Positions 1 through 64,000 of a stretch of 64,000 nt of DNA are shown here, piece by piece. The translations under genes were made by a program, and so were the position numbers. The DNA is from an uncultured Clostridia bacterium (GTDB lineage: Bacteria > Bacillota > Clostridia > Christensenellales > Borkfalkiaceae). Positions within the stretch are counted from its first letter, which is position 1. Each line of letters opens with the position of its first letter. The stretch is taken from contig CAMRSY010000004.1 of NCBI GenBank assembly GCA_947053545.1, positions 9,006 through 73,005 on the forward strand, written 5' to 3'. The notes beneath the pieces are model-generated. The model was not told where the DNA came from and searched no databases. It worked only from the letters and a program-made list of their open reading frames with translations.

Positions 1-95
1 ACTGCGGGTGTATGTTCGCTAATTTGGATAAATTTACTGTTAAGTCGTTTTTTCAGAAATAGGTCTAATTGCTCTGTAAAATTCATAAAACATCC

Positions 96-278
96 TTAAA
101 CAATTTTGATAGCACAAGAAAAGTCTACGTCGGTGCCGCTCGGTATATCGGCATTGGTATCCGGCTGAGCGCCGAAGATGCCTTCAATGTAATCAGAAGG
201 CACTACGCCCGTGGGAACGACAAGCTCTACTTCGGCCGCCGCCTCGTTTCTCATATCTTCTTCCGTTATTCTGTTCAT
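96..278 (-). CDS. hypothetical small acidic protein (60 aa)
   Basis: ORF track. GGAG-type RBS (aaaaGGAGattgaagatATG) lies upstream on the minus strand. No recognisable domain. Confidence 0.35.
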   Translation of the reverse strand: MNRITEEDMRNEAAAEVELVVPTGVVPSDYIEGIFGAQPDTNADIPSGTDVDFSCAIKIV

Positions 279-421
279 ATCTTCAATCTCCTTTTCTATT
301 TACCTGGAAGGGCGGGACAACCTGCGGTTTTCCCGAACTCTTTCCCTTTTGAAAACACAAGAAAAAATATGTTCCATGTCCGCCCCCTCATTGCATTGCC
401 TCTGCATAAACAGCCGCAAAC

Positions 422-477
422 GCATAATTATGCAATGTTTCACAGCCGCTAAGCTTTGCGAGCTAAGAATGTTTCAC
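422..477. repeat. 12-bp palindrome GCATAATTATGC followed by mirrored direct repeats AATGTTTCAC-N4-GCTAAG-N8-GCTAAG-AATGTTTCAC
   Basis: Read directly: palindrome 422-433, AATGTTTCAC at 434-443 and 468-477, GCTAAG at 448-453 and 462-467. The region has no convincing CDS. Confidence 0.5.
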
Positions 478-566
478 GCTCGTTACCCTGCGCGGGCACA
501 CACGGATTATATTCTTTTCTGTGATTTCCTACTAATCTCTTACTCTCTTATTCTCTATGGTGACAT

Positions 567-637
567 TGTTCTCTGTTCTGTTCCTAAAACGACTATATTT
601 TTAGGAACATTTCGGGAACAATGTTCCTATTGTGTTC
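567..637. repeat. Iteron-like cluster of TGTTC/GAACA pentamers with two inverted repeats (candidate replication origin)
   Basis: TGTTC at 567, 574, 579, 622 and 633; GAACA at 605 and 616. Inverted repeat GTTCCTAAAA (580-589)/TTTTAGGAAC (599-608). Palindrome GGAACA-A-TGTTCC at 615-627, immediately 3' of the replisome-organizer-like gene. Confidence 0.45.
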
Positions 638-1073
638 CCGCATTATTGCTAATCGACAATTGCCCACTCCGTTGCAAACGCATACGCGCAGCTGCACCAG
701 TTTCAGAACCGACAAGCGCCGGCACATCGGGCATAGCAAATGTTGTCTGCCCTCGAACCTCTACCGTCGTAATTAAACCCAATGTCAAGAATTGATTAAC
801 TGCGCACTCCACTTCCGAAGGCTCATAATATTTACACTCAACTTTTATATCGTCTATCGTCCACGGGATTATTGCTCCATTAGCCTCGTAATAAAGCAAT
901 CCATTTTTATTAACGCTTTCCAAACAAAGCATTAAGTAAATACATACATATTTACTACCGTCAGCTTGACGTAATAGCAATTGAATTGCATCTGTCCCCT
1001 CGCTATCCTTACGTTTAAAAAAATCATTTTTTAGCTTTAACCAATAAAAACGCTTATTATCGTCTTTCGCCAT
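627..1073 (-). CDS. phage replisome organizer N-terminal domain-like replication protein
   Basis: N-terminus MAKDDNKRFYWLKLKNDFFKRKD...YVCIYLMLCLES resembles the Phage_rep_org_N pattern (yfWlKLk.dFF...). GGGAG RBS. Adjacent to ssb. Confidence 0.55.
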   Translation of the reverse strand: MAKDDNKRFYWLKLKNDFFKRKDSEGTDAIQLLLRQADGSKYVCIYLMLCLESVNKNGLLYYEANGAIIPWTIDDIKVECKYYEPSEVECAVNQFLTLGLITTVEVRGQTTFAMPDVPALVGSETGAAARMRLQRSGQLSISNNAGTQ

Positions 1074-1087
1074 ATTTGCTCCCTTTT

Positions 1088-1136
1088 GTCAGTACAAAAT
1101 GTAATTACAAAATGTCAGCACAAAAAATGTACTGAC
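1088..1136. promoter_or_regulatory. Element operator motif, site 1 (half-site GTCAGTAC 1088-1095 plus IR GTCAGCAC-N7-GTACTGAC 1114-1136)
   Basis: Read directly. Located just upstream of the replisome-organizer-like gene start (1073, minus strand). Confidence 0.5.
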
Positions 1137-1143
1137 ATTTTTG

Positions 1144-1566
1144 TTAAAATGGTATATCGCTGTCGTCGTCGAACGACTGCAATGCAGGCTTTCTCGTACC
1201 CCTGTTGCCGGATGACGATGCGGGCGCTTCCTGCTCGCTTCCGTCGAAGCCGCGGGGAGATAAAAACTCCACGTCCTGCGCTATAATATCCACAGCCGTG
1301 CGCTTAACGCCCTGACCGTCCTCGTAGTTGCGCAGTTCAATCGAACCCGAAACGGCTACTTTGTTGCCCTTTTTGGCATAGCGGGATACGGTTTCACCAA
1401 GACCGCGCCAAGAGGTTACGTTGAAAAAGTCCGTCTTTCTTTCGCCGTCGGAGCCGGAATAATTCCTGTTTACGGCTATTGCAAAGCGGCAAATGGATAC
1501 GCCGCTCGCCGTTTCCGTAAGCTCGGGGTCGCGCGTTAAGTTTCCAATTAAGAATACTTTGTTCAT
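1144..1566 (-). CDS. ssb: single-stranded DNA-binding protein
   Basis: OB-fold SSB N-terminus (MNKVFLIGNLTRDPEL), Gly/Ser-rich linker, acidic C-terminal tip DDDSDIPF. Confidence 0.9.
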   Translation of the reverse strand: MNKVFLIGNLTRDPELTETASGVSICRFAIAVNRNYSGSDGERKTDFFNVTSWRGLGETVSRYAKKGNKVAVSGSIELRNYEDGQGVKRTAVDIIAQDVEFLSPRGFDGSEQEAPASSSGNRGTRKPALQSFDDDSDIPF

Positions 1567-1593
1567 AATTTTTCTCCGTGATGTTTATTTTTT

Positions 1594-1614
1594 TTCAGTA
1601 CAAAACGTACAGAC
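1594..1614. promoter_or_regulatory. Element operator motif, site 2 (tTCAGTAC-N5-GTACaGAC)
   Basis: Read directly. Between the ssb start (1566) and the stop of the upstream gene (1615). Confidence 0.45.
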
Positions 1615-2250
1615 TTAAATATCCTTAGCGTATTTTGTCAGCCACTGTATAACGTAGGTGAAGCTGTCACCCTGCGAATTAAATGCCGCGTGTTCATTAT
1701 CGATAATCGAATAGGATATTCTTTCTCGTGGTTTTCCGGCTTTGGGTTCGCAATATGATTCGTAATATTCGATGCCAACTTCCACAATAACAGCGCAACC
1801 GTTTACAAAATCAAATCTGTAAAACTTCTTGCTTACGTCTGAAACATCGAGCCAAACACCCCACAAGCGAAAGTTGTTCAACCATTCCTCGCGCTGTTCT
1901 TTATTACGCAAACTAAGCTTATAGCTCGGTGGCGTAGCTTCGGGACGGCTTGAAACCAGGCCGCTTTCATTTGTACTGACATTCTGTACTGACAAATTTG
2001 CAACGGCCGCATATTCAAACAAGCCGCCGATTCTAACGCTTTCTTCGATATGCGCTCTAATTGCCTTTGAGACGTCAGTCTTGTTTTTCTCGCAGATTTC
2101 TTGGAATAACAAATATATATCTTCGTTTATTCTAAGTTGTAATTGAGTTGTCTTTTTTGATGTAGTCGGAACCACAGCCGTTAAAACGCTTGTCGCCGTT
2201 CCGTTCCGTCGCGGGGTAAAACCTGCAAGCCCCGTATTGCCTAAGCTCAT
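1615..2250 (-). CDS. hypothetical protein with putative ribbon-helix-helix (CopG/ParG-like) segment; candidate partition adaptor
   Basis: Segment TTQLQLRINEDIYLLFQEICEKNKTDVSKAIRAHIEESV has an RHH-like pattern. Its start overlaps the ParA stop (ATGA at 2247-2250). Confidence 0.45.
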   Translation of the reverse strand: MSLGNTGLAGFTPRRNGTATSVLTAVVPTTSKKTTQLQLRINEDIYLLFQEICEKNKTDVSKAIRAHIEESVRIGGLFEYAAVANLSVQNVSTNESGLVSSRPEATPPSYKLSLRNKEQREEWLNNFRLWGVWLDVSDVSKKFYRFDFVNGCAVIVEVGIEYYESYCEPKAGKPRERISYSIIDNEHAAFNSQGDSFTYVIQWLTKYAKDI

Positions 2251-3041
2251 AACATTCCCTCCAACGTTTCAAGGACGGAACGGGAGAGTTGCTCGTAATC
2301 TTTTGCAACATTGCTGTCGGGAGCATAACAGCTTAAACTCTTGCCGTGTGACGGTGCATCTGCGCAGGCGACTGCAAGCCTTATGGCGGGGCGGAATACA
2401 CGGCATCCCTGTTCATCGGCAAACGTGCTTATCGACGCAATTGACTCTTCTACGGACTTAACGTTCTTCCGAGCCATTGTTATTACAAACCCGAGAACGC
2501 GCAAATCAGGTTGAAACTCTTTCATTTCCTCAACGTTATCAAAGAGTTGCATAATGCCCTTATGCGAGTTAAATTCGGGTTTAAACGGTACGAGAACGTT
2601 TTCGCTTGCAAAAAGCACGTTCATTGTCAAAATCGAGAATGATGGGTTGCTATCGATTATTACGTAATCATAGTTTTCTTTCTGTGCTATCTTATTGATT
2701 GCGCGGCGTAAGAAACGTTCGCGCCCAGGACGCGATGACAGCAACATATTTGCCTTCTCAAGCCCGATGTTCGACATAACGACGTGTAGATTCCCGTTAT
2801 AAACATCGATGTTGTAATCTATCGGCGTCGCTTCGATACTCTTTTCTAAACTCAGAAATTTAAGCGCCTGGGGATTATCCGGGTCATCGGCTAGACCGAG
2901 CGACGTCGTAAGACTACCTTGCGGGTCGAAATCGACAAGCAAAGTCTTTTTATCGTGACGAGCGAAATAATCAGCCAGAGCAATTGCCGTGGTCGTTTTC
3001 GCCACGCCGCCTTTCTGATTGACAAGTGAAATCACTTTCAT
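2247..3041 (-). CDS. parA: ParA/Soj-family partition ATPase
   Basis: Deviant Walker A in MKVISLVNQKGGVAKTT. Start placed at the internal ATG (3041), which overlaps the stop of the upstream ORF; the ORF-track N-terminal extension to 3104 is unlikely. Confidence 0.85.
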   Translation of the reverse strand: MKVISLVNQKGGVAKTTTAIALADYFARHDKKTLLVDFDPQGSLTTSLGLADDPDNPQALKFLSLEKSIEATPIDYNIDVYNGNLHVVMSNIGLEKANMLLSSRPGRERFLRRAINKIAQKENYDYVIIDSNPSFSILTMNVLFASENVLVPFKPEFNSHKGIMQLFDNVEEMKEFQPDLRVLGFVITMARKNVKSVEESIASISTFADEQGCRVFRPAIRLAVACADAPSHGKSLSCYAPDSNVAKDYEQLSRSVLETLEGML

Positions 3042-3298
3042 TTCGTTACCTCGGAAAGCGCATTTCTCAGTTCCAACGGCGTCGAACACGGCACTGCAGT
3101 GCATCTAACAACGCGTTGTGAGCAACTGTCGGTGTAACCGAACCCGCGCAAGGCTTGACTTTTTGTTAATGTTTCAAAGCCATATTCGTTCACGGCAGTA
3201 TCTCTACTGCCTTTGTTGTTAAAGGCATAACATTTGCCTTTAAACTTCGCATAGTAATTTTTCATAGCTGTACACCCTTTTTCCATACTGCCACCCAT
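3038..3298 (-). CDS. hypothetical protein (up to 86 aa; start uncertain)
   Basis: ORF track. Translationally coupled to parA (ATGA overlap). No domain recognised. Confidence 0.4.
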   Translation of the reverse strand: MGGSMEKGCTAMKNYYAKFKGKCYAFNNKGSRDTAVNEYGFETLTKSQALRGFGYTDSCSQRVVRCTAVPCSTPLELRNALSEVTK

Positions 3299-3343
3299 AA
3301 CCCCGCACGACCTCTCAGTCGCACAGGGAGCTGGGTGTCAGCC

Positions 3344-3377
3344 TGGTACCGATTGGGGAGTCGAACCCCGATTTACC
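3344..3377 (-). other. tRNA-like 3' fragment (T-arm GGGG-TTCGACT-CCCC plus acceptor-like AATCGGT-A-CCA)
   Basis: Minus strand reads GGTAAATCGGGGTTCGACTCCCCAATCGGTACCA. No matching 5' acceptor, D-arm or anticodon arm upstream, so this is not a complete tRNA. Confidence 0.4.
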
Positions 3378-3393
3378 AATTTCGGCATAATTT

Positions 3394-3441
3394 GTCAGTA
3401 CAAATTTGTAATTACAAAATGTGATGACATTTTGTAATTAC
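3394..3441. promoter_or_regulatory. Element operator motif, site 3 (half-site GTCAGTAC 3394-3401) plus perfect 15-bp IR GTAATTACAAAATGT-N4-ACATTTTGTAATTAC (3408-3441)
   Basis: Read directly. Upstream of the 3298/parA transcription unit. Confidence 0.5.
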
Positions 3442-3479
3442 GTTTTTCTTTTGTGCCTTCCGTATTACTTATGTACTTC

Positions 3480-3794
3480 TTATTTTACGACTTCTCTGAA
3501 GAACACCAGCAAGCACGGACGTACGTTACGCCCGTTTTTTTCCAAGCAATTCTCCATATAGCAACTTGCATAAATGCAGAAGTCTTTTACACTCGCCATC
3601 TCTTCTTCGGTAACCGGTTTTCCCGCACGTTCGCATCCACGCGGGGTCAACCACCCTGATTTGTGAGCTTGTCCCAATGTTCCGCGGCAAATTCCGCCAC
3701 GTTCAAGCCATTCTTCCTTGCTCATTACCAAATTGCCTGCCATTCTCAATTCTTTCGCTTCTGTACGGTGTCTGATGGTTGTTTCAGCCCTCAT
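3480..3794 (-). CDS. hypothetical protein (104 aa)
   Basis: ORF track only. No motif recognised. Confidence 0.4.
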   Translation of the reverse strand: MRAETTIRHRTEAKELRMAGNLVMSKEEWLERGGICRGTLGQAHKSGWLTPRGCERAGKPVTEEEMASVKDFCIYASCYMENCLEKNGRNVRPCLLVFFREVVK

Positions 3795-3806
3795 ATAATT
3801 CTCCTC

Positions 3807-3827
3807 GTCAATACGTTTTGTACTGAC
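3807..3827. promoter_or_regulatory. Element operator motif, site 4 (GTCAaTAC-N5-GTACTGAC)
   Basis: Read directly. Immediately upstream of the 3794 start (minus strand). Confidence 0.45.
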
Positions 3828-3854
3828 ATTTTTGTTATTACATAAAAACTATTA

Positions 3855-4787
3855 TTATCTTGCAGCTCCCGCGGCCGAACCGTTTGCACGTTGGTTTGTT
3901 CTCGTTCTTGCCGTCATCTCCGACATAAACGTCTGACTGTTTTTTATTGCGCCGTTCACCATTTCGGTCAAATGCTCGGGGCCTTTCGATGCATCGTATA
4001 TTTTTGAACTCTTATAAATGCGTTGCATTTGTTCGGCATCTGAATTGGTAAAGAAATCTAAAATAGCCATCAGGTCTTTTTCAGACTTTTCGCTATTGCC
4101 CGAAGCTCCCGAGTAAAGGTTTTTAAACAAATTACCCTGTGCAGACTTACGGATGGTAGTAAGCAACGCCGAGTCTTTACTCTGTAAACCGCTCTTGTTT
4201 TGCTTAGGTTGTTTACGTTTAACGCCGTCTTTTTTTTCTTCGTGCTTTTCTTCAACTTTGGGCACCGCTCTTTTTATGAGCTGCATCTGCGAAGTTTTAC
4301 GGTCGCCGTTGAATTTATACTTGAACTTGCAAGTGTACACGTTGCCTTCGGCATCAGTGTAACGTCCGTTTAGCATACGACCGTTCTTAAATTGTCCTTC
4401 GAAGGAGCTGCCGTCAGTCCAGGTGTATTTGCCGCTACCCTGATATTTGTTGGTTTTGAAGTCACCCTCGTAAACGTCCCCAGTTGCGACCGTGTATTTA
4501 CCCTTGCCTGCAAGCTTACCGCGACAGAAATTACCCTCATACTGCCCACCTTCTTTCCATGTGTATTTACCTTGTCCGTGATACTTATGCAGGCGTAACA
4601 TTCCTTCGAAAATATCACCCTCGTAGTAGCTGATTTTTAAGCGCGATTTATCGCGCCGACCATTCGCTTTAAGCGAGTACTCGTAAATGCCATCCAGCTT
4701 ATATTGCTCTATGCGGTTGGCGTTCTCCGGTGAGAGAAGTTCTCCCGGCTCGCCCATCTGTCCAGGTTCAATTAAATATGCCGCCAT
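3855..4787 (-). CDS. MORN-repeat protein with Lys-rich linker and unknown C-terminal domain
   Basis: At least five tandem MORN-like units (YEGDIFEGMLRLHKYHGQGKYTW, YEGNFCRGKLAGKGKYT, YEGDFKTNKYQGSGKYTW, FEGQFKNGRMLNGRYT). Confidence 0.7.
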   Translation of the reverse strand: MAAYLIEPGQMGEPGELLSPENANRIEQYKLDGIYEYSLKANGRRDKSRLKISYYEGDIFEGMLRLHKYHGQGKYTWKEGGQYEGNFCRGKLAGKGKYTVATGDVYEGDFKTNKYQGSGKYTWTDGSSFEGQFKNGRMLNGRYTDAEGNVYTCKFKYKFNGDRKTSQMQLIKRAVPKVEEKHEEKKDGVKRKQPKQNKSGLQSKDSALLTTIRKSAQGNLFKNLYSGASGNSEKSEKDLMAILDFFTNSDAEQMQRIYKSSKIYDASKGPEHLTEMVNGAIKNSQTFMSEMTARTRTNQRANGSAAGAAR

Positions 4788-4820
4788 TTATTATTCCTCC
4801 AAAAATTTTTTGATTCAATT

Positions 4821-5159
4821 TTACGCTTGCGTACTATTTGGAACATAGCCAGGAAACAAATCGTTGTAAACGGAATATACAACCGTTTCAACGGTGTGAT
4901 TATTATTCTCACTCAAACGCTTAATAGTCCACTCTAAATGCACTTGCACAGCCTTTTTAAACGCTTCTTCAATGCGGGAAAGATAGTCCACATTTTCGTG
5001 GTGTGAAATTATTTTCTCTATATAACATAAAGTTCGAAGTTCTTCCCGACATTGAAAAAAATTTGCTACCACAAACGAAAACATAGCATAGTAGTTTCTT
5101 TCATCTTCAAGAAACTTTAACCTGCTTTGCAACCGTTCTAACCGTTCAGTTTCTGTCAT
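4821..5159 (-). CDS. hypothetical protein (112 aa)
   Basis: ORF track. Stop/start overlap with the upstream ORF (5156-5159). Confidence 0.45.
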   Translation of the reverse strand: MTETERLERLQSRLKFLEDERNYYAMFSFVVANFFQCREELRTLCYIEKIISHHENVDYLSRIEEAFKKAVQVHLEWTIKRLSENNNHTVETVVYSVYNDLFPGYVPNSTQA

Positions 5160-5398
5160 AAATATTTGTCCTCGATAGCCTTCGATAACTTTAAAATTTT
5201 TAAAAGTTTTGCTTTATCCTTCACTATCCACTTATCGTCCCAATCGAAAGTGGTATTGATTTTACTTTCATAGATAGCATCTTCAAGCAAACCAGAAATA
5301 TCACGTAGGGTATCTCTTAATTCTTCGTGTTCATTAAGGATATTCATTGGGATATTCAAAATCTTTACCGGCACCACCAAAATAGGGAAATATGTCAA
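5156..5398 (-). CDS. hypothetical protein (start possibly at internal ATG 5347)
   Basis: ORF track. Part of a tightly packed minus-strand block. Confidence 0.4.
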   Translation of the reverse strand: MTYFPILVVPVKILNIPMNILNEHEELRDTLRDISGLLEDAIYESKINTTFDWDDKWIVKDKAKLLKILKLSKAIEDKYL

Positions 5399-5555
5399 TC
5401 ATAACTGCACCGCTCTTGAATATATAGCCGTCGCCATAAAAAACACGGCGTCTTGTAGGGTCGACATCCTCGACTATCTTCACAGCTCTGCCGAAAAATT
5501 TAACGGCTATTTCCTTTGCCAAAGATTTGGAAACTTTTTTTAACTGATTTTTCAT
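5334..5555 (-). CDS. hypothetical protein (start placed at MKNQLKK)
   Basis: ORF track. The ATG at 5555 follows the stop of the small upstream ORF by 1 nt. Confidence 0.4.
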   Translation of the reverse strand: MKNQLKKVSKSLAKEIAVKFFGRAVKIVEDVDPTRRRVFYGDGYIFKSGAVMIDIFPYFGGAGKDFEYPNEYP

Positions 5556-5556
5556 T

Positions 5557-5721
5557 CTATTTCTCCACTTTCTGCCCGAACGAATTCTTCTGTTCCTGCT
5601 CAATCCTTTCCATTACGCGCGACACTACATTTGGCATATTTGCCATAAGCTTTTTATCAATTTCCTTTGCTGCTTTACGTAACTTCCTTTCCACCGCCTT
5701 ATACGCCCATAATCGTTTCAT
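5557..5721 (-). CDS. hypothetical small basic protein (54 aa; below the ORF-track size cutoff)
   Basis: Hand translation: MKRLWAYKAVERKLRKAAKEIDKKLMANMPNVVSRVMERIEQEQKNSFGQKVEK*. AAGGA RBS about 12 nt upstream. Confidence 0.3.
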   Translation of the reverse strand: MKRLWAYKAVERKLRKAAKEIDKKLMANMPNVVSRVMERIEQEQKNSFGQKVEK

Positions 5722-5763
5722 TTAAACTTAATCCTTACTTTTCACTAAATGTAAATACAGATT

Positions 5764-5785
5764 TATCAGTACAAAAACGTACTAA
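5764..5785. promoter_or_regulatory. Element operator motif, site 5 (aTCAGTAC-N6-GTACTaAC)
   Basis: Read directly. Between the 5721 start and the stop of the XRE gene (5791). Confidence 0.45.
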
Positions 5786-5790
5786 CATTA

Positions 5791-5973
5791 TTAAACAACT
5801 AACTCATCCAAGGTACAGTTGAATATTTTGCAATATTTTTGCAAAATTTCAATCGTTATTTTGCGTTTACCATTTTCGTAATAACTAATTGTACTCTCAT
5901 CACAGCCAAACTCTTTTGCTAACTGTTTTTGAGTGTAGTTATGTTTTAATCGCATTTCCTTTAACAACGCCAT
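5791..5973 (-). CDS. XRE-family helix-turn-helix regulator (Cro-like, 60 aa)
   Basis: HTH_3 pattern: LKEMRLKHNYTQKQLAKEFGCDESTISYYENGKR. Confidence 0.8.
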   Translation of the reverse strand: MALLKEMRLKHNYTQKQLAKEFGCDESTISYYENGKRKITIEILQKYCKIFNCTLDELVV

Positions 5974-5988
5974 ACTTAACCTTACTGT

Positions 5989-6011
5989 GTCAGTACAAAA
6001 AATGTACTGAC
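5989..6011. promoter_or_regulatory. Element operator motif, site 6 (perfect GTCAGTAC-N7-GTACTGAC) in the divergent XRE/XRE intergenic region
   Basis: Read directly. Confidence 0.55.
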
Positions 6012-6132
6012 ATTTTTGTGGTGTGATTTTTATTTAAACTATTTTTGTGGTTTTTTTAATTATAAATCCATCTTGATAGTTTGTCAAGTCAATAAACCAC
6101 AAAAGTAATACAATTTTTATAAGGAGGATTTT

Positions 6133-6507
6133 ATGAACTTTGCTGAAAATCTTAAAGACATTAGAACCGCCAAAGGAATAACGCAAAAACAATTAGCCAA
6201 AGCTTGCAACCTATCACCACAATGTATTTCGGCTCTTGAAACTGGACGAAACAAGCCAACAGCGTCATCATTAGCAATTATTGCTAATGCACTTCAAGTA
6301 GATTTGACCGAACTACTTGAACCTAGTGAGCAAATATTTACAGATGAAGAACAAGCTTTAGGAATGCGAGCAACAAAGAAAGTAACCATTAACCCCGACG
6401 AAGATGAATTGCTTTACTACTTCCGCGAGCTCGGCAAACTTTATGGCAAAGAAATGCAAAAAGTTCAACTTACTAATATGAAGAATTTAATCGAGGTGAA
6501 AAAATGA
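6133..6507 (+). CDS. XRE-family helix-turn-helix regulator (cI-like, 124 aa)
   Basis: HTH_3 pattern: LKDIRTAKGITQKQLAKACNLSPQCISALETGRNKP. AGGAGG RBS. Divergent from the 60-aa XRE gene. Confidence 0.8.
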   Translation: MNFAENLKDIRTAKGITQKQLAKACNLSPQCISALETGRNKPTASSLAIIANALQVDLTELLEPSEQIFTDEEQALGMRATKKVTINPDEDELLYYFRELGKLYGKEMQKVQLTNMKNLIEVKK

Positions 6508-6716
6508 ATACTTTATTTACTATTTACAGCATTCTTGCAGTTTTATCACTAATAGGGCTTACCTTAATTCGAATAAGTGCACATAGTAGTAATATCTTAG
6601 GAGAATTTTATGATAACCATACAATTACTTTAGACGGATTGTCTTACGCTTTCCTAATCAACAGTTTAGGTATGGGGCTTACTTCAATTCTTTATTGGTC
6701 TGTAATTTTAGTTTAA
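6504..6716 (+). CDS. small two-TM membrane protein (70 aa)
   Basis: Two hydrophobic spans. ATGA overlap with the preceding XRE gene. Confidence 0.5.
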   Translation: MNTLFTIYSILAVLSLIGLTLIRISAHSSNILGEFYDNHTITLDGLSYAFLINSLGMGLTSILYWSVILV

Positions 6717-6757
6717 AATATTCATTCTTTTCTGTGTTCTCGCATAATGGCAAAAAT

Positions 6758-6778
6758 GTCAGTGCAAAACGTACTGAC
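6758..6778. promoter_or_regulatory. Element operator motif, site 7 (GTCAGTgC-N5-GTACTGAC) upstream of the integrase
   Basis: Read directly. Confidence 0.5.
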
Positions 6779-6850
6779 AAATTTGTAAAATTGACATATC
6801 CTAAACGTCCACCCATTTAAAGGTGAATACATTTAGGAGGGTTCACAGAG

Positions 6851-8098
6851 ATGAACACAGCAGAAAAAATGCTCTTTCTCAACTCGCAACTTATGCTACT
6901 GAGCTTAGATAAAGAGCATAACGCAAAGGAAATCATTAAGGTTTCTGAAGAACTCGCCGCCTTACAGCGGCAAATGATGGAAAAGGCTAACGCCGCACCC
7001 CCAGACAATGAAGAAATAAGCGGCTTTTTAGAATTTACCGAAAAGGAGATTTTAAAAATGCCAAAAGCATTCAGAAAAAAATTTAGGATACAAGGTTGCA
7101 CCGTCAGTGCACGAAAAAGAACAACAGGACGTTACAATTGCTCCTATGAGTTACGTTATGCAAAAAAACCATATGACAAGCACCCTATATCCGCGAGCGG
7201 TCGAACGATACCTGAAGTAAAAGCTCGATTTATTGAAAAGCTGAATAACTACATACCTCAAGACATTGCATCGCCAACACCATCTAAAAACTTCCACGAG
7301 TTTGCAATGTTTTGGTTTGAAGACTTCCACGCAGCTAAAGTAGGCAATAAAACTTATAAAAATGACTACAGTCTTTATTGCAGACATATCAAAACAAGGT
7401 TTGAAAAGTATCAACTTGACACTATTACACCTATAGCACTTAAAAGCTTTTTAGCTGAACTACCCGGGAACGGAAAAACCGCAGACGATGCACGTAGTAT
7501 ATTGAATCAAATATTTGAAACAGCCATAGTACTTGGAAAATTAAAACAAAATCCACTTAATTTTTTTGTGCATATCTCGCACGAACGTGAAAATGGTATT
7601 GAACTCACACGAGATGAAGAAATTGCACTTTTAACGGCAAGCAATGGCACCGTATATAAAATAATATATGCTGTTATTCTTTTCTGTGGCTTAAGAATTA
7701 ACGAGTATAAAACAGCCCGTATTGATGGTGACTTTATTACTGCTCAAAACAGCAAGCGCAAAAACGGAAAGTATGACGAAAAGAAAATTCCAATATGCTC
7801 TCATCTGCGAAATATTATTAGCGAGTACACAGAACTGCCGAAACGTCATGAGGCAAGCATACGCAAACATTACAAAGCCATTTTACCTATTCACACAATT
7901 AAGGACCTACGCAGAACCTTCAGCACGCGTTGCGTGAACTGCCACGTAGAATTTTATGCGCGCGAGAAATTTTTAGGTCATTCAGTCGGAAAACTTGATA
8001 AGCCTTATGTCGGAAATATAGATGAATACTTACTTGCCGAAGGCAAGAAATTGGATAATTGGTACTCTGTACCCCAAAATTACCCCAAAAAAATCTAA
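6851..8098 (+). CDS. int: tyrosine recombinase/integrase
   Basis: C-terminal catalytic-domain patterns (GLRINE, IKDLRRTFSTR in the place of HxLRHT, LGHS...Y). Position next to a tRNA 3' end. Confidence 0.85.
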   Translation: MNTAEKMLFLNSQLMLLSLDKEHNAKEIIKVSEELAALQRQMMEKANAAPPDNEEISGFLEFTEKEILKMPKAFRKKFRIQGCTVSARKRTTGRYNCSYELRYAKKPYDKHPISASGRTIPEVKARFIEKLNNYIPQDIASPTPSKNFHEFAMFWFEDFHAAKVGNKTYKNDYSLYCRHIKTRFEKYQLDTITPIALKSFLAELPGNGKTADDARSILNQIFETAIVLGKLKQNPLNFFVHISHERENGIELTRDEEIALLTASNGTVYKIIYAVILFCGLRINEYKTARIDGDFITAQNSKRKNGKYDEKKIPICSHLRNIISEYTELPKRHEASIRKHYKAILPIHTIKDLRRTFSTRCVNCHVEFYAREKFLGHSVGKLDKPYVGNIDEYLLAEGKKLDNWYSVPQNYPKKI

Positions 8099-8134
8099 TT
8101 TCTAAGTAATTTCTCTCAAAAAAAGGCATCAAAA

Positions 8135-8172
8135 AAGCCCTCTTTAGGGTTAAAATTACCTAAATGAGGGCT
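8135..8172 (-). terminator. Hairpin plus T-run following tRNA-Leu (also closes the integrase gene from the other side)
   Basis: Minus strand: AGCCCTCATTTAGG...CCTAAAGAGGGCT followed by TTTTTT. Confidence 0.5.
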
Positions 8173-8176
8173 ATTT

Positions 8177-8261
8177 TGGTGCACTCAACAGGAGTTGAAC
8201 CTGCATGGAGTTACCCACAAGATCCTTAGTCTTGCGCGTCTGCCAATTCCGCCATGAGTGC
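8177..8261 (-). tRNA. tRNA-Leu, anticodon read as AAG (loop CUAAGGA), long variable arm, encoded CCA
   Basis: Hand fold: acceptor GCACTCA/TGAGTGC, anticodon stem CAAGA/TCTTG, T-arm GCAGG-TTCAACT-CCTGT, discriminator A plus CCA. Confidence 0.85.
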
Positions 8262-8284
8262 AAAGCTTTCAAAAACATTGATAT

Positions 8285-8312
8285 TTTATAATATTTTATA
8301 TATAAAAGTCAA
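8285..8312 (-). promoter_or_regulatory. Candidate sigmaA promoter for tRNA-Leu (TTGACT-16-TATAAA)
   Basis: Read on the minus strand: -35 at 8312-8307, -10 at 8290-8285. Confidence 0.4.
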
Positions 8313-8351
8313 GCTATTTTTAATCGTCTTTTTTATTTAATTAACAAAAAA

Positions 8352-8951
8352 TTATCCGCAATTTTTGTCTGTAATTTTTAACAATATATCCTTTATTTTT
8401 TGAAATAAATTGTTAATAGTGCCGTAATTATGTATAACATAGTACTCTGCAAACCCGTCAAAACTGTAATTGTACTGACAAGCTATACGTTTTTTTACAT
8501 CTTCAGCCACTAAATTATCACGCAAAACAACGCTATTAATTCTTGCGTCTTCATCGCGCAAAACAACTATAACGCCGTCAAATAAATTTTCGTATCCCCC
8601 TTCAAACAACAACGGCACCTCGAAAAACGCCGGTCCGCTAACATTTTCGGCTCGTTTAAACATTTCGTTAAATATGGCTTTATGCGTAATTTCATTCAGC
8701 TTTTTAAGTTTCGAGCCATCGTTAAATACGCATTGTCCAAGTTTTTGCCTGTCTATTTTTGAATCGGTTAAAATTTCGTTTCCAAACGCACTTGATATTT
8801 CGTCGGTAAGCATACCGCCGTTTAACAGTTCGGCATAAATTTCATCGCAGGAATATACGTTAAACCCCAGCTCTTTAATAAAATTACAAACCGTAGTTTT
8901 TCCGCTGCCAATCCCTCCCGTAACGGCAATTTTAATATTATTTTGCTTCAT
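8352..8951 (-). CDS. coaE: dephospho-CoA kinase
   Basis: P-loop IAVTGGIGSGKTTV near the N-terminus. Start placed at MKQNNIK (8951), overlapping the polA end. Confidence 0.85.
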   Translation of the reverse strand: MKQNNIKIAVTGGIGSGKTTVCNFIKELGFNVYSCDEIYAELLNGGMLTDEISSAFGNEILTDSKIDRQKLGQCVFNDGSKLKKLNEITHKAIFNEMFKRAENVSGPAFFEVPLLFEGGYENLFDGVIVVLRDEDARINSVVLRDNLVAEDVKKRIACQYNYSFDGFAEYYVIHNYGTINNLFQKIKDILLKITDKNCG

Positions 8952-11493
8952 ACCAGTTTTTCCCGCTATGCACGTCAACTTTAAGCGGTACGTTCAATTT
9001 TACCGCGTTTTCCATTTCATATTTCAAAATTTCGGAAGCCTGTTCTTTTTCACATTCCGGCGCGTCTAAAATCAACTCGTCGTGCACCTGCAAGATAAGT
9101 TTGGTTTTCATTCCACTCTCTTTTAACGCTTTGTGAATGTTTACCATCGCTATTTTAATAATGTCAGCGCTAGAACCCTGCAAAGGCATATTCATTGCCG
9201 CGCGCTCGCCAAACTGACGCATATTGTAATTGCTTGAATTTATCTCTTTAATATACCTCTTTCTGCCTGTAAGCGTTGCAACATAGCCGTTTTTACGCGC
9301 AAATTCAACGTTAGATTCCATATACTCTTTTACTGCACTGTAATGCTCAAAATACTTTTCTATATAGTCTTTGGCGGTCTTTATGTCAACTCCGATATTT
9401 TTGGATAAGCCGAACTCGCTTATACCGTAAATTATACCGAAATTTACCGCTTTTGCCGCCCTGCGCATTTTAGGCGTAACATCGCCCAAATCAACGCCGA
9501 ACACCTGTGCCGCCGTCACCGCATGCACGTCTTCGTCCTTATTATACGCGGCTATAAGCTCTTTACAGCCCGAAAAATGCGCCAACAGCCGCAATTCTAT
9601 CTGCGAATAATCTGCGTCGATAAAAACGTTTCCATCTCTGGGAACAAAAACTTTTCTTATTTCCCTGCCTTCGTCTTCGCGAACGGGTATATTTTGTAAA
9701 TTGGGATTAGTGCTGGAAAGCCTACCCGTAGTTGTTATAGTGTTGTTAAACGTAGTATGAATAAGCCCGCTGTTCCTGTCTATTAAAGGTTTTAAACCTT
9801 CGGCATAAGTTGATAAAAGTTTTTGATACATTCTATAGTTTAATATTAAACGTACCGCCTCGCTTTCATCGGCAAGAGTTTCCAAAATATCTGCGCTGGT
9901 AGAATATTTACCAGACTTATTTTTTTTGCCTGATTTAAGCCTCAGCTTATTAAATAACACTTCGCCTAACTGTGAAGGTGAATTTATATTAAAATAGCAA
10001 TCGCACAATTCGTAAATTTTTTCGCGTAGCTCGCCTAATTTTTCAGAATAAATTTCCCTTAAATTATCAAGCTGAGAAAAATCCACTTTCACACCCGCAA
10101 TTTCCATATCGTACAATACCTCTATAAGAGGTTTTTCGATATCGTTATAAAGGTGTTCTATTCCGTCTTTCTCTAAAATTTCAAGATACTCTTTATAAAT
10201 CAGCTCAAATACGTATGCCGAATACTTATAATCGTATCCTTTAGAAACGCAAAGTTCTTCAGCGGTTTTGCTTTCATTAAAATAATCGCAAAGATATCGC
10301 ATAACCGCAATATCGTCTACCGAACATTTTGCATTAACTCCGCTAAAACCCATATCGTGTAAAAACTGCTTGTAATCGAATACTACGGCCTTGTTTTCAC
10401 ATTCGGAAACTACAGCCTTGATACATTCGCCGAACTGTTCAAACGTAAATTTGCACAATAAATCATCTGCGTCATAGCTGATTTCGTAAAAGCAACCGTT
10501 TATATAAATATCTGCCCCGCGCTTTTTTAAATTGATATAAAAAGTGCCCTTTTGCCCGCAAATTGCCTTAAATTTGTCATAAGTTGAAATTTTTACAACT
10601 TCGGGATAATTTACTGCAGTTTCCGTTACCGCACCGTCGTCATCGAACTGCACTACGGACATAAGGCTTTTAAACTCTAAAGTTTTAAAAAGCTGCTTAA
10701 CCTCCGCGGAATACGTTTTGGGTGTAACGCATTTATCAAGCGTTAAATCAACCTGACAATCGCATTTTATAGTAGCAAGTTCATATGACATATAAGCGCT
10801 GTCTTTGCCCTCAGTCAACTTTTTTTTCAGCGACGGTGAAGAGATCCCGTCGATATTTTCGTATATTGAATCCAGCGTGCCAAATTCGTTTAAAAGCTTT
10901 TTCGCAGAGGTTTCACCTATTCCCGCAACGCCCGGAATATTATCCGACTTATCACCCATAAGCGATTTTAAATCGATTATAGCTCTGGGGGGCAGTCCGA
11001 TTTCGTTTTCAAAATTTTCTACAGATAACTTCAAAAGGTCGCTGACTCCGCGTTTTGTATAATAAACGTCCGTTTTCTCATCAACAAGCTGAAACGAATC
11101 TCTGTCGCCCGTATAAATATAACTGTGCACGTCAAATTTCTTAGATAATGTGCCTACCAAGTCGTCAGCTTCCACTCCTTCCTGCTCGCAGGTTGCAATT
11201 TTCATTGCCGCCAGCAACGATTTTAACGGCTTAACCTGCGACGCCAATTCATCAGGCATCGGCGAACGCGTCGCCTTATATCCGTCGTACATTTTATGCC
11301 TGAAAGTAGGCGCTTTTAAATCGAACGTGACAACAAAGTATTCGGGCTTAATATCAGATATTATCTTTAAAACAAGCTTTACAAAGCCGAATATTGCATT
11401 GGTCGGCTGACCCGACGATGTACTGAAAACCGGCGTAGCATAGTATGCGCGATTCAGAAGGCTGTTGCCGTCGATTAATACAAGTTTATCCAT
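8938..11493 (-). CDS. polA: DNA polymerase I
   Basis: 5'-nuclease N-terminus, then family-A polymerase motifs DADYSQIELRLLAH, RRAAKAVNFGIIYG and LQVHDELILD. Confidence 0.95.
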   Translation of the reverse strand: MDKLVLIDGNSLLNRAYYATPVFSTSSGQPTNAIFGFVKLVLKIISDIKPEYFVVTFDLKAPTFRHKMYDGYKATRSPMPDELASQVKPLKSLLAAMKIATCEQEGVEADDLVGTLSKKFDVHSYIYTGDRDSFQLVDEKTDVYYTKRGVSDLLKLSVENFENEIGLPPRAIIDLKSLMGDKSDNIPGVAGIGETSAKKLLNEFGTLDSIYENIDGISSPSLKKKLTEGKDSAYMSYELATIKCDCQVDLTLDKCVTPKTYSAEVKQLFKTLEFKSLMSVVQFDDDGAVTETAVNYPEVVKISTYDKFKAICGQKGTFYINLKKRGADIYINGCFYEISYDADDLLCKFTFEQFGECIKAVVSECENKAVVFDYKQFLHDMGFSGVNAKCSVDDIAVMRYLCDYFNESKTAEELCVSKGYDYKYSAYVFELIYKEYLEILEKDGIEHLYNDIEKPLIEVLYDMEIAGVKVDFSQLDNLREIYSEKLGELREKIYELCDCYFNINSPSQLGEVLFNKLRLKSGKKNKSGKYSTSADILETLADESEAVRLILNYRMYQKLLSTYAEGLKPLIDRNSGLIHTTFNNTITTTGRLSSTNPNLQNIPVREDEGREIRKVFVPRDGNVFIDADYSQIELRLLAHFSGCKELIAAYNKDEDVHAVTAAQVFGVDLGDVTPKMRRAAKAVNFGIIYGISEFGLSKNIGVDIKTAKDYIEKYFEHYSAVKEYMESNVEFARKNGYVATLTGRKRYIKEINSSNYNMRQFGERAAMNMPLQGSSADIIKIAMVNIHKALKESGMKTKLILQVHDELILDAPECEKEQASEILKYEMENAVKLNVPLKVDVHSGKNWYEAK

Positions 11494-11727
11494 AAAATAA
11501 TTTTTCCTTAAATAAAAAAGCTTGATTTTTAAATTCAGCTATTATATAATAATAAAGTAATTTGCTGCGGTGGTAGAATTAGCAATCACTTTGCACTCAA
11601 AATTTTATGAGCGTAACGCAACTTTTTATCACTATTCGGTATTTTACCACAATATATAGTGTGTGTCAATCGCGCTATAATCAATGCAGAAAATCATTTC
11701 TCGCATTTTACAAATCCAACTTAATAT

Positions 11728-11814
11728 GCCGCTGTGGTGGAATTGGCAGACGCGCTGGACTCAAAATCCAGTGGTAGTGATACCGTATCGGTTCGACCCC
11801 GATCAGCGGCACCA
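11728..11814 (+). tRNA. tRNA-Leu(CAA)
   Basis: Hand fold: acceptor GCCGCTG/CAGCGGC, anticodon stem CTGGA/TCCAG with loop CTCAAAA, T-loop TTCGACC, CCA encoded. Confidence 0.9.
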
Positions 11815-11823
11815 AGTTAAGGG

Positions 11824-11857
11824 AAATTCTCCGTTTTTTTCGGAGAATTTTTTCTTT
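11824..11857 (+). terminator. Rho-independent terminator after tRNA-Leu(CAA)
   Basis: AAATTCTCCG-ttttttt-CGGAGAATTT followed by a T-run. Confidence 0.65.
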
Positions 11858-12078
11858 AACTATAGAAAGCTTTACGGATTTTGCGAGTTGATTTTCGTGT
11901 GTTTTATGTTCAATGTACACATATATGCTTTTCGTAGTAGTTGTTTGGTTATATCGAACAACTTTTGTGTTTATTAATAAAACTGTATTCGTTTTTCGAA
12001 ACGGACAAATCATAAAAATGACGGACAAATATTTGTCCGTCAATTTATAATAAATTTAAGTATTAATTCCGAAATTTA

Positions 12079-15000
12079 TTAACCGTTATCTTTCCTCTTG
12101 AATAATACGTTCATCGGCATAAATATGACGTCGAACGCTTTGCCTTTAAGCAAAATGTCTTTGCGGTATAAGAAGAAATACCCATACACATATACTGCAA
12201 CCAACGCCACAATCACACACGCAATTACTATACCGGCAACCGCCCCTGCAGACAGTGACGTACCCTGCTTTGAAGGAATTTCAGGCGTGAGTTTGGGCAA
12301 TTCAACACTTGATTTATCGGTAATTACCGTTTTACCGCCCTCGTCCGAGAAATAATTCGCACAGTCGGCGCACGCCCAATATTCTATATTTCCTACAGTA
12401 TCCGCCGTCGCCTCTTTACGTTCAACATGCGCTAATTTATGCCCTGCCGCAACTATTTCCTTATAAGTAGTATGGTCGCAGCGTGAGCAGGTTTCGTACG
12501 CGCTCCACCCTGCTTCCGTACAAGTTGCGGCTTTGGCTTCGTGCCGTACAATATCGTGTCCGAGAGCGGATATTTCCTCTTCAGCCTCGTCGTTACAAAG
12601 CGTACATTTCTTTGACCTGCTGCCGGCCGCCGTGCAAGTCGGCGCTTTATCTACCGTCCATTCGCCGTAAACATGGTCGTGCATAGTTAACGTAAGTTTA
12701 ACAGTAGCCCTGTCGCCGTCAACATTGTCTCCGCCCAGCCATGCGTAATTATCCGCGTCCGCCAATTTTAAAGTTACAAAATGAGTTCCCGCCTGCGTAA
12801 ATTTCGCATTGCCTTCAACCTGATACAGCGCGTTTTGCGGCACTTGATATATGTATTCTGTTATCAATGTTTCCGCGACGTCGTCAGGTACGGCTATCTG
12901 CCGTTTTATTATTGATACCGTAAACCTTGTGCTACCACCGTAGTCCGCGTAGTTTAACGCGGAAATTTTGTATTGCACAACGTAAGTATCTACCTCTCTC
13001 GGCGCTTGCTTTCTATCCAAAGTGTTCTCTAACTGTGTGCGCGTTACGAACTCGTACCCGACGCCCCCCTCAGTTTGCCAACGCGCAAGATGGAAAACCA
13101 AATACGCCTCGCCGTAAAACGCGTCGTACCCGCTATTTTTCCATATGCCTATTCTGTCCGAAGCGGAAACGTATTTTAGCGGAGCCAACGTCGGCTCGTA
13201 TTCACTGTCAAACAACTGAACGTTTCCGTTATAAACATATTCGAACCTTTCTCCGCTTAGCGTATCTGTTACATCAAGCGTACCTTTATGCACCGCAAAA
13301 GTGAATGTGCGCGTAAACGCCTGATACGCAAGTCCGTCGGCATCCTTAACCTCGGCAACGCTTACCCTTAAAACGTAATTGCCTACTGGCATTGACTTGT
13401 TGACATAATCGGCAAAATTATAACGGTAGAACGTTTCGCCAATCTGTTCGTTCATATCTACGTCGGTATATAACCCGAAGGATATACGCTTGTCGTCCTG
13501 CGAAATACTATCAATATCAAAGCTTTCGTCGCCGTGTTCAAGCGCGGGAACGGCAGTCGAAACGTCGTCGCCGAACGTCCAGCCACCGACCGAATATTCG
13601 CCGCCGCCCGGTATTAGCAGTCCGTTATTTATAGTAGCGACATACCAATCTTTGGTGATAACCGCTTTGGTACCGTTTTCGGAAATTACAATAGTCATAC
13701 CGCGGCTGTCCGCAACCGCTATTTCGCCAGTGTACTTGTAGTTTAATTTGTCGTTCAGCGTGAGCGTAGCTATCGCCGTATATTTGCCTACAGCACCAAC
13801 TGCTGTAGTACCCGAATAAACAATATTTGTGCGCTTGCCTGCGCCTGCAAACAGGTCGGCTATCTCGCCGCCGTTAAGAACGATATTCAGTCCCGTATTG
13901 TCGCCGCGGTATCGCACAACAGAACGCTTAACTTTCGTTCTGCCATCGGCTTCGCCTGTTACAGGGTCATAATAAAGTACCGTGCCGTTACTCTCTTCTA
14001 CGTACGCGTCGCGAAGTAACGAATCTTTATCCTCGCCTAGCGTCCAATGGTACACCTCCGCATCGGACAGAGTTATTTCATAGGCCTTGATTTGTATGCT
14101 TGTACTGTTGTTAGTAAAACTGTAATCCGCGAATTTGCTACCGTCAAGCGACAGTGCGTACGTTGCCGCATTGTCTATCACTTTTTTGCCGCCGTCTACA
14201 AGCAGCACATCGTCCACCGCGCGATAATAATGTTTATTCTTATCAGGATCGTTGTCAGCACCGTTAAATCGCGCCCTCACACGGTAGCTCTTCGACGTGC
14301 CGTCGTACACAAAGTGAGAACCGTCAGTTATCACGTTCCACTCCCATATGCTTTCCTCGCTTACGACACTTGTCGTATACTCCCAAACGATGGTTACCTC
14401 ACGCTTGCTTACGTTAACCGAATAATCATCCGAAATTATCGTCTGTCCGCCGACAACCACCGATAACGAAATATGCGTATCGTGTGAATGCAGGCAGTTG
14501 CCGTTGCCGTATGTAACCGTAATCTCCAAAGCGTCAAGCTTTTCAACTTTTTTATCGCAGTCCGAGCAATGCGTATAAACCGCTGCATTTTCCAAATCAA
14601 ACTCGTCGAACGCCGCATAATTATTTTCTGCCGATTCTATAACAAGCTTATCCAACGTGTGGGCGTTACCGTCAATTTTTCCGTAGCTTTCGCCGCAGTT
14701 TACACAAATTTTTACAGCCACGCACGTTGCCGTGCCGCCAGTGTGGGCACTCACGAAATTTACAGTACCCGCCGTCCCGTCGCTTACATATATGCAAACA
14801 TATTCGGGATTATCGGCAATGAAGAAATCGGAAGCCTTACCCGTAGTTTGCGTAAAGCCGACGGCAACTTCGCCTGCGCCGCTTATACCGATATGTGCGC
14901 CATTGGTCAACTCGCCCGTAACGACGATTTTATTATCAACTATGCCGTATATATTATTTAAGTTGCCGTTTACAGTATTTTCCTTAATTTTCGGCGCACC

Positions 15001-16965
15001 GTCAACGTTTAACGTACTGTTAACATAAACCCCGCCGCCGTTGTCGCCTGCTGTGTTGCCGGAAATTTTTGCGCTTCCGCTCATTTCCATAACGCCGGAA
15101 AACATGTGTACACCGCCGCCTATCGTTACCGCTTTGTTGTTTGAAATCTCTCCGCCCGAAAAAGTAAACTTGTTGCCGTCAACCTTGTTTTCGTAAAAAA
15201 CTCCTCCGCCGTCGTCTGTGGATTCGTTGTACGAAATTTCGCCGTTTGTCATAACAAAGTTTCCGTCGCAAACGCACACGCCGCCACCGCAACCCGCTTT
15301 GTTGTGGGATATTTTTCCGTTATTGAAAATAAACGTTCCCTCGTTGCGAACCGCGCCGCCGTGACCGTTTAGCGAAGTGTTTCCCGCAAGCGTGCCTCCG
15401 TTCATGGTAAACGTTCCGCCGCTTGAAACGAACACCGCACCGCCGAGAGAACTCTTGCCGCCAGTTATAAGCCCGCCGTCTACCGTAACGAACTCATTAG
15501 ATACCGGACTAATTATTGTGTGCGTACCCGATCCTTTATCTTCTATCAAAAGCTTGCCGTCCGCCTTAATAACCGAGCCGCTTATACCCGTATACTTTAT
15601 TTCGCAACCGTTTAAATTTAAGATTATATTTTTTCCCTCGCCGACGGTTATCATACTTTCCGTCGTCACATCCGTGAAAAGCTTTACGGTAAACGGAGTC
15701 GTAAGGTCACTGTTCAGATTCGCCGCCTCAAATGCATCTGCAACCGTCATATAAAATTCTTTAAATCCGGTCGTACTCGTAACGATAGCTTTCGATATAA
15801 CTCCGCACGCGCACTTGCCCGTAGATGCGGAATAACTGTGATCCTCATAAAGTTTTTGTTTGCACGCCGAGCAGATTCTGTAATGTTTATCGCCGTCTAC
15901 CGTATAATTGCCGCTACGCACATGCCTGTATATAGCAACCTCTCCTACGGAAAGTTGCGGGCACTTATCAGGAGTGTCTGAATAAAAATATTTATCTGCC
16001 GCTTCGCCAGAATGGTGCGTGCTGTAATCTTTGGTTACCTTCGTACCGTTAGTATAGTCTTCAGACAAAAAAGTTATGCCTATCCGCGCATCGTTCCCAG
16101 CGCCGTCGTTTAACGCGCCGTTTACGACTATCGTGGTACCGTAATCGAAACCTAAATTGCCTGCGATTCTTTCATTGCCGTTAATATCTTCGCAACTGCT
16201 GTTCCCGTCAATTTTTACCGCACCCGAAATTTTAACGCTAGTTCTCCAAACATACACGCCGCCCGCGCCCCCTGCGGTGTTCAGGTTTTCGGTGATTGCT
16301 CCGCCAGTCATAGTAAACGCACTACCGGGATAAACTGCCGCCCTCATTTTGGAAGTTGAAACGTTACCGGCAACCGTACCGCCCTGCATAAAGAATTTTC
16401 CGCTGTTTATCATCACCGCCGCGTTTCCGTTTGCTCCTGTTATCACACCGCCCGAAACGTTAACTGTTTGCGGAGAACTTCCTTTTGCGTAACTTATAAC
16501 GTCGTTCGTTGCGGCGGGATTGCTGTCTTTTAAAGTGAATGTTCCGCCGCTTTCGATAACGCTTTTTCCTTGACTGCTTACGGAAAGTTTGTGCCCGTTA
16601 AGATCGAGAGCCACGTCATAGTTCCAATCGTTCATAGACAACGTATTCGTTACCGTGGCGTCCTCAAACATTTTAACTGTAGCAGTCTTAACATCGTCAC
16701 GGATTTGATCAAAAGACAGACTTTTCGCTTCTTCCCACGCCGAGGTAATGTCATCGTAACCGCTATGGAAAATACCGCTTCCGTTATATACGCGAAAACT
16801 GCCGCTTTCGATTTCCATGGCGCGCACGGTTTGACTTGCGAGCGTAAATAATGTTACACCGACGTACAATAGCACCGCCGCAAAAAAAGCGACAGCCAGC
16901 GCAATTAAACTTTTTCTCTTTTTAAAAAACATAGCAACACCTCTTCTTTGCTTGTATTTTATCAT
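12079..16965 (-). CDS. large membrane-anchored surface protein (beta-helix repeats, Cys-rich repeats; 1628 aa; true start may be MFFKKRKS at 16932)
   Basis: N-terminal signal/TM. Repeated GGAV/GGGV-type motifs (polymorphic-membrane-protein-like beta-helix). Repeated H...TCT.AG....C..C modules near the C-terminus. C-terminal TM (AGIVIACVIVALVAVYVYGYFFLY). Confidence 0.8.
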   Translation of the reverse strand: MIKYKQRRGVAMFFKKRKSLIALAVAFFAAVLLYVGVTLFTLASQTVRAMEIESGSFRVYNGSGIFHSGYDDITSAWEEAKSLSFDQIRDDVKTATVKMFEDATVTNTLSMNDWNYDVALDLNGHKLSVSSQGKSVIESGGTFTLKDSNPAATNDVISYAKGSSPQTVNVSGGVITGANGNAAVMINSGKFFMQGGTVAGNVSTSKMRAAVYPGSAFTMTGGAITENLNTAGGAGGVYVWRTSVKISGAVKIDGNSSCEDINGNERIAGNLGFDYGTTIVVNGALNDGAGNDARIGITFLSEDYTNGTKVTKDYSTHHSGEAADKYFYSDTPDKCPQLSVGEVAIYRHVRSGNYTVDGDKHYRICSACKQKLYEDHSYSASTGKCACGVISKAIVTSTTGFKEFYMTVADAFEAANLNSDLTTPFTVKLFTDVTTESMITVGEGKNIILNLNGCEIKYTGISGSVIKADGKLLIEDKGSGTHTIISPVSNEFVTVDGGLITGGKSSLGGAVFVSSGGTFTMNGGTLAGNTSLNGHGGAVRNEGTFIFNNGKISHNKAGCGGGVCVCDGNFVMTNGEISYNESTDDGGGVFYENKVDGNKFTFSGGEISNNKAVTIGGGVHMFSGVMEMSGSAKISGNTAGDNGGGVYVNSTLNVDGAPKIKENTVNGNLNNIYGIVDNKIVVTGELTNGAHIGISGAGEVAVGFTQTTGKASDFFIADNPEYVCIYVSDGTAGTVNFVSAHTGGTATCVAVKICVNCGESYGKIDGNAHTLDKLVIESAENNYAAFDEFDLENAAVYTHCSDCDKKVEKLDALEITVTYGNGNCLHSHDTHISLSVVVGGQTIISDDYSVNVSKREVTIVWEYTTSVVSEESIWEWNVITDGSHFVYDGTSKSYRVRARFNGADNDPDKNKHYYRAVDDVLLVDGGKKVIDNAATYALSLDGSKFADYSFTNNSTSIQIKAYEITLSDAEVYHWTLGEDKDSLLRDAYVEESNGTVLYYDPVTGEADGRTKVKRSVVRYRGDNTGLNIVLNGGEIADLFAGAGKRTNIVYSGTTAVGAVGKYTAIATLTLNDKLNYKYTGEIAVADSRGMTIVISENGTKAVITKDWYVATINNGLLIPGGGEYSVGGWTFGDDVSTAVPALEHGDESFDIDSISQDDKRISFGLYTDVDMNEQIGETFYRYNFADYVNKSMPVGNYVLRVSVAEVKDADGLAYQAFTRTFTFAVHKGTLDVTDTLSGERFEYVYNGNVQLFDSEYEPTLAPLKYVSASDRIGIWKNSGYDAFYGEAYLVFHLARWQTEGGVGYEFVTRTQLENTLDRKQAPREVDTYVVQYKISALNYADYGGSTRFTVSIIKRQIAVPDDVAETLITEYIYQVPQNALYQVEGNAKFTQAGTHFVTLKLADADNYAWLGGDNVDGDRATVKLTLTMHDHVYGEWTVDKAPTCTAAGSRSKKCTLCNDEAEEEISALGHDIVRHEAKAATCTEAGWSAYETCSRCDHTTYKEIVAAGHKLAHVERKEATADTVGNIEYWACADCANYFSDEGGKTVITDKSSVELPKLTPEIPSKQGTSLSAGAVAGIVIACVIVALVAVYVYGYFFLYRKDILLKGKAFDVIFMPMNVLFKRKDNG

Positions 16966-17059
16966 AAATTTTTAACGCTTTGAACGGCTTTACTTTTTCT
17001 TTACTATTCTTAACCTTTACAAATTGATTGTTATTATATTTTGGTATATAATAACTTTA

Positions 17060-17728
17060 ATGAACAAGGTCGAATACAAAAGCATTTTAATAGTTGAAGA
17101 CAACGATAAACTACGGGAAAATCTTACCTCTTATTTTGCCGTTATGAATAAGGTTGTGGCGTGCGAAAATCTGCAAAGTGCGATTTTGTCCGCCAAAAGC
17201 AATAAATTCGATATAGTGCTTTTAGACGTTATTCTCCCCGACGGCAACGGACTGAAACTGATAGAGCAAATAGGCGAAACGCCGGTAATCGTTCTTTCCG
17301 ACTTAGGCTCCGACAGCAATATGATAGACGGCTTTACGGCGGGCGCAACCGACTATATAGTAAAACCCGCCTCTTGCACGCATATAGAAATGCGGATGGC
17401 GCTTAGGCTTCTGCCCGACGGCAAGGCGCAATTATCCTCACATGAGCTGGAACTTAATACGGCTAAGCGAACGGCGGCATACAATAAGAAACCGCTTGAA
17501 CTGACTTCAAGCGAATTTAATATTTTAATGTTTTTGATGCAGAACGCGGGCACATATTTTACCGCGAACGAAATTTACGAACACGTGTGGAATATGCCGC
17601 ACCTGAACACCACCACTATAAAAGTCCACATATCTAACCTGCGCAAAAAAATGCTTGCCGTATCTCCGGACTGCGCAAAATTACTCATTCAGGAGTTCGG
17701 CAAAGGCTATGCGTTTATCAATGAATAA
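17060..17728 (+). CDS. OmpR/PhoB-family response regulator
   Basis: Receiver domain (ILIVEDND...LLDVILPDGNG) plus winged-helix C-terminus (LTSSEFNILMFLMQNAG...). Start placed at the ATG at 17060. Confidence 0.85.
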   Translation: MNKVEYKSILIVEDNDKLRENLTSYFAVMNKVVACENLQSAILSAKSNKFDIVLLDVILPDGNGLKLIEQIGETPVIVLSDLGSDSNMIDGFTAGATDYIVKPASCTHIEMRMALRLLPDGKAQLSSHELELNTAKRTAAYNKKPLELTSSEFNILMFLMQNAGTYFTANEIYEHVWNMPHLNTTTIKVHISNLRKKMLAVSPDCAKLLIQEFGKGYAFINE

Positions 17729-19805
17729 TTATCTAAAAAAAATTGTATCCGTTATCGCCTGTACCGTTTTATCGGCGCTGTTTATCCTTTTAATGTTTTT
17801 CTGTTCGCCGAAAATTGCCGCCGTTCCCGAAACCACGGGAGAAATTATTACCAACGTATACCCGGATAGCGGCGGTTCGGAAGAACGCACTTTCAACATA
17901 GGCACTAATTTAACGGCTGTACGCATAAACGGATTAGGGAATTTGGGAAAAATTACCAAAGTTAACTACGTTCCCGACAAATTTATTACCCCTAACAATT
18001 TATGCGACGGTATCCAGATTGTCGATTTAACCAAACCGTTTAATTTTGCCGAAAAGGGTAGCCTTATATTCGTTATAATGAACCTTGACCCTTGGGCTGA
18101 AGACTATTCGGATCAACTTAAAGCACTTTCAAAGTATAAACTTGGCGACAGCTGGCACTTCACCCTATCCCTGCCGAAAGTTTTTTGCGCCTCAAACGTA
18201 TATCAGAAAAATAATCTTATATCCCGACACGGCGAAATAGAAAATTATAGTTTTATAGATTATACCGACTCCTATAATATACACACGGAAAAACTGTCGC
18301 ATAAAACCGACAGAACGGTTATCGACCTTAAATTCAGCACCAGCCGCGAACTGATGTCTCACACCTTGATAGCGGCGCAGATTGTTACTGTGCACTATCA
18401 GTCTACGGGCGGCACGTATTCGGGAATTACTGAAGCTCCACTTATAGGTACTGATAACGCCGTAAACGGTACAACCGAAAACTCGCAAAACCTTTTAATT
18501 GCGTTTGCCATACTCTCCGCCGTCGCGCTTGCCGTATTAGTTGTTTTATCGGTTTTAGAGCGTTCAAAAGAGTTTGTTTCAGCTATAATCTGGGTGTTCG
18601 GCATTTTTATTATGTTGCTGTCCCGCTTCTTTTTAAGCGCCGAAACCCTCGTACCCATAATTTGGACGGCGTTATGGCTTGCCTCTTCGTTTGTAATTCT
18701 CTGCGGCGCTCTTATTTCTACGGGCAGAAATTTTGGTAAAATCCCCGCTAAATACATTTCCGTTTCACTTGCGGCGGCGGGCGCGGTACTCGCATTTATC
18801 CTTCCGTTCGTAACGGTCGGGGCAGCTGTCGTTCTTGCGACCGTCTGTACCGTCTTAAAAGCCCTATCCGTAATTGCGCTTTTGCTGTTTGTAGGCTTTA
18901 GTACTTTCAGTAAAGACGCCGGCGGCAATTTTTTACGCGCAATATGTTCTACGCTTATCGGCGTCGCAATAACCGCTTCGCTGTTCCTGCCGCAGGTATT
19001 TCCCACGCGATACAACCCTATGTTCTGGATGTGTGTGGCAACAACTACCGTAACATTTATAAGCGTATTTATAGTTTTTATGGAAATGAAAAAGTCCAAC
19101 GTCTACCTCACCGACAATCTGCATTTGGAAGTAGAGCGGCAGCTAAAGGACATTAAGGCGATTATTTGCCAGCGCGACAAGCTTTTGCAATTTGTTTCCC
19201 ACGATATGAGAAAGCCGCTCAACTCCTCAGTATCCCTTTTGGAAACGGCTATTGACAGAGAAAAAGACGGCGAGCAGATAAAGACTTTGCAGATAATAAA
19301 GCAAAACGATTTGCGCGTGGTAAACAACCTTTCGGAAATTGCCGCCTACGCCAAGCTCAACTATATTTCCGAGCCGTCGCAGGTTACTGATTTACACGAA
19401 CTGTGCACGTCCATCTGCCTATTCCATTCGTTTGACTGCAACGCCAACGGCATTGTTCTTAAAAATTTCGTCGACAAGAAATATAAGGTGTTTGCAAAAG
19501 CAACAGGGTTGGAAAGCGCCGTGTCGAATATTATAATGAACGCCGTGGAACACGCTAACTGCTCTACCGTTACACTATCGGTTAAGACAATTAAAAACAA
19601 AATAGTGCTGTGCATTGCCGACGACGGCAAAGGCATTTCCGCAGATATGGACGTTTTCAATCCGTACGTTTCCGAGAACAAGCCCGAAACAGGCGGCGTT
19701 GGACTTTATATATGCAAGAATATTATCGAGAGCATGAACGGCGGACTAACCTATGATAGCAACCGTGGCGGCACAGTCTTCTATATTTCGCTTTTAAAAG
19801 CGTAA
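17721..19805 (+). CDS. sensor histidine kinase, multi-TM
   Basis: H-box FVSHDMRKPL and HATPase G-box GGVGLYICKNI. About 8 hydrophobic helices in the centre. Start at MNNYLKK overlaps the response-regulator stop by 8 nt. Confidence 0.85.
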   Translation: MNNYLKKIVSVIACTVLSALFILLMFFCSPKIAAVPETTGEIITNVYPDSGGSEERTFNIGTNLTAVRINGLGNLGKITKVNYVPDKFITPNNLCDGIQIVDLTKPFNFAEKGSLIFVIMNLDPWAEDYSDQLKALSKYKLGDSWHFTLSLPKVFCASNVYQKNNLISRHGEIENYSFIDYTDSYNIHTEKLSHKTDRTVIDLKFSTSRELMSHTLIAAQIVTVHYQSTGGTYSGITEAPLIGTDNAVNGTTENSQNLLIAFAILSAVALAVLVVLSVLERSKEFVSAIIWVFGIFIMLLSRFFLSAETLVPIIWTALWLASSFVILCGALISTGRNFGKIPAKYISVSLAAAGAVLAFILPFVTVGAAVVLATVCTVLKALSVIALLLFVGFSTFSKDAGGNFLRAICSTLIGVAITASLFLPQVFPTRYNPMFWMCVATTTVTFISVFIVFMEMKKSNVYLTDNLHLEVERQLKDIKAIICQRDKLLQFVSHDMRKPLNSSVSLLETAIDREKDGEQIKTLQIIKQNDLRVVNNLSEIAAYAKLNYISEPSQVTDLHELCTSICLFHSFDCNANGIVLKNFVDKKYKVFAKATGLESAVSNIIMNAVEHANCSTVTLSVKTIKNKIVLCIADDGKGISADMDVFNPYVSENKPETGGVGLYICKNIIESMNGGLTYDSNRGGTVFYISLLKA

Positions 19806-19873
19806 AATTTTTAACGGTACGGTCTATTAGCCAAAACAGTCCCCTGCCGTTATCTAAGTTTCATTGTAAATAA

Positions 19874-19910
19874 TAAAAATAACGGCGGTAATTAACCGCC
19901 GTTATTTTTA
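19874..19910. terminator. Bidirectional terminator between the convergent kinase and rubredoxin genes
   Basis: AAAAATAACGGCGG-taattaa-CCGCCGTTATTTTT. Confidence 0.75.
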
Positions 19911-19914
19911 TTGG

Positions 19915-20073
19915 TTATTCAGACATTATAAACTTATCTTTCCCGACAAAGCATAACGGACACAAAAAATCGTCCGGAACATTGCTCCATACTGTTTCAG
20001 GCGCTATTCCGCCCTCAGGATAACCTTGTTCCTCGTCATATTCCCAGCCGCAAACCTCGCAAATATATTTCAT
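19915..20073 (-). CDS. rubredoxin (52 aa; absent from the ORF track because <60 aa)
   Basis: Hand translation: MKYICEVCGWEYDEEQGYPEGGIAPETVWSNVPDDFLCPLCFVGKDKFIMSE*, with CxxCG and CPxC motifs. AAAGGAG RBS inside the 3' end of the rhodanese gene. Confidence 0.85.
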   Translation of the reverse strand: MKYICEVCGWEYDEEQGYPEGGIAPETVWSNVPDDFLCPLCFVGKDKFIMSE

Positions 20074-20075
20074 TT

Positions 20076-20378
20076 TCAACTCCTTTTTATACTCTCTAAA
20101 TTGATTATTCCGCCTATATCGGTTATGTTTAAATATCCCATACCGCTCAACGCCCGCGCCGCTTTTGCACTCCTAATTCCGCTATGACAATATACGTATA
20201 TAGGCGTAGTATTTTTGGTAACTTTCACTTTTACGTCTTCAATAGACTGAATAGGAATATTTACGCTACCCTCTATGTGATTTCGATTATATTCTTCCTT
20301 TGTTCTTACATCTAAAAGTACAGCGTTTTTATTTTGCCTGAATGCTTGCACGCCGTCAGTGATACTTATTTTGTCCAT
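20076..20378 (-). CDS. rhodanese-domain sulfurtransferase
   Basis: Active-site loop YCHSGIRS. Single-domain size (100 aa). Confidence 0.8.
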   Translation of the reverse strand: MDKISITDGVQAFRQNKNAVLLDVRTKEEYNRNHIEGSVNIPIQSIEDVKVKVTKNTTPIYVYCHSGIRSAKAARALSGMGYLNITDIGGIINLESIKRS

Positions 20379-20513
20379 ATAATAATTTTATACAAAATAT
20401 TAAGGTTAATGTATGCGCCTTAATTAAGTTTAATTTTGAATGTACTTGCAATAACAATTATTAATCTTTAATTGTTTAAAATTGCCTAATTAATTATCCA
20501 AATGCCAGCAAAA

Positions 20514-20948
20514 TCAATAAACATTGATATTGCACGATTTCATAACTTTTAATGCTGCAACGTGTCCTTCAGGATACGAAGCGCAGCAGCTGCTATCTAC
20601 CCGGATATCTGTGTAAGGTAAAAATGCCATTGTACCCAAAACGTTGGCAATAACGCAGATATCGGTACAAATTCCCACAAATTCGATTATCTCGGGTTGC
20701 AACCGCTGCAAATGCAAAATAAGTTCTTTACTGGCATAGGACCGCTTTTTGAATATCTGTGAGCCAAAGCATAACTTTGAAATTGATTCCTCTATTTTTC
20801 CACCCGACTTGTCTTCCGTAAGAATTATTTCGTAATCTTCCGACATTCTTGTTTCAATTTTTTTTATCACATTGTTTATTACGTCTTCCGTGCAGCATTT
20901 TTTTATATATTCTACTTGCATATCTATAACCACAAGAATTTTACTCAT
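20514..20948 (-). CDS. isochorismatase-family cysteine hydrolase
   Basis: D-K-C triad context: ILVVIDMQ, FKKRSY, GICTDICV. Confidence 0.75.
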   Translation of the reverse strand: MSKILVVIDMQVEYIKKCCTEDVINNVIKKIETRMSEDYEIILTEDKSGGKIEESISKLCFGSQIFKKRSYASKELILHLQRLQPEIIEFVGICTDICVIANVLGTMAFLPYTDIRVDSSCCASYPEGHVAALKVMKSCNINVY

Positions 20949-21015
20949 ATAATCTATTGTTGGCTTTATATCTAAGCTTAATGTATAAATAATTAATATG
21001 CGGTTAATTTCCGCA

Positions 21016-21062
21016 ACAAAAAAAGCCCTGCGGCGGAAATTCCGCCGCAGGACTTTTTTTGT
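21016..21062. terminator. Strong hairpin terminator closing the adhesin/anchor operon
   Basis: AAAAAAAG-CCTGCGGCGGAAATTCCGCCGCAGG-ACTTTTTTT. Confidence 0.75.
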
Positions 21063-21071
21063 ATCTACATA

Positions 21072-23516
21072 TTAAGATCTGCGCCTGTTGACGACAATAA
21101 CTACGGTTAGCGCTATTATTATAAGCACCGAAATTACGCTGATAACTATAATGGCAACAATATAAGGCATACTGTTATTTGTTTCCGAAACCGCACGGCT
21201 TATGTTTATCGTGTAACCGCTTACCGTTCCGTCTTCCGCAGTAACCTTAATAAAGTAGGGATTGTTACCGCCCGAAAGGCTTACCTTTTCCGATAAGCTT
21301 AGTTCATTCATCTGGCTATCGTACAACGTAACGGTTGCTCCCTCTATAGCTGCCGCGTATATCATAACCGAATCTACGTCGGCGGTAACCTCATATCCGT
21401 AGATATTGGTATTGTCGGAAACGTCCAAATCGTTTTCGTCACATTTCAAAGACGTAAGCATTTGCGAACCCAGCGGACGTAAAACGCACAATACATACGT
21501 ACCCTCGTCGCCGTTAGTGGCTTTCACACTTATTAAAATAGGATTTATGCCGCCTGACAACTTAACCGTACGCTTGCCTGCCGCAGGCGTTCCCTTATCG
21601 TTTATTATCGATATTACCGTCGCACTTGCATTGGGGTCGGTAGTCGTGGGCACGATATTAAGATTTTCAACATCTTTTGTAACCTCGACAAAGAAATAAT
21701 TCAAACCCGTTGATAAATCTACGGCGATTCCGTCGTACGTGAGCTTAGAAAGGGTTTTTACGTTCGATTCGTAAATTATATCGTAGGTAATCGTTTTTTC
21801 AACGATGTTGTTCTTGATAAAGCGAATAATATGCTTTGTCTTTTCAGCCCTGTTAATTTCGATATCGTAGTTAGTACCTTCAACCCTGTATTCGTCGCTG
21901 ACGAACGGATCGGCTTTTATTTTAAAGTGCGTTATCTCCAAGGTGAAAGGAATTGAAACAGTAAAATAATCGGCAACCGACGTTTCGGATATTACGAGTT
22001 GATGTTCTGAAACAACGGTATTACCGTCCTTTTTTAAACCTACTGCGGAAACGTTTGACAGCGCAAGTCCGCTGGTATCTTTCGCTATAACCACAACTAT
22101 AGTATAAATGTTTTCAACGCCGCTTTGAGACGTAACCTTAATTACTATACTGCCGGGAACGCTGTATTCACCCAAGCCGCTTACGCCGGAAAATTGCCCT
22201 GCAGCTTGCGCCTCTACTTTTACCTTTGTTGTTCCCTGCGGTACCGTAGCCGAATAAGTTGTTCTGTCCGGCGAAAACGATTCTGCAAAATTTACCGTTT
22301 CGTCACCGTCGGCTTTTACTATCTTCAAGGACAAAGACGACAACGTTGAATCCTCTTCTGCAGCTATTACCGAAAAAGTTATATTATATTCGGTAAAAGC
22401 AGATTTATCTTCCGAATAAACCTTTACCGTAACCGTATGCGCGCCCGCCGAAACAGTTCCCAAATTGCATCCCGACGTAGCCTCGATTACGGTGTTTCCC
22501 AGTTTGTTTCCGTCAAACATAATGTCTGCCGTCGTAAAATTACCGTTTTTAGTAAATTCGATTCTCAGGCGGTCTTTATCGGCGTAGGCAATTTGTCCCG
22601 CGTCGAACGTGCCGCCGTTAACAAGCGCGGTAGCGTTTATTTCGGGCGTTACGCTAACGGGCGTGCCGTTGTTTTTAAACGATAACGCCGATAGCGTGCG
22701 TATCTGCTCCGCCGCCTTTCTTGTTATATTTAACGTATAAGCCTGGGAAGACGACCCGTCCTCGGCGGTAACCGTAATAGTAACGGCATTTGCTCCTACG
22801 TCAAGGTTTGTTTTGCTAACCGTATATTTTGCGCCCGTGCTCACCTTAACTTTCAAATCGTTTAATGCTTTATAAGCGTACGGAACTTCGCACGTGTAAC
22901 TGAACCCCGAAGGCGTAAGTAGCGTTTTATTAACGCTCAATTCGGTAATTTTACATTCGTTAGAAGGAGATACAAAATTAATTGCAAGGTTTTCGCCCGT
23001 TATTACAGGATTGGCATCTTCGCCCATAGAGTCTAACAATTCTATTTCGCTTGCGCTAATCTGCGAAGACGTACCTGCCGTTAATGACGCTCCTTCCTTG
23101 ATTTTCAATGTTATCGAAGCTATCTTCCACTGCGTTTTCGACATCTCTTTGCCGTTATCGTCGCCCATCATAGTTATGTAGCCGGCATCTGTAGTCGAAT
23201 TGTTTCTGTCGTATTCGGAATTTTCGATATCGGTCGACTTATTGAAACTGACAAAGGCAAATACTTTTGTGTCGAAACTAAGTTTTACCTGAGCGCCCAG
23301 CATTGTTGTGCCCGTATTGTTTTTAACCGTTGCCGACACGGTGAACTGTTCGCCTGCCGCGTTTGTTTTAATTTCCGATAATGTAGAAGAAATTACTATT
23401 TCCGAACCGCCTGCCGCGTGTGCGTTTTTAACGGGCAGCTGTATGGCTAAAGCCGCACAGGCCGAAAACAAAATTAATAACATTACCAAAAATATTTTAT
23501 ATACTGTCTTTTTCAT
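21072..23516 (-). CDS. membrane-anchored scaffold: signal peptide, cohesin-like N-terminal module, about six cadherin-like beta-sandwich domains, C-terminal TM + RRRS
   Basis: N-terminal module (EIVISSTLSEI...FTVSATVKNNTGTTMLGAQVKLSFDTKVFAFVSF...ITLKIKEG) fits the cohesin pattern. Repeats end in YTLNITR, YNITFSV, YTIVVVI, YVLCVLR and YTINISR. TM span YIVAIIVISVISVLIIIALTVVIVV. Confidence 0.7.
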   Translation of the reverse strand: MKKTVYKIFLVMLLILFSACAALAIQLPVKNAHAAGGSEIVISSTLSEIKTNAAGEQFTVSATVKNNTGTTMLGAQVKLSFDTKVFAFVSFNKSTDIENSEYDRNNSTTDAGYITMMGDDNGKEMSKTQWKIASITLKIKEGASLTAGTSSQISASEIELLDSMGEDANPVITGENLAINFVSPSNECKITELSVNKTLLTPSGFSYTCEVPYAYKALNDLKVKVSTGAKYTVSKTNLDVGANAVTITVTAEDGSSSQAYTLNITRKAAEQIRTLSALSFKNNGTPVSVTPEINATALVNGGTFDAGQIAYADKDRLRIEFTKNGNFTTADIMFDGNKLGNTVIEATSGCNLGTVSAGAHTVTVKVYSEDKSAFTEYNITFSVIAAEEDSTLSSLSLKIVKADGDETVNFAESFSPDRTTYSATVPQGTTKVKVEAQAAGQFSGVSGLGEYSVPGSIVIKVTSQSGVENIYTIVVVIAKDTSGLALSNVSAVGLKKDGNTVVSEHQLVISETSVADYFTVSIPFTLEITHFKIKADPFVSDEYRVEGTNYDIEINRAEKTKHIIRFIKNNIVEKTITYDIIYESNVKTLSKLTYDGIAVDLSTGLNYFFVEVTKDVENLNIVPTTTDPNASATVISIINDKGTPAAGKRTVKLSGGINPILISVKATNGDEGTYVLCVLRPLGSQMLTSLKCDENDLDVSDNTNIYGYEVTADVDSVMIYAAAIEGATVTLYDSQMNELSLSEKVSLSGGNNPYFIKVTAEDGTVSGYTINISRAVSETNNSMPYIVAIIVISVISVLIIIALTVVIVVNRRRS

Positions 23517-26500
23517 AAGTCTTTATTCTCCTTCACGCTTAATCCCTCGTACAAATTTTTGGTTCCGAGGAAATAAGCGTTAAGCTGTGCCTTATCCGCC
23601 GCGCTTATTTTGCCGTCGCCGTTTAAGTCGCAGGCAAGTTTATTTACTGCGTCAAGCGTCTTTGTTCCTAAGAAATAAGCGTTTAATTGCGCCTTGTCAG
23701 CAGCGCTCAACTTACCGTCGCCGTTTACGTCGCCTTTAACTACAAGCGTTAACTGGTCGGTCGCAGTGCCGTTGTTGTACGCCTTAATAATTATTCCTGT
23801 AGCAACTTTCGTGTTCTCGATATCGGTTATTTCGGTTTCGCCGTCAGCGGTAAAAACCTTCACGTCGGTATTTTTAAACTGCGAAAGAATATCAGCAACT
23901 GTATCGTTAAGGGCCAGATTAATTAAGAAAGCGGGCTGCTCTATAGAATGGGTTTCCGCCTCAACGCCGTTTTCGTCAACTATTTTAAAAGTAGTATTAC
24001 TTTCTATAAGCGTAAAAATGTCGTCTGAGGAATTGCCCGACAGAGTAAGAATAGAATTTATGTCGCTCAGCTTCGCAACGTGTTCCGCAATTTCTTCTTT
24101 GGTGGCGTTTGCGTTATTTCTTACTGCTTCGGCAGCCGCAATAGCGTCAAGTAACGCCTGATAAGATATTTCGGTCCACTTTCCGTCTTCATTAGTGTTT
24201 GCAGATACAAAAGCGTTTGCAGCGTTTATTTTGTCAACAAGTTCGGTAAGCTCTATTATGCCGAACATTGCCTCTGTCAAATCGGTTTTAACCTTTTCAA
24301 ACTGCTCTCTGTCAGTGTTTCCCGAGGTCACGAATTCTTCTGCCGCAGTAATTTTTAACTTTAACAAATCAAGCGTAGATTCGGTAAATACTCTTTCACC
24401 TTCATCCGACTGTCTTACTAACTCTTTAGCCTCTTTAATAACGTCGTCAAGCGAAGCCGTATCCAGCCTTAACGCAATGCAAGCTTTTTCCAGAGCCTCT
24501 ACGGCGTCTTCAACCTGCTTGTTAGTGGAGTTTGCGCTTTCGTATACGGAGGTTGCCGCCTTTATGGAGTTTTGCAGAGCGGTAAACGTTTCTTCCGAAT
24601 ATTTGCCGTCGTCGTTATTATATGTTTTGGCCTCGGCGATTTTGTCTTTCAGCGCGCCTATGTCCACCATACCGCTGATGGCGTTGAAAAGTGTTGCGCA
24701 CACCATAGTATACGCCTCGTCGGTATCCTCTTCCGTGTCTTCGCCTGCGTCCGGATTAAAATCGTTAGCTTCCTGCAATGCCGAAATGAGATTTTCCAAC
24801 GACCTCTCGGTAAAATATCTCTTACCTTCTTCGCCTTCTTCCTTGCCGGCGGCAGCCAATATTTCGGTTGCCTGCTTAATAAGTCCGTCAAGCGCCTGCG
24901 TATCAAATTTCAACGCTTCGCGCGCGGCGACAAGATTTTGATATTCAACTACGTATTCGCTGATAACGTTGTTCGTACCTTCGCAATAAGCCTTACTCTG
25001 CGCAATCTGCGACTCTAACGCGGCGTACGTTGCGGCGACGTAATAGCTCTTGTTAAGCGCTTCGCACTCGGCTATAAGTTCAAGAAGAAGGCTCTTATGA
25101 AGCACAAGGTTTTCATAAGCGTTAACCAAGGCGTTATACGCGTTATCCACGTCTTCAGTCGTATAATCGTCGGGTTTTTCTATTATAAGTTTAGCCGCCG
25201 ATATTTGATTTTGCAAATTCAGATAAGATTCAACCGTATAATACTCGTAGGTATACATTTCCACGCCGATATACTCGGGATCGGGTTCGATAACGTTTCC
25301 TTCCTCGTCCTCGGCCGGTTTAATATGATGCCTGTTAAGTATTTCGGAAATTTCCGTAATATAATCCTGCAGCTTATTCGTATCGGGCTCTAACGCGGCC
25401 TCGGCAGCAAGAATAGCTTCTACGTTATCTATAGCGATATAATAACTGAACTCTTCCTTTTCACCGTTTTCATCGACGACGCCGCCGTTTAAAGCGTTTT
25501 CGGCGTTAGCTATCGCTTCTTCCAAAAGCGCAAGCCCGTCTTCCGCATACGAACCGCTTAAAAGCAGTTTCTTCTCTTCAATAAACGCCCTATAGTTTTC
25601 GATATCGGGCGCAATATTTTCAATTGCGGTTTCAAGGCTTTCCAGCACCTGCTTATATTCTTCAATTACCTCAAACTTGGTGGCATAGTCAACAACGCTC
25701 AACCTGCCGCTTGCCAACAGTTGTTTAGCCGTTGCAAGGGCGTCGGTAACAGCCTGATACGTTTCTGCCGTTATATACTGCGAATTTAAACTTTCCGCCA
25801 AATAGATAGCCATATCAAGTTTATCGGTTATAATTACCAAGCCGTCCATAGCGTTTTTAATTATGCTTATAAAGTCGTCAACGTCTTCTTCGCAGATTTT
25901 GTCGTTTATAAGCCCTTCAACCATATCAGTCTGCGTTACCAAAGCAAGATATGTTAATTCGGAATAATACTCTCTGTTAACTTCCTGCGCTCTTGCAATT
26001 TCGATAATCTCGAGAATAAGCGTAGGGTCGATAACGATATTATCTATTGCAAATACCAAATCGTCGAGTACCTGCTGCACCTCGTCCAAGGTAGGGCGGA
26101 TTTTTCTTTCAGGGTCTTCAATTATTTCGTAAGTTTTAACCGCGATATCATAGGGCACTTTCAGCAAATCACGCGATGCCTGCGTAAATACTTCAGGGCG
26201 GGCAAAAATCTTTTCCGCCTTCACTATTCTGTCGTGCAGTTCGGACGAATCAATTTTCAAATCGAAAATGGCTTTTTCCAAATTTTCGGACGCCGTTTTA
26301 ACGTCCTGCACGGATACCGACGGGTCGTTTACAACGTCTACCGCAGCGCTTAAAGCAGTTTGCAAATTGTTCCAGGTTCCGCTTTCATACACAACAAATA
26401 CTTTAAGCTCGCCCTTCTCGTCCAAAATCCAGTTGCCGTCGTTATCCTGCCTGTGTTTCGTGTTAGTCCATACGCTAACTTCTTTTACCCTTTCGGCAAG

Positions 26501-29500
26501 CGCGGTTTTATCGGCTTTCATATTCGCAAACGCCGTTTCGAAATCTTTTATTGCCTTTAATACATCGTCGTTAGAAGGATTATCGCCGCTCGCGTCCAGC
26601 ATTGCCTGGGCAGATGCGCCCAAAGCTTTAACCGCCGCAACGCTTTCCGCCGCGTAGCCGAGTTTGCCTATATAGTCTTCCCTGCTTTCGTCCGTTACAA
26701 TCGATATGTATTCGGTAAGAATTGAAACGTCAACTTTAATGCCTTCAATGGCCGCTACAAGTTCGTTTGTCGCAGTTTTAACTTTTGCAATGTATTCCTT
26801 ATTGTTTTTATCCTCTTCAGTAAACGACGAACACTCATCAACACAATCCGCCGCCGAGTTGCGCGCGTCGGTAAGGGTTGTCAATGTGTCGGCAAGATAA
26901 TACTTTTTATTCTGATTCTCTTCTGCAAGAATTAAATCGGCTTCCTTAATTTTGTCTTTTAAGAAATCGAGATTGACTTTCAGATTGAGTATGGCCGCAT
27001 TCAGCGCTATAGCCGCTTTGTTCACATCGTCTACAGTTGCTTCCGCATTGTCGTACACGTCTATTGCCGTATTCAACGCGTCAATAAGCTCGGCAAGGCT
27101 TTCGTCATCGTAAATGCTTTGGCTCGACTCTTCCCTTGCGATATCTATCAGATTTTTAAGATATTCCTTATTAATTTCCAAACCGTCGATAGCCGCCTGC
27201 AAATCTGCCAGCACCTTATCAACGTTTGCCGAATACGCAATAAACTGGTTGGGCTTTGCAGGGTCGCGCAGAAGCTCTTCGTTGGCAACCGTCATTGCCG
27301 CTTCAAACGTTGCCCAGCTGCTTAACGTATATTGCTCTTTCTTCTTTGTTCCGGCAATATTATATGCGTCGCTCAACGCGGTTTTATCTATCGTAAGGTT
27401 ATTTAACGCAACGCTTAAATCGTACGCGCACTGAGTTACCATCGTTCCGCTGGCTTGCTCGTTTTCGTATGTTTCAACTGCAGCGTTAAACGCATTGTTA
27501 AACGAAACCGTCGATTCGAATTTGCTATCGTCAAGCTTATTCGTCGGGTCTAAAACAACTTTACCGTCCGCAAAGGTAACTGATCCGCCCAAAGATTCGT
27601 AAGCTTCCTTTATTTTCGATTCGAGGTTGCTCTTATCTATTTTCAGTTCGCTTAACGCTTTGTTTATCGCTGCGGTCGCATCGCATACCTGTTTTGCCGT
27701 AGCATTAACGTCGTTATTAACAGCTACGCCTTCCGCCCTAACCGCTTTAAGGTTGTCGATATCTTCCTTCGTATAATCTTTTTCGGCACCTAATATAATG
27801 TTGTTTGCTTTGGTGATAGCATCGTTCAGCTTGGCCTTATTGACAACAAGATTTTTATTTGCCATTTCAAGCGTGGAAAGCGCCAGTTGAGCGTCTATAT
27901 TTTTATATTTGTTCGAATCTTCCTCAAGTACTGTACGCGCAAGTTCCAGCGCGCTGTCCATTGTTACGAAATTTACAAACCATTCTCTGTAAGGAACCTT
28001 ATTGTTTATTATATCGTCGTAAAGTTCCCTTAAAGCCGTCGTTTCGGGCCTCAGCCCCTCGATAGCCGCGTAAATTTCTTTTATGTACTGCTTTTTCTGA
28101 ACGTCGGTCATCGTAGCGGAATTTGCTTCGGCTTCCCTTACGATTCCCATCAATCTGCCGTAAGTTAATTCACTCCAGTCTTCCGCCTTATACGAAAGAG
28201 CCAAATCAATAGCTTCGTCAAGGTCGGAATTGTCTTCCGGAAGGCCGATAAGCGTAGGCAGACCGTTATTAGTATCCACATTGTGCTGCCATATACCGCC
28301 ACTGTTAATTTCCCATTCGGTTAAAATATTTACGCAGTCGGTCTTGAACAAATCAAGGCTTTCAATGTAATTATCCGCCTGAATACGCGCCTGATATTTG
28401 CTGTTTTTTACAAACGTTTCAACTCCGTCCAGCGCATAATTCCTAACGGCGTTAGTGCCGGCCGTGGGAAGATTAGCCGCCGTAGAGCCGCCTGTTGCTA
28501 TTTCCGCAGTCTGCAGATAGGTTGTTTTACCGCTTGTCGCCGAAATGCCGGTAGCTAAAGAAACACAATCAAGAATTTTATCGTATTTTGAAACGGTATA
28601 TCCCAGAATGCCTGCTGCGTGCGAGGTTGCATAAGTAGCGGAAGGTTTGCCGCTTACTGCCGAAAGCGTTCCGCTGAAATAACAGTTATAAATACCGTTG
28701 TACGCCTGATGGAAGACTCCCACGATACCGCCGGCAAGAGCCCACTGTGCGGAAGACGTATCGCTTACGTTTCCTATAGCGTAGCTGTTATAAATATGCG
28801 TTCTGTACTCGCCGACGCCTACCAGACCGCCCGCGCCGTATCCGCTTGCAAGCGTAGCCGTAACATTTGCCCTGGCGTAACTCATATATATTTCGCCGTC
28901 GCGGAACAGTCCCACAAGTCCGCCTACATACTTTCCGCCTTCAACGCGCGCCGTGGCAAAACTGCAGCTTATAGTACTGAATCCTCTGTCGGCATTGCCT
29001 ACAAGCCCGCCGATGTTTCCGCCCTGATTGGTAACACTGCCGCCCAGAACCGCGCAACTGGTAATAGAAAGATTGCCGTACGAATACCCTATCAATCCAC
29101 CTACGTTAGAATAAGACGTACCGGTTTGAGAAATGTTGGGTTTAATAACGTTTACGTTTTTAAAGTTTGCAAACTTAACGTAGCCGAACACGCCTACGTT
29201 TGAAGCATTTTTAGATAGGTTGGCGCCGGTTATCTTAAAGTTTCCGCCGTCGTAATTACCTGAAAAACTGTGTTTGAAATCGTAACCTGTTATACCTATG
29301 CCGTCTATATTTATATCGGCCGTCTGCTTAATATAAATTCCGTTATAGCAAACACCGTCATTTATATTTTGACTGAATTCGGCAAAATCTTCGGTGCTTG
29401 CCAAAGGAATGGGGTTATACCGCGATCCCAAATCGTAGGAAGGCGCACCAACCGCCTTCAAATAGGGGAAACCGTCGTTAACTCCGTCTTCTCTTGCCCA

Positions 29501-32500
29501 AACGCTTTCAAAATCCCAGCCCAGTCCTAAAGTGTCGGACTGATAAGTTCCCGTCTGCTTGAACATATCGTAAGCTTTCGGCTCGCACGCTACGCCCGTA
29601 GTATCGTTTGCATACCCTCTCTGTTTGGAAGCCATCCAACAATCTTCACTGTAAAAGTTTGCGCGTCCGGTTATGGTTACGGGGACAACCTTGTTATACC
29701 CGTTGCCCATATAACTTGCATATCTTACGTAAGTTGCCGTAGATACGCTTACTACCGCCAAGTTGGAAGAGTATATTTTTTCGCTGATAGTTGCACAGCC
29801 GCCCACAGTTGTGGAAGCAACGTTACCTAAACCGATAATTCCGCCCGCCATTGCGTGCCTGCTTGCAACACTGTTGGTTGCCATTATGTTGCCTAATACG
29901 TAACAGTTTTCAATACGGCAACCTTTAATAGCAATCAATCCGACTATACCGCCCGCATAGGCGCTGCTGTCCTTATTGGCGTTATAAACCATTACGTCGC
30001 CCGTAGAAAAACAATCGGTTATCGAAGCGGCATAAGTGGCCAGTCTGCCCGCTATTCCACCCGCATGAGATACACCGTCGCTTACAACAGCCCCCGTAGA
30101 ATAGCACTGGGAAATATTGACGCCTTCACCAAGCCCCAAAATTCCGCCTATCTGCGAACTGGTGCCGGTAACGTTGCGGTTAGACCAGCATTTAGTAATT
30201 GTTATTCGGTTGGCCGCCTTTGCCAAAGCGCGCCCTACTATGCCACCTACGTAAGCCTTGCCCTTAACAGGCGATAAAACGTTTGTATTTCCGCTTGCTT
30301 CGGGGTCAAACGTAGTGCTGCAGCCTTCAATTAAAGTTGTCTGCGCAGTAGTTGTAAGACTTATATAACCGACAATTCCGCCAACGTTGTTTGCATTTGC
30401 TTCCACAGAACCGCCTACCACGTGGCAGTTGATAATTTCGCAGTTTCTTATCAAGCCCGCAATTCCCCCCGCGCTTTCATAAGCCGTAGAAGCAATAACG
30501 GGATTTTTTAAAGTAAGGTTTTTGATAGTGGCATTTATTGCTATGGCAAACAACCCCTTATAGGCAGCCTGCTTGTTTACGTACATATTAGAAATTGTAT
30601 GTCCGTCGCCGTCGAAAGTGCCTGCGAAATAATATGTGGTATTTATACCGATCGGCGTCCAGTTGTCAACCGCCGATAAATCTATATCAGCTACCAGCTT
30701 TACCGTTAACCCGGCGTAAGTATTGCCCGAATTAACATAATCGCGAAAAGCAGACAGTTCTTCTTCCGTTGCAATTTCTATTGCATCGCCGCCCACACCG
30801 GGATAACTGTACTCGTTACCCTGTAAAACGGGAAGCTCAAGATCGGGATCCCACGACCAGGTGTTTACAAAATCGTAACCCATGGTGTTCTTCCACCACG
30901 CCAAATTTGTTTCTCCGTCCTGCGAATAATAATCGTACAACTTTGCGTCGGTGGTTTTATCGTTGGCAAAATAACTGCAGGGCGCATATGTGCCGCAGCT
31001 GGAATAATTTACATTATTAGCGTAATAATTGTTGGTCGCGTTTGCAGTATCGCGTATGTATTTATAAGAATTGGTTTTAGCGGTAGGATACTGAATTACG
31101 CCTGTACCCGCTGCATTGAGTCCGCCGTATCTGTAAGGCTCTACAGTAGAGAAAAGCGTACCATACCGCTTGTGTGCGGTTTTGTTGTTGGGCTGCTGCT
31201 TAAACGAAGTGTAAAACGCGGCGTTATTAGTTAATGTAACCTCAGGCGCGGCCAATCTGGCTACCAAACCGCCGAACCTAGTTGATGTACCCGAACCTAT
31301 TGCCGTGGTGGCGTTATAAACTATGCTTCCGGTATAATAGCAATTTTCTATTTTTGAACCTCTGGAGGTGCCGTCGACGTGTCCGATAAACGAGCCTTCG
31401 GCTCCCGCAGTAACATTGCTTGTAGAAAAACAGTCTTTTACATTCGAATTATTGTACAAACCACCGACAAGGGCGCCCGTAAAATATGTTAAAACTTTAT
31501 GAGCGTCGTTGTACACTTCGCCAGCAGTATAACACCTTACTACGTCTCCGCCGGAAACAATCCCCGCAAGTCCGCCCGAATCGATTGTTGTCGCCGCGCC
31601 TTTTGCCGTTAAGATATGCACGTCTACCGTGGAAGAACAATCGACAATTAAACCGCCTTTGTTGAATCCGGACAAATAACCGACTATGCCGCCCATGTAG
31701 GACCTACCCAAAATACAGGATTCCTGAGCGGTAGGCTTGCTACTTCTGATCACGTGGCATTTGCTAATTTTACCGTTCCACTCTATACTTCCCGCTATGC
31801 CCCCGACAAAGTCGCCCCCTTCACCTGTAAAATACGGGTCTTCAAGGGTAATTTCGTTTAATTCGGCGCTCATTACTCTGCCGACAAGACCCTTATAATC
31901 GGTGGCTTTGGCTATTTCCATATTCTTAAGAACGTGGTTATTGCCGTTGATTATTAAATATGCGGGACTTTTGTTTAACGCCAATCCCATAGGCGTCCAT
32001 TCGCCGAGCTCTATATCTTCGGTAATATTTATCGTCAGTTCGTGAATGGGCACGCCCGAGTTAACCAACTTTACAACATTTAAAAACTCGTCTCTGGTTG
32101 CAACGTCGTAAACCGTGCTTTCGTGCTCTTTGAACGTCAGCCCTTTTAATACCGGTCTACCTCCGTTTACCGAGGCGTTTATTTCCCATATTTCGGTATC
32201 GAAATCTTTGAAAACTCCGCCGAATGACATATTGTCTGCAACAGAAATTGCGCTTACCCTGTCGCCCATAGCGTTTAGATCGAGAACTATCAGGTCCGCG
32301 TTATTCTGATTTATGTATTCCGCATCGTTTACGTATTTTAGATTATCCGAATTGCCCTGCGTTGCCGTAGCGGTCTCCTCGCACGAGAAAGTGGCAATGG
32401 GAGAAAAAGCGTTACCCACAGCGTAATCGGTAGCTTCGTAGTGCGTACTCAAGCTTACGGCGTTTGTAATCGTCGCGTTACAGTCAACAAGCCCTACTAT

Positions 32501-33856
32501 ACCGGCTAAACGCGTGGCCGCTTTGGTAAAATAATAACCGTAATAATGATTTTCTGTGAAAGAAACATCGGAATAAACGTTTGAAAAAGTTATATCCGAA
32601 CCTGCCCAGCCGCTTATACCGCCGAAACACAAGTCAGGCTCGCCCTCGTATTCAAAGCCGGGTCTGCCATAACTGTTGCCGCTGTTACCGTTCCCGCCGT
32701 TTCCGGGCAAGCCCTTAAGGTTGCCGACTATTTCAACTTTTCCCACCGCAAAGCAATTATCTACATTGCCGCTGGCGTCGCCTACAATGCCTCCCGACCA
32801 AACGCTTCCGCGCTGACCGCCGTTGCCGCCGTAACCGCCTCTGTTGGTACTCGTACCCGAGCGACCGCTGCCGCCGTAACCGCCGTAAGCCGCGTAAAGA
32901 CGCATATCAATATTTGCGTAACAACGGGAAATACTGCCGCCATCCGTAGTTTCAGGATTAGATTCGTCATTATAAAGCCAGCCGACTATGCCGCCTATGC
33001 TTACGTCGCCGCCGTTACCGCCGTTACCGCCCTTTCCGCCAGCGCCGGAATATGCGTTACTTCCCGCGCCGCCGCTACCGCCGGCACCGCCGTAAGCGTA
33101 AATATCGCCCGTAAACGAGCACTGCTCAATAACCGACCCGTCTGATTCGGCTACGATACCACCAACGTAAGTATTGGCGCCGTTGCCGCCGTCGCCGCCG
33201 GCTTTACCGCTACCCGATTTATTGGTGCCTGCTTCACCGCCGTTGCCGCCGTTGCCGCCTTCCGCATAAACAAATCCTGTAACGCTGCAATTTGAAACGG
33301 TACTTTTTACAGCATTTCCGGCTATGCCGCCCGAACCTACGCTTACTGCCGACAAGCCGGGTTTACCGGCACCGCTTGTCGCGCCCTTTGCCCCCGCTGC
33401 GCCTGAAGGCGAAGCGGCGTATATATTTGCATTTTCGACAACAAGATTTTTTACCGAAGCATTATTAAGATAACCGAATAATCCTACGCGGCAATTTGTT
33501 TCGTTTACGTTTGCATTTGCCACGTACAAGCCGCTTACCGTATAATTTCCGCCATCGAACGTTCCCTTGAAAGGATTTGTCTGCGTAGAGCCTATGGGCG
33601 TAAACGTAGCGTATTTCAAATCGACGTTAGTTGTAAGTTTAACGTATTTACCTTCGTACGTCGTACCAGAGTTTACCGAATCGCGGAAGGCCTTTAAATC
33701 GTTTGCGCTGGAAACAAGATATGGCGAAGCCTCGGTACCCGAGCCCGCCAACGCAACCGAATTAATTTTAACAAGCGGCGCCAAAAAAGCGCCGAGCATG
33801 GCCAGCACGAACAGCGCCGATAAAATTAAAACAGCTATTCTTCTTTTAGTAGCCAT
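23513..33856 (-). CDS. giant secreted protein (3447 aa): signal peptide, four GLUG-motif beta-helix modules with Gly-rich inserts, about 20 FIVAR-like helical repeats, C-terminal dockerin
   Basis: Many GGIAG/GGIVG/GGLVG GLUG motifs. Four copies of the module E..L..FR..VNSG..Y.G..VKL..DIDL...W.PIG...F.GTFDG.G. Helical repeats of type Y...S...L..A...A........V..A...L..A...L. The end carries a duplicated Ca-binding segment (DVNGDGKLSAADKAQLNAYFLG / DLNGDGKISAADKAQLNAYFLG). GGGGG RBS. Confidence 0.85.
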   Translation of the reverse strand: MATKRRIAVLILSALFVLAMLGAFLAPLVKINSVALAGSGTEASPYLVSSANDLKAFRDSVNSGTTYEGKYVKLTTNVDLKYATFTPIGSTQTNPFKGTFDGGNYTVSGLYVANANVNETNCRVGLFGYLNNASVKNLVVENANIYAASPSGAAGAKGATSGAGKPGLSAVSVGSGGIAGNAVKSTVSNCSVTGFVYAEGGNGGNGGEAGTNKSGSGKAGGDGGNGANTYVGGIVAESDGSVIEQCSFTGDIYAYGGAGGSGGAGSNAYSGAGGKGGNGGNGGDVSIGGIVGWLYNDESNPETTDGGSISRCYANIDMRLYAAYGGYGGSGRSGTSTNRGGYGGNGGQRGSVWSGGIVGDASGNVDNCFAVGKVEIVGNLKGLPGNGGNGNSGNSYGRPGFEYEGEPDLCFGGISGWAGSDITFSNVYSDVSFTENHYYGYYFTKAATRLAGIVGLVDCNATITNAVSLSTHYEATDYAVGNAFSPIATFSCEETATATQGNSDNLKYVNDAEYINQNNADLIVLDLNAMGDRVSAISVADNMSFGGVFKDFDTEIWEINASVNGGRPVLKGLTFKEHESTVYDVATRDEFLNVVKLVNSGVPIHELTINITEDIELGEWTPMGLALNKSPAYLIINGNNHVLKNMEIAKATDYKGLVGRVMSAELNEITLEDPYFTGEGGDFVGGIAGSIEWNGKISKCHVIRSSKPTAQESCILGRSYMGGIVGYLSGFNKGGLIVDCSSTVDVHILTAKGAATTIDSGGLAGIVSGGDVVRCYTAGEVYNDAHKVLTYFTGALVGGLYNNSNVKDCFSTSNVTAGAEGSFIGHVDGTSRGSKIENCYYTGSIVYNATTAIGSGTSTRFGGLVARLAAPEVTLTNNAAFYTSFKQQPNNKTAHKRYGTLFSTVEPYRYGGLNAAGTGVIQYPTAKTNSYKYIRDTANATNNYYANNVNYSSCGTYAPCSYFANDKTTDAKLYDYYSQDGETNLAWWKNTMGYDFVNTWSWDPDLELPVLQGNEYSYPGVGGDAIEIATEEELSAFRDYVNSGNTYAGLTVKLVADIDLSAVDNWTPIGINTTYYFAGTFDGDGHTISNMYVNKQAAYKGLFAIAINATIKNLTLKNPVIASTAYESAGGIAGLIRNCEIINCHVVGGSVEANANNVGGIVGYISLTTTAQTTLIEGCSTTFDPEASGNTNVLSPVKGKAYVGGIVGRALAKAANRITITKCWSNRNVTGTSSQIGGILGLGEGVNISQCYSTGAVVSDGVSHAGGIAGRLATYAASITDCFSTGDVMVYNANKDSSAYAGGIVGLIAIKGCRIENCYVLGNIMATNSVASRHAMAGGIIGLGNVASTTVGGCATISEKIYSSNLAVVSVSTATYVRYASYMGNGYNKVVPVTITGRANFYSEDCWMASKQRGYANDTTGVACEPKAYDMFKQTGTYQSDTLGLGWDFESVWAREDGVNDGFPYLKAVGAPSYDLGSRYNPIPLASTEDFAEFSQNINDGVCYNGIYIKQTADINIDGIGITGYDFKHSFSGNYDGGNFKITGANLSKNASNVGVFGYVKFANFKNVNVIKPNISQTGTSYSNVGGLIGYSYGNLSITSCAVLGGSVTNQGGNIGGLVGNADRGFSTISCSFATARVEGGKYVGGLVGLFRDGEIYMSYARANVTATLASGYGAGGLVGVGEYRTHIYNSYAIGNVSDTSSAQWALAGGIVGVFHQAYNGIYNCYFSGTLSAVSGKPSATYATSHAAGILGYTVSKYDKILDCVSLATGISATSGKTTYLQTAEIATGGSTAANLPTAGTNAVRNYALDGVETFVKNSKYQARIQADNYIESLDLFKTDCVNILTEWEINSGGIWQHNVDTNNGLPTLIGLPEDNSDLDEAIDLALSYKAEDWSELTYGRLMGIVREAEANSATMTDVQKKQYIKEIYAAIEGLRPETTALRELYDDIINNKVPYREWFVNFVTMDSALELARTVLEEDSNKYKNIDAQLALSTLEMANKNLVVNKAKLNDAITKANNIILGAEKDYTKEDIDNLKAVRAEGVAVNNDVNATAKQVCDATAAINKALSELKIDKSNLESKIKEAYESLGGSVTFADGKVVLDPTNKLDDSKFESTVSFNNAFNAAVETYENEQASGTMVTQCAYDLSVALNNLTIDKTALSDAYNIAGTKKKEQYTLSSWATFEAAMTVANEELLRDPAKPNQFIAYSANVDKVLADLQAAIDGLEINKEYLKNLIDIAREESSQSIYDDESLAELIDALNTAIDVYDNAEATVDDVNKAAIALNAAILNLKVNLDFLKDKIKEADLILAEENQNKKYYLADTLTTLTDARNSAADCVDECSSFTEEDKNNKEYIAKVKTATNELVAAIEGIKVDVSILTEYISIVTDESREDYIGKLGYAAESVAAVKALGASAQAMLDASGDNPSNDDVLKAIKDFETAFANMKADKTALAERVKEVSVWTNTKHRQDNDGNWILDEKGELKVFVVYESGTWNNLQTALSAAVDVVNDPSVSVQDVKTASENLEKAIFDLKIDSSELHDRIVKAEKIFARPEVFTQASRDLLKVPYDIAVKTYEIIEDPERKIRPTLDEVQQVLDDLVFAIDNIVIDPTLILEIIEIARAQEVNREYYSELTYLALVTQTDMVEGLINDKICEEDVDDFISIIKNAMDGLVIITDKLDMAIYLAESLNSQYITAETYQAVTDALATAKQLLASGRLSVVDYATKFEVIEEYKQVLESLETAIENIAPDIENYRAFIEEKKLLLSGSYAEDGLALLEEAIANAENALNGGVVDENGEKEEFSYYIAIDNVEAILAAEAALEPDTNKLQDYITEISEILNRHHIKPAEDEEGNVIEPDPEYIGVEMYTYEYYTVESYLNLQNQISAAKLIIEKPDDYTTEDVDNAYNALVNAYENLVLHKSLLLELIAECEALNKSYYVAATYAALESQIAQSKAYCEGTNNVISEYVVEYQNLVAAREALKFDTQALDGLIKQATEILAAAGKEEGEEGKRYFTERSLENLISALQEANDFNPDAGEDTEEDTDEAYTMVCATLFNAISGMVDIGALKDKIAEAKTYNNDDGKYSEETFTALQNSIKAATSVYESANSTNKQVEDAVEALEKACIALRLDTASLDDVIKEAKELVRQSDEGERVFTESTLDLLKLKITAAEEFVTSGNTDREQFEKVKTDLTEAMFGIIELTELVDKINAANAFVSANTNEDGKWTEISYQALLDAIAAAEAVRNNANATKEEIAEHVAKLSDINSILTLSGNSSDDIFTLIESNTTFKIVDENGVEAETHSIEQPAFLINLALNDTVADILSQFKNTDVKVFTADGETEITDIENTKVATGIIIKAYNNGTATDQLTLVVKGDVNGDGKLSAADKAQLNAYFLGTKTLDAVNKLACDLNGDGKISAADKAQLNAYFLGTKNLYEGLSVKENKDL

Positions 33857-34026
33857 AAAGCTTACCCCCGCAACTTTCCGAAACTTTTACGAAACGTTTA
33901 CTAACGTAATATTGCAATATTGCTGTGCATTGCGACGCTACGCACAGATTATCTTTTTGCTCAAGAAAAAAGATATTTCGCATTTACAAAAGGGCATAAT
34001 ACCCCTAGTTTCATTTATTCAAGTTA

Positions 34027-34056
34027 ATAATATCATATGTTTTTACAATATGTCAA
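34027..34056 (-). promoter_or_regulatory. Candidate sigmaA promoter of the giant-protein gene (TTGACA-18-TGaTATTAT)
   Basis: Minus strand: -35 at 34056-34051, extended -10 at 34035-34027. Leaves a leader of roughly 165 nt. Confidence 0.5.
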
Positions 34057-34094
34057 TATTAATCCCGAAAAAAATGCATAAATACACATTTTAC

Positions 34095-34134
34095 ACAAAA
34101 AAATGCACGCGGAAATTACAATTTCCGCGTGCAC
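34095..34134 (-). terminator. Rho-independent terminator after the second sipW-like gene
   Basis: Minus strand: GCACGCGGAAAT-tgta-ATTTCCGCGTGC followed by TTTTTTT. Confidence 0.75.
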
Positions 34135-34146
34135 CGAGCCGACAGT

Positions 34147-34797
34147 TTATCCATCGTGATCGCTCTTTTTATCTGAAGAAGGCAATTCGCCGTTTCCCGA
34201 ATCGCCGCTTTCGCAGTTTCTTACGCAAGTCGTAAGTTTTTCCGATTTTTTTTGTTTGAAAATTTTAATTATTTTTATTACTTGCTGCACTATAAACGGC
34301 ACCGCCACGGCTAAAATAATAATTAATATTCCGTAACGGTTTATAAATCCGAATACTTTTCCCCACCCCGCGGAATTGAAAATACAAATTCCCAGCAAAT
34401 TGCCGCTTGTTACTAAATCTTTATCAGGCTGCGGATTGGTTTTACCGTTTAACCCCTGAGTTATAATTCCATCGGCGGTTATTTCCTTTACCGCATGCAC
34501 TATGCTTTGCCCTTTAAGCCGCCCGAAACCGTCGCCGGCAATAAACACAACGTAATCGCCCGGCTTCACGTCTTCGTACGAACAAGCGTGAAAAGCAATT
34601 AAATCGCCCGTCATTATATAAGGTTCCATCGAATTGGTCTGCACCAGCGCAAACGACGTGCCGAAAAAGCTTACCGGCTTATTTTTTGCCCGGCAGTAAA
34701 TCATATTTATTATAACTATTGCCGCCAACGCTATTATAAGCGCGGTTAAAACGGTAAAAATTATTGAAAAAACTTTCTTTACCGAAACATTGCTCAT
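34147..34797 (-). CDS. SipW-type (ER/archaeal-type, S26B) signal peptidase I, copy 2
   Basis: N-terminal TM, catalytic Ser box QTNSMEPYIMTGDLI, His box SIVHAV, C-terminal TM. Start placed at MSNVSVKK (34797), overlapping (ATGA) the stop of the upstream gene. Confidence 0.75.
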   Translation of the reverse strand: MSNVSVKKVFSIIFTVLTALIIALAAIVIINMIYCRAKNKPVSFFGTSFALVQTNSMEPYIMTGDLIAFHACSYEDVKPGDYVVFIAGDGFGRLKGQSIVHAVKEITADGIITQGLNGKTNPQPDKDLVTSGNLLGICIFNSAGWGKVFGFINRYGILIIILAVAVPFIVQQVIKIIKIFKQKKSEKLTTCVRNCESGDSGNGELPSSDKKSDHDG

Positions 34798-36245
34798 TTT
34801 TTTCCCCGCGTACGTTTTATAGTCGTAAGCTTTTTGCGGATAACCCGCTTGGGCCTTGCCTTTTCTTTTTCTTCGGCAAGTTCCTTTTGCAGCCGTGCCA
34901 GCCTCGATTCCGCGCGTTCCGCCATACGTTGCGCCCGCTCTACCTCTTCCCATTTCAGTTTTAAAAAAAGTTTGCGCCTGCGTATTCGCTCCTGCTGCTC
35001 CTTTATCGCGGCGCGCTTTTTCTCTATCGCGCCCTGCTGAGTCTTTTCAGCGGATACGCCTTTTATCTGTTCTTCGATTAATTCGTTGAACATCTCGTCG
35101 TTGATACGCGAAACCGATCGGAAAAACTTTGAAAAATTAACGTTTAAGCGGTTTTCAACCTCGAATTCGCCCTCTTTTGCCGAAGCTGTGAGTTCGTCTT
35201 TCATCTTTCGGAAATAATATTCGTTTATAGTTTCCTCGCCCGCCTGCTCTTTGGAAAAGTTAAAATCGGGCGTAAACTCGTAACTGGTAACAATAGCAAA
35301 CTCCCGCTCCTGCGGCACGGAAAAATCGATTCCGTCATATTCTTCTCGTTTTAAAATTCTGTCGGTAATAAGCGACTGCAAACTAAGCCCCGCAATTACC
35401 GTCAAATCATCGAAGTAATCGCCGTCGACAGGCAAATTTTTATCTTTAACCTCGATTGAATAGCCCAGATAAGTGTACGACGAAATATATAACCAAAGTT
35501 TATAACAGTTGTTGTAGTCGACGTTCTTGTTTAAAAGGTTTGTCTTCTGAATTGGCGGACGCACGGGTTTTGCTTTGCCGAGTTTTTTCATAAATTCGGT
35601 AGACTGCAAAACGCGCAGCCTGCGCCTTATTAAAGCAACCCTGTCGAAAAGATCCTTGTTTTTATTCGCATCCTTCTCGTCTTGCGGAGGCTCTTCAACC
35701 TGCAAATTTATATTGCACTTGAATTTGCTTTTACCGTATTCGAACTGCGACTGCACGCAAACGTTGGTCTGCTCGAAACTTTGCACCTTTCCGTTAAGGT
35801 CCTTATACCGCTGTTCCACAAATATAATAAGTCGGTTTATCAACGCGCAGATAAAGCGATTTTCGTAAATAGCCAAATCCTCGTCCAGTTCAGCCGTAAG
35901 CAATTTTTTTGGCATAACGTCGCCGTTTTTATCGATATTCTGTACGTATTGCGAATTTGTTGTAAGATGACGGACGGTTTTTGAATTTGTGCGGCGCACC
36001 TTGGCAACGTCTAAAATCAATTCGTTTTCGGCGATAAATTTACGGGGATTTCGTACAATCTGTTCGATAGAATGCAGCGAGTTTTCAAGCATTAATACCC
36101 ATCCGTCGTCAAGCATAACCGCCTGTGAAACCACGTTATGCAAAACCTTGTTTTCTCCCCCGCGCAACGCGGCAAAAAAACGCGAATAGCTTTCGGCGTC
36201 GCCGTCAATTTTGTTTATGAAATTATTGAGAAATGACTTATCCAT
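34794..36245 (-). CDS. McrC/DUF2357-like partner protein with highly charged C-terminal coiled coil (483 aa)
   Basis: Sits directly downstream of a McrB-family AAA+ gene. Motif LAIYENRFICALINRLI resembles the conserved YENRF helix of DUF2357/McrC-type partners (from memory, not searched). The last ~90 aa are Lys/Arg/Glu-rich heptad-like sequence. No clear nuclease domain. Confidence 0.45.
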   Translation of the reverse strand: MDKSFLNNFINKIDGDAESYSRFFAALRGGENKVLHNVVSQAVMLDDGWVLMLENSLHSIEQIVRNPRKFIAENELILDVAKVRRTNSKTVRHLTTNSQYVQNIDKNGDVMPKKLLTAELDEDLAIYENRFICALINRLIIFVEQRYKDLNGKVQSFEQTNVCVQSQFEYGKSKFKCNINLQVEEPPQDEKDANKNKDLFDRVALIRRRLRVLQSTEFMKKLGKAKPVRPPIQKTNLLNKNVDYNNCYKLWLYISSYTYLGYSIEVKDKNLPVDGDYFDDLTVIAGLSLQSLITDRILKREEYDGIDFSVPQEREFAIVTSYEFTPDFNFSKEQAGEETINEYYFRKMKDELTASAKEGEFEVENRLNVNFSKFFRSVSRINDEMFNELIEEQIKGVSAEKTQQGAIEKKRAAIKEQQERIRRRKLFLKLKWEEVERAQRMAERAESRLARLQKELAEEKEKARPKRVIRKKLTTIKRTRGKK

Positions 36246-36253
36246 AAGTTACC

Positions 36254-36286
36254 TTAAAAATATAGCCCAACCCGTCGGGTCAGGCT
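36254..36286 (-). terminator. Attenuator-like hairpin plus short T-run between the McrB-like gene and its partner
   Basis: Minus strand: AGCCTGACCC-gac-GGGTTGGGCT followed by ATATTTTT. About a 10-bp stem including G-U pairs. Confidence 0.35.
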
Positions 36287-36305
36287 TTCGGAGTATACAC
36301 CCCTG

Positions 36306-42600: not shown

Positions 42601-44796
42601 TTACTTGCCGTTTTTAGCCGCCGCTACGCGCTTGTAATCGAACGTATTGACAATTTCGAGCGCGGCTTCAGGCTTCATAGACTTTCCAATAATCCAGCCC
42701 TGTATGGTATCGCAGCCCAGATAATTAAGCATATCGAACTCCTGCGTGGTTTCAACGCCCTCGCAAATCGTCGTCCTGTTCAAAAGTTTTGCAATATTGG
42801 TAATAAATTTGACTATTGCCTGACTCTCTTTACTGATTAATACGTCTTTAACAAACTCTTTATCTATTTTTATAGTAGATATGGGAAGCTTTTTAATGTA
42901 AAGCAAAGATGAATATTCGGTACCGAAATCGTCGAGATGCACATTTATGCCGTGCGAAGTTAAAATATCCAGCTTTTTTAAAGTTTCGTTAAAGTTGGTC
43001 ATCAAAAAGCTTTCGGTAATTTCAACGCAAACCGAGCCGGGTTTCAGATTGTATTTTTTATAAATTTTTAAAAAGTTTTCGGTAAAACCGGCCTGCATAA
43101 GCTGAACGGGCGAAACGTTTAACGAAACGCTAACATTTTTCCCCTCAAGTTTTTTGGCAAACTGCATACCCGAATCGAAAATGAAATCGCCCAGCTGAAC
43201 CATTGCCCCCGTGCGCTCGGCATATGTTATAAACGAAAACGTATCAACGTTTACGTTCCAACTCTTTTTTACCCTGAAAAGCGCTTCGAAGCCCTCTATC
43301 CTCTCTTCTTTAATATTGTACTGCGGCTGATACTCCATTTCAAATGCGCCCTCGGCAAGCATCTGTTTAATGTCGAACGTGATGAAATATTTTTCATACA
43401 GTTTTCTCTGCGACTCGTGATAGACGATATATTCCGCAATTTTGGTGTCGACAGCGCGCTGACGCGCCGCCTCGGCAGCCTTGTACGCGTGTTCGAAATT
43501 CAGCGGCGACATACTTGCGTCGCACATTGCAAAACCCGATTTGATGTCAAGCGTAAACAGATTGTCTTCCATTTTTAAAGGCGAGTTGACATACCTGTGG
43601 ATATCTTCCAAATCGGCCATTAAAATATCTAGTTTTTTGCCGTCGGGATAAACAACGCCGATATACCCGAAATCAAGCTCGTATGCGTATGTAAATTTTT
43701 CGTGCGCCTTTTTTAAAATTACGCGCTGAATATCTACCGCCATCTGTTTCCCGAACAGTGTTTTTATCTGTTCGAGACTGCTGATAAACATAATGCCCAA
43801 CAGCGTACGTTTGCCTTTGGATATAAAACTGTCGAACACTTTCGAAAGCGAGGCGGTCGATTTTCCGTCCGAATCGAATTTGGCAACGTTTTCCTCGCTT
43901 TGAATAAACGCGTCGGCGTTAACTATATCGGCGGCATACACAACCGAGCGGTTAGGCTGCGAATTTATTCGCATTGCAACCAGCCTGTCGCCGTAGTTGC
44001 CGTTTAAACTTACAAGATTAAACGCTATTTTATCAAGCTTTTCAGGTTCGTCAATTTTAACCGTCGTTGCAAACTCGTGCTTGAACGCGCTGTTTGAATG
44101 CAGTATTTTGCCCGTTTTATCTATCGTTACTTTATATTTAAACCTGTCCGACTTTTCGCGGTTACCTAAAAAGTACGCGCCGGCTACAAACGCAGCGGTT
44201 ATTATAATTCCCGAAGCTATCAGTACGGCTACGGTATTTCCCAGCAAATTATCTATTATTTTCTGCCGCTCGTTAAAGTCGGTTAAACCGCCTATTCGAA
44301 AAGCGCTGTCTCCCAGCCGCGAAGAAGAAAAAATGTACGTCTTGCCGCCGATTTCCACCGTTCCGGCGGCTCCGTAAGACACTCCTATATCTTTCAGGCT
44401 TCCGCTAAGCTCAAGCTCCCCTCCGTCGATAATACTTCCGCCCTGCGCTTCACTGAAAATTATGTAATAATCGAAAGCTGCAGACGAACCGCACTCTTCC
44501 GCGATGCTCTCAATAAGCGCGCCGTTGCCTAAAAGCCCGTCGATATCCGCAGCGTGCGCACCGTAAATTTTTGTTGCAAGCGATTCGGATTTTTGACTGT
44601 ATCCCGCAAATTCCTGCTTATATATTTTAGAAGAAAACTGACTGAATATAAACAGACCTGCCGCAACCTCTACAAGTATTATTATCGCGACGAAAACCAA
44701 AACTTTGAAAACGGAAGATTTATTCAGTTGAGGCAAAGATTTTTTCTTCTTTTTCACCGTTCTCCCCCGCCGTAACTTTATTACGGTATAATACAT
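42601..44796 (-). CDS. sensor-domain + degenerate-GGDEF + EAL protein (c-di-GMP phosphodiesterase)
   Basis: Two TM helices flank a ~150-aa extracytoplasmic segment. No GGDEF motif. EAL motifs FEALFRV, EITE, DDFGTEYSSL, KIDKEF, CEGVET, QGW. Confidence 0.85.
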   Translation of the reverse strand: MYYTVIKLRRGRTVKKKKKSLPQLNKSSVFKVLVFVAIIILVEVAAGLFIFSQFSSKIYKQEFAGYSQKSESLATKIYGAHAADIDGLLGNGALIESIAEECGSSAAFDYYIIFSEAQGGSIIDGGELELSGSLKDIGVSYGAAGTVEIGGKTYIFSSSRLGDSAFRIGGLTDFNERQKIIDNLLGNTVAVLIASGIIITAAFVAGAYFLGNREKSDRFKYKVTIDKTGKILHSNSAFKHEFATTVKIDEPEKLDKIAFNLVSLNGNYGDRLVAMRINSQPNRSVVYAADIVNADAFIQSEENVAKFDSDGKSTASLSKVFDSFISKGKRTLLGIMFISSLEQIKTLFGKQMAVDIQRVILKKAHEKFTYAYELDFGYIGVVYPDGKKLDILMADLEDIHRYVNSPLKMEDNLFTLDIKSGFAMCDASMSPLNFEHAYKAAEAARQRAVDTKIAEYIVYHESQRKLYEKYFITFDIKQMLAEGAFEMEYQPQYNIKEERIEGFEALFRVKKSWNVNVDTFSFITYAERTGAMVQLGDFIFDSGMQFAKKLEGKNVSVSLNVSPVQLMQAGFTENFLKIYKKYNLKPGSVCVEITESFLMTNFNETLKKLDILTSHGINVHLDDFGTEYSSLLYIKKLPISTIKIDKEFVKDVLISKESQAIVKFITNIAKLLNRTTICEGVETTQEFDMLNYLGCDTIQGWIIGKSMKPEAALEIVNTFDYKRVAAAKNGK

Positions 44797-44911
44797 ACTA
44801 CATTATATCATTTTACGTCTAATTGTCAAGATAACATTAAAAATTAATATATTCGTATCGGTTTGCATATTAACAATGTATACTTACAAATAATTTGCCA
44901 CGATATAGCCG

Positions 44912-44946
44912 AAAACCGCAACAGCATTTACTGCTGTTGCGGTTTT
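44912..44946. terminator. Hairpin immediately 3' of tRNA-Arg
   Basis: AAAACCGCAACAGC-atttact-GCTGTTGCGGTTTT. Confidence 0.5.
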
Positions 44947-45021
44947 TGGTACTCCCGACGGGAATCGAACCCATAACTAACCCTTAGGAGGGGTTTATTA
45001 TATCCATTTAACTACGGAAGC
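44947..45021 (-). tRNA. tRNA-Arg(CCT)
   Basis: Hand fold: anticodon stem AACCC/GGGTT with loop CTCCTAA, T-loop TTCGATT, CCA encoded. The acceptor stem contains two G-U pairs. Confidence 0.8.
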
Positions 45022-45099
45022 ATGCTGTTAAAGCCATTTAATGATACAACAACCCCGTTTAAAAATCAACTTATTTAAAGGTGAAAATTCAGCACACAA

Positions 45100-46002
45100 T
45101 TATTTATTTTTCTTCTTCCCGCAGAACATATTCAGCAATACGTATACTGCGATTAAAAGAACTATGCTTAAAATCAACACCAGATACGACACCCAAATTT
45201 CCACCTTATTTCCGAAAAAATATAAGTTTGCGTCTACCGAATCGCGAATTTCAGAAATTACCGAATCATCCCATCCCATTGAAATCATTTCTCTGAACGT
45301 GCCGTTCATGGCATGCTGGCGGACAAGCGAAGTACCGTACGTACCGGGCAGAAAGCCCAGTATGTTTTGCAGAGTTTTACCGAAAAATGATATTGGCATA
45401 TAGGCGCCGCAAACAAAACCGTACCCGGCGCTAACGGCCGTACCCACCGCCGACATCTGCCCCTGCGTACTTAAAAAGAAATTAATAACCGACGACAGCG
45501 CGGTTCCGAACATGGAAAGTAAAACTATATCCGCGAGCAACAAAAATACGTCGCCTACGCTTAAATACCATCCCGAACAGGCAATATAAATCAGCGAGCC
45601 CACGCCTGCCACTCCGCAAACTATTACAGTAGTAACTGCAGTTGAAACGTAGTAACCTATTGCATGCACCCATCGGGACGCGGGCGTAATAAGAAGGTCG
45701 TTGCGAGCGCCGGTAACTTTGTCGTTAACCATTATCATATTCGAGCAAAACGCCACGGTAATACAGCATACTGCCAGAAGGGACGAACACAGCTGCCCTG
45801 CAACCATTCCGTTAATCAGTTTATCGGGGCAGGAAACCTCGCCAAGCGAACTGACGAAACTATCTTTAAAAACTTTAGACAGAAAAAAGACATACAGCAC
45901 AAGCAAAATTATAGGCGTAATAAGCGACGAAAAAAACATTCCCTTATCCTTGAAATACACTTTGCAGTTGCGCTTTATCGAAGATAAAAGTTCGCTAATC
46001 AT
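45100..46002 (-). CDS. ABC-2-type transporter permease
   Basis: About six hydrophobic helices, ~300 aa. ATGA-type overlap with the upstream ATPase gene. Confidence 0.7.
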   Translation of the reverse strand: MISELLSSIKRNCKVYFKDKGMFFSSLITPIILLVLYVFFLSKVFKDSFVSSLGEVSCPDKLINGMVAGQLCSSLLAVCCITVAFCSNMIMVNDKVTGARNDLLITPASRWVHAIGYYVSTAVTTVIVCGVAGVGSLIYIACSGWYLSVGDVFLLLADIVLLSMFGTALSSVINFFLSTQGQMSAVGTAVSAGYGFVCGAYMPISFFGKTLQNILGFLPGTYGTSLVRQHAMNGTFREMISMGWDDSVISEIRDSVDANLYFFGNKVEIWVSYLVLILSIVLLIAVYVLLNMFCGKKKNK

Positions 46003-46910
46003 AACATACCTCCGCCAAGTTTTTTGCCCGTAACGGCAAGAAAAACGTCGTCCATTTTACCTTTTATCACCTCGTAATCGGTAAACAGCCGTGGATTATT
46101 TACTATTAAATTAGTAGCTTCGCTAATATCGGTTACCGATATACGGAATCCTCCGGCTATTGCTTCGTATTTAACGTTAAGCTCTTTAACCTTTTCTTCT
46201 TCTACTCCGTAAACCGTAATAAAATCGCCCGTGTATTGGTTTTTCAATTCAAGCGGAGTACCTTCCGCAACAATACTGCCCCCGTCGATTATAACCACGT
46301 AATCCGCGTCTGCCGCTTCCTCCATATAGTGCGTGGTTAAAAGCACGGTAACCCCGTCGTCTTTACGCAGCGAATTTATTACGTCCCAGATAAGCTTTCT
46401 TGTCTGCGGGTCAAGCCCCGTAGTGGGCTCGTCCAGTATTAAAATTTTCGGTTTATGAATTAGCGCGCGCGCAATATCCACACGGCGTTTCTGACCGCCT
46501 GAAAGTTTACCGAGCGTTCTTTTTAAAACAGGGGAAAGTTGCAAAAGCGCGCAAAGTTCTTCAAGCCTTTTTTTAAACTTTTCGCCGCTTATTCCGTAAA
46601 GACCGGCACGGTATTTTAAGTTGTCAATAACCGACAAAGATTTATCCAGCACGGAATTTTGAAAAACCACGCCTAAATTACGCTTAACGTCGTTCATATT
46701 CTTTTCTATATCGTGCCCGTTAACCGTAACTTTGCCTTCGTCAGCCCTAAGCTGTCCGCAAATTACGGAAATAGTAGTGCTTTTCCCCGCTCCGTTAACG
46801 CCCAAAAAAGCAAAAAGCTGCCCCTCTTCCACCGAAAAGCTCAAACCGTTTACCGCATGAACGTCTTTAAAACTTTTATGTAAATTTTCAATTTCTATTA
46901 CTTTTTTCAT
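45999..46910 (-). CDS. ABC transporter ATP-binding protein (DrrA-like)
   Basis: Walker A GVNGAGKSTT, signature LSGGQKRR, Walker B ILILDEPT. Confidence 0.9.
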   Translation of the reverse strand: MKKVIEIENLHKSFKDVHAVNGLSFSVEEGQLFAFLGVNGAGKSTTISVICGQLRADEGKVTVNGHDIEKNMNDVKRNLGVVFQNSVLDKSLSVIDNLKYRAGLYGISGEKFKKRLEELCALLQLSPVLKRTLGKLSGGQKRRVDIARALIHKPKILILDEPTTGLDPQTRKLIWDVINSLRKDDGVTVLLTTHYMEEAADADYVVIIDGGSIVAEGTPLELKNQYTGDFITVYGVEEEKVKELNVKYEAIAGGFRISVTDISEATNLIVNNPRLFTDYEVIKGKMDDVFLAVTGKKLGGGML

Positions 46911-46912
46911 AT

Positions 46913-48046
46913 TTATTCACTCATTAAAGATTTTAATGGCGTTTTTGTTATGCGCCATACGTAATATTGATTTAACGCCTCGTACGCAACAACGAAAATT
47001 GCCGTACATACGCCGAACGCCTTCCAGTCGAACGCATAATGCGCCGTACCTTCAACCGAAGAGAAAACAATGTTTATCATAACGTTCAAAACGCCCCACT
47101 GATACGCGCTACCGATTGCAAATCCTAATACCGCGGGAAGATGATACAGTCCCAGCACCGCCAAACCGCTCTCTTTTATACTGTATCCGTTGGCTTTCAG
47201 CATTGCAACCGTCTTGGCGTTGCCGCTTATTACGGCGCTTAACGCAAGCAGTAGCGACATTGCCGCAAGCACAAGTCCGATTATCAATATCATATACCCC
47301 ATCATATCGCTTGCATATGTGCGCATAGAAAGCCCCATCTGAGTCATTGCGGAAAAGCAGAAACATCCGAACCCTACGAAAAACACAAGCATTTTTCTAC
47401 CTTTAATCACACTGAAAGCCAACTCGGTTAAAAAATTTCTATCTTTATCGGACTTTGTAACTTTAATACGCCGCAGCTTATCCCCGCCCTTTATAAGCGA
47501 GAGCGCGGGGGCTTTAAGCTTTATATAAGCAATTAGCACTGACAGTGCAGAATAAAACAGCGTAGGCAATACAACGGTCAGCAGCAAAACAGGTTGATAG
47601 TGCAAAACTACCGTCGGTAAAGTTTCTCCGTCGTTCTGAGCTGCGTAAAACTTTGTCATAAGTGCCCAACTTAACGCATATCCAGCCGCCGCGCCTATTA
47701 ATACGCAAAGCCCGAATACCGCACAGCTTGCCGCAACCTTTAAATCGTTATAACCCAAAGCTTTTAAAATGCCGAAACGCGCGGAGTGTTCTTTTATATA
47801 ATTGCCGATATAAAAGATAAGCAAAACCGCCGACGTCATGGCAAGGCAACCGCCCGTTACGCCGCAGACCACCTTACTATTTAATTGCATAGCCTTATAG
47901 GCAACCTGCTGACTTTCCGAAATCTCACCCGCGATTGCGTTTAAATCTATATGATAGTTCAAAAACATATTACATACCAAAACAGCGCAACAAACGGTTA
48001 TTATAATACCTATAAATTTGAACGCGTCCTTAAAACTTACAATCAT
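46913..48046 (-). CDS. FtsX-like ABC transporter permease
   Basis: Multi-TM protein following a MacB/LolD-type ATPase. GY(S/N) segments after KALGY and KANGY are typical of FtsX-fold permeases. Confidence 0.7.
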   Translation of the reverse strand: MIVSFKDAFKFIGIIITVCCAVLVCNMFLNYHIDLNAIAGEISESQQVAYKAMQLNSKVVCGVTGGCLAMTSAVLLIFYIGNYIKEHSARFGILKALGYNDLKVAASCAVFGLCVLIGAAAGYALSWALMTKFYAAQNDGETLPTVVLHYQPVLLLTVVLPTLFYSALSVLIAYIKLKAPALSLIKGGDKLRRIKVTKSDKDRNFLTELAFSVIKGRKMLVFFVGFGCFCFSAMTQMGLSMRTYASDMMGYMILIIGLVLAAMSLLLALSAVISGNAKTVAMLKANGYSIKESGLAVLGLYHLPAVLGFAIGSAYQWGVLNVMINIVFSSVEGTAHYAFDWKAFGVCTAIFVVAYEALNQYYVWRITKTPLKSLMSE

Positions 48047-48050
48047 AGCG

Positions 48051-48743
48051 TTACCAACCTATTTCGTACGCGCCCTTTGGCGAAATGTTGCGGCTAATAT
48101 CCACTATAGCGCCGCTGTTTAACCGTACGACAGTATCAGCCGTCTTAGCGATATTTTCGTTATGCGTAACCGTTATAAGCGTAAATCCGCGCTCTTTTTG
48201 CAGTTTTAGCACATAGTCCAAAAGCTGTCTGCCCGTAGCCTCGTCGAGCGCGCCGGTCGGCTCGTCCATAAATAGCACCTGCGGAAGCTTGGCAAGCGCC
48301 CTTGCTACCGCCGCGCGTTGCTGTTCGCCGCCCGAAAGCTGGCGCGGATACTTATTCAGCTTATCGGCAAGCCCGACCTCCTCTATAATCTTTCGGTATT
48401 CGGAGTTACCCGCAAGGTCGGCGCCCATACGCACGTTTTTGTCCACGGTCATATCAGGCAACAGATAGTATTGCTGAAATACAAAACCGACGGTTGCGCG
48501 CCTGAACGCGGTCAATTCTCTGTCCGAAAGCGCCGTTATATCCCTTCCGTCGTAAATTACTTTACCTTCGTCTACCCGCTCCAAGCCGCTCGTCACGTTC
48601 AAAAGCGTCGACTTACCCGAACCGGACGCGCCTAAAATTACAATATTTTCGCCGTTATTAACGGTTAAATTTATACCCTTTAAAATCTGCTGAACGTTTT
48701 CCGCGCTGCCGAAAGATTTTTTTACGTTTTCAATTTCTATCAT
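48051..48743 (-). CDS. ABC transporter ATP-binding protein (MacB/LolD-type)
   Basis: Walker [12 protein letters not shown], signature LSGGEQQR, Walker [12 protein letters not shown]. Confidence 0.9.
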
Positions 48744-49305
48744 TTCTCGTTTCCTTAATCTGCCTCAGCATGCTTTTAAAAGCAAAAGTAAGCCTGTCGC
48801 TTATTTCTTCTTCGCCGAAAAAGCACGAACCGGTAGCGCACAAAACGGCAATTCCATGAGTGTAAATCATTATATCCTTGTGCAAACCGCGCGCAGTTTC
48901 ACTGTCTAATCCCCACGATTTTTCAAGCGCTTCGACTATTTTTGCGTTATTGTCGTCAAGCAGCATAAAACCGTCGAGCCCTACCGAATATTCAGACATA
49001 AACAGCAGCCGGAAAAGATTGGTTTCCTTTACGGCAAATTCAATATACTTTAATCCCGCGCCTTTGAAAGGCAACCGATATTTCAGCCCTTCCTCAATAT
49101 AGCCGTCATAAATAATTTTTGCCTGCAAAACGACCTCCTCGCGCAGTTTGTCCATATTTTCAAATTCCGAAAATATGGGTGCAACCGAACAGTTAAGTTT
49201 ATCGCCCAGCGCCCGCGCTGTAAGCGCGGGCATGCCTGCCGCACGGACCAAGTCCGTTGCGGCGGAAACAATTTGCTGCTTTGAAAATTTCGCTTTTGGC
49301 GGCAT
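48730..49305 (-). CDS. TetR/AcrR-family transcriptional regulator
   Basis: N-terminal HTH (QIVSAATDLVRAAGMPALTARALGDKLNCSVAPIF), ~190 aa, first gene of the ABC operon. Confidence 0.85.
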   Translation of the reverse strand: MPPKAKFSKQQIVSAATDLVRAAGMPALTARALGDKLNCSVAPIFSEFENMDKLREEVVLQAKIIYDGYIEEGLKYRLPFKGAGLKYIEFAVKETNLFRLLFMSEYSVGLDGFMLLDDNNAKIVEALEKSWGLDSETARGLHKDIMIYTHGIAVLCATGSCFFGEEEISDRLTFAFKSMLRQIKETRNDRN

Positions 49306-49323
49306 TGGTTTACCTCACAATAA

Positions 49324-49377
49324 ATAACATATGTTATATAACATATACTATTATACGCGGAAAATAAACATTGTCAA
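49324..49377 (-). promoter_or_regulatory. Promoter (TTGACA-16-TATAAT) with overlapping perfect palindromes (likely TetR operator)
   Basis: -35 at 49377-49372, -10 at 49355-49350. 18-bp palindrome ATATGTTATATAACATAT at 49329-49346 and 14-bp palindrome ATAACATATGTTAT at 49324-49337. Confidence 0.55.
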
Positions 49378-49414
49378 TAAAAAAAGCAGACTTTTGCGAA
49401 AGTCTGCTCTTTTT
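49378..49414. terminator. Bidirectional hairpin terminator after gap
   Basis: AAAAAAA-AGCAGACTTT-tgcg-AAAGTCTGCT-CTTTTT. Confidence 0.7.
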
Positions 49415-49427
49415 AGTTGATTACAAA

Positions 49428-50441
49428 TTATAATTCAGCAAAATATTTTATAGTTCTTACCATCTGCGAGGTATAAGAATTTTCGTTATCGTACCAAGAT
49501 ACAACTTTAACAAGGGTTGTACCGTCGCCGAGAGGCATACATTTGGTTTGCGTTGCGTCGAACAGCGAACCGTACGTGATACCTATAATATCGCTGGAGA
49601 CAACCTCGTCCTCGGTATAGCCGTAGCTTGCCGACGACGCCGCTTTCATAGCAGCGTTTACGCTTGCCGCGTCAACCTCGCCTTCGCAAACCGCGATAAG
49701 CTGAGTAAGCGAACCGGTGGGAACGGGAACACGCTGTGCGCAACCGTCCAAAACTCCGTTGAGTTCGGGGATAACAAGCCCGATAGCCTTTGCCGCGCCC
49801 GTGGAATTGGGAACGATGTTTACGGCAGCCGCCCTTGCCCTTCTCAAATCGCCTTTACGATGAGGTCCGTCCAAAACCATCTGGTCGCCGGTATATGCGT
49901 GAATGGTTGTCATATATCCCTTTTTAATTTTGCAAAGCTTGTTAAGCGTTGCAGCCATGGGAGCAAGGCAGTTTGTTGTGCAGCTTGCCGCGGAAATAAC
50001 CGTGTCGCTTGCCTTTAAAGTATTTTCGTTTACGCTGTAAACAACCGTAGGCAAATCGTTGCCTGCAGGAGCGGAAATAACGCACTTTTTAGCGCCTGCG
50101 GTAATGTGTGCGGAAGCCTTTTCTTTCGAGCAGTAAAAACCGGTGCACTCCAAAACCACGTCTACGCCAACCTCTCCCCAGGGAAGGTTAGCCGCGTCTT
50201 TTTCAGCATAAATTTTAATGGTTTTGCCGTTAACGGTTATGCTGTCGTCACCTGCGACTACCGTTTCGGCATACTTGTATCTGCCCTGTGCGGAATCGTA
50301 CTTTAAAAGATGAGCAAGCATTTTGGGGCTTGTCAAATCGTTGATAGCTACGATTTCATATCCCTCTGCATCGAACATCTGCCTGAACGCAAGACGGCCG
50401 ATACGACCGAAACCGTTGATAGCAACCTTTACAATAGCCAT
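49428..50441 (-). CDS. gap: glyceraldehyde-3-phosphate dehydrogenase
   Basis: [11 protein letters not shown]-binding motif and active-site SCTTNCLAP. Confidence 0.95.
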
Positions 50442-50602
50442 AAATATATTCCTCCGAATAAAAAATATTAACTTAACAGTATTTCAGCAACCAAAGTTTT
50501 CCTGTGTTGCCAACGCAGTCATTATAGCAAACCGGCGCAATCAAGTCAACAAAATATCAAAGCAATCGCGCTTATTTTTTTACGACAATTTTTAAAATAC
50601 AC

Positions 50603-50631
50603 TTGAAATTTAAAAGCTTATGAATTATACT
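50603..50631 (+). promoter_or_regulatory. Candidate sigmaA promoter for fba (TTGAAA-17-TATACT)
   Basis: -35 at 50603-50608, -10 at 50626-50631. Confidence 0.45.
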
Positions 50632-50686
50632 TAAATAAGGTAATTTTTACCTTAACTTAATTATTTTTGGTATCGGAGGTTTTGAT

Positions 50687-51553
50687 ATGGGTTTGGTTTC
50701 GGCAAAGGAAATGCTTGCAAAAGCAAGGGACGGCAAATACGCGGTAGGACAGTTTAATATCAACAATTTAGAGTGGACAAAATCGATTTTGCAGACTGCC
50801 GAGGAGCTTAAAGCCCCCGTTATTTTAGGCGTTTCGGAAGGCGCAGGCAAATATATGACAGGTTTTAAAACCGTTGCAGATATGGTTAAAGCCATGATTG
50901 AAGAAATGCACATAACAGTTCCCGTTGCCCTTCATCTCGACCACGGCACATACGACGGCTGCTATAAATGCATAAAGGCCGGATTCTCCTCCATTATGTT
51001 CGACGGCTCGCATTTCCCCATTGAAGAAAATATAGCAAAGACGAAGGAACTTGTCGCAGTTACCGCCCAGCTTGGTTTATCGCTTGAAGCCGAAGTAGGC
51101 GCTATCGGCGGCGAAGAAGACGGCGTTATAGGTAAAGGCGAATGCGCCGACCCCGAAGAATGTAAAAAAATTGCCGATTTGGGTGTTACGATGCTTGCGG
51201 CGGGCATAGGCAATATTCACGGTAAATACCCCGCAAACTGGGAAGGTTTAAGCTTTGAAACGCTTGCCGCGGTGAAAGAAAAAGTGGGCGATATGCCGCT
51301 TGTTCTTCACGGCGGAACAGGAATTCCTACCGATATGATTAAAAAGGCGATTTCTTTGGGAGTTGCAAAAATAAACGTTAACACCGAGTGCCAGCTTGCT
51401 TTCCAGGAAGCGACCAGAAAATATATCGAAGCGGGCAAAGATTTGGTTGGCAAAGGATTCGACCCCAGAAAACTGCTTGCCGACGGCTGCGCCGCAATAA
51501 AGGCAACCGTTAAAGAAAAAATGGAAATTTTCGGTTGCATAGGCAAGGCTTAA
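50687..51553 (+). CDS. fba: class II fructose-bisphosphate aldolase
   Basis: Motifs GQFNINN, ALHLDHG, VLHGGTG. GGAGG RBS. Confidence 0.95.
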   Translation: MGLVSAKEMLAKARDGKYAVGQFNINNLEWTKSILQTAEELKAPVILGVSEGAGKYMTGFKTVADMVKAMIEEMHITVPVALHLDHGTYDGCYKCIKAGFSSIMFDGSHFPIEENIAKTKELVAVTAQLGLSLEAEVGAIGGEEDGVIGKGECADPEECKKIADLGVTMLAAGIGNIHGKYPANWEGLSFETLAAVKEKVGDMPLVLHGGTGIPTDMIKKAISLGVAKINVNTECQLAFQEATRKYIEAGKDLVGKGFDPRKLLADGCAAIKATVKEKMEIFGCIGKA

Positions 51554-51568
51554 ATATTAAATGATTAT

Positions 51569-51606
51569 TCCGCCGTCGGTTTTTCAACTCCGACGGCGGA
51601 TTTTTT
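51569..51606 (+). terminator. Rho-independent terminator after fba
   Basis: TCCGCCGTCGG-tttttcaact-CCGACGGCGGA followed by TTTTTT. Confidence 0.75.
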
Positions 51607-51630
51607 ATAAAACTGCGCATATTAAAATAT

Positions 51631-52041
51631 ATGAAAAAGAAAATTTTTGCCGTAATGCTTGCGGCCGTAACCGCATGCTTATTTTTATGCGCATTTACTT
51701 TTGACAGCGATTCTTCCGTTAAATCGCTTACAAAACCTTATATCGCCACCTACGATTGCACCTATGCACAGCTGGGAAAGGAAGATTTGCTGGAAAAATA
51801 CGAATACCTTAAAATAACGTTTCTTGACGACAAACAGCTTGAGGTAAGCTTTAAACGCAAAAAGGGAAAGCGGCACGCCTATGTAAGCGATTACGTGTAT
51901 GACGACAAAACAGGCGAAATAAAAGCGGAAATAGGCATTTTGGGATTTAAGTTCAGACAGGCAACAAAGATAGAAAACGGTAAATTTAATTTGAGTATGC
52001 CCATATTAGGCAGACAGCTTATAATGCAATTTTCATCGTAA
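51631..52041 (+). CDS. putative secreted protein/lipoprotein (136 aa)
   Basis: N-terminal signal MKKKIFAVMLAAVTAC with a possible lipobox Cys. Confidence 0.5.
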   Translation: MKKKIFAVMLAAVTACLFLCAFTFDSDSSVKSLTKPYIATYDCTYAQLGKEDLLEKYEYLKITFLDDKQLEVSFKRKKGKRHAYVSDYVYDDKTGEIKAEIGILGFKFRQATKIENGKFNLSMPILGRQLIMQFSS

Positions 52042-52078
52042 AACAGCAGCCGCGGAAAATTTACGCGGCTGCTGTTTT
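52040..52078. terminator. Bidirectional terminator between convergent genes
   Basis: AAAACAGCAGCCGCG-gaaaattta-CGCGGCTGCTGTTTT. Confidence 0.7.
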
Positions 52079-52081
52079 ATA

Positions 52082-52435
52082 TTATTTTGAAGGATTAAAT
52101 TTACCGTTTATTTGTTCGACGCCGCCCTCTTCCACCTGCGCGAATACCGCGCTTTCAGCCATTGAGCCGACGTCGCCCGAACTGTCGCTTAAAATATCGT
52201 CGATAGTTACCTGACGCTCGGCAGCTCGCTTATAATTAAAATGAAACACGTTTTTATCGTAAAACGCTACGTCGTATTCCATTTTACACAAATTTTCGGG
52301 TAGATACGAATTGTAAATTTTTTCTTTGTTGCGCTTTTCGGCTTTCGATTTTTGCGCCGCATACAATATATAAGTAAACAGCAAAATCAAAAAAACTCCG
52401 CCGGCGCATATCAGTAAAATATATTCGGGCTTCAT
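52082..52435 (-). CDS. hypothetical single-TM protein (117 aa)
   Basis: N-terminal hydrophobic helix. No other motif recognised. Confidence 0.45.
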   Translation of the reverse strand: MKPEYILLICAGGVFLILLFTYILYAAQKSKAEKRNKEKIYNSYLPENLCKMEYDVAFYDKNVFHFNYKRAAERQVTIDDILSDSSGDVGSMAESAVFAQVEEGGVEQINGKFNPSK

Positions 52436-52558
52436 ATTAATATCTTATCACTTTAACACATTATTTGTCAAATACCGTACAAATATTTAATTTTTTAAGT
52501 TTATTAATCTATGCCGTTAACGCGAATAAAATTCGGCAATAATAAATACACTATGGCA

Positions 52559-53599
52559 ATGAAAAAAATTATGTTTTGCGGCGGCGGCAGCGCCGGCCAC
52601 GTTATGCCTAATATAGCCCTTTATGAAGAATTGAAAAATAATTACGATATTTATTATATCGGTACGGACGGAATAGAAAAAAATATTTGCAACGATTTCG
52701 GACTTAAATTTTATGGATTTGACGGCGTTAAACTGGTAAGAGGCAAAATTTTATGCAATCTTGCAATCCCTTATAAACTGTTTAAAAGCATACGGCAGTG
52801 CCGCGCCGTTTTAAACAAAGTAAAACCCGACCTTTTATTTTGTAAAGGCGGATACGCTTCCCTTCCCCCCGCGTTTGCCGCCGCCAAATGCGGCATACCC
52901 GTTTTAACTCACGAATCCGACCTTACCGCAGGGATAGCAAATAAAATTATCGCGGGTAAATCATTAAATATTTTAACGTCATTCTCTTCAACCGCAAAGC
53001 GGTTTAAAAACGGAATATATACGGGATCGCCCATGCGGAAAAGCATTTTCAACGCGGATAAAGGACTTGCGCGCGCAAAATTCGGTTTAGACGTCCGCCC
53101 AGTCGTTTTGGTTTTCGGCGGCGGCAGCGGATCGAAAAAGATAAACGATAATCTTAGAAAAATTATTTTTGACCTCTGCAAAAAATTTAACGTGCTACAT
53201 GTTTGCGGCAGGGGAAACGCCGTTGAAAACAATATTTACGGATATAAGCAAATTGAATTTACAACGGATATGAGTGAGGTTTTTGCCTGCGCCGATTATG
53301 CCGTAGCACGTTGCGGCTCCAATTCCGCACACGAGCTTTTAGCGCTTAAAATTCCCACTCTTTTCATTCCTTTGGATAACGGCGCTTCACGCGGCGACCA
53401 AATTAAAAACGCGCGGTATTTCGAAAGCGCGGGGCTTTGCCGCGTTTTAAACGAACGGGAACTTACGCCAAAGTCGCTTTACGAAAACATTGACCTTTTA
53501 GTTGCCGACAAAAAAATAAAATCCGCACTGCAAAACTGCAAAATAGAGTGCGGAAACGAAAAAATTATTTATCAAATCGAGCAGGCAATCAACCGATAA
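52559..53599 (+). CDS. murG: undecaprenyldiphospho-muramoylpentapeptide beta-N-acetylglucosaminyltransferase
   Basis: N-terminal G-loop FCGGGSAGHVMP, GT28 layout. Start uncertain (52553 or 52559; the ORF-track extension to 52511 is unlikely). Confidence 0.85.
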   Translation: MKKIMFCGGGSAGHVMPNIALYEELKNNYDIYYIGTDGIEKNICNDFGLKFYGFDGVKLVRGKILCNLAIPYKLFKSIRQCRAVLNKVKPDLLFCKGGYASLPPAFAAAKCGIPVLTHESDLTAGIANKIIAGKSLNILTSFSSTAKRFKNGIYTGSPMRKSIFNADKGLARAKFGLDVRPVVLVFGGGSGSKKINDNLRKIIFDLCKKFNVLHVCGRGNAVENNIYGYKQIEFTTDMSEVFACADYAVARCGSNSAHELLALKIPTLFIPLDNGASRGDQIKNARYFESAGLCRVLNERELTPKSLYENIDLLVADKKIKSALQNCKIECGNEKIIYQIEQAINR

Positions 53600-54185
53600 T
53601 ACCCTCCACTAGAATTTTTATACCTATTCCTACAAGCACAAGTCCGCCCAAAATTTCGGCTATGCAAAGTTTGTTTTTAAACAGCTTGCCAATTTTAACG
53701 CCGAGAATTACCCCTACAAGGCTGATAATAAAGGTTATAACCCCTATTATACCCACAAGCAAAAAAACGTTTGCGTTTGTTACCCCCGACATTATGCCCA
53801 TGGAAACACCGACCGCCAACGCGTCGATACTTGTTGCAATTCCCTGCAATAAAACGGTGGGATAGGAAAATTTTTTGGGCTCGACCTCACCTTCCGCCGT
53901 CCTTGCGTCTTTCACACCGTCAAGCACCATTTTGCCACCGATAAACAACAAAAGAAAGAATGCTATGTAATGGTCGTATCTGTCGATATATTTTGAAAAC
54001 AACGACATGAGAAAGTAGCCGCATAACGGCATTACAGCCTGAAACACGCCGAAAGTAAGCGGTATTGTAACCGCCTTGCCTTTACTTAGCTTATTGTAAC
54101 ACATTCCATCGGTTATGGAAACGGCGAAAGCGTCCATAGCAAGCGAAATGCCTATAAGTGCAATTTGTAATACCAGTAACCACAT
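53589..54185 (-). CDS. mntP: manganese efflux pump MntP
   Basis: Duplicated DAFAVS/DALAVG motifs, six TM helices, ~198 aa. Confidence 0.8.
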   Translation of the reverse strand: MWLLVLQIALIGISLAMDAFAVSITDGMCYNKLSKGKAVTIPLTFGVFQAVMPLCGYFLMSLFSKYIDRYDHYIAFFLLLFIGGKMVLDGVKDARTAEGEVEPKKFSYPTVLLQGIATSIDALAVGVSMGIMSGVTNANVFLLVGIIGVITFIISLVGVILGVKIGKLFKNKLCIAEILGGLVLVGIGIKILVEGIIG

Positions 54186-54366
54186 ACTTTTATATTATAA
54201 TATAATTAAGCGCGAATGTAAATGCTTTAATTTAAACACTATAACTAATTTATTTAAATTTTTTTTATTTTTACCTTTAAAACGTTTGGCATTTATTTTT
54301 TAATTAAGTATAATAATTAAGTAATCGCGGCGTTAAGCCGAAATTGTTAACTGTATGTTTTTATTT

Positions 54367-54443
54367 TGAGGTGTAGCGCAGTTTGGTAGCGCGTCTGGTT
54401 AGGGACCAGAAGGTCGTGGGTTCAAGTCCCGTCACCTCAACCA
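54367..54443 (+). tRNA. tRNA-Pro-like, anticodon read as AGG (loop UUAGGGA), U1-A72, CCA encoded
   Basis: Hand fold: acceptor TGAGGTG/CACCTCA, D-stem GCGC/GCGC, anticodon stem TCTGG/CCAGA, T-arm GTGGG-TTCAAGT-CCCGT. Confidence 0.8.
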
Positions 54444-54446
54444 CAA

Positions 54447-54478
54447 AAGAGAATCCGAATTACGGATTCTCTTTTTTT
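54447..54478 (+). terminator. Rho-independent terminator after tRNA-Pro
   Basis: AAGAGAATCCG-aatta-CGGATTCTCTT followed by TTTTT. Confidence 0.75.
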
Positions 54479-54501
54479 ATTTCATTTAAGGTGTTTAGTA
54501 T

Positions 54502-54795
54502 ATGGCAAGACACGTTTTTTTATTTGACGGAGGCGAAAAATTAACGACTATGGGCGCAGCCTGGTTTGTTTCGTATTGCTACTTTAACAAGATAGATAAC
54601 GGACACAAAAACTGGCAAAATGTATCTACATATCAAAACAGAGCGTCCGTTTACAAAAGCACCGCAAAATACCATACTTACTGGCTGAAAAAGGTGCTTG
54701 ATATGGACGATTACAACTTAAATAAAAACGCCATAGATTTAAATGCAGGACAAATTAAAAAAATGGCGGAACATTTGCTTAATAACGTAAAATAA
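54502..54795 (+). CDS. hypothetical protein (97 aa)
   Basis: ORF track only. Confidence 0.4.
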   Translation: MARHVFLFDGGEKLTTMGAAWFVSYCYFNKIDNGHKNWQNVSTYQNRASVYKSTAKYHTYWLKKVLDMDDYNLNKNAIDLNAGQIKKMAEHLLNNVK

Positions 54796-55707
54796 TTATT
54801 TTTTCTTTTCCTTGCGGCGTTTATCATTAATAAAATCCAACGCCACTTCATCAATCAGCGTTAATCCCTCCTCTTTTGCTATTTCAACCATCTGCGTTAA
54901 AGCGGCTTTTAAAAAAATGCGGGGTATTTTGGTAAGTTTCAAACACGCGCCTTCAGTGAACTTTACGCTGGGGTCGATTCGCGAAGCCGCGTAAATTACC
55001 GAATTAACGTCGCCCTCCTTAGCCTGAATTTTTTCGCGCAAAGGTTTTTTGAAGCGCGTATACCAGAAATCAGTGCTGTCGCGATATCCGTAATCGACCG
55101 GAACCCGCGGGAAAGCGCCGGCGCTTACGCCGCCCACAATGGCATTGTAATATTTGGATTTTATTAAAATTTTATCTATTTTTAAAATAAAATGAGCGCC
55201 GAATTTACTTGTTATGCCGTTGAAATTTCTGTAAGGCGGTTCATAACCTTCCAAACGGCCGGCCTCATCCAGATACGCTTTTTCCAAACCGTCGTCCCAG
55301 CTGCACTCAAACACCTGAAATGCTTCTTCTATAATTTTGGGTCTGTTGCCGCCGAGTTTACCTTCTTTAAGCGTAAAAATACAGTTTTTCATCTTCTCTT
55401 CGGTAGTTTCACCCGGAAATCCAAGCCTAACCGCCTCTTTGAAAAACTTTTTTTTGTCGGGAATAAAGTTTAGCGAGCACTTTTTATTGCGCAATAAATT
55501 CTGCGCCGTGTTCGAGCTGTTGCGGCATTCGAGTATCATAGCATAATAATCTTTGCCCGCTATGTAGTAGGGAAAGCAAAGCGAATAAGCACCTAAATTT
55601 GTTTGTCCGTTTTCCGACACGGTACCCACAAGCGTCGTTGGCATAGGGAAAAACGCCGACGTCTGATAAAAATTGTCTACAATCCGCAAATCTTTAAATT
55701 CTTCCAT
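54796..55707 (-). CDS. hypothetical protein, possibly flavin-reductase-like (FMN-binding split barrel)
   Basis: Weak resemblance of the N-terminal part (FFPMPTTLVGTVSENGQTNLGAYS) to flavin-reductase-like domains. Not verified. Confidence 0.4.
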   Translation of the reverse strand: MEEFKDLRIVDNFYQTSAFFPMPTTLVGTVSENGQTNLGAYSLCFPYYIAGKDYYAMILECRNSSNTAQNLLRNKKCSLNFIPDKKKFFKEAVRLGFPGETTEEKMKNCIFTLKEGKLGGNRPKIIEEAFQVFECSWDDGLEKAYLDEAGRLEGYEPPYRNFNGITSKFGAHFILKIDKILIKSKYYNAIVGGVSAGAFPRVPVDYGYRDSTDFWYTRFKKPLREKIQAKEGDVNSVIYAASRIDPSVKFTEGACLKLTKIPRIFLKAALTQMVEIAKEEGLTLIDEVALDFINDKRRKEKKK

Positions 55708-55767
55708 AAAACTCCTTATATAAAATTTACCGCCGACAGCGTTAATTTTGTCGGCGGTAAAATTTTA

Positions 55768-58209
55768 TTATTTATCGTTTTTGCCCTGCGGCTTTAAATT
55801 CCATATATTTTCCGCATATTCCTTTATACTGCGGTCGGCGGAAAAGAAACCCGAAGCCGCAATATTTCTGAGCGACATTTTGTTCCATCTCGTTTTATCG
55901 TTTACATAAAGCTCGGAAATCTGATGCTGCGTTCTGCTGTACGAAACGAAATCAGCCATACACATATAAGGGTCGGCAACGGGGCTGCCCGTTAACAGAT
56001 AGTTTGCCATATCGGCAAAAGACTGACCGTTGAAACCTATAATCAAAGCCTCGATAATTCTTCTTAATCTGGGCGATTCGTTATAGTATTTCGACGAGCT
56101 GTATCCAGCGCGCCAGATATCGTCTACCTCGTTGGATTTCAGACCGAAGATAAAAATATTTTCATCCCCGACGGCCTGCGCCATTTCCACGTTGGCACCG
56201 TCTAAAGTACCTATCGTCAACGCGCCGTTAATCATAAATTTCATATTGCCCGTTCCGCTCGCCTCTTTACCTGCAAGCGATATCTGTTCGGATACCTCCG
56301 ACGCAGGCATAAGTTTTTCGGACATAGTTACGTTATAGTCTTCCATATAAACGACGTTTAATTTTTCGTTTATTTTGGGATTTTTACGTATGTCGGCAGA
56401 AATGAAATTTATTAATTTAATAATCTGCTTCGCCATCGAGTAACCGGGCGCCGCCTTAGCGCCGAAAATATACGTTTTAGGCTGCATCGGCATATCGGGA
56501 TTTTCCTGCAAATCGAGATATACGTCGATGATATTTAAAACGTTTAAAAGCTGGCGCTTATACTCGTGAAGTCTTTTTGCCTGCGTATCGAAAAGGCTTT
56601 CGGGATTTATTACAAAACCTTGCTTTTTGAAAGCGTAATCGACAAACTGCTTTTTCTTTATCGCTTTAATTTCTTCAAGCCGCGTTAAAACGGTTTTATC
56701 GTCTTCGAATTTTTTAAATTCGGCAAGCTGAGAACTGTCGTGCACAAAGCCGTCGCCTATGCAGTCGCATAAAAGCTGCGTAAGCTCTGGATTGGCCTGG
56801 CACAGCCACCTTCTGTATGCTATGCCGTTTGTTACATTCGTAAACTTTTCAGGCGAAAAATCGTAGAAATCCCTGAAAACCGACTGTTTAATAATTTCGC
56901 TGTGAAGCGCCGCAACGCCGTTTACGCTGTGACCGCCGTAGACAGAAAGATTTGCCATTTTTATGCGGCTGTGTTCGATAATGGACATACGCGAAATTTT
57001 TGCCCATTCGCCGGGGAAAGCATTCCACAGCTGTTCACACAGCCTACGGTTGATTTCCAGAATAATGGAATGTATGCGAGGAACAATTCTTTCAATCAAA
57101 TCTTCCGACCAGGTTTCAAGAGCTTCCGCCAATACCGTATGGTTAGTATAAGCGCACGTTGCCGTGGTTATAGCCCATGCGTCGTCCCAATCGTAATAAT
57201 ACTCGTCGATGAGGATACGCATCAATTCGGGAATTGCCATCGCCGGATGCGTGTCGTTTAAATGAATTGCCGCAAGTTTGGGCAAATCTTTCAATGTTCC
57301 GTATCTGTGGCGGTGGTCGTCAACAATATTCTGAATTGAAGCCGAGCACAGGAAATACTGCTGTTTCAGCCTTAGAGATTTGCCGTTTACATGGTTATCC
57401 GCGGGATAAAGCACTTTTGTAAGCACCTCGGCGTCGTTATCTTCGGTCATTGCCTGATAATAATCGCCCTGCGAGAAAAGCTTCATATTGAAATCCTGCA
57501 ACGGCTTAGCCTTCCACAGCCTTAACACCGAAACCGCTTCGCTGTCCTTACCCGAAATCATCATATCGTAAGCTACCGCCTCGATATCCTTCGTATCGGT
57601 ATAAGTTAGATGCATACCGTTATTGGTCCACTTTTCCTCTACCCTACCGTTAAAGCGCACGATAAACGATTTGTCGGTACGCTGGGTAAGCCAAACCTCG
57701 CCGCCGGGAAGCCAAACGTCGGGCAGTTCGATTTGCCAGCCGTCAACTATTTTTTGTTTGAAAAGCCCGTACTCGTAGCGGAGCGAGTAACCCATAGCGG
57801 GATAATTGCCCGAAGCAAGCGCGTCCATAAAGCACGCCGCCAGCCTGCCTAAACCGCCGTTACCCAAGCCTGCGTCGGGTTCGAGTTCGTACAGTTCGTC
57901 AAGCGAGGCGCCGTAAGACGAAATCGCTTTGTTAAAAGCCTCGGTAGCACCGAGATTGTATAAACTGTTTTTCAACGAACGCCCCAAAAGGAATTCCATA
58001 CACAAATAGTAAACCCTTTTCGCACGCTTTGCTTTGCACTTTTTTTGGAAATGCTGACGCTTTTCAAGTAAGATATCTCTTACGCACATCACGACAGCCC
58101 TATAAAGTTGTTCTTTGGAAGCCTCGGCAGGCGCAACGCCGAAATACCTTGAAAGTTTTCCTTTTACAAGGTCCTTGACCTCCTTTTCGGTAATAGCTGT
58201 TAAGCTCAT
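55768..58209 (-). CDS. glgP: glycogen/maltodextrin phosphorylase
   Basis: GT35 length (813 aa) and PLP-lysine motif EASGTGNMKFMINGA. Confidence 0.95.
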   Translation of the reverse strand: MSLTAITEKEVKDLVKGKLSRYFGVAPAEASKEQLYRAVVMCVRDILLEKRQHFQKKCKAKRAKRVYYLCMEFLLGRSLKNSLYNLGATEAFNKAISSYGASLDELYELEPDAGLGNGGLGRLAACFMDALASGNYPAMGYSLRYEYGLFKQKIVDGWQIELPDVWLPGGEVWLTQRTDKSFIVRFNGRVEEKWTNNGMHLTYTDTKDIEAVAYDMMISGKDSEAVSVLRLWKAKPLQDFNMKLFSQGDYYQAMTEDNDAEVLTKVLYPADNHVNGKSLRLKQQYFLCSASIQNIVDDHRHRYGTLKDLPKLAAIHLNDTHPAMAIPELMRILIDEYYYDWDDAWAITTATCAYTNHTVLAEALETWSEDLIERIVPRIHSIILEINRRLCEQLWNAFPGEWAKISRMSIIEHSRIKMANLSVYGGHSVNGVAALHSEIIKQSVFRDFYDFSPEKFTNVTNGIAYRRWLCQANPELTQLLCDCIGDGFVHDSSQLAEFKKFEDDKTVLTRLEEIKAIKKKQFVDYAFKKQGFVINPESLFDTQAKRLHEYKRQLLNVLNIIDVYLDLQENPDMPMQPKTYIFGAKAAPGYSMAKQIIKLINFISADIRKNPKINEKLNVVYMEDYNVTMSEKLMPASEVSEQISLAGKEASGTGNMKFMINGALTIGTLDGANVEMAQAVGDENIFIFGLKSNEVDDIWRAGYSSSKYYNESPRLRRIIEALIIGFNGQSFADMANYLLTGSPVADPYMCMADFVSYSRTQHQISELYVNDKTRWNKMSLRNIAASGFFSADRSIKEYAENIWNLKPQGKNDK

Positions 58210-58232
58210 TATATTCTCCTGTAATAGTAAAA

Positions 58233-59822
58233 TTATTTAAGCATTTCCATATACAGCGCCTCGTATTCCTTAGCCGATTTGTTCCAGCTGAAATCGGAAA
58301 CGGCAGCCCTGTATCTGATTTTTGCCCATTCTTCTTTGTTTTTATAATCTTCAACGGCTTTTCTTATGACGTACAGCATATCGTGGGCGTTGTAATTTGC
58401 AAAAGTATAGCCGTTTTGACCAGGTTTGATACTGTCGTACAGTCCGCCCGTTTCCCTTACAACGGGCACGGTTGCGTATCTGCACGCTATCATCTGCGAA
58501 AGCCCGCAAGGCTCGGATTTCGACGGCATAAGGAATATATCCGAACCCGAATAAATCTTTCTGGAAAGGTCGCCGTTAAACTGTATATTCGCGCTTACCT
58601 TATCGGGATATCTCTTTGCAAGGTCGCGGAAGAACGACTCGTACTGATAATCGCCGGTACCCAGAATTACAAGCTGAACGTCGTCCTGCAATAACTCTTC
58701 GATAACGTTTGTCACCAAATCAAGCCCCTTATGCGATACAAGGCGCGATATCATTGAAATTACAGGCGTATCGGGCTTTACGGGCAGATTAAGCATCTTT
58801 TGCAACTCTTTTTTGCAAACCGCTTTACCGCTTAAATCTTCGGGCGTAAAGTTTGCAAACAAGCGCTTGTCAAGCTCGCTGTTATAGCCGGTATCGTCTA
58901 TACCGTTTAATATTCCCCTAAGTTTAAACGCATTGTTACGTATAATGGGGTCTAGTCCGTGCGCATAATACGCGTCCTTTATTTCGTCTGCGTATTTGGG
59001 GCTTACGGTAGAAAACCTTTCGCTTACCTCTATGGCGCCCTTCATAAGATTTATGGAGTTGTTATATTCCACCAGATACTGATATTTTCCGTAAATATCG
59101 AAAAGAGACGACAAGATATCCAGCGAATACTGCCCCTGATATTCTATGTTATGAATTGTGAAAAGGGAACGGATAAACTGGTATTCCTGCCTGAAACAGT
59201 AGTTGGTTTTAAGATAAATTGCCGCCAGCGCAGCCTGCCAGTCGTGGCAGTGCATAACCTCTGGATAGAAATTCAAGAAAGGCATAATTTCCAGCACGGC
59301 GCGCGAAAAAAAAGCAAATCTTTCGCCGTCGTCAAAATACCCGTAGCAGCCGGGGCGTTTGAAATAAAACTCGTTATCGATAAAGTAGAAAATTACTCCG
59401 TCCTTTTCGTAAGAGAATACGCCGCAGTACTGGTTACGCCAGGCAAGATGGACGTATAAATTGCCTATGTAAGTAAACTTATCGCGGTATTCCTTTTTTA
59501 TATCCGAATATAAAGGTATAACCACCCTTACGTCAAACCCTCCGGTCTTGGCAAGGGCTGTAGAAAGCGAACCGATAACCTCGGCAAGTCCGCCCGTCTG
59601 AATGAAAGGCGTAGCCTCGGACGCGACGAATAAAATTTTCTTTTTTTCCGCACTCGCTGTTTCTGCGGGCTTCACCGCTTTTACCGCAGATTTTGCTCCC
59701 CCGACAGACTTGGTTGCCGCCGCGCTTTTTTTACCTGCGGCGCCCGTAACGCTCTTCTTAGCCGACGACGAAGCGGCGGACTTTTTTGCCGTAGTTTTTG
59801 CTGTTATAGTTTTTTCTGCCAT
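58233..59822 (-). CDS. glgA: glycogen synthase with ~65-aa Lys/Ala/Ser-rich N-terminal extension
   Basis: Canonical KILFVASEATPFIQTGGLAEV begins at residue ~62. No in-frame ATG/GTG/TTG just before it. GGGGG RBS 8 nt before the ATG at 59822. Confidence 0.9.
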   Translation of the reverse strand: MAEKTITAKTTAKKSAASSSAKKSVTGAAGKKSAAATKSVGGAKSAVKAVKPAETASAEKKKILFVASEATPFIQTGGLAEVIGSLSTALAKTGGFDVRVVIPLYSDIKKEYRDKFTYIGNLYVHLAWRNQYCGVFSYEKDGVIFYFIDNEFYFKRPGCYGYFDDGERFAFFSRAVLEIMPFLNFYPEVMHCHDWQAALAAIYLKTNYCFRQEYQFIRSLFTIHNIEYQGQYSLDILSSLFDIYGKYQYLVEYNNSINLMKGAIEVSERFSTVSPKYADEIKDAYYAHGLDPIIRNNAFKLRGILNGIDDTGYNSELDKRLFANFTPEDLSGKAVCKKELQKMLNLPVKPDTPVISMISRLVSHKGLDLVTNVIEELLQDDVQLVILGTGDYQYESFFRDLAKRYPDKVSANIQFNGDLSRKIYSGSDIFLMPSKSEPCGLSQMIACRYATVPVVRETGGLYDSIKPGQNGYTFANYNAHDMLYVIRKAVEDYKNKEEWAKIRYRAAVSDFSWNKSAKEYEALYMEMLK

Positions 59823-59842
59823 AATTTTCCCCCGAAATATTT

Positions 59843-60955
59843 TTAAATACGCGAGCCCTTATTTACAAAATAAGGCTTCTGCTCGCAACCGGCCAACGTT
59901 ACGCCGCTTGAAATAGCGCAGTCTTTATCGGTTACGACGTAAGAAAGATTGCAATCTTCACCGATAAAATTCTCGCTCATGATAATGCAGTTTTTAAGAT
60001 GCGCCCCTTCGCGAACTATTACGTTACGGAACAGAATACAGTTTTCTACGGTGCCCTCTATAAGACAGCCGTCATGGACAAGCGAATTTTTCACGTTGGC
60101 AGTCGCCGTAATCTTTGCGGGAGGCGCGTCGTTGACTTTAGTATAAACGTCCCTGCCGCCGAAAATTTCACTACGGATATCTTTATCCAGCAAATCCATA
60201 TTCGATTTATAGAAAGACTGCAGCGAATCGACGTTGCCGTAATAGCCCTCCAGCTTATAGGCGTAAACACTGCCGGTTTTTATTGCGGGAAGAATTATAT
60301 CCTTAGAAAAGCTTGTAAGCCCCCTAGCTATAACCTTTTGCAGTAAACTTAACAGATACGTCGTACGGGCGACAAATACGTTTATATAATGTTTTCTTAA
60401 TCCCTTGCCCTTAGCGTTAATATCTATCGATTTTACTTTGCCGTCGCCGTCGGTATCCATTAAAATATAGGCGGGGCTGTCTCCGCACTCGTGTTCGTGA
60501 TATACCATAGTTATGTCGGCGTTATTAGCAATATGTTCTTCGATTACTTTGCTGTAATCAAGCTTGTACACCGAATCGCTGTCGGCAAGCACAACGAAAT
60601 CTTCTTTGGCTTTTTTCAAAAAAGCCATAGCGCCCTTTAAACCTTCCAGCCTGTTGGTATAAAGTATTTCGCTTTCGTCGCTGTACGGAGGCAAAAGAAT
60701 AAGCCCGCCTTCCTTTCTGGCCAAATCCCACTCTTTACCCGAGCCGAGATGGTCCATCAGCGACTGATAATTATTTTTCGTAAGCATACCTACTGTGGTA
60801 ATGCCCGAATTAACCATATTGGAAAGTACGAAATCCACAAGGCGGTATCTGCCGCCGTAAGGTATCGAACCTTTCGACCTCACCTTTGTAAGTTCGGCAA
60901 CGTGTTCGTCGTTAATACTTGTAAAAATTACGCCTACGGTTGAAGACATATTCAT
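59843..60955 (-). CDS. glgD: glucose-1-phosphate adenylyltransferase regulatory subunit GlgD
   Basis: GlgC paralogue lacking the GGxGxRL loop (VGVIFTSINDEHVAELT). Position between glgC and glgA. Confidence 0.8.
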   Translation of the reverse strand: MNMSSTVGVIFTSINDEHVAELTKVRSKGSIPYGGRYRLVDFVLSNMVNSGITTVGMLTKNNYQSLMDHLGSGKEWDLARKEGGLILLPPYSDESEILYTNRLEGLKGAMAFLKKAKEDFVVLADSDSVYKLDYSKVIEEHIANNADITMVYHEHECGDSPAYILMDTDGDGKVKSIDINAKGKGLRKHYINVFVARTTYLLSLLQKVIARGLTSFSKDIILPAIKTGSVYAYKLEGYYGNVDSLQSFYKSNMDLLDKDIRSEIFGGRDVYTKVNDAPPAKITATANVKNSLVHDGCLIEGTVENCILFRNVIVREGAHLKNCIIMSENFIGEDCNLSYVVTDKDCAISSGVTLAGCEQKPYFVNKGSRI

Positions 60956-60964
60956 TTTCCCCCT

Positions 60965-62167
60965 TTATACGTCCCTGTCTACAATTTCGCCCGCGGCGAC
61001 GTTTGCGCCGTCGGAAACGGTTATGCCTCTGCCGAGCACCGTTATACCGCCCGTCTTTCCCTCAACTTTGGCCGCCTCGGACTTGGCGACGCCGACGACG
61101 GCTTTTTTACATACGGTAACCTCTTCGTCGATAATCGAATAGTTTACCTGCGCCCCCGCCTTAATTACGGTGTTGCCCATAAGCACGCTGTCTTTCACCA
61201 CAGCGCCCTTTTCAATTACGCAGCCCGTACCTATTACGGAATTTATTACGCTGCCCTCCACCTCGCAACCGTTTGCAATCATAGAGTTGGATACTTCGCC
61301 CGTTACGTATGCGGGAGGAGCCAAAGGACTGCGCGAATGAATTACCCTGTCGTCGTCCCTGAGCTCGAAATTAGGCACGGTTCCCAGCAAATCCATATTC
61401 GCTTCAAGAAGCGACGTTATTGTACCTACGTCTTTCCAGTATCCTTCGAAACGGTACGAATACATCTTTTCGCCCGCGTTAAGCATCGCGGGCAGAACGT
61501 TTTTGCCGAAATCTTTTTCCGAATCGGGATTCTGCTCGTCGAGTTCGAGATATTTGAAAAGCTTGGATGCCGTAAATATGTAAATTCCCATTGAAGCCAA
61601 ATCGCTTTTGGGCTGTTTGGGCTTTTCTTCGAATTCGTATATGGTGCCGTCCGGATTGGTGTTGAGAATGCCGAATCGGGAAGCCTCTTTCATGGGCACT
61701 TTCATACATGCAATGGTGCAGTCCGCACCCGCCGCTTTATGCGCTTCCAGCATTTTGTCGTAGTCCATTTTATATATGTGATCGCCCGAAAGTATAAGCA
61801 CGTATTCAGGGTCGTACATTTTCATAAAGCGGATATTCTGGTAAATTGCGTTAGCCGTGCCCTTATACCACGAAGTGTCCTTTTTAGCCTCGTACGGGGA
61901 AAGGATATGTACGCCGCCGAAAGTTCTGTCTAAATCCCACGGCTGACCGTTTCCTACGTACTCGTTTAAAACAAGCGGCTGATACTGCGTTAGCACGCCC
62001 ACCGTATCTATACCCGAATTGATACAGTTTGAAAGCGGAAAGTCGATAATCCTGTACTTTGCGCCGAACGAAACCGCGGGTTTTGCAATGTTGCTGGTTA
62101 AGGCATACAGTCTGCTGCCCTGTCCTCCGGCAAGCAACATCGCCACACATTGTTTTTTTCTTAGCAT
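60965..62167 (-). CDS. glgC: glucose-1-phosphate adenylyltransferase
   Basis: [13 protein letters not shown] loop, left-handed beta-helix C-terminus. Confidence 0.95.
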
Positions 62168-62187
62168 TTATAAAATCCCCCAGATTT

Positions 62188-64000: not shown

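What the first reader, a model, noticed from the sequence alone, without database searches (positions are those of the whole stretch)
21072..44796. About 24 kb of uninterrupted minus-strand genes that read as one c-di-GMP-gated fibre + giant-adhesin apparatus of unusual composition
**Order in transcription direction**
1. Two EAL phosphodiesterases.
2. A TTGACA/TAAAAT promoter plus GEMM-I riboswitch plus terminator.
3. Two TasA-like proteins.
4. SipW-1.
5. A two-TM McrB-family AAA+ protein.
6. A McrC/DUF2357-like coiled-coil protein.
7. SipW-2 (ATGA-coupled).
8. A terminator and a new promoter.
9. The 3447-aa GLUG/FIVAR protein ending in a dockerin.
10. An ATGA-coupled cohesin-like, cadherin-like, TM-anchored scaffold.
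11. A strong terminator.

**Why it stands out.** Each part has precedents: tapA-sipW-tasA fibres, riboswitch-controlled adhesins, cohesin-dockerin anchoring. I know of no described system that combines them. The presence of a McrB/McrC-type NTPase pair inside a signal-peptidase/fibre operon has no obvious explanation.

**Hypothesis.** A second-messenger-controlled extracellular matrix or adhesion machine whose assembly or turnover uses a membrane AAA+ motor.
Basis: inference. Interest (0 to 1): 0.85.

Follow-up and report, generated by a model that had tools for sequence, protein, structure and literature searches.

The report
c-di-GMP-switched fibre operon with McrBC-derived GTPase
The left 11 kb is a widely conserved, c-di-GMP-riboswitch-controlled operon for secreted fibre subunits that carries a membrane-anchored GTPase pair derived from the McrBC restriction enzyme (a class named "CoCoPALM" in 2024 but never characterised), and the giant adhesin and its cohesin anchor next to it are a species-specific insertion, not part of that machine.

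Summary
The 24 kb is two separate things, not one apparatus.

**Conserved module (34147-44796).** Its order is two EAL phosphodiesterases, a c-di-GMP-I riboswitch, two proteins with SipW-type signal peptides, SipW-1, a TM/coiled-coil McrB-like NxD GTPase, a nuclease-less McrC-like DUF2357 protein, then SipW-2.
- It recurs in synteny in several hundred species, from Coproplasma and Christensenellales to Acholeplasma and Anaeroplasma.
- McrC-like is adjacent in 74/74 loci, SipW upstream in 64/67, and the riboswitch present in 35/38.
- The McrB-like protein is 90% identical to its sister-species copy, against 75% for PolA. No full-length relative was found on viral contigs or plasmids. This points to a core cellular component, not a defence island.
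- The architecture matches "CoCoPALM", named in one paragraph of Bell et al. 2024 (eLife) and not characterised since.
- I found no description of the c-di-GMP ON-switch, the EAL pair or the tandem hypervariable subunits.

**Adhesin pair (21072-33856).** It has its own promoter, ordinary Sec signals and no riboswitch. It is absent from every other species examined.

**Verdict.** This is a new member of a named but uncharacterised kind. The adhesin linkage is not supported.

The parts
42601..44796 (-). EAL1: membrane sensor-type c-di-GMP phosphodiesterase. It has two hydrophobic segments, and the EAL catalytic motifs EALxR, DDFGT and EGVE are intact. The true start is probably near 44757.
   Evidence: Pfam EAL 1.8e-58. 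Hydrophobic segments. Conserved in the locus, up- or downstream, in 20/23 loci with both flanks. The 12/12 promoter at 44829-44802 is.
41183..42586 (-). EAL2: a protein with one TM segment, a degenerate GGDEF domain and an EAL domain with intact motifs (ESLVR, DDFGL, EGVE).
   Evidence: Pfam EAL 1.5e-54 and GGDEF 8.5e-11. It is 85% identical in the sister species.
41054..41082 (-). Sigma-70-type promoter TTGACA-17-TAAAAT for the riboswitch-led operon.
   Evidence: 11 of 12 matches. This is a consensus match only.
40950..41040 (-). c-di-GMP-I (GEMM-I) riboswitch aptamer.
   Evidence: Rfam RF01051, 66.9 bits against a gathering score of 35, full length. Homologous aptamers sit on the operon strand in 35/38 related loci with enough upstream DNA.
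40901..40955 (-). Expression platform: a 9-bp terminator stem GCCAAAGCU/AGUUUUGGC followed by a U-run. Its 5' arm overlaps the 3' end of the aptamer, which implies an ON switch.
   Evidence: Sequence read. All 16 loci examined contain a hairpin plus U-run whose 5' arm starts in the aptamer 3' end; for the window and L003 it was read from the sequence, not from the computed fold. The switch direction is inferred.
40066..40857 (-). Fibre subunit 1 (263 aa). It has an N-terminal hydrophobic signal with a VFAGF core. It is the more conserved subunit (49% to the sister species), making it a candidate minor or base subunit.
   Evidence: The C-terminal motif is shared with subunit 2. No Pfam hit.
38959..39966 (-). 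Fibre subunit 2 (335 aa). It has a SipW-type signal peptide (GSTFAWF) and a hypervariable middle, making it a candidate major subunit.
   Evidence: TIGR04088, 24 bits against a cut-off of 19. Only the signal peptide aligns to the sister species. The AF2 model is beta-rich (pLDDT 78.7, pTM 0.81). The best, non-significant, fold hits are archaeal donor-strand filaments 7pnb and 7ueg. One to five tandem paralogues occupy this position in other loci.
38907..38944 (-). A 17-bp hairpin plus T-run between subunit 2 and SipW-1. It is probably an attenuating terminator that sets an excess of subunit transcript over machinery transcript.
   Evidence: The function is inferred.
37879..38772 (-). SipW-1: an archaeal/ER-type signal peptidase I with N- and C-terminal TM segments and an acidic cytoplasmic tail of about 95 aa.
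   Evidence: TIGR02228, 58.3 bits (cut-off 51.85). The SM, NTHRI and GD boxes are conserved across 66 orthologues. It lies directly upstream of the McrB-like gene in 64/67 loci.
36306..37844 (-). McrB-like NxD-clade GTPase. The N-terminal hydrophobic/TM region (about residues 9-33 and 55-78) and a coiled coil (about 85-125) replace the DNA-binding domain of canonical McrB.
   Evidence: - Alignment to McrB structures 6hz4, 6ut6 and 7vsr, E 1e-5.
- PADLOC PDC-M26A, 8.5e-41.
- Walker A, Walker B and GTANNDD are invariant.
- The family signature is GTAN-x-D.
- It is 90% identical in the sister species, against 75% for PolA.
34794..36245 (-). McrC-like partner: a DUF2357 N-terminal domain with a predicted long beta-hairpin, then an all-helical region, a C-terminal coiled coil and a basic tail. 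No nuclease domain is present.
   Evidence: PF09823, 1.1e-8. The AF2 secondary structure shows no strands after residue 185 (moderate confidence). The profile matches only coiled-coil chains in the PDB. It is adjacent to the McrB-like gene in 74/74 loci.
34147..34797 (-). SipW-2: a second, anciently diverged SipW paralogue, ATGA-coupled to the McrC-like gene.
   Evidence: TIGR02228, 57.3 bits. The Ser and His boxes are conserved in 60 orthologues. It is present downstream in 43/48 loci.
34102..34135 (-). Strong intrinsic terminator (15-bp stem) that ends the conserved operon.
23513..33856 (-). A separate unit, not part of the conserved module. It is a 3447-aa Glug/FIVAR surface protein with a Sec AxA signal peptide and a C-terminal type I dockerin, with its own promoter at 34056-34027.
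   Evidence: It occurs only in same-species contigs. There is no riboswitch in its 170-nt leader.
21072..23516 (-). A separate unit. It is a scaffold with a cohesin domain, four cadherin-like domains and a C-terminal TM anchor, ATGA-coupled to the dockerin protein.
   Evidence: It is absent from all 80 other-species loci and from the sister-species loci.

Best explanation
Window 34147-44796 is one instance of a conserved chromosomal module of the CoCoPALM type.

**Proposed working**
- Two membrane EAL phosphodiesterases, transcribed separately, lower c-di-GMP.
- When c-di-GMP is high, it binds the GEMM-I aptamer. This sequesters the 5' arm of the adjacent terminator, so transcription reads into the fibre genes (an ON switch).
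- Subunits 1 and 2 are exported by Sec and remain tethered by SipW-type signal peptides.
- The two SipW paralogues cleave them, exposing an N-terminal strand. The subunits then polymerise outside the cell into a TasA- or archaeal-thread-like donor-strand fibre.
- Subunit 2 and its tandem paralogues form the antigenically variable shaft.
- A hairpin after subunit 2 keeps the machinery genes at lower dosage.
- The McrB-like GTPase probably forms a ring plugged by the McrC-like beta-hairpin, as in McrBC. It is held at the inner face of the membrane by its TM/coiled-coil N-terminus.
- This GTPase pair acts with the two peptidases as the cytoplasmic-membrane platform that gates, energises or anchors subunit processing and assembly.

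**The adhesin pair.** The neighbouring dockerin giant and cohesin scaffold form an independent, self-contained two-protein adhesin. It was inserted into a variable spot between SipW-2 and polA.

**Shown:** gene content, homologies, synteny, conservation and riboswitch identity.

**Inferred:** ON direction, fibre formation, and any role of the GTPase in assembly.
For: **Synteny across 80 species-level loci**
- McrC-like adjacent in 74/74.
- SipW upstream in 64/67.
- A second SipW downstream in 43/48.
- Riboswitch present in 35/38.
- EAL pair in the locus in 20/23.

**Subunits**
- ORFs with the T(F/Y)AW(F) signal motif number 95 of 837 on the operon strand and 0 of 221 on the other strand. They always lie upstream of SipW-1, in 1-5 tandem copies.
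- A. laidlawii carries an extra subunit set that includes a true Peptidase_M73 (TasA/camelysin) hit.

**Riboswitch**
- There are 67 aptamer hits, all on the operon strand.
- The terminator 5' arm overlaps the aptamer 3' end in the 16 loci examined.

**GTPase pair**
- Catalytic motifs are invariant, and the NxD signature holds across the family.
- Identity to the sister species is 90% for McrB-like and 80% for McrC-like. It is 75% for PolA, about 50% for the subunits and 50-61% for the SipW paralogues.
- No full-length relative was found on IMG/VR viral contigs or PLSDB plasmids.
- The McrC-like protein has no nuclease fold.

**Literature.** The definition of CoCoPALM is in PMC11090510.

**Adhesin pair.** It is absent from relatives and has its own promoter, terminator and Sec signals.
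Against: - No experiment exists for any member of this class.
- The mature subunits have no significant sequence or fold match to TasA. Foldseek's best hit has E 0.03 and TM below 0.3. Profile searches against the PDB found nothing. Fibre formation is therefore an inference from the signal peptide, the beta-rich model and tandem hypervariable paralogy.
- TasA-type fibres in Bacillus need no NTPase, so the role of the GTPase is unexplained by analogy.
- The McrC-like model has only moderate confidence (pLDDT 67, pTM 0.43).
- The ON direction is read from structure overlap, not measured. The window's own computed MFE fold did not show the terminator.
- Large non-homologous surface proteins also lie in or next to the locus in other lineages. 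Weak short similarities to the giant protein occur there. A loose functional link between the fibre and a big adhesin is therefore not excluded.
Confidence: 0.6

Rival explanations
1. One reading: all 24 kb is one c-di-GMP-gated apparatus. In it the fibre machinery and its membrane motor assemble, display or turn over the dockerin giant adhesin on the cohesin scaffold.
For: - The genes are adjacent and on the same strand in this species and in all four same-species contigs.
- Other lineages also carry very large secreted proteins inside or next to the locus: 1201 and 2182 aa in L040 and L052, and more than 1384 aa in L053.
- Some of these show weak, short similarity to residues ~1020-1350 of the giant protein (E 3e-5 to 6e-4).
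Against: - The pair is absent from all 80 other-species loci and from sister species at 90% McrB identity, where SipW-2 is followed by isochorismatase and PolA.
- A strong terminator and a new promoter separate the units.
- There is no riboswitch in the giant protein's leader.
- Both proteins carry ordinary Sec AxA signals, not SipW-type ones.
- Cohesin-dockerin anchoring needs no further machinery.
Confidence: 0.08
2. The McrB-like/McrC-like pair is an anti-phage or type IV restriction-like defence system (a CoCoNuT relative) that happens to be embedded in, or has been co-opted next to, a fibre operon. It might, for example, guard a fibre that phages use as a receptor.
For: - The best PADLOC hit is the defence-candidate model PDC-M26A (8.5e-41).
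- The protein belongs to the NxD clade, which also contains the CoCoNuT systems.
- GTPase-domain-only relatives occur on plasmids.
- The hypervariable subunits suggest pressure from phage or host.
Against: - No nuclease or other effector domain is present in the McrC-like protein.
- No DNA- or RNA-binding specificity domain is present in the McrB-like protein.
- The gene order is fixed across distant classes, with vertical-looking inheritance.
- The protein is more conserved than PolA, which is atypical of defence genes.
- There are no full-length relatives on viral contigs or plasmids.
Confidence: 0.07
3. The GTPase pair is a regulatory switch or checkpoint, not a mechanical assembly factor. 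It might couple cell-cycle or envelope state through its FtsB/FtsL-like TM-coiled-coil to the activity or localisation of the two SipW peptidases.
For: - The TM plus coiled-coil N-terminus resembles divisome FtsB/FtsL architecture (literature; one homologue gives a weak FtsL hit, E 0.044).
- Coiled coils or charged tails occur on McrB-like, McrC-like and SipW-1, which suggests a protein-protein interaction scaffold.
- In McrBC, McrC controls the GTPase rate (PMC11090510).
Against: No sensor or output domain was identified. The extreme conservation and strict adjacency fit a structural or enzymatic partner of the peptidases equally well. Sequence alone cannot separate this from the main explanation.
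Confidence: 0.2
4. The module handles nucleic acid at the membrane, for example eDNA release or uptake linked to a matrix fibre, retaining the DNA-translocating ancestry of McrBC.
For: The A. laidlawii McrC-like protein ends in a Rho_N (HeH-type nucleic-acid-binding) domain (E 3e-9). The window protein ends in a strongly basic tail. The ancestry lies in a DNA-translocating GTPase.
Against: No channel, nuclease or competence genes are conserved in the locus. The Rho_N domain is not present in the window protein. The McrB DNA-binding domain has been replaced by a membrane anchor.
Confidence: 0.05

Closest known systems
[quoted passage not shown]
   Same: - An NxD-type McrB GTPase fused to an N-terminal TM plus coiled-coil region.
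- An adjacent DUF2357 McrC homologue with a coiled coil and no active nuclease.
- Flanking signal-peptidase-family genes.
- Occurrence in Bacillota.
   Different: The published description is one paragraph, with a promised follow-up that I could not find. The text I could search does not mention four features seen here:
- the c-di-GMP-I riboswitch;
- the conserved EAL pair;
- the two distinct SipW paralogues;
- the tandem hypervariable SipW-type subunits.
tapA-sipW-tasA (Bacillus subtilis) and sipW-bsaA-bsaB-bsaC (Clostridium perfringens) matrix-fibre operons
   Same: A dedicated SipW-type signal peptidase is encoded with secreted subunits that carry the cognate signal peptide. Polymerisation is expected to be extracellular, by donor strand (PMC9674648; PMC11580942).
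   Different: - The mature subunits here are not detectably Peptidase_M73/TasA family.
- There are two SipW paralogues.
- A GTPase pair is obligatory in the operon.
- Control is by c-di-GMP riboswitch instead of SinR/AbrB-type or two-component regulation.
- There is no TapA or vWA protein.
E. coli McrBC type IV restriction enzyme
   Same: The AAA+ GTPase core is homologous (E 1e-5 to 6hz4/6ut6/7vsr). The partner has the McrC N-terminal domain and a predicted long beta-hairpin like the McrC finger.
   Different: - There is no N-terminal DNA-binding domain.
- There is no PD-(D/E)xK nuclease.
- The motif is NxD, not NxxD.
- The protein is membrane-anchored.
- It is vertically conserved with secretion genes.
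Archaeal donor-strand filaments (Sulfolobus 'threads' Saci_0406, PDB 7pnb; Pyrobaculum bundling pili, 7ueg)
   Same: These are the top, though non-significant, structural neighbours of subunit 2. From my own recollection of the literature, not checked here, their subunits are cleaved by an archaeal-type signal peptidase I, the class to which SipW belongs.
   Different: TM-scores are only 0.18-0.30. No sequence similarity is detectable. No GTPase is known in those systems.
c-di-GMP riboswitch-controlled adhesins and pili of Clostridioides difficile (CD2831, pilA1)
   Same: A c-di-GMP riboswitch in the leader turns on surface-adhesion genes when c-di-GMP is high.
   Different: The cargo differs: sortase-anchored adhesins or type IV pili there, SipW-dependent subunits here. 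This comparison is from my own knowledge and was not tested here.

Membership tests
CoCoPALM (Bell et al. 2024) | McrB-like GTPase of the NxD-motif clade | tested here: met
   The window has the invariant GTANNDD motif. Across the 150 best 50%-cluster representatives the signature is GTAN-x-D with an optional second D (for example GTANRD, GTANQD, GTANKDD), so the conserved spacing is NxD. The score is far higher against the CoCoNuT-like PADLOC model PDC-M26A (8.5e-41) than against E. coli McrB (5.5e-5).
CoCoPALM (Bell et al. 2024) | GTPase fused to an FtsB-like transmembrane plus coiled-coil N-terminus | tested here: inconclusive
   Hydrophobic segments at about residues 9-33 and 55-78 are followed by a heptad-rich charged helix at 85-125. 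84 of the 150 closest clusters have an N-terminal TM-like segment. HMMER gives no FtsB hit; one homologue gives only a weak FtsL match (E 0.044). The architecture is met but homology to FtsB is not shown.
CoCoPALM (Bell et al. 2024) | Adjacent McrC homologue (DUF2357) carrying a coiled coil | tested here: met
   PF09823, 1.1e-8. It is adjacent in 74/74 loci. A long C-terminal helix spans residues 406-463, and that region matches only coiled-coil chains in the PDB.
CoCoPALM (Bell et al. 2024) | Genomic association with signal-peptidase-family proteins | tested here: met
   Two TIGR02228 peptidases flank the pair in the window. A SipW gene lies upstream in 64/67 loci and downstream in 43/48.
Canonical McrBC type IV restriction | PD-(D/E)xK nuclease domain in McrC | tested here: not met
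   There are no beta-strands after residue 185 in the AF2 model. No nuclease match appears in Pfam, Foldseek or the PDB profile search. The model has moderate confidence only.
Canonical McrBC type IV restriction | N-terminal DNA-binding specificity domain in McrB | tested here: not met
   The N-terminal 190 residues are hydrophobic or coiled-coil, with no domain hit.
tapA-sipW-tasA type fibre operon | SipW-type (archaeal/ER-type) signal peptidase I | tested here: met
   TIGR02228 scores 58.3 and 57.3 bits against a cut-off of 51.85. The Ser and His boxes are conserved.
tapA-sipW-tasA type fibre operon | Subunit belongs to the TasA/camelysin family (Pfam Peptidase_M73) | tested here: not met
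   Neither window subunit has a hit. Only 3 of 34 homologues reach E 0.05 or worse. A true Peptidase_M73 protein does occur in the extended A. laidlawii locus.
tapA-sipW-tasA type fibre operon | Subunit carries the SipW-cognate signal peptide (TIGR04088) | tested here: met
   Subunit 2 scores 24 bits against a cut-off of 19. The motif is enriched 95/837 against 0/221 on the operon strand of related loci.
tapA-sipW-tasA type fibre operon | Subunits polymerise into fibres by donor-strand exchange | not testable with these tools
   Only a monomer model was possible. This needs multimer modelling, EM or biochemistry.
c-di-GMP-I (GEMM-I) riboswitch | Aptamer sequence and structure reach the Rfam gathering score | tested here: met
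   66.9 bits against 35, full-length match.
c-di-GMP-I (GEMM-I) riboswitch | Ligand-dependent control of downstream expression | not testable with these tools
   The terminator overlaps the aptamer 3' end in the 16 loci examined, which suggests an ON switch. This needs in-line probing, a reporter or Term-seq.
Cohesin-dockerin anchored surface protein | Type I dockerin on the cargo and a cohesin on a cell-anchored scaffold | tested here: met
   Dockerin_1, 1.8e-11, at residues 3374-3430 of the giant protein. Cohesin, 2.9e-12, plus a C-terminal TM segment in the scaffold. Binding specificity was not tested.
LapD/LapG-type c-di-GMP-gated adhesin retention | Degenerate EAL receptor plus a periplasmic protease that cleaves the giant adhesin | tested here: not met
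   Both EAL domains keep their catalytic motifs (sequence). They score far below the LapD equivalog cut-off (62-72 bits against 1020). There is no LapG-like protease in the locus.

The most novel reading that the evidence does not exclude
The McrBC-derived, membrane-anchored GTPase ring is an obligatory energy-using part of an extracellular fibre pathway. It would gate or drive SipW-dependent subunit processing and polymerisation, or anchor the fibre in the membrane. The latter would matter most in wall-less Acholeplasma. If so, this would be the first NTP-dependent TasA-type fibre system and the first demonstrated non-defence use of McrBC, switched on by c-di-GMP.
Probability: 0.4. Interest if true: 0.8.

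Novelty: new member of a known kind. Interest (0 to 1): 0.58.

Why it matters
**A restriction-enzyme GTPase in a surface-structure operon.** A GTPase pair from a restriction-enzyme lineage has been fixed for a long evolutionary time inside a surface-structure operon, and nobody knows what it does there. It is found in several hundred gut and environmental Bacillota species, including cultivable Acholeplasma laidlawii. It is under stronger constraint than DNA polymerase I.

**What the comparative picture adds.** The EAL pair, an ON-type c-di-GMP riboswitch (often in tandem), 1-5 hypervariable SipW-type subunits and two distinct SipW paralogues together give a concrete, testable model for the CoCoPALM class. 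The picture also links c-di-GMP signalling to it.

**A practical warning.** Defence-system annotators will flag the GTPase, because it hits PADLOC PDC-M26A, although the context argues against defence.

**Why the split matters.** Separating the adhesin pair from the module prevents a misleading 'super-apparatus' annotation.

Tried and rejected
**Searches that gave nothing useful**
- Sequence and profile searches of the fibre subunit against PDB chains found nothing.
- A Foldseek search of the subunit model gave no significant match (best E 0.03). I therefore do not call it a TasA family member.
- A Foldseek search of the McrC-like model gave nothing meaningful (low pTM).
- PHROGs hits for the four core proteins were nil or negligible.
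- A Pfam scan of the McrB-like N-termini for FtsB/DivIC gave only one marginal FtsL hit.
- An Rfam search of the giant protein's leader found no riboswitch.
- Literature searches for a CoCoPALM follow-up, for PDC-M26, for 'c-di-GMP riboswitch' with SipW, and for Acholeplasma with c-di-GMP and riboswitch found nothing beyond Bell et al.. The held supplements of that paper have no CoCoPALM text.
- The McrB mention in the C. perfringens BsaA preprint is only an E. coli genotype.
- Fetching the annotated A. laidlawii record failed because it is not in the annotated collections.

**Readings considered and rejected**
- A LapD/LapG-like gate for the giant adhesin. The EAL motifs are intact, there is no LapG, and the adhesin is not conserved.
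- A mobile defence island. There are no viral or plasmid copies, the synteny is fixed, and there is no effector.

Full report

Yes.

- EAL1 is at 42601-44796.
- A protein with one TM segment, a degenerate GGDEF domain and an EAL domain is at 41183-42586.
- A TTGACA-17-TAAAAT promoter is at 41082-41054.
- A full-length c-di-GMP-I aptamer is at 41040-40950 (Rfam 66.9 bits, gathering score 35).
- Two secreted proteins are at 40066-40857 and 38959-39966. They share a C-terminal W-x-EG-x-D-x-DC motif. The second carries the SipW-cognate signal peptide (TIGR04088 above cut-off).
- SipW-1 is at 37879-38772.
- A 512-aa McrB-like protein is at 36306-37844.
- A DUF2357 protein is at 34794-36245.
- SipW-2 is at 34147-34797, overlapping the preceding stop as ATGA.
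- A strong terminator is at 34135-34102 and a promoter at 34056-34027.
- A 3447-aa Glug/FIVAR protein ending in a type I dockerin is at 23513-33856.
- An ATGA-coupled scaffold with cohesin, four cadherin-like domains and a C-terminal TM segment is at 21072-23516.

A 17-bp hairpin with a T-run lies between subunit 2 and SipW-1 (38944-38907). A weaker hairpin lies between the McrB-like and McrC-like genes (36286-36264). EAL1 probably starts 13 codons further in.

**2. Is the McrB/McrC-like pair a chance neighbour?**

No. I compared the 80 best loci with the window proteins.

- The 80 loci include Candidatus Coproplasma, Christensenellales-type Clostridia, Acholeplasma laidlawii, Paracholeplasma and Anaeroplasma.
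- The DUF2357 gene follows the McrB-like gene in 74 of 74 loci with enough downstream DNA.
- A SipW gene precedes it in 64 of 67 loci.
- A second SipW follows in 43 of 48.
- EAL genes are in the locus in 20 of 23 loci with both flanks. In some Christensenellales-type loci the EAL pair has moved as a unit to the downstream end (L040, L048, L052).

A covariance model built from seven Rfam-confirmed aptamer loci found 67 c-di-GMP-I aptamers in these loci. All are on the operon strand and they are often in tandem. That is 35 of 38 loci with at least 8 kb upstream.

ORFs with the T(F/Y)AW(F) signal motif number 95 of 837 on the operon strand and 0 of 221 on the other strand. They sit in 1-5 tandem copies between the riboswitch and SipW-1.

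The core module is therefore real and old.

**3. How constrained is it, and is it mobile?**

I compared the window with a sister species.

| Protein | Identity to sister species |
|---|---|
| McrB-like | 90% |
| EAL2 | 85% |
| McrC-like | 80% |
| PolA | 75% |
| EAL1 | 74% |
| SipW-2 | 61% |
| CoaE | 57.5% |
| SipW-1 | 50% |
| Subunit 1 | 49% |
| Subunit 2 | only the signal peptide aligns |

Walker A, Walker B, the GTANNDD signature and the Arg-containing box are invariant. No full-length relative is found on 2.9 million viral contigs. On 72,556 plasmids only GTPase-domain-only matches occur, at 43% identity or less.

This is the profile of a core cellular machine with a fast-evolving exposed product. 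It is not the profile of a defence island, even though the best PADLOC hit is a defence-candidate model (PDC-M26A).

**4. What are the parts?**

*McrB-like protein.*
- It aligns to E. coli McrB structures over the GTPase core.
- Among the 150 closest 50%-identity clusters the signature is GTAN-x-D with an optional second D. This places it in the NxD clade.
- Of those 150, 84 carry an N-terminal TM-like segment. The rest are long, TM-less, CoCoNuT-like proteins.
- The window protein has two hydrophobic segments and a heptad-rich helix where canonical McrB has its DNA-binding domain.

*McrC-like protein.*
- It has the DUF2357 domain.
- The AF2 model (pLDDT 67) shows a helical bundle with a long beta-hairpin at 157-185, reminiscent of the McrC finger.
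- After that it is all-helical, ending in a 60-residue helix and a basic tail.
- There are no strands after residue 185 and no nuclease match anywhere.

*SipW paralogues.* Both keep the Ser and His boxes across 60-66 orthologues. They differ consistently in the third box, so they are two anciently separated paralogues. SipW-1 has an acidic cytoplasmic tail of about 95 aa.

*Subunit 2.* It models confidently as a beta-rich domain (pLDDT 78.7, pTM 0.81) but has no significant structural or sequence relative. The top Foldseek hits are archaeal donor-strand filaments, at E 0.03 and 1. Pfam Peptidase_M73 is not reached. 'TasA-like' is therefore a working analogy, not a family assignment. A genuine Peptidase_M73 protein and a third signal peptidase do occur in the extended A. 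laidlawii locus.

**5. Riboswitch logic**

Directly after the aptamer, a 9-bp stem (GCCAAAGCU/AGUUUUGGC, 40955-40912) is followed by a U-run. Its 5' arm begins inside the conserved 3' end of the aptamer.

The same arrangement, with covarying stems, is present in the 16 loci examined. For the window and L003 I read it from the sequence; their computed MFE folds paired these bases differently. Since aptamer and terminator compete for the same bases, ligand binding should favour read-through, which makes this an ON switch. This is an inference.

It fits the biology. High c-di-GMP would give fibre production. The two EAL proteins have intact catalytic motifs and would act as the off side.

**6. 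The adhesin pair**

Homologues of the giant protein and the scaffold occur only in same-species contigs. In other species SipW-2 is followed directly by polA, or by isochorismatase then polA, or by unrelated metabolic genes.

In the window, isochorismatase is at 20514-20948 and polA at 8938-11493. The interval between SipW-2 and polA is therefore a variable spot. Here it holds the adhesin pair, a rhodanese, a two-component system and another 1628-aa secreted protein.

The pair follows a strong terminator and has its own promoter. It has no riboswitch and uses ordinary AxA Sec signals. It is best read as an independent cohesin-dockerin adhesin.

One caveat. Large non-homologous secreted proteins also lie in or beside the locus in other lineages, and some show weak, short similarity to part of the giant protein. 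A loose ecological association between the fibre and big adhesins cannot be excluded.

**7. What is known**

Bell, Makarova, Wolf and Koonin (eLife 2024, PMC11090510) describe, in one paragraph, a large clade of NxD McrB GTPases. [quoted passage not shown] They name the clade CoCoPALM and defer it to a later paper.

I found no later paper. I also found no text linking c-di-GMP riboswitches to SipW or to Acholeplasma.

The window locus meets three of the four stated CoCoPALM features. The fourth, FtsB homology, is met in architecture only. It fails the defining features of canonical McrBC (nuclease, DNA-binding domain, NxxD) and of the TasA family proper.

**8. Mechanism and confidence**

*Most likely.*
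- c-di-GMP turns on transcription of the subunits.
- Sec exports them.
- The two SipW paralogues cleave the tethering signal peptides.
- The subunits polymerise outside the cell.
- The membrane-anchored GTPase ring, with its McrC-like plug, works with the peptidases at the inner face of the membrane to gate, energise or anchor this process.

*Confidence.* I am about 85% confident in the classification and in the split of the region into two units. I am about 40-50% confident that the GTPase is needed for fibre biogenesis.

*Rivals.*

| Rival | Confidence |
|---|---|
| A regulatory switch instead of a motor | 0.2 |
| A defence system | 0.07 |
| Nucleic-acid handling | 0.05 |

**9. Verdict**

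This is a new member of a named but uncharacterised kind.

The comparative results give the class a testable model and a tractable organism. Those results are the c-di-GMP ON-switch, the EAL pair, two SipW paralogues, tandem hypervariable subunits, stronger conservation than PolA, and presence in wall-less Acholeplasma.

Interest is moderate to high (0.58).

Noticed in passing
L017:5064-5149 (minus strand of the locus): In one rabbit-gut Clostridia MAG, the intergenic spot between EAL2 and the first subunit gene holds no c-di-GMP-I aptamer. It holds a match to the orphan Gut-1 RNA motif instead (55.6 bits, gathering score 50). The match is on the opposite strand and is built of repeated GUGAAAU-plus-hairpin units.
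   Followed up: partly
L053:11556-13829 and L053:14385-21535 (Acholeplasma laidlawii NZ_CP126461.2): The A. laidlawii McrC-like protein is 757 aa and ends in a Rho_N (HeH-type) domain (E 3e-9). Downstream of SipW-2 lies a second set of small SipW-signal proteins, including a true Peptidase_M73 (TasA/camelysin) hit. A third S26/S24 signal peptidase and a protein of more than 1384 aa with no Pfam domain follow.
   Followed up: partly
window 11500-20500: Between isochorismatase (20514-20948) and polA (8938-11493) the window carries genes absent from the sister species. They are a rhodanese (20076-20378, -), an OmpR-type response regulator (17024-17728, +), a histidine kinase (17655-19805, +), a 1628-aa secreted protein with no Pfam domain (12079-16965, -), and a tRNA (11728-11811). 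This looks like a variable insertion hot spot.
   Followed up: partly
L033:5146-5219, 5295-5368 and 15113-15190; L040:8926-9009; L058:14841-15148: Many related loci carry tandem c-di-GMP-I aptamers (two or three in a row). Some have extra copies directly before SipW-1 or before downstream subunit sets, which suggests multi-point or cooperative c-di-GMP control.
   Followed up: no
window 36306-37844: The McrB-like protein's best PADLOC hit is the defence-candidate model PDC-M26A (8.5e-41). Automated defence finders are likely to mislabel this non-mobile, nuclease-less module.
   Followed up: partly
window 38959-39966 versus L085:8101-8934: Subunit 2 is so variable that only its signal peptide aligns between species whose McrB-like proteins are 90% identical. 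One homologue cluster, of unknown species, is only 79% identical (P0272). This is consistent with diversifying selection on an exposed fibre.
   Followed up: no
window 44802-44829 and 44950-45021: A perfect 12/12 extended -10 promoter (TTGACA-16-TATAAT with TG) lies immediately upstream of EAL1, and a tRNA gene lies just beyond it. The EAL genes therefore form their own transcription unit, separate from the riboswitch-led operon.
   Followed up: no

Follow-up and report, generated by a model that had tools for sequence, protein, structure and literature searches.

How is a secreted protein of 3447 residues retained at the bacterial surface when, by hydropathy and motif search, it carries neither a C-terminal membrane helix nor an LPXTG motif? 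The question is raised by two overlapping genes in a 64 kb window, the whole stretch of DNA analysed here, from an uncultured gut lineage of the Clostridia. The giant protein ends in a dockerin, and the gene that follows encodes a membrane protein which begins with a cohesin. To our knowledge, cohesin–dockerin joints have been studied almost only as the glue of cellulosomes. In this lineage such a joint seems to attach a fibre to the membrane: the two-gene operon probably builds a two-piece surface fibre, the giant being held on a membrane stalk by its cohesin–dockerin joint.

Organisation of the locus

The features of the locus are as follows.

23513..33856, minus strand: giant gene, 3447 aa, with Pfam matches to Glug, FIVAR and Dockerin_1; in order, signal peptide, four GLUG head modules, FIVAR-like helical rod, small beta module and type I dockerin
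21072..23516, minus strand: stalk (anchor) gene, 814 aa; signal peptide, cohesin, six cadherin-like modules and membrane helix
23513..23516, minus strand: ATGA overlap, the giant's stop TGA and the stalk's start ATG sharing 4 bases
34027..34056, minus strand: promoter-like site, TTGACA-18 nt-TATTAT with extended TG; consensus match only, 11/12 positions
21017..21051, minus strand: predicted intrinsic terminator, an 11-bp GC-rich hairpin CCTGCGGCGGA-ATT-TCCGCCGCAGG, then GCTTTTTTTG
34147..34797, minus strand: archaeal/SipW-type signal peptidase I gene, directly upstream of the giant; TIGR02228 57.3 bits, cut-off 51.85

The ATGA overlap between the two genes, noted in the first-pass annotation, is confirmed at 23513-23516. 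A GGAG ribosome-binding site lies ~11 nt upstream of it, within the dockerin-coding end of the giant gene, and the overlap together with this internal site implies translational coupling of giant and stalk. The giant and stalk genes, and no others, lie between the promoter-like and the terminator-like site. The former is found ~170 nt upstream of the giant gene, just past a terminator-like hairpin (34102-34135) which closes the preceding gene; the latter starts 20 nt past the stalk's stop codon and is palindromic and therefore bidirectional.

The signal peptidase I gene has its own terminator, and its likely start is Met53 of the listed reading frame. It occupies the same position at orthologous loci (synteny, L083-L085), and it is possible, albeit speculative, that the peptidase is associated with the giant protein. 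A TasA-like matrix-type protein and its SipW peptidase are encoded 4 kb upstream. Pfam searches of the giant and of its neighbours within the window revealed neither glycoside hydrolase nor CBM domains, and the earlier statement that both proteins of the pair lack glycoside hydrolases, SLH domains (Pfam) and sortase signals (no LPXTG-like motif) is borne out. The organism's closest relative with a name carries the label Christensenella.

The dockerin of the giant protein

The C-terminal end of the giant protein contains the following elements.

23534..23737, minus strand: type I dockerin, aa 3374-3441; Pfam Dockerin_1 and two 25-residue repeats
23660-23734, minus strand: dockerin segment 1, GDVNGDGKLSAADKAQLNAYFLGTK, aa 3375-3399; intact D-x-N-x-D-G...D12 calcium loop
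23558-23632, minus strand: dockerin segment 2, CDLNGDGKISAADKAQLNAYFLGTK, aa 3409-3433; intact D-x-N-x-D-G...D12 calcium loop

The duplicated EF-hand-like segment at this end had been interpreted as a type I dockerin, and the interpretation holds. Dockerin_1 (PF00404) matches aa 3374-3430 with 44.5 bits (E 1.8e-11; Pfam cut-off 22.9), and type I dockerins (E ~1e-5) are its closest sequences in the PDB. The EF-hand-like calcium loops (D1, N3, D5, D12), DVNGDGKLSAAD and DLNGDGKISAAD, are each followed by KAQLNAYFLGTK. The duplication can also be traced in the DNA, 23559-23631 and 23661-23733 (73 nt) being 79% identical. At the protein level 22 of the 25 residues are identical, including all putative recognition positions, whilst the codon differences comprise 11 synonymous and 3 conservative changes. 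The likeness of the repeats has thus been kept by selection, and not by recent gene conversion; both are under purifying selection. Near-identity of this kind suggests the dual (two-orientation) binding mode which type I dockerins typically show. No second dockerin-like duplicated EF-hand motif came up when the whole window was translated in six frames.

The stalk protein

The second gene encodes the following modules.

22941..23417, minus strand: single type I-like cohesin, aa 34-192, at the mature N-terminus (Pfam, AF2, Foldseek)
21192..22940, minus strand: six cadherin-like beta-sandwich modules, aa 193-775; Pfam PF12733, 93 bits
21090..21170, minus strand: C-terminal transmembrane helix, aa 783-809, by hydropathy; cytoplasmic tail NRRRS after it

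A cohesin-like module had been recognised behind the signal peptide, and profile, model and structure searches agree on it. The cohesin family (PF00963) has a cut-off of 24.1 bits, which the whole protein passes with 47.4 bits and aa 34-192, scanned separately, with 51.6 bits. The AF2 model (pLDDT 90.3, pTM 0.84) is all-beta, with no helix of four or more residues by DSSP, and the best 50 Foldseek matches in the PDB are all solved cohesins (TM 0.55-0.72), headed by the OlpC type I cohesin of C. thermocellum (4dh2_A, E 6.5e-9, TM 0.72); a PDB profile search found 1g1k (E 4e-4). The module may be described as type I-like, since the model lies somewhat closer to type I structures (TM 0.64-0.72, rmsd 2.6-5.0) than to type II structures (TM 0.55-0.65, rmsd 4-8), with some overlap between them. 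Type III cohesins do not lead the matches; 5n5p comes 31st among the best 50. A family HMM detected no second cohesin in the window.

The six or so cadherin-like domains of the first-pass annotation are also recovered. PF12733 is significant in five stretches when the stalk is scanned piecewise, and six modules are visible by eye from their recurring start and end motifs (aa 186-267, 271-385, 388-478, 480-583, 584-680 and 681-775), the sixth being absent from the more distant orthologues P0006, P0008 and P0009. The assignments to all three families named at the outset, cohesin, dockerin and cadherin-like, hold. The membrane-anchored stalk likewise stands, with its C-terminal helix at aa 783-809, although its length had been put at ~650 aa and only ~590 aa lie between cohesin and helix.

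Orthologues of the stalk carry cytoplasmic tails of 70 to 430 residues past this helix, which argues that it is a true membrane span. Two other modes of attachment were considered and rejected. Lipoprotein anchoring, raised by a conserved Cys in the signal sequence, is disfavoured as most orthologues show no lipobox fit before the Cys and a normal AxA site follows it; sortase anchoring is disfavoured by the absence of an LPXTG-like motif from the stalk and by the long cytoplasmic tails of its orthologues.

The signal sequence, heads and rod of the giant protein

Ahead of the dockerin, the giant protein is divided into four regions.

33746..33856, minus strand: N-terminal signal sequence, aa 1-37; KRR, 23-residue hydrophobic core and ALA before GSGTE (sequence and hydropathy)
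28187..33745, minus strand: head region, aa 38-1890; four tandem modules of ~400-550 aa each; Pfam Glug, 90 bits
24047..28186, minus strand: acidic alpha-helical rod, aa 1891-3270, of FIVAR-like repeats; Pfam FIVAR, 34.1 bits, cut-off 29.2
23738..24046, minus strand: beta-rich X-like module of ~100 aa directly before the dockerin, in the X-module position; present in all orthologues (alignment A3)

The signal sequence is probably cleaved after ALA, before GSGTE, at a small-x-small site which is kept in orthologues as ALS/GSGTE or ALQ/GSGTE. The hydrophobic core is unusually long, however, and the sequence might stay uncleaved. Twenty-three residues are enough to span the membrane, and the giant could then be tethered at both ends, by its N-terminal segment in the membrane and by its C-terminus on the stalk, so as to form a loop or arch. 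Such an arrangement seems highly unlikely given the conservation both of the small-x-small site and of the signal peptidase gene immediately upstream; a loop would, moreover, return the heads to the membrane and make the long rod pointless. A free N-terminus is part of the favoured model.

Each head module opens with a motif of the form '...SPY.I.t.eeL..f...vn.G..y.g....L..DidL' and continues with runs of GG[ILV]xG (GLUG) turns, of which a motif map places 19 between aa 176 and 1709. The fold is presumably a beta-helix, going by what is known of GLUG proteins; the 1850-aa head region has no match to PDB sequences at E <= 0.01. Homologous heads are found elsewhere fused to SLH, CW_binding_2 or a T9SS tail, so that the dockerin here fills the slot of a cell-surface anchoring module. 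Behind the heads, iterative self-HMM searches identified at least 14 FIVAR-like repeats between aa 2028 and 3265 with a period of ~70-75 aa; the rod has room for ~19, and its composition is acidic (D+E 263 versus K+R 128). The last 185 aa, comprising X-like module and dockerin, gave an AF2 pLDDT of only 42 with 8 orthologues. All orthologues of the giant (P0177-P0185, 38-100% identity) contain both Glug and Dockerin_1.

This domain content suggests that the giant is an adhesin. The joint could nevertheless be as proposed and its cargo something else: a coat, matrix or spacer fibre, serving as a capsule-like brush, as the scaffold of a biofilm or as a shield against phages or immune attack, or an enzyme that escapes recognition. 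Domain and PDB sequence searches identified no ligand-binding or catalytic domain in the 1850 head residues, a TasA-like matrix-type protein with its SipW peptidase is encoded nearby, cassettes of the same layout carry proteases in other Bacillota (see below), and NCBIfam detects a weak resemblance of the giant to ZmpB (49.5 bits against a cut-off of 3000). Yet no peptidase or hydrolase domain is detectable in the giant, GLUG and FIVAR modules are characteristic of the large surface adhesins of Gram-positive bacteria, and heads at the distal tip of a long rod represent the usual layout of a fibrillar adhesin. A cargo of another kind is therefore regarded as unlikely, and an adhesive function of the heads as the better reading of the domain content.

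Co-variation of cohesin and dockerin

The giant and stalk genes are adjacent in every orthologous locus read (L001-L008 and L083-L086), down to 37% identity, with a gap of 0-7 nt or an overlap. A GTDB scan with the single stalk protein gave no match, whilst alignment A1 gave one true orthologue, L008, and many loci sharing only the cadherin-like modules. With the 159-aa cohesin as sole query, a word-index search for homologues yielded a single fragment of 89 aa; cohesin relatives were taken from an exhaustive profile search.

Across nine orthologous pairs, the divergence of the cohesin correlates with that of the dockerin (r = 0.80, Mantel p = 7e-4), and does so when the flanks are controlled for (partial r = 0.78, p = 4e-4). 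Neither module follows the stalk, rod or X-like module (r = 0.16-0.33), although stalk and rod follow one another closely (r = 0.91). Individual pairs of loci show how sharply the joint is bounded. Between L005 and L006 the flanks are 75-95% identical, but the dockerin is only 39-65% and the cohesin 20-32% identical, with identity returning to 82% right after the cohesin. Between L001 and L086, by contrast, the flanks are 25-55% identical, the dockerin 85-87% and the cohesin 62-85%. Recent horizontal transfer was considered for the latter pair and rejected, as DNA identity in the joint is only ~76%; the shared joint type is thus old and conserved at the protein level.

Co-variation apart from the flanks implies that the joint behaves as a contiguous cassette of ~0.7 kb, swapped or co-evolving across the gene boundary, and it constitutes strong, albeit indirect, evidence for a cognate interaction. 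Physical linkage is a partial confounder, since a single recombination tract could carry both modules without any functional link. The ends of the tract coincide with module boundaries in several independent comparisons, however, which argues against pure hitch-hiking. Conserved adjacency, near-identical dockerin repeats and this co-variation each lend independent support to cohesin and dockerin as partners; their binding, and its calcium dependence, are predicted from sequence.

Two modules which do not interact would be one alternative, the cohesin-like one acting as an Ig-like spacer and the dockerin-like one as a calcium-binding stabiliser, with adjacency reflecting co-expression only. Many non-cellulosomal cohesin and dockerin modules indeed have no known partner (PMC11557425). 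That this should apply here is extremely unlikely: the co-variation is restricted to exactly these two modules, selection keeps the dockerin repeats alike, both modules lie at the only termini that permit docking, and the same gene order recurs with unrelated cargo in other Bacillota.

The stalk could, on the other hand, be a general-purpose anchoring scaffoldin serving many dockerin proteins encoded elsewhere, with the giant only one client or docking mainly elsewhere. Bacteria with cellulosomes or amylosomes usually have many dockerins that share one cohesin type (PMC11557425, PMC13463774), and the view is limited to 64 kb of the genome, beyond which other dockerins or cohesins may be encoded. 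No second dockerin is found within the window, however, translational coupling implies one-to-one synthesis, and the adjacency of giant and stalk is strictly conserved in the family. Furthermore, the joint switches type as a pair between close relatives, which would strand any other clients unless they changed too. Even though related stalks without a dockerin gene nearby exist (see below), a scaffoldin of this kind is distinctly unlikely, and a dedicated pairing of giant and stalk is preferred.

Proposed assembly of the fibre

With the dockerin at the extreme C-terminus of the giant and the cohesin at the mature N-terminus of the stalk, only one topology fits the domain assignments, and these support the order proposed initially: membrane anchor, stalk, cohesin–dockerin joint, giant. 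Both proteins would be exported by Sec. The 814-aa protein would be kept in the membrane by its C-terminal helix, its six cadherin-like modules holding the cohesin some 20-25 nm off the membrane (a rough estimate), whilst signal-peptide cleavage would free the 3447-aa giant, whose calcium-binding dockerin could then plug into the cohesin. Outward from the membrane, the acidic FIVAR-like helical rod would be followed by the four GLUG heads, which most likely bind a ligand on the host, a food particle or a partner cell. The fibre might reach ~100 nm, again as a rough estimate; both its dimensions and the adhesive function of the heads are projected from the domain content. If the predicted binding is true, the pair provides a testable model for the attachment of these hard-to-culture commensals to host, food particle or partner microbe.

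Socket and plug would be made together, their translation being coupled by the ATGA overlap and the internal ribosome-binding site. The dockerin-coding 3' end of the giant gene and the cohesin-coding 5' end of the stalk gene form one contiguous stretch of ~0.7 kb, which may diversify or be exchanged as a unit so that each plug stays matched to its own socket. Given binding, such pairs, each amounting to only ~230 residues and occupying a single unbroken stretch of DNA, would represent naturally diversified and presumably orthogonal plugs and sockets for protein engineering. Co-variation of module pairs across a gene boundary could likewise identify cognate cohesins and dockerins in metagenomic data, in which matching the partners is otherwise the main bottleneck.

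Similar cassettes in other Bacillota

The same two-gene layout is found with unrelated cargo in other Bacillota, an M14 peptidase in L041 and a C1 peptidase in L048. The cargo so far seen upstream of such stalks ranges from giant adhesins and BspA-type LRR proteins to M14 and C1 peptidases and SH3 proteins. Against the cohesin profile, hhalign gave probabilities below 10% for the N-terminal modules of three distant stalk-like proteins (L041, L018 and L075). Conversely, L011, L017, L042, L046 and L060 encode proteins with cohesin, cadherin-like modules and membrane helix without a dockerin gene within 10 kb.

A wider and more tentative reading, possible but falling somewhat short of probable, is that the joint represents a polymorphic connector cassette straddling the gene boundary, whose orthogonal plug–socket types are exchanged or diversified between lineages as a unit, each strain fastening only its own fibre, and that the layout represents a generic and as yet undescribed two-gene membrane display system of non-cellulolytic Bacillota, including the wall-less Acholeplasma. 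In such a system a membrane stalk (cohesin or cohesin-like module, cadherin-like modules, helix and cytoplasmic tail) would show dockerin-tagged cargo encoded just upstream. The recurrence of the layout with protease, LRR and SH3 cargo suggests a general route of surface display, which would work independently of sortase, SLH domains and S-layers.

Comparison with known systems

The docking of an adhesin has precedent, and the original description of the pair as unusual was overstated in view of R. flavefaciens cttA–scaE (PMC4081043) and of the single cohesins with a C-terminal membrane helix in surveys (PMC11557425, PMC13463774). New in the present pair are its giant GLUG/FIVAR cargo, a stalk of cadherin-like modules, the coupled translation of the two genes and a joint whose halves co-vary.

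In R. flavefaciens the gene for the dockerin-bearing adhesin, cttA, directly precedes that for the single-cohesin anchor, scaE, in the order scaB-cttA-scaE (PMC4081043), and joints of the CttA–ScaE type can be extremely force-resistant (600-750 pN; PMC4266597). The giant would likewise be a non-enzymatic adhesin with a C-terminal dockerin, preceded by a small module, that docks on a single-cohesin anchoring protein and ties the cell to a substrate, and its gene too comes first; its adhesin role is surmised from its domains. ScaE, however, is attached to the wall by sortase, whereas the present anchor has a membrane helix and a six-module cadherin-like stalk without LPXTG. CttA is part of a cellulosome and binds cellulose through CBMs, whilst the 3447-aa GLUG/FIVAR giant has no CBM or glycoside hydrolase in sight, and the CttA–ScaE cohesin is of type III, as opposed to the stalk's, which appears closest to type I.

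Single cohesins with a C-terminal transmembrane helix were noted in surveys of 2024 and 2026, in Lachnoclostridium sp. MSJ-17, H. luporum, C. cibarium, Ruminococcus difficilis, R. sp. HUN007 and others (PMC11557425, PMC13463774). These proteins share cohesin and helix with the stalk, occur partly in non-cellulolytic organisms and have been proposed to anchor dockerin proteins directly to the membrane. The surveys mention them only briefly and either name no partner or presume enzymes (amylases), and neither survey describes a cadherin-like stalk, an operonic partner, a giant adhesin cargo or a co-evolution analysis (PMC11557425, PMC13463774).

The closest solved structures to the stalk's cohesin, 4dh2 (OlpC) and 3ul4 (OlpA), belong to Clostridium (Acetivibrio) thermocellum, with a sequence identity of only ~15-16%. 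In OlpA and OlpC one type I cohesin on a surface protein captures single dockerin proteins, as is proposed for the stalk, but these proteins are anchored by SLH domains and bind cellulosomal enzymes. More generally, cellulosomes and amylosomes combine enzyme-borne dockerins, a multi-cohesin scaffoldin and SLH or sortase anchoring, none of which was found: the window has neither a dockerin besides the giant's nor a second cohesin, and the two proteins have no SLH domain or LPXTG-like motif.

Non-cellulosomal cohesins and dockerins are reportedly the subject of a review by Peer et al. (2009). Among gut Clostridia they occur in the NagH/NagJ/NanJ family of Clostridium perfringens, whose cohesins (2jh2, 2vo8 and 2w1n) are among the best 50 Foldseek matches to the stalk's cohesin. 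There the modules join secreted glycoside hydrolase toxins to one another, in contrast to the attachment of a non-enzymatic fibre to a membrane anchor proposed here. FIVAR modules are said to have been associated with the dockerin-bearing proteins of C. perfringens by Adams et al. (2008).

Tandem FIVAR-type helical bundles also lend length to the very large surface proteins Ebh and Embp of staphylococci and streptococci, in which they form a rod, and the giant too has tandem FIVAR-type repeats. Proteins of the Ebh type, however, have a membrane or wall anchor built into their own chain, whereas the anchor proposed for the giant is a separate protein, joined to it non-covalently.

A probable two-gene operon

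The giant and the stalk are encoded by adjoining genes, preceded by a promoter-like site:

34056–34027: promoter-like site, TTGACA-18-TATTAT with extended TG, a strong consensus match
23513–33856, minus strand: giant, 3447 aa
21072–23516, minus strand: stalk, 814 aa

The open reading frame ends bear out the gene overlap reported in the first-pass annotation: the stop codon of the giant and the start codon of the stalk have ATGA in common. Roughly 11 nt 5' of the stalk ATG, still within the end of the giant gene, there is a GGAG ribosome-binding site. The promoter-like site follows a terminator-like hairpin that ends the preceding gene, and 20 nt after the stalk gene there is an 11-bp GC-rich hairpin with a T-tail. 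Promoter-like and hairpin signals thus enclose precisely the two genes. Taken as consensus matches and not as proof of function, they give the picture of a translationally coupled two-gene operon.

The giant and its dockerin

Pfam domains of the giant and the stalk, with scores and curated cut-offs

Giant, Glug: 90 bits (cut-off 20.5)
Giant, FIVAR: 34.1 bits (cut-off 29.2)
Giant, Dockerin_1, aa 3374–3430: 44.5 bits (cut-off 22.9)
Stalk, Cohesin, aa 48–155: 47.4 bits (cut-off 24.1)
Stalk, Cadherin-like: 93 bits (cut-off 24.2)

From the N-terminus, the giant consists of a signal sequence (aa 1–37), four head modules of some 400–550 aa apiece, a rod, a conserved, beta-rich X-like module of about 100 aa and the dockerin. 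The heads carry runs of GG[ILV]xG turns, 19 motifs in all between aa 176 and 1709; no solved relative was found for them by sequence in the PDB, and no catalytic domain was detected in them. The rod (aa ~1890–3270) is acidic and helical; 14 or more FIVAR-like repeats can be recognised in it, recurring every 70–75 aa, and there is space for about 19. In other organisms homologous heads are fused to SLH, CW_binding_2, T9SS tail or M26_N modules, and therefore the dockerin of the giant fills the slot of a surface anchor.

The C-terminal dockerin proposed in the first-pass annotation is upheld by its Pfam score and by calcium loops that are complete in both repeats; the nearest sequences in the PDB are type I dockerins. 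The duplication is also present at the DNA level, as had been noted (23559–23631 versus 23661–23733, 79% identical). The two repeats share 22 of their 25 residues. Of the 14 codon positions at which they differ, 11 are synonymous; the likeness is therefore kept by selection at the protein level, as would be expected of a dockerin with two equivalent binding faces.

The stalk and its cohesin

The N-terminal module of the stalk, previously described as cohesin-like, scores 51.6 bits against Pfam Cohesin when cut out alone (aa 34–192). An AF2 model of this segment, built with eight orthologues as input, is confident and all-beta (pLDDT 90.3, pTM 0.84), and the best 50 Foldseek matches to it in the PDB are all cohesins. 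These are headed by OlpC and OlpA of C. thermocellum, CohA2 of C. acetobutylicum and CipC of C. cellulolyticum, and they include the cohesins of C. perfringens toxin complexes. The predicted structure fits type I cohesins (TM 0.64–0.72) somewhat better than type II (TM 0.55–0.65).

Six cadherin-like modules follow by periodicity, in agreement with the earlier estimate, five of them scored by Pfam. The protein ends in a 27-residue hydrophobic helix and NRRRS. Since stalk orthologues carry cytoplasmic tails of 70 to 430 residues beyond this helix, it is a genuine membrane span. As first stated, neither protein has an SLH or glycoside hydrolase domain by Pfam, nor an LPXTG-like motif.

Long cytoplasmic tails, highly charged and coiled-coil-like, are found in many stalk-type proteins (P0073, P0008 and P0009, and those at L018, L032, L057 and L059), the longest of up to about 430 aa (P0073); the stalk in the window has NRRRS only. 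Such tails hint at a connection to something intracellular.

Conservation of the pair

The stalk family is small. Its orthologues (37–66% identical) were found exclusively in uncultured Clostridia MAGs and metagenomes, and one GTDB species representative, 'uncultured Christensenella sp.' (L008), has a stalk, at 59% identity. An exhaustive profile search with the cohesin module recovered about 12 clusters at 50% identity with the stalk architecture of N-terminal cohesin, cadherin-like modules and C-terminal membrane helix; lower-ranked matches were classical multi-cohesin scaffoldins. At every locus with flanking DNA (L001–L008 and L083–L086) the adjoining upstream gene ends in a duplicated dockerin and abuts or overlaps the cohesin gene. 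Glug and Dockerin_1 are found in all the giant orthologues (P0177–P0185, 38–100% identity).

One of these departs from the usual dockerin. In P0182/L083 the first repeat is intact and the calcium loop of the second (ANINAKTGDKKVNAVD) is degenerate, having gained three residues by insertion and lost the D1 and D5 ligands; this dockerin may be a natural single-binding-mode variant.

Co-variation of dockerin and cohesin

Within each orthologue, the dockerin repeats are closer to each other than to the repeats of other orthologues. Besides the selection on the repeats, co-variation and sharp profile edges speak for dockerin and cohesin being partners. Pairwise identities of the rod, X-like module, dockerin, cohesin and stalk were compared across nine loci.

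Correlation of pairwise identities between segments

Stalk versus rod (shared phylogeny): r 0.91, Mantel p 4e-5
Cohesin versus dockerin: r 0.80, Mantel p 7e-4
Cohesin versus dockerin, flanks controlled for: r 0.78, Mantel p 4e-4
Cohesin or dockerin versus stalk, rod or X-like module: r 0.16–0.33, Mantel p 0.03–0.13

Sliding comparisons revealed identity profiles that change sharply at the edges of the joint, that is, the dockerin together with the cohesin.

Sliding identity profiles for two pairs of loci

L005 versus L006: flanks 75–95%, dockerin 39–65%, cohesin 20–32%, and 82% directly past the cohesin
L001 versus L086: flanks 25–55%, dockerin 85–87%, cohesin 62–85%

The dockerin-coding 3' end of the giant gene and the cohesin-coding 5' end of the stalk gene are contiguous and span about 0.7 kb. 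On the simplest interpretation, the joint is swapped or diversified en bloc and no mismatched combination is tolerated. A caveat is physical linkage, since one recombination tract would move both modules regardless of their function; that the tract ends fall repeatedly on module boundaries argues against pure hitch-hiking. Recent transfer of the joint type common to L001 and L086 is ruled out by a DNA identity of only about 76%.

Proposed architecture

The observations of the first-pass annotation are confirmed in full, and its interpretation, a putative two-piece adhesin held by a predicted cohesin–dockerin joint, is supported by strong indirect evidence. On the anchoring side the membrane helix would be followed outward by the six-module stalk and then the cohesin, which is predicted to hold the dockerin of the giant non-covalently. 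Beyond the dockerin, the X-like module, the FIVAR rod and the four GLUG heads would extend outward in turn. From general domain dimensions we take the stalk to be roughly 20–25 nm long and the rod 50–60 nm, with the heads adding a few tens of nm.

The same layout with other cargo

Among the loci from a GTDB scan seeded by the cadherin-like motif, ten from other Bacillota have this gene order with unrelated cargo. At each of them the upstream gene encodes a protein with a terminal Pfam Dockerin_1 and the downstream gene, on the same strand, a stalk-type protein: it starts with a signal peptide and an N-terminal beta module, continues with cadherin-like modules and a membrane helix, and closes with a charged cytoplasmic tail.

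Cargo of the dockerin protein at the ten loci

L067, Eubacteriales MAG: BspA-type LRR and Big_2
L041, Bacillota MAG: M14 carboxypeptidase and Big_2
L048, 'Muribaculaceae' MAG: C1 peptidase and lectin-like domain
L018, Bacilli MAG: 19 cadherin-like modules
L075, Lachnospiraceae MAG: SH3 and cadherin-like
L057, Clostridium sp. MAG: SH3
L077, Acholeplasma oculi (wall-less): Listeria-Bacteroides repeats
L012, Clostridia MAG: Listeria-Bacteroides repeats
L076, Clostridia MAG: no other domain
L059, Clostridiaceae MAG: no other domain

Pfam recognises the N-terminal module as Cohesin at only two of the ten (L067, 38.5 bits; L048, 41.8 bits) and gives it no Cohesin score at the remaining eight. For three of these modules (L041, L018 and L075), hhalign against the cohesin profile yielded probabilities under 10%. 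Five further stalk-layout proteins (L011, L017, L042, L046 and L060) have no dockerin gene within 10 kb, and the adjacency of dockerin and stalk genes is therefore common, not universal; among these five, Pfam Cohesin is confirmed in L011 only (35.1 bits).

The labels of some MAGs look doubtful. P0180 (GCA_023666445.1), a giant orthologue with 62% identity, is called Roseburia sp., and the L048 cassette is Bacillota-style yet stands under Muribaculaceae. Such cases could stem from binning errors or horizontal transfer.

Relation to known systems

Non-cellulosomal cohesins and dockerins have long been known (Peer et al. 2009, as cited in PMC10066038). In R. flavefaciens the X-dockerin of CttA, a cellulose-binding adhesin, docks onto ScaE, a single-cohesin protein anchored by sortase, the gene order being scaC-scaA-scaB-cttA-scaE (PMC4081043), and the CttA–ScaE joint withstands 600–750 pN (PMC4266597). 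The giant, a putative adhesin, and its stalk resemble this pair in that the adhesin gene adjoins that of a single-cohesin anchor, in the same order. Single cohesins with a C-terminal membrane helix are listed in surveys from 2024 and 2026, with partners unknown or presumed enzymatic (PMC11557425; PMC13463774). The toxin complexes of C. perfringens are a third precedent.

No publication was found that combines GLUG and dockerin in a bacterial context, and in the literature retrieved no giant adhesin is described as the partner of a cadherin-like membrane stalk. The principle is already known; new elements are the type of anchor, the cargo, the coupling and the co-varying joint. With CttA–ScaE and the membrane-anchored cohesins as precedents, the finding is moderately novel. 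Further study is merited by the co-varying connector cassette and by how generally the two-gene layout occurs.

Neighbouring genes

Several other genes in the window were noted, all on the minus strand:

38959–39966: 335-aa secreted protein with a SipW-dependent-type signal peptide (TIGR04088 24 bits, cut-off 19; motif GSTFAWFTS)
37879–38772: SipW-type signal peptidase (TIGR02228 58.3 bits)
36306–37844: McrB-like AAA protein (Walker A GISGTGKTS; weak NCBIfam McrB match)
34794–36245: DUF2357 protein, McrC-like partner
34147–34953: archaeal/SipW-type signal peptidase I, probable start 34797 (TIGR02228 57.3 bits, cut-off 51.85)
12079–16965: 1628-aa predicted surface protein

The peptidase at 34147–34953 lies directly upstream of the giant and has a counterpart in matching position at each of the orthologous loci L083–L085. 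Possibly it is dedicated to the unusually long signal sequence of the giant; the SipW-cognate signal model has no match at the N-terminus of the latter. The 335-aa protein and the second SipW-type peptidase, whose gene follows it, form a TasA/SipW-like matrix-protein pair 4–5 kb upstream of the adhesin operon, which is kept in L083–L085, and the McrB-like and DUF2357 genes sit between the two SipW genes. Since the order is equal in L083–L085, the block TasA-like, SipW, McrB-like, DUF2357, SipW-like, giant and stalk is syntenic.

Downstream of the operon, polA and coaE directly follow the stalk gene in L001 and L083. In the window about 9.5 kb (~11500–21070) are inserted between the stalk gene and these two, carrying genes for an isochorismatase-like protein, a rhodanese, a histidine kinase on the opposite strand and the 1628-aa protein, and L085 has another insert, with an AbiH gene, after the stalk gene. 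By this comparison of gene order, the region is a variable spot. The 1628-aa protein has no Pfam or NCBIfam match. It has a signal anchor at the N-terminus, a membrane helix at the C-terminus, Gly-rich repeats resembling a beta-helix and several Cys-x2-Cys ... Cys-x2-Cys clusters, and is predicted to be a further large tail-anchored envelope protein.
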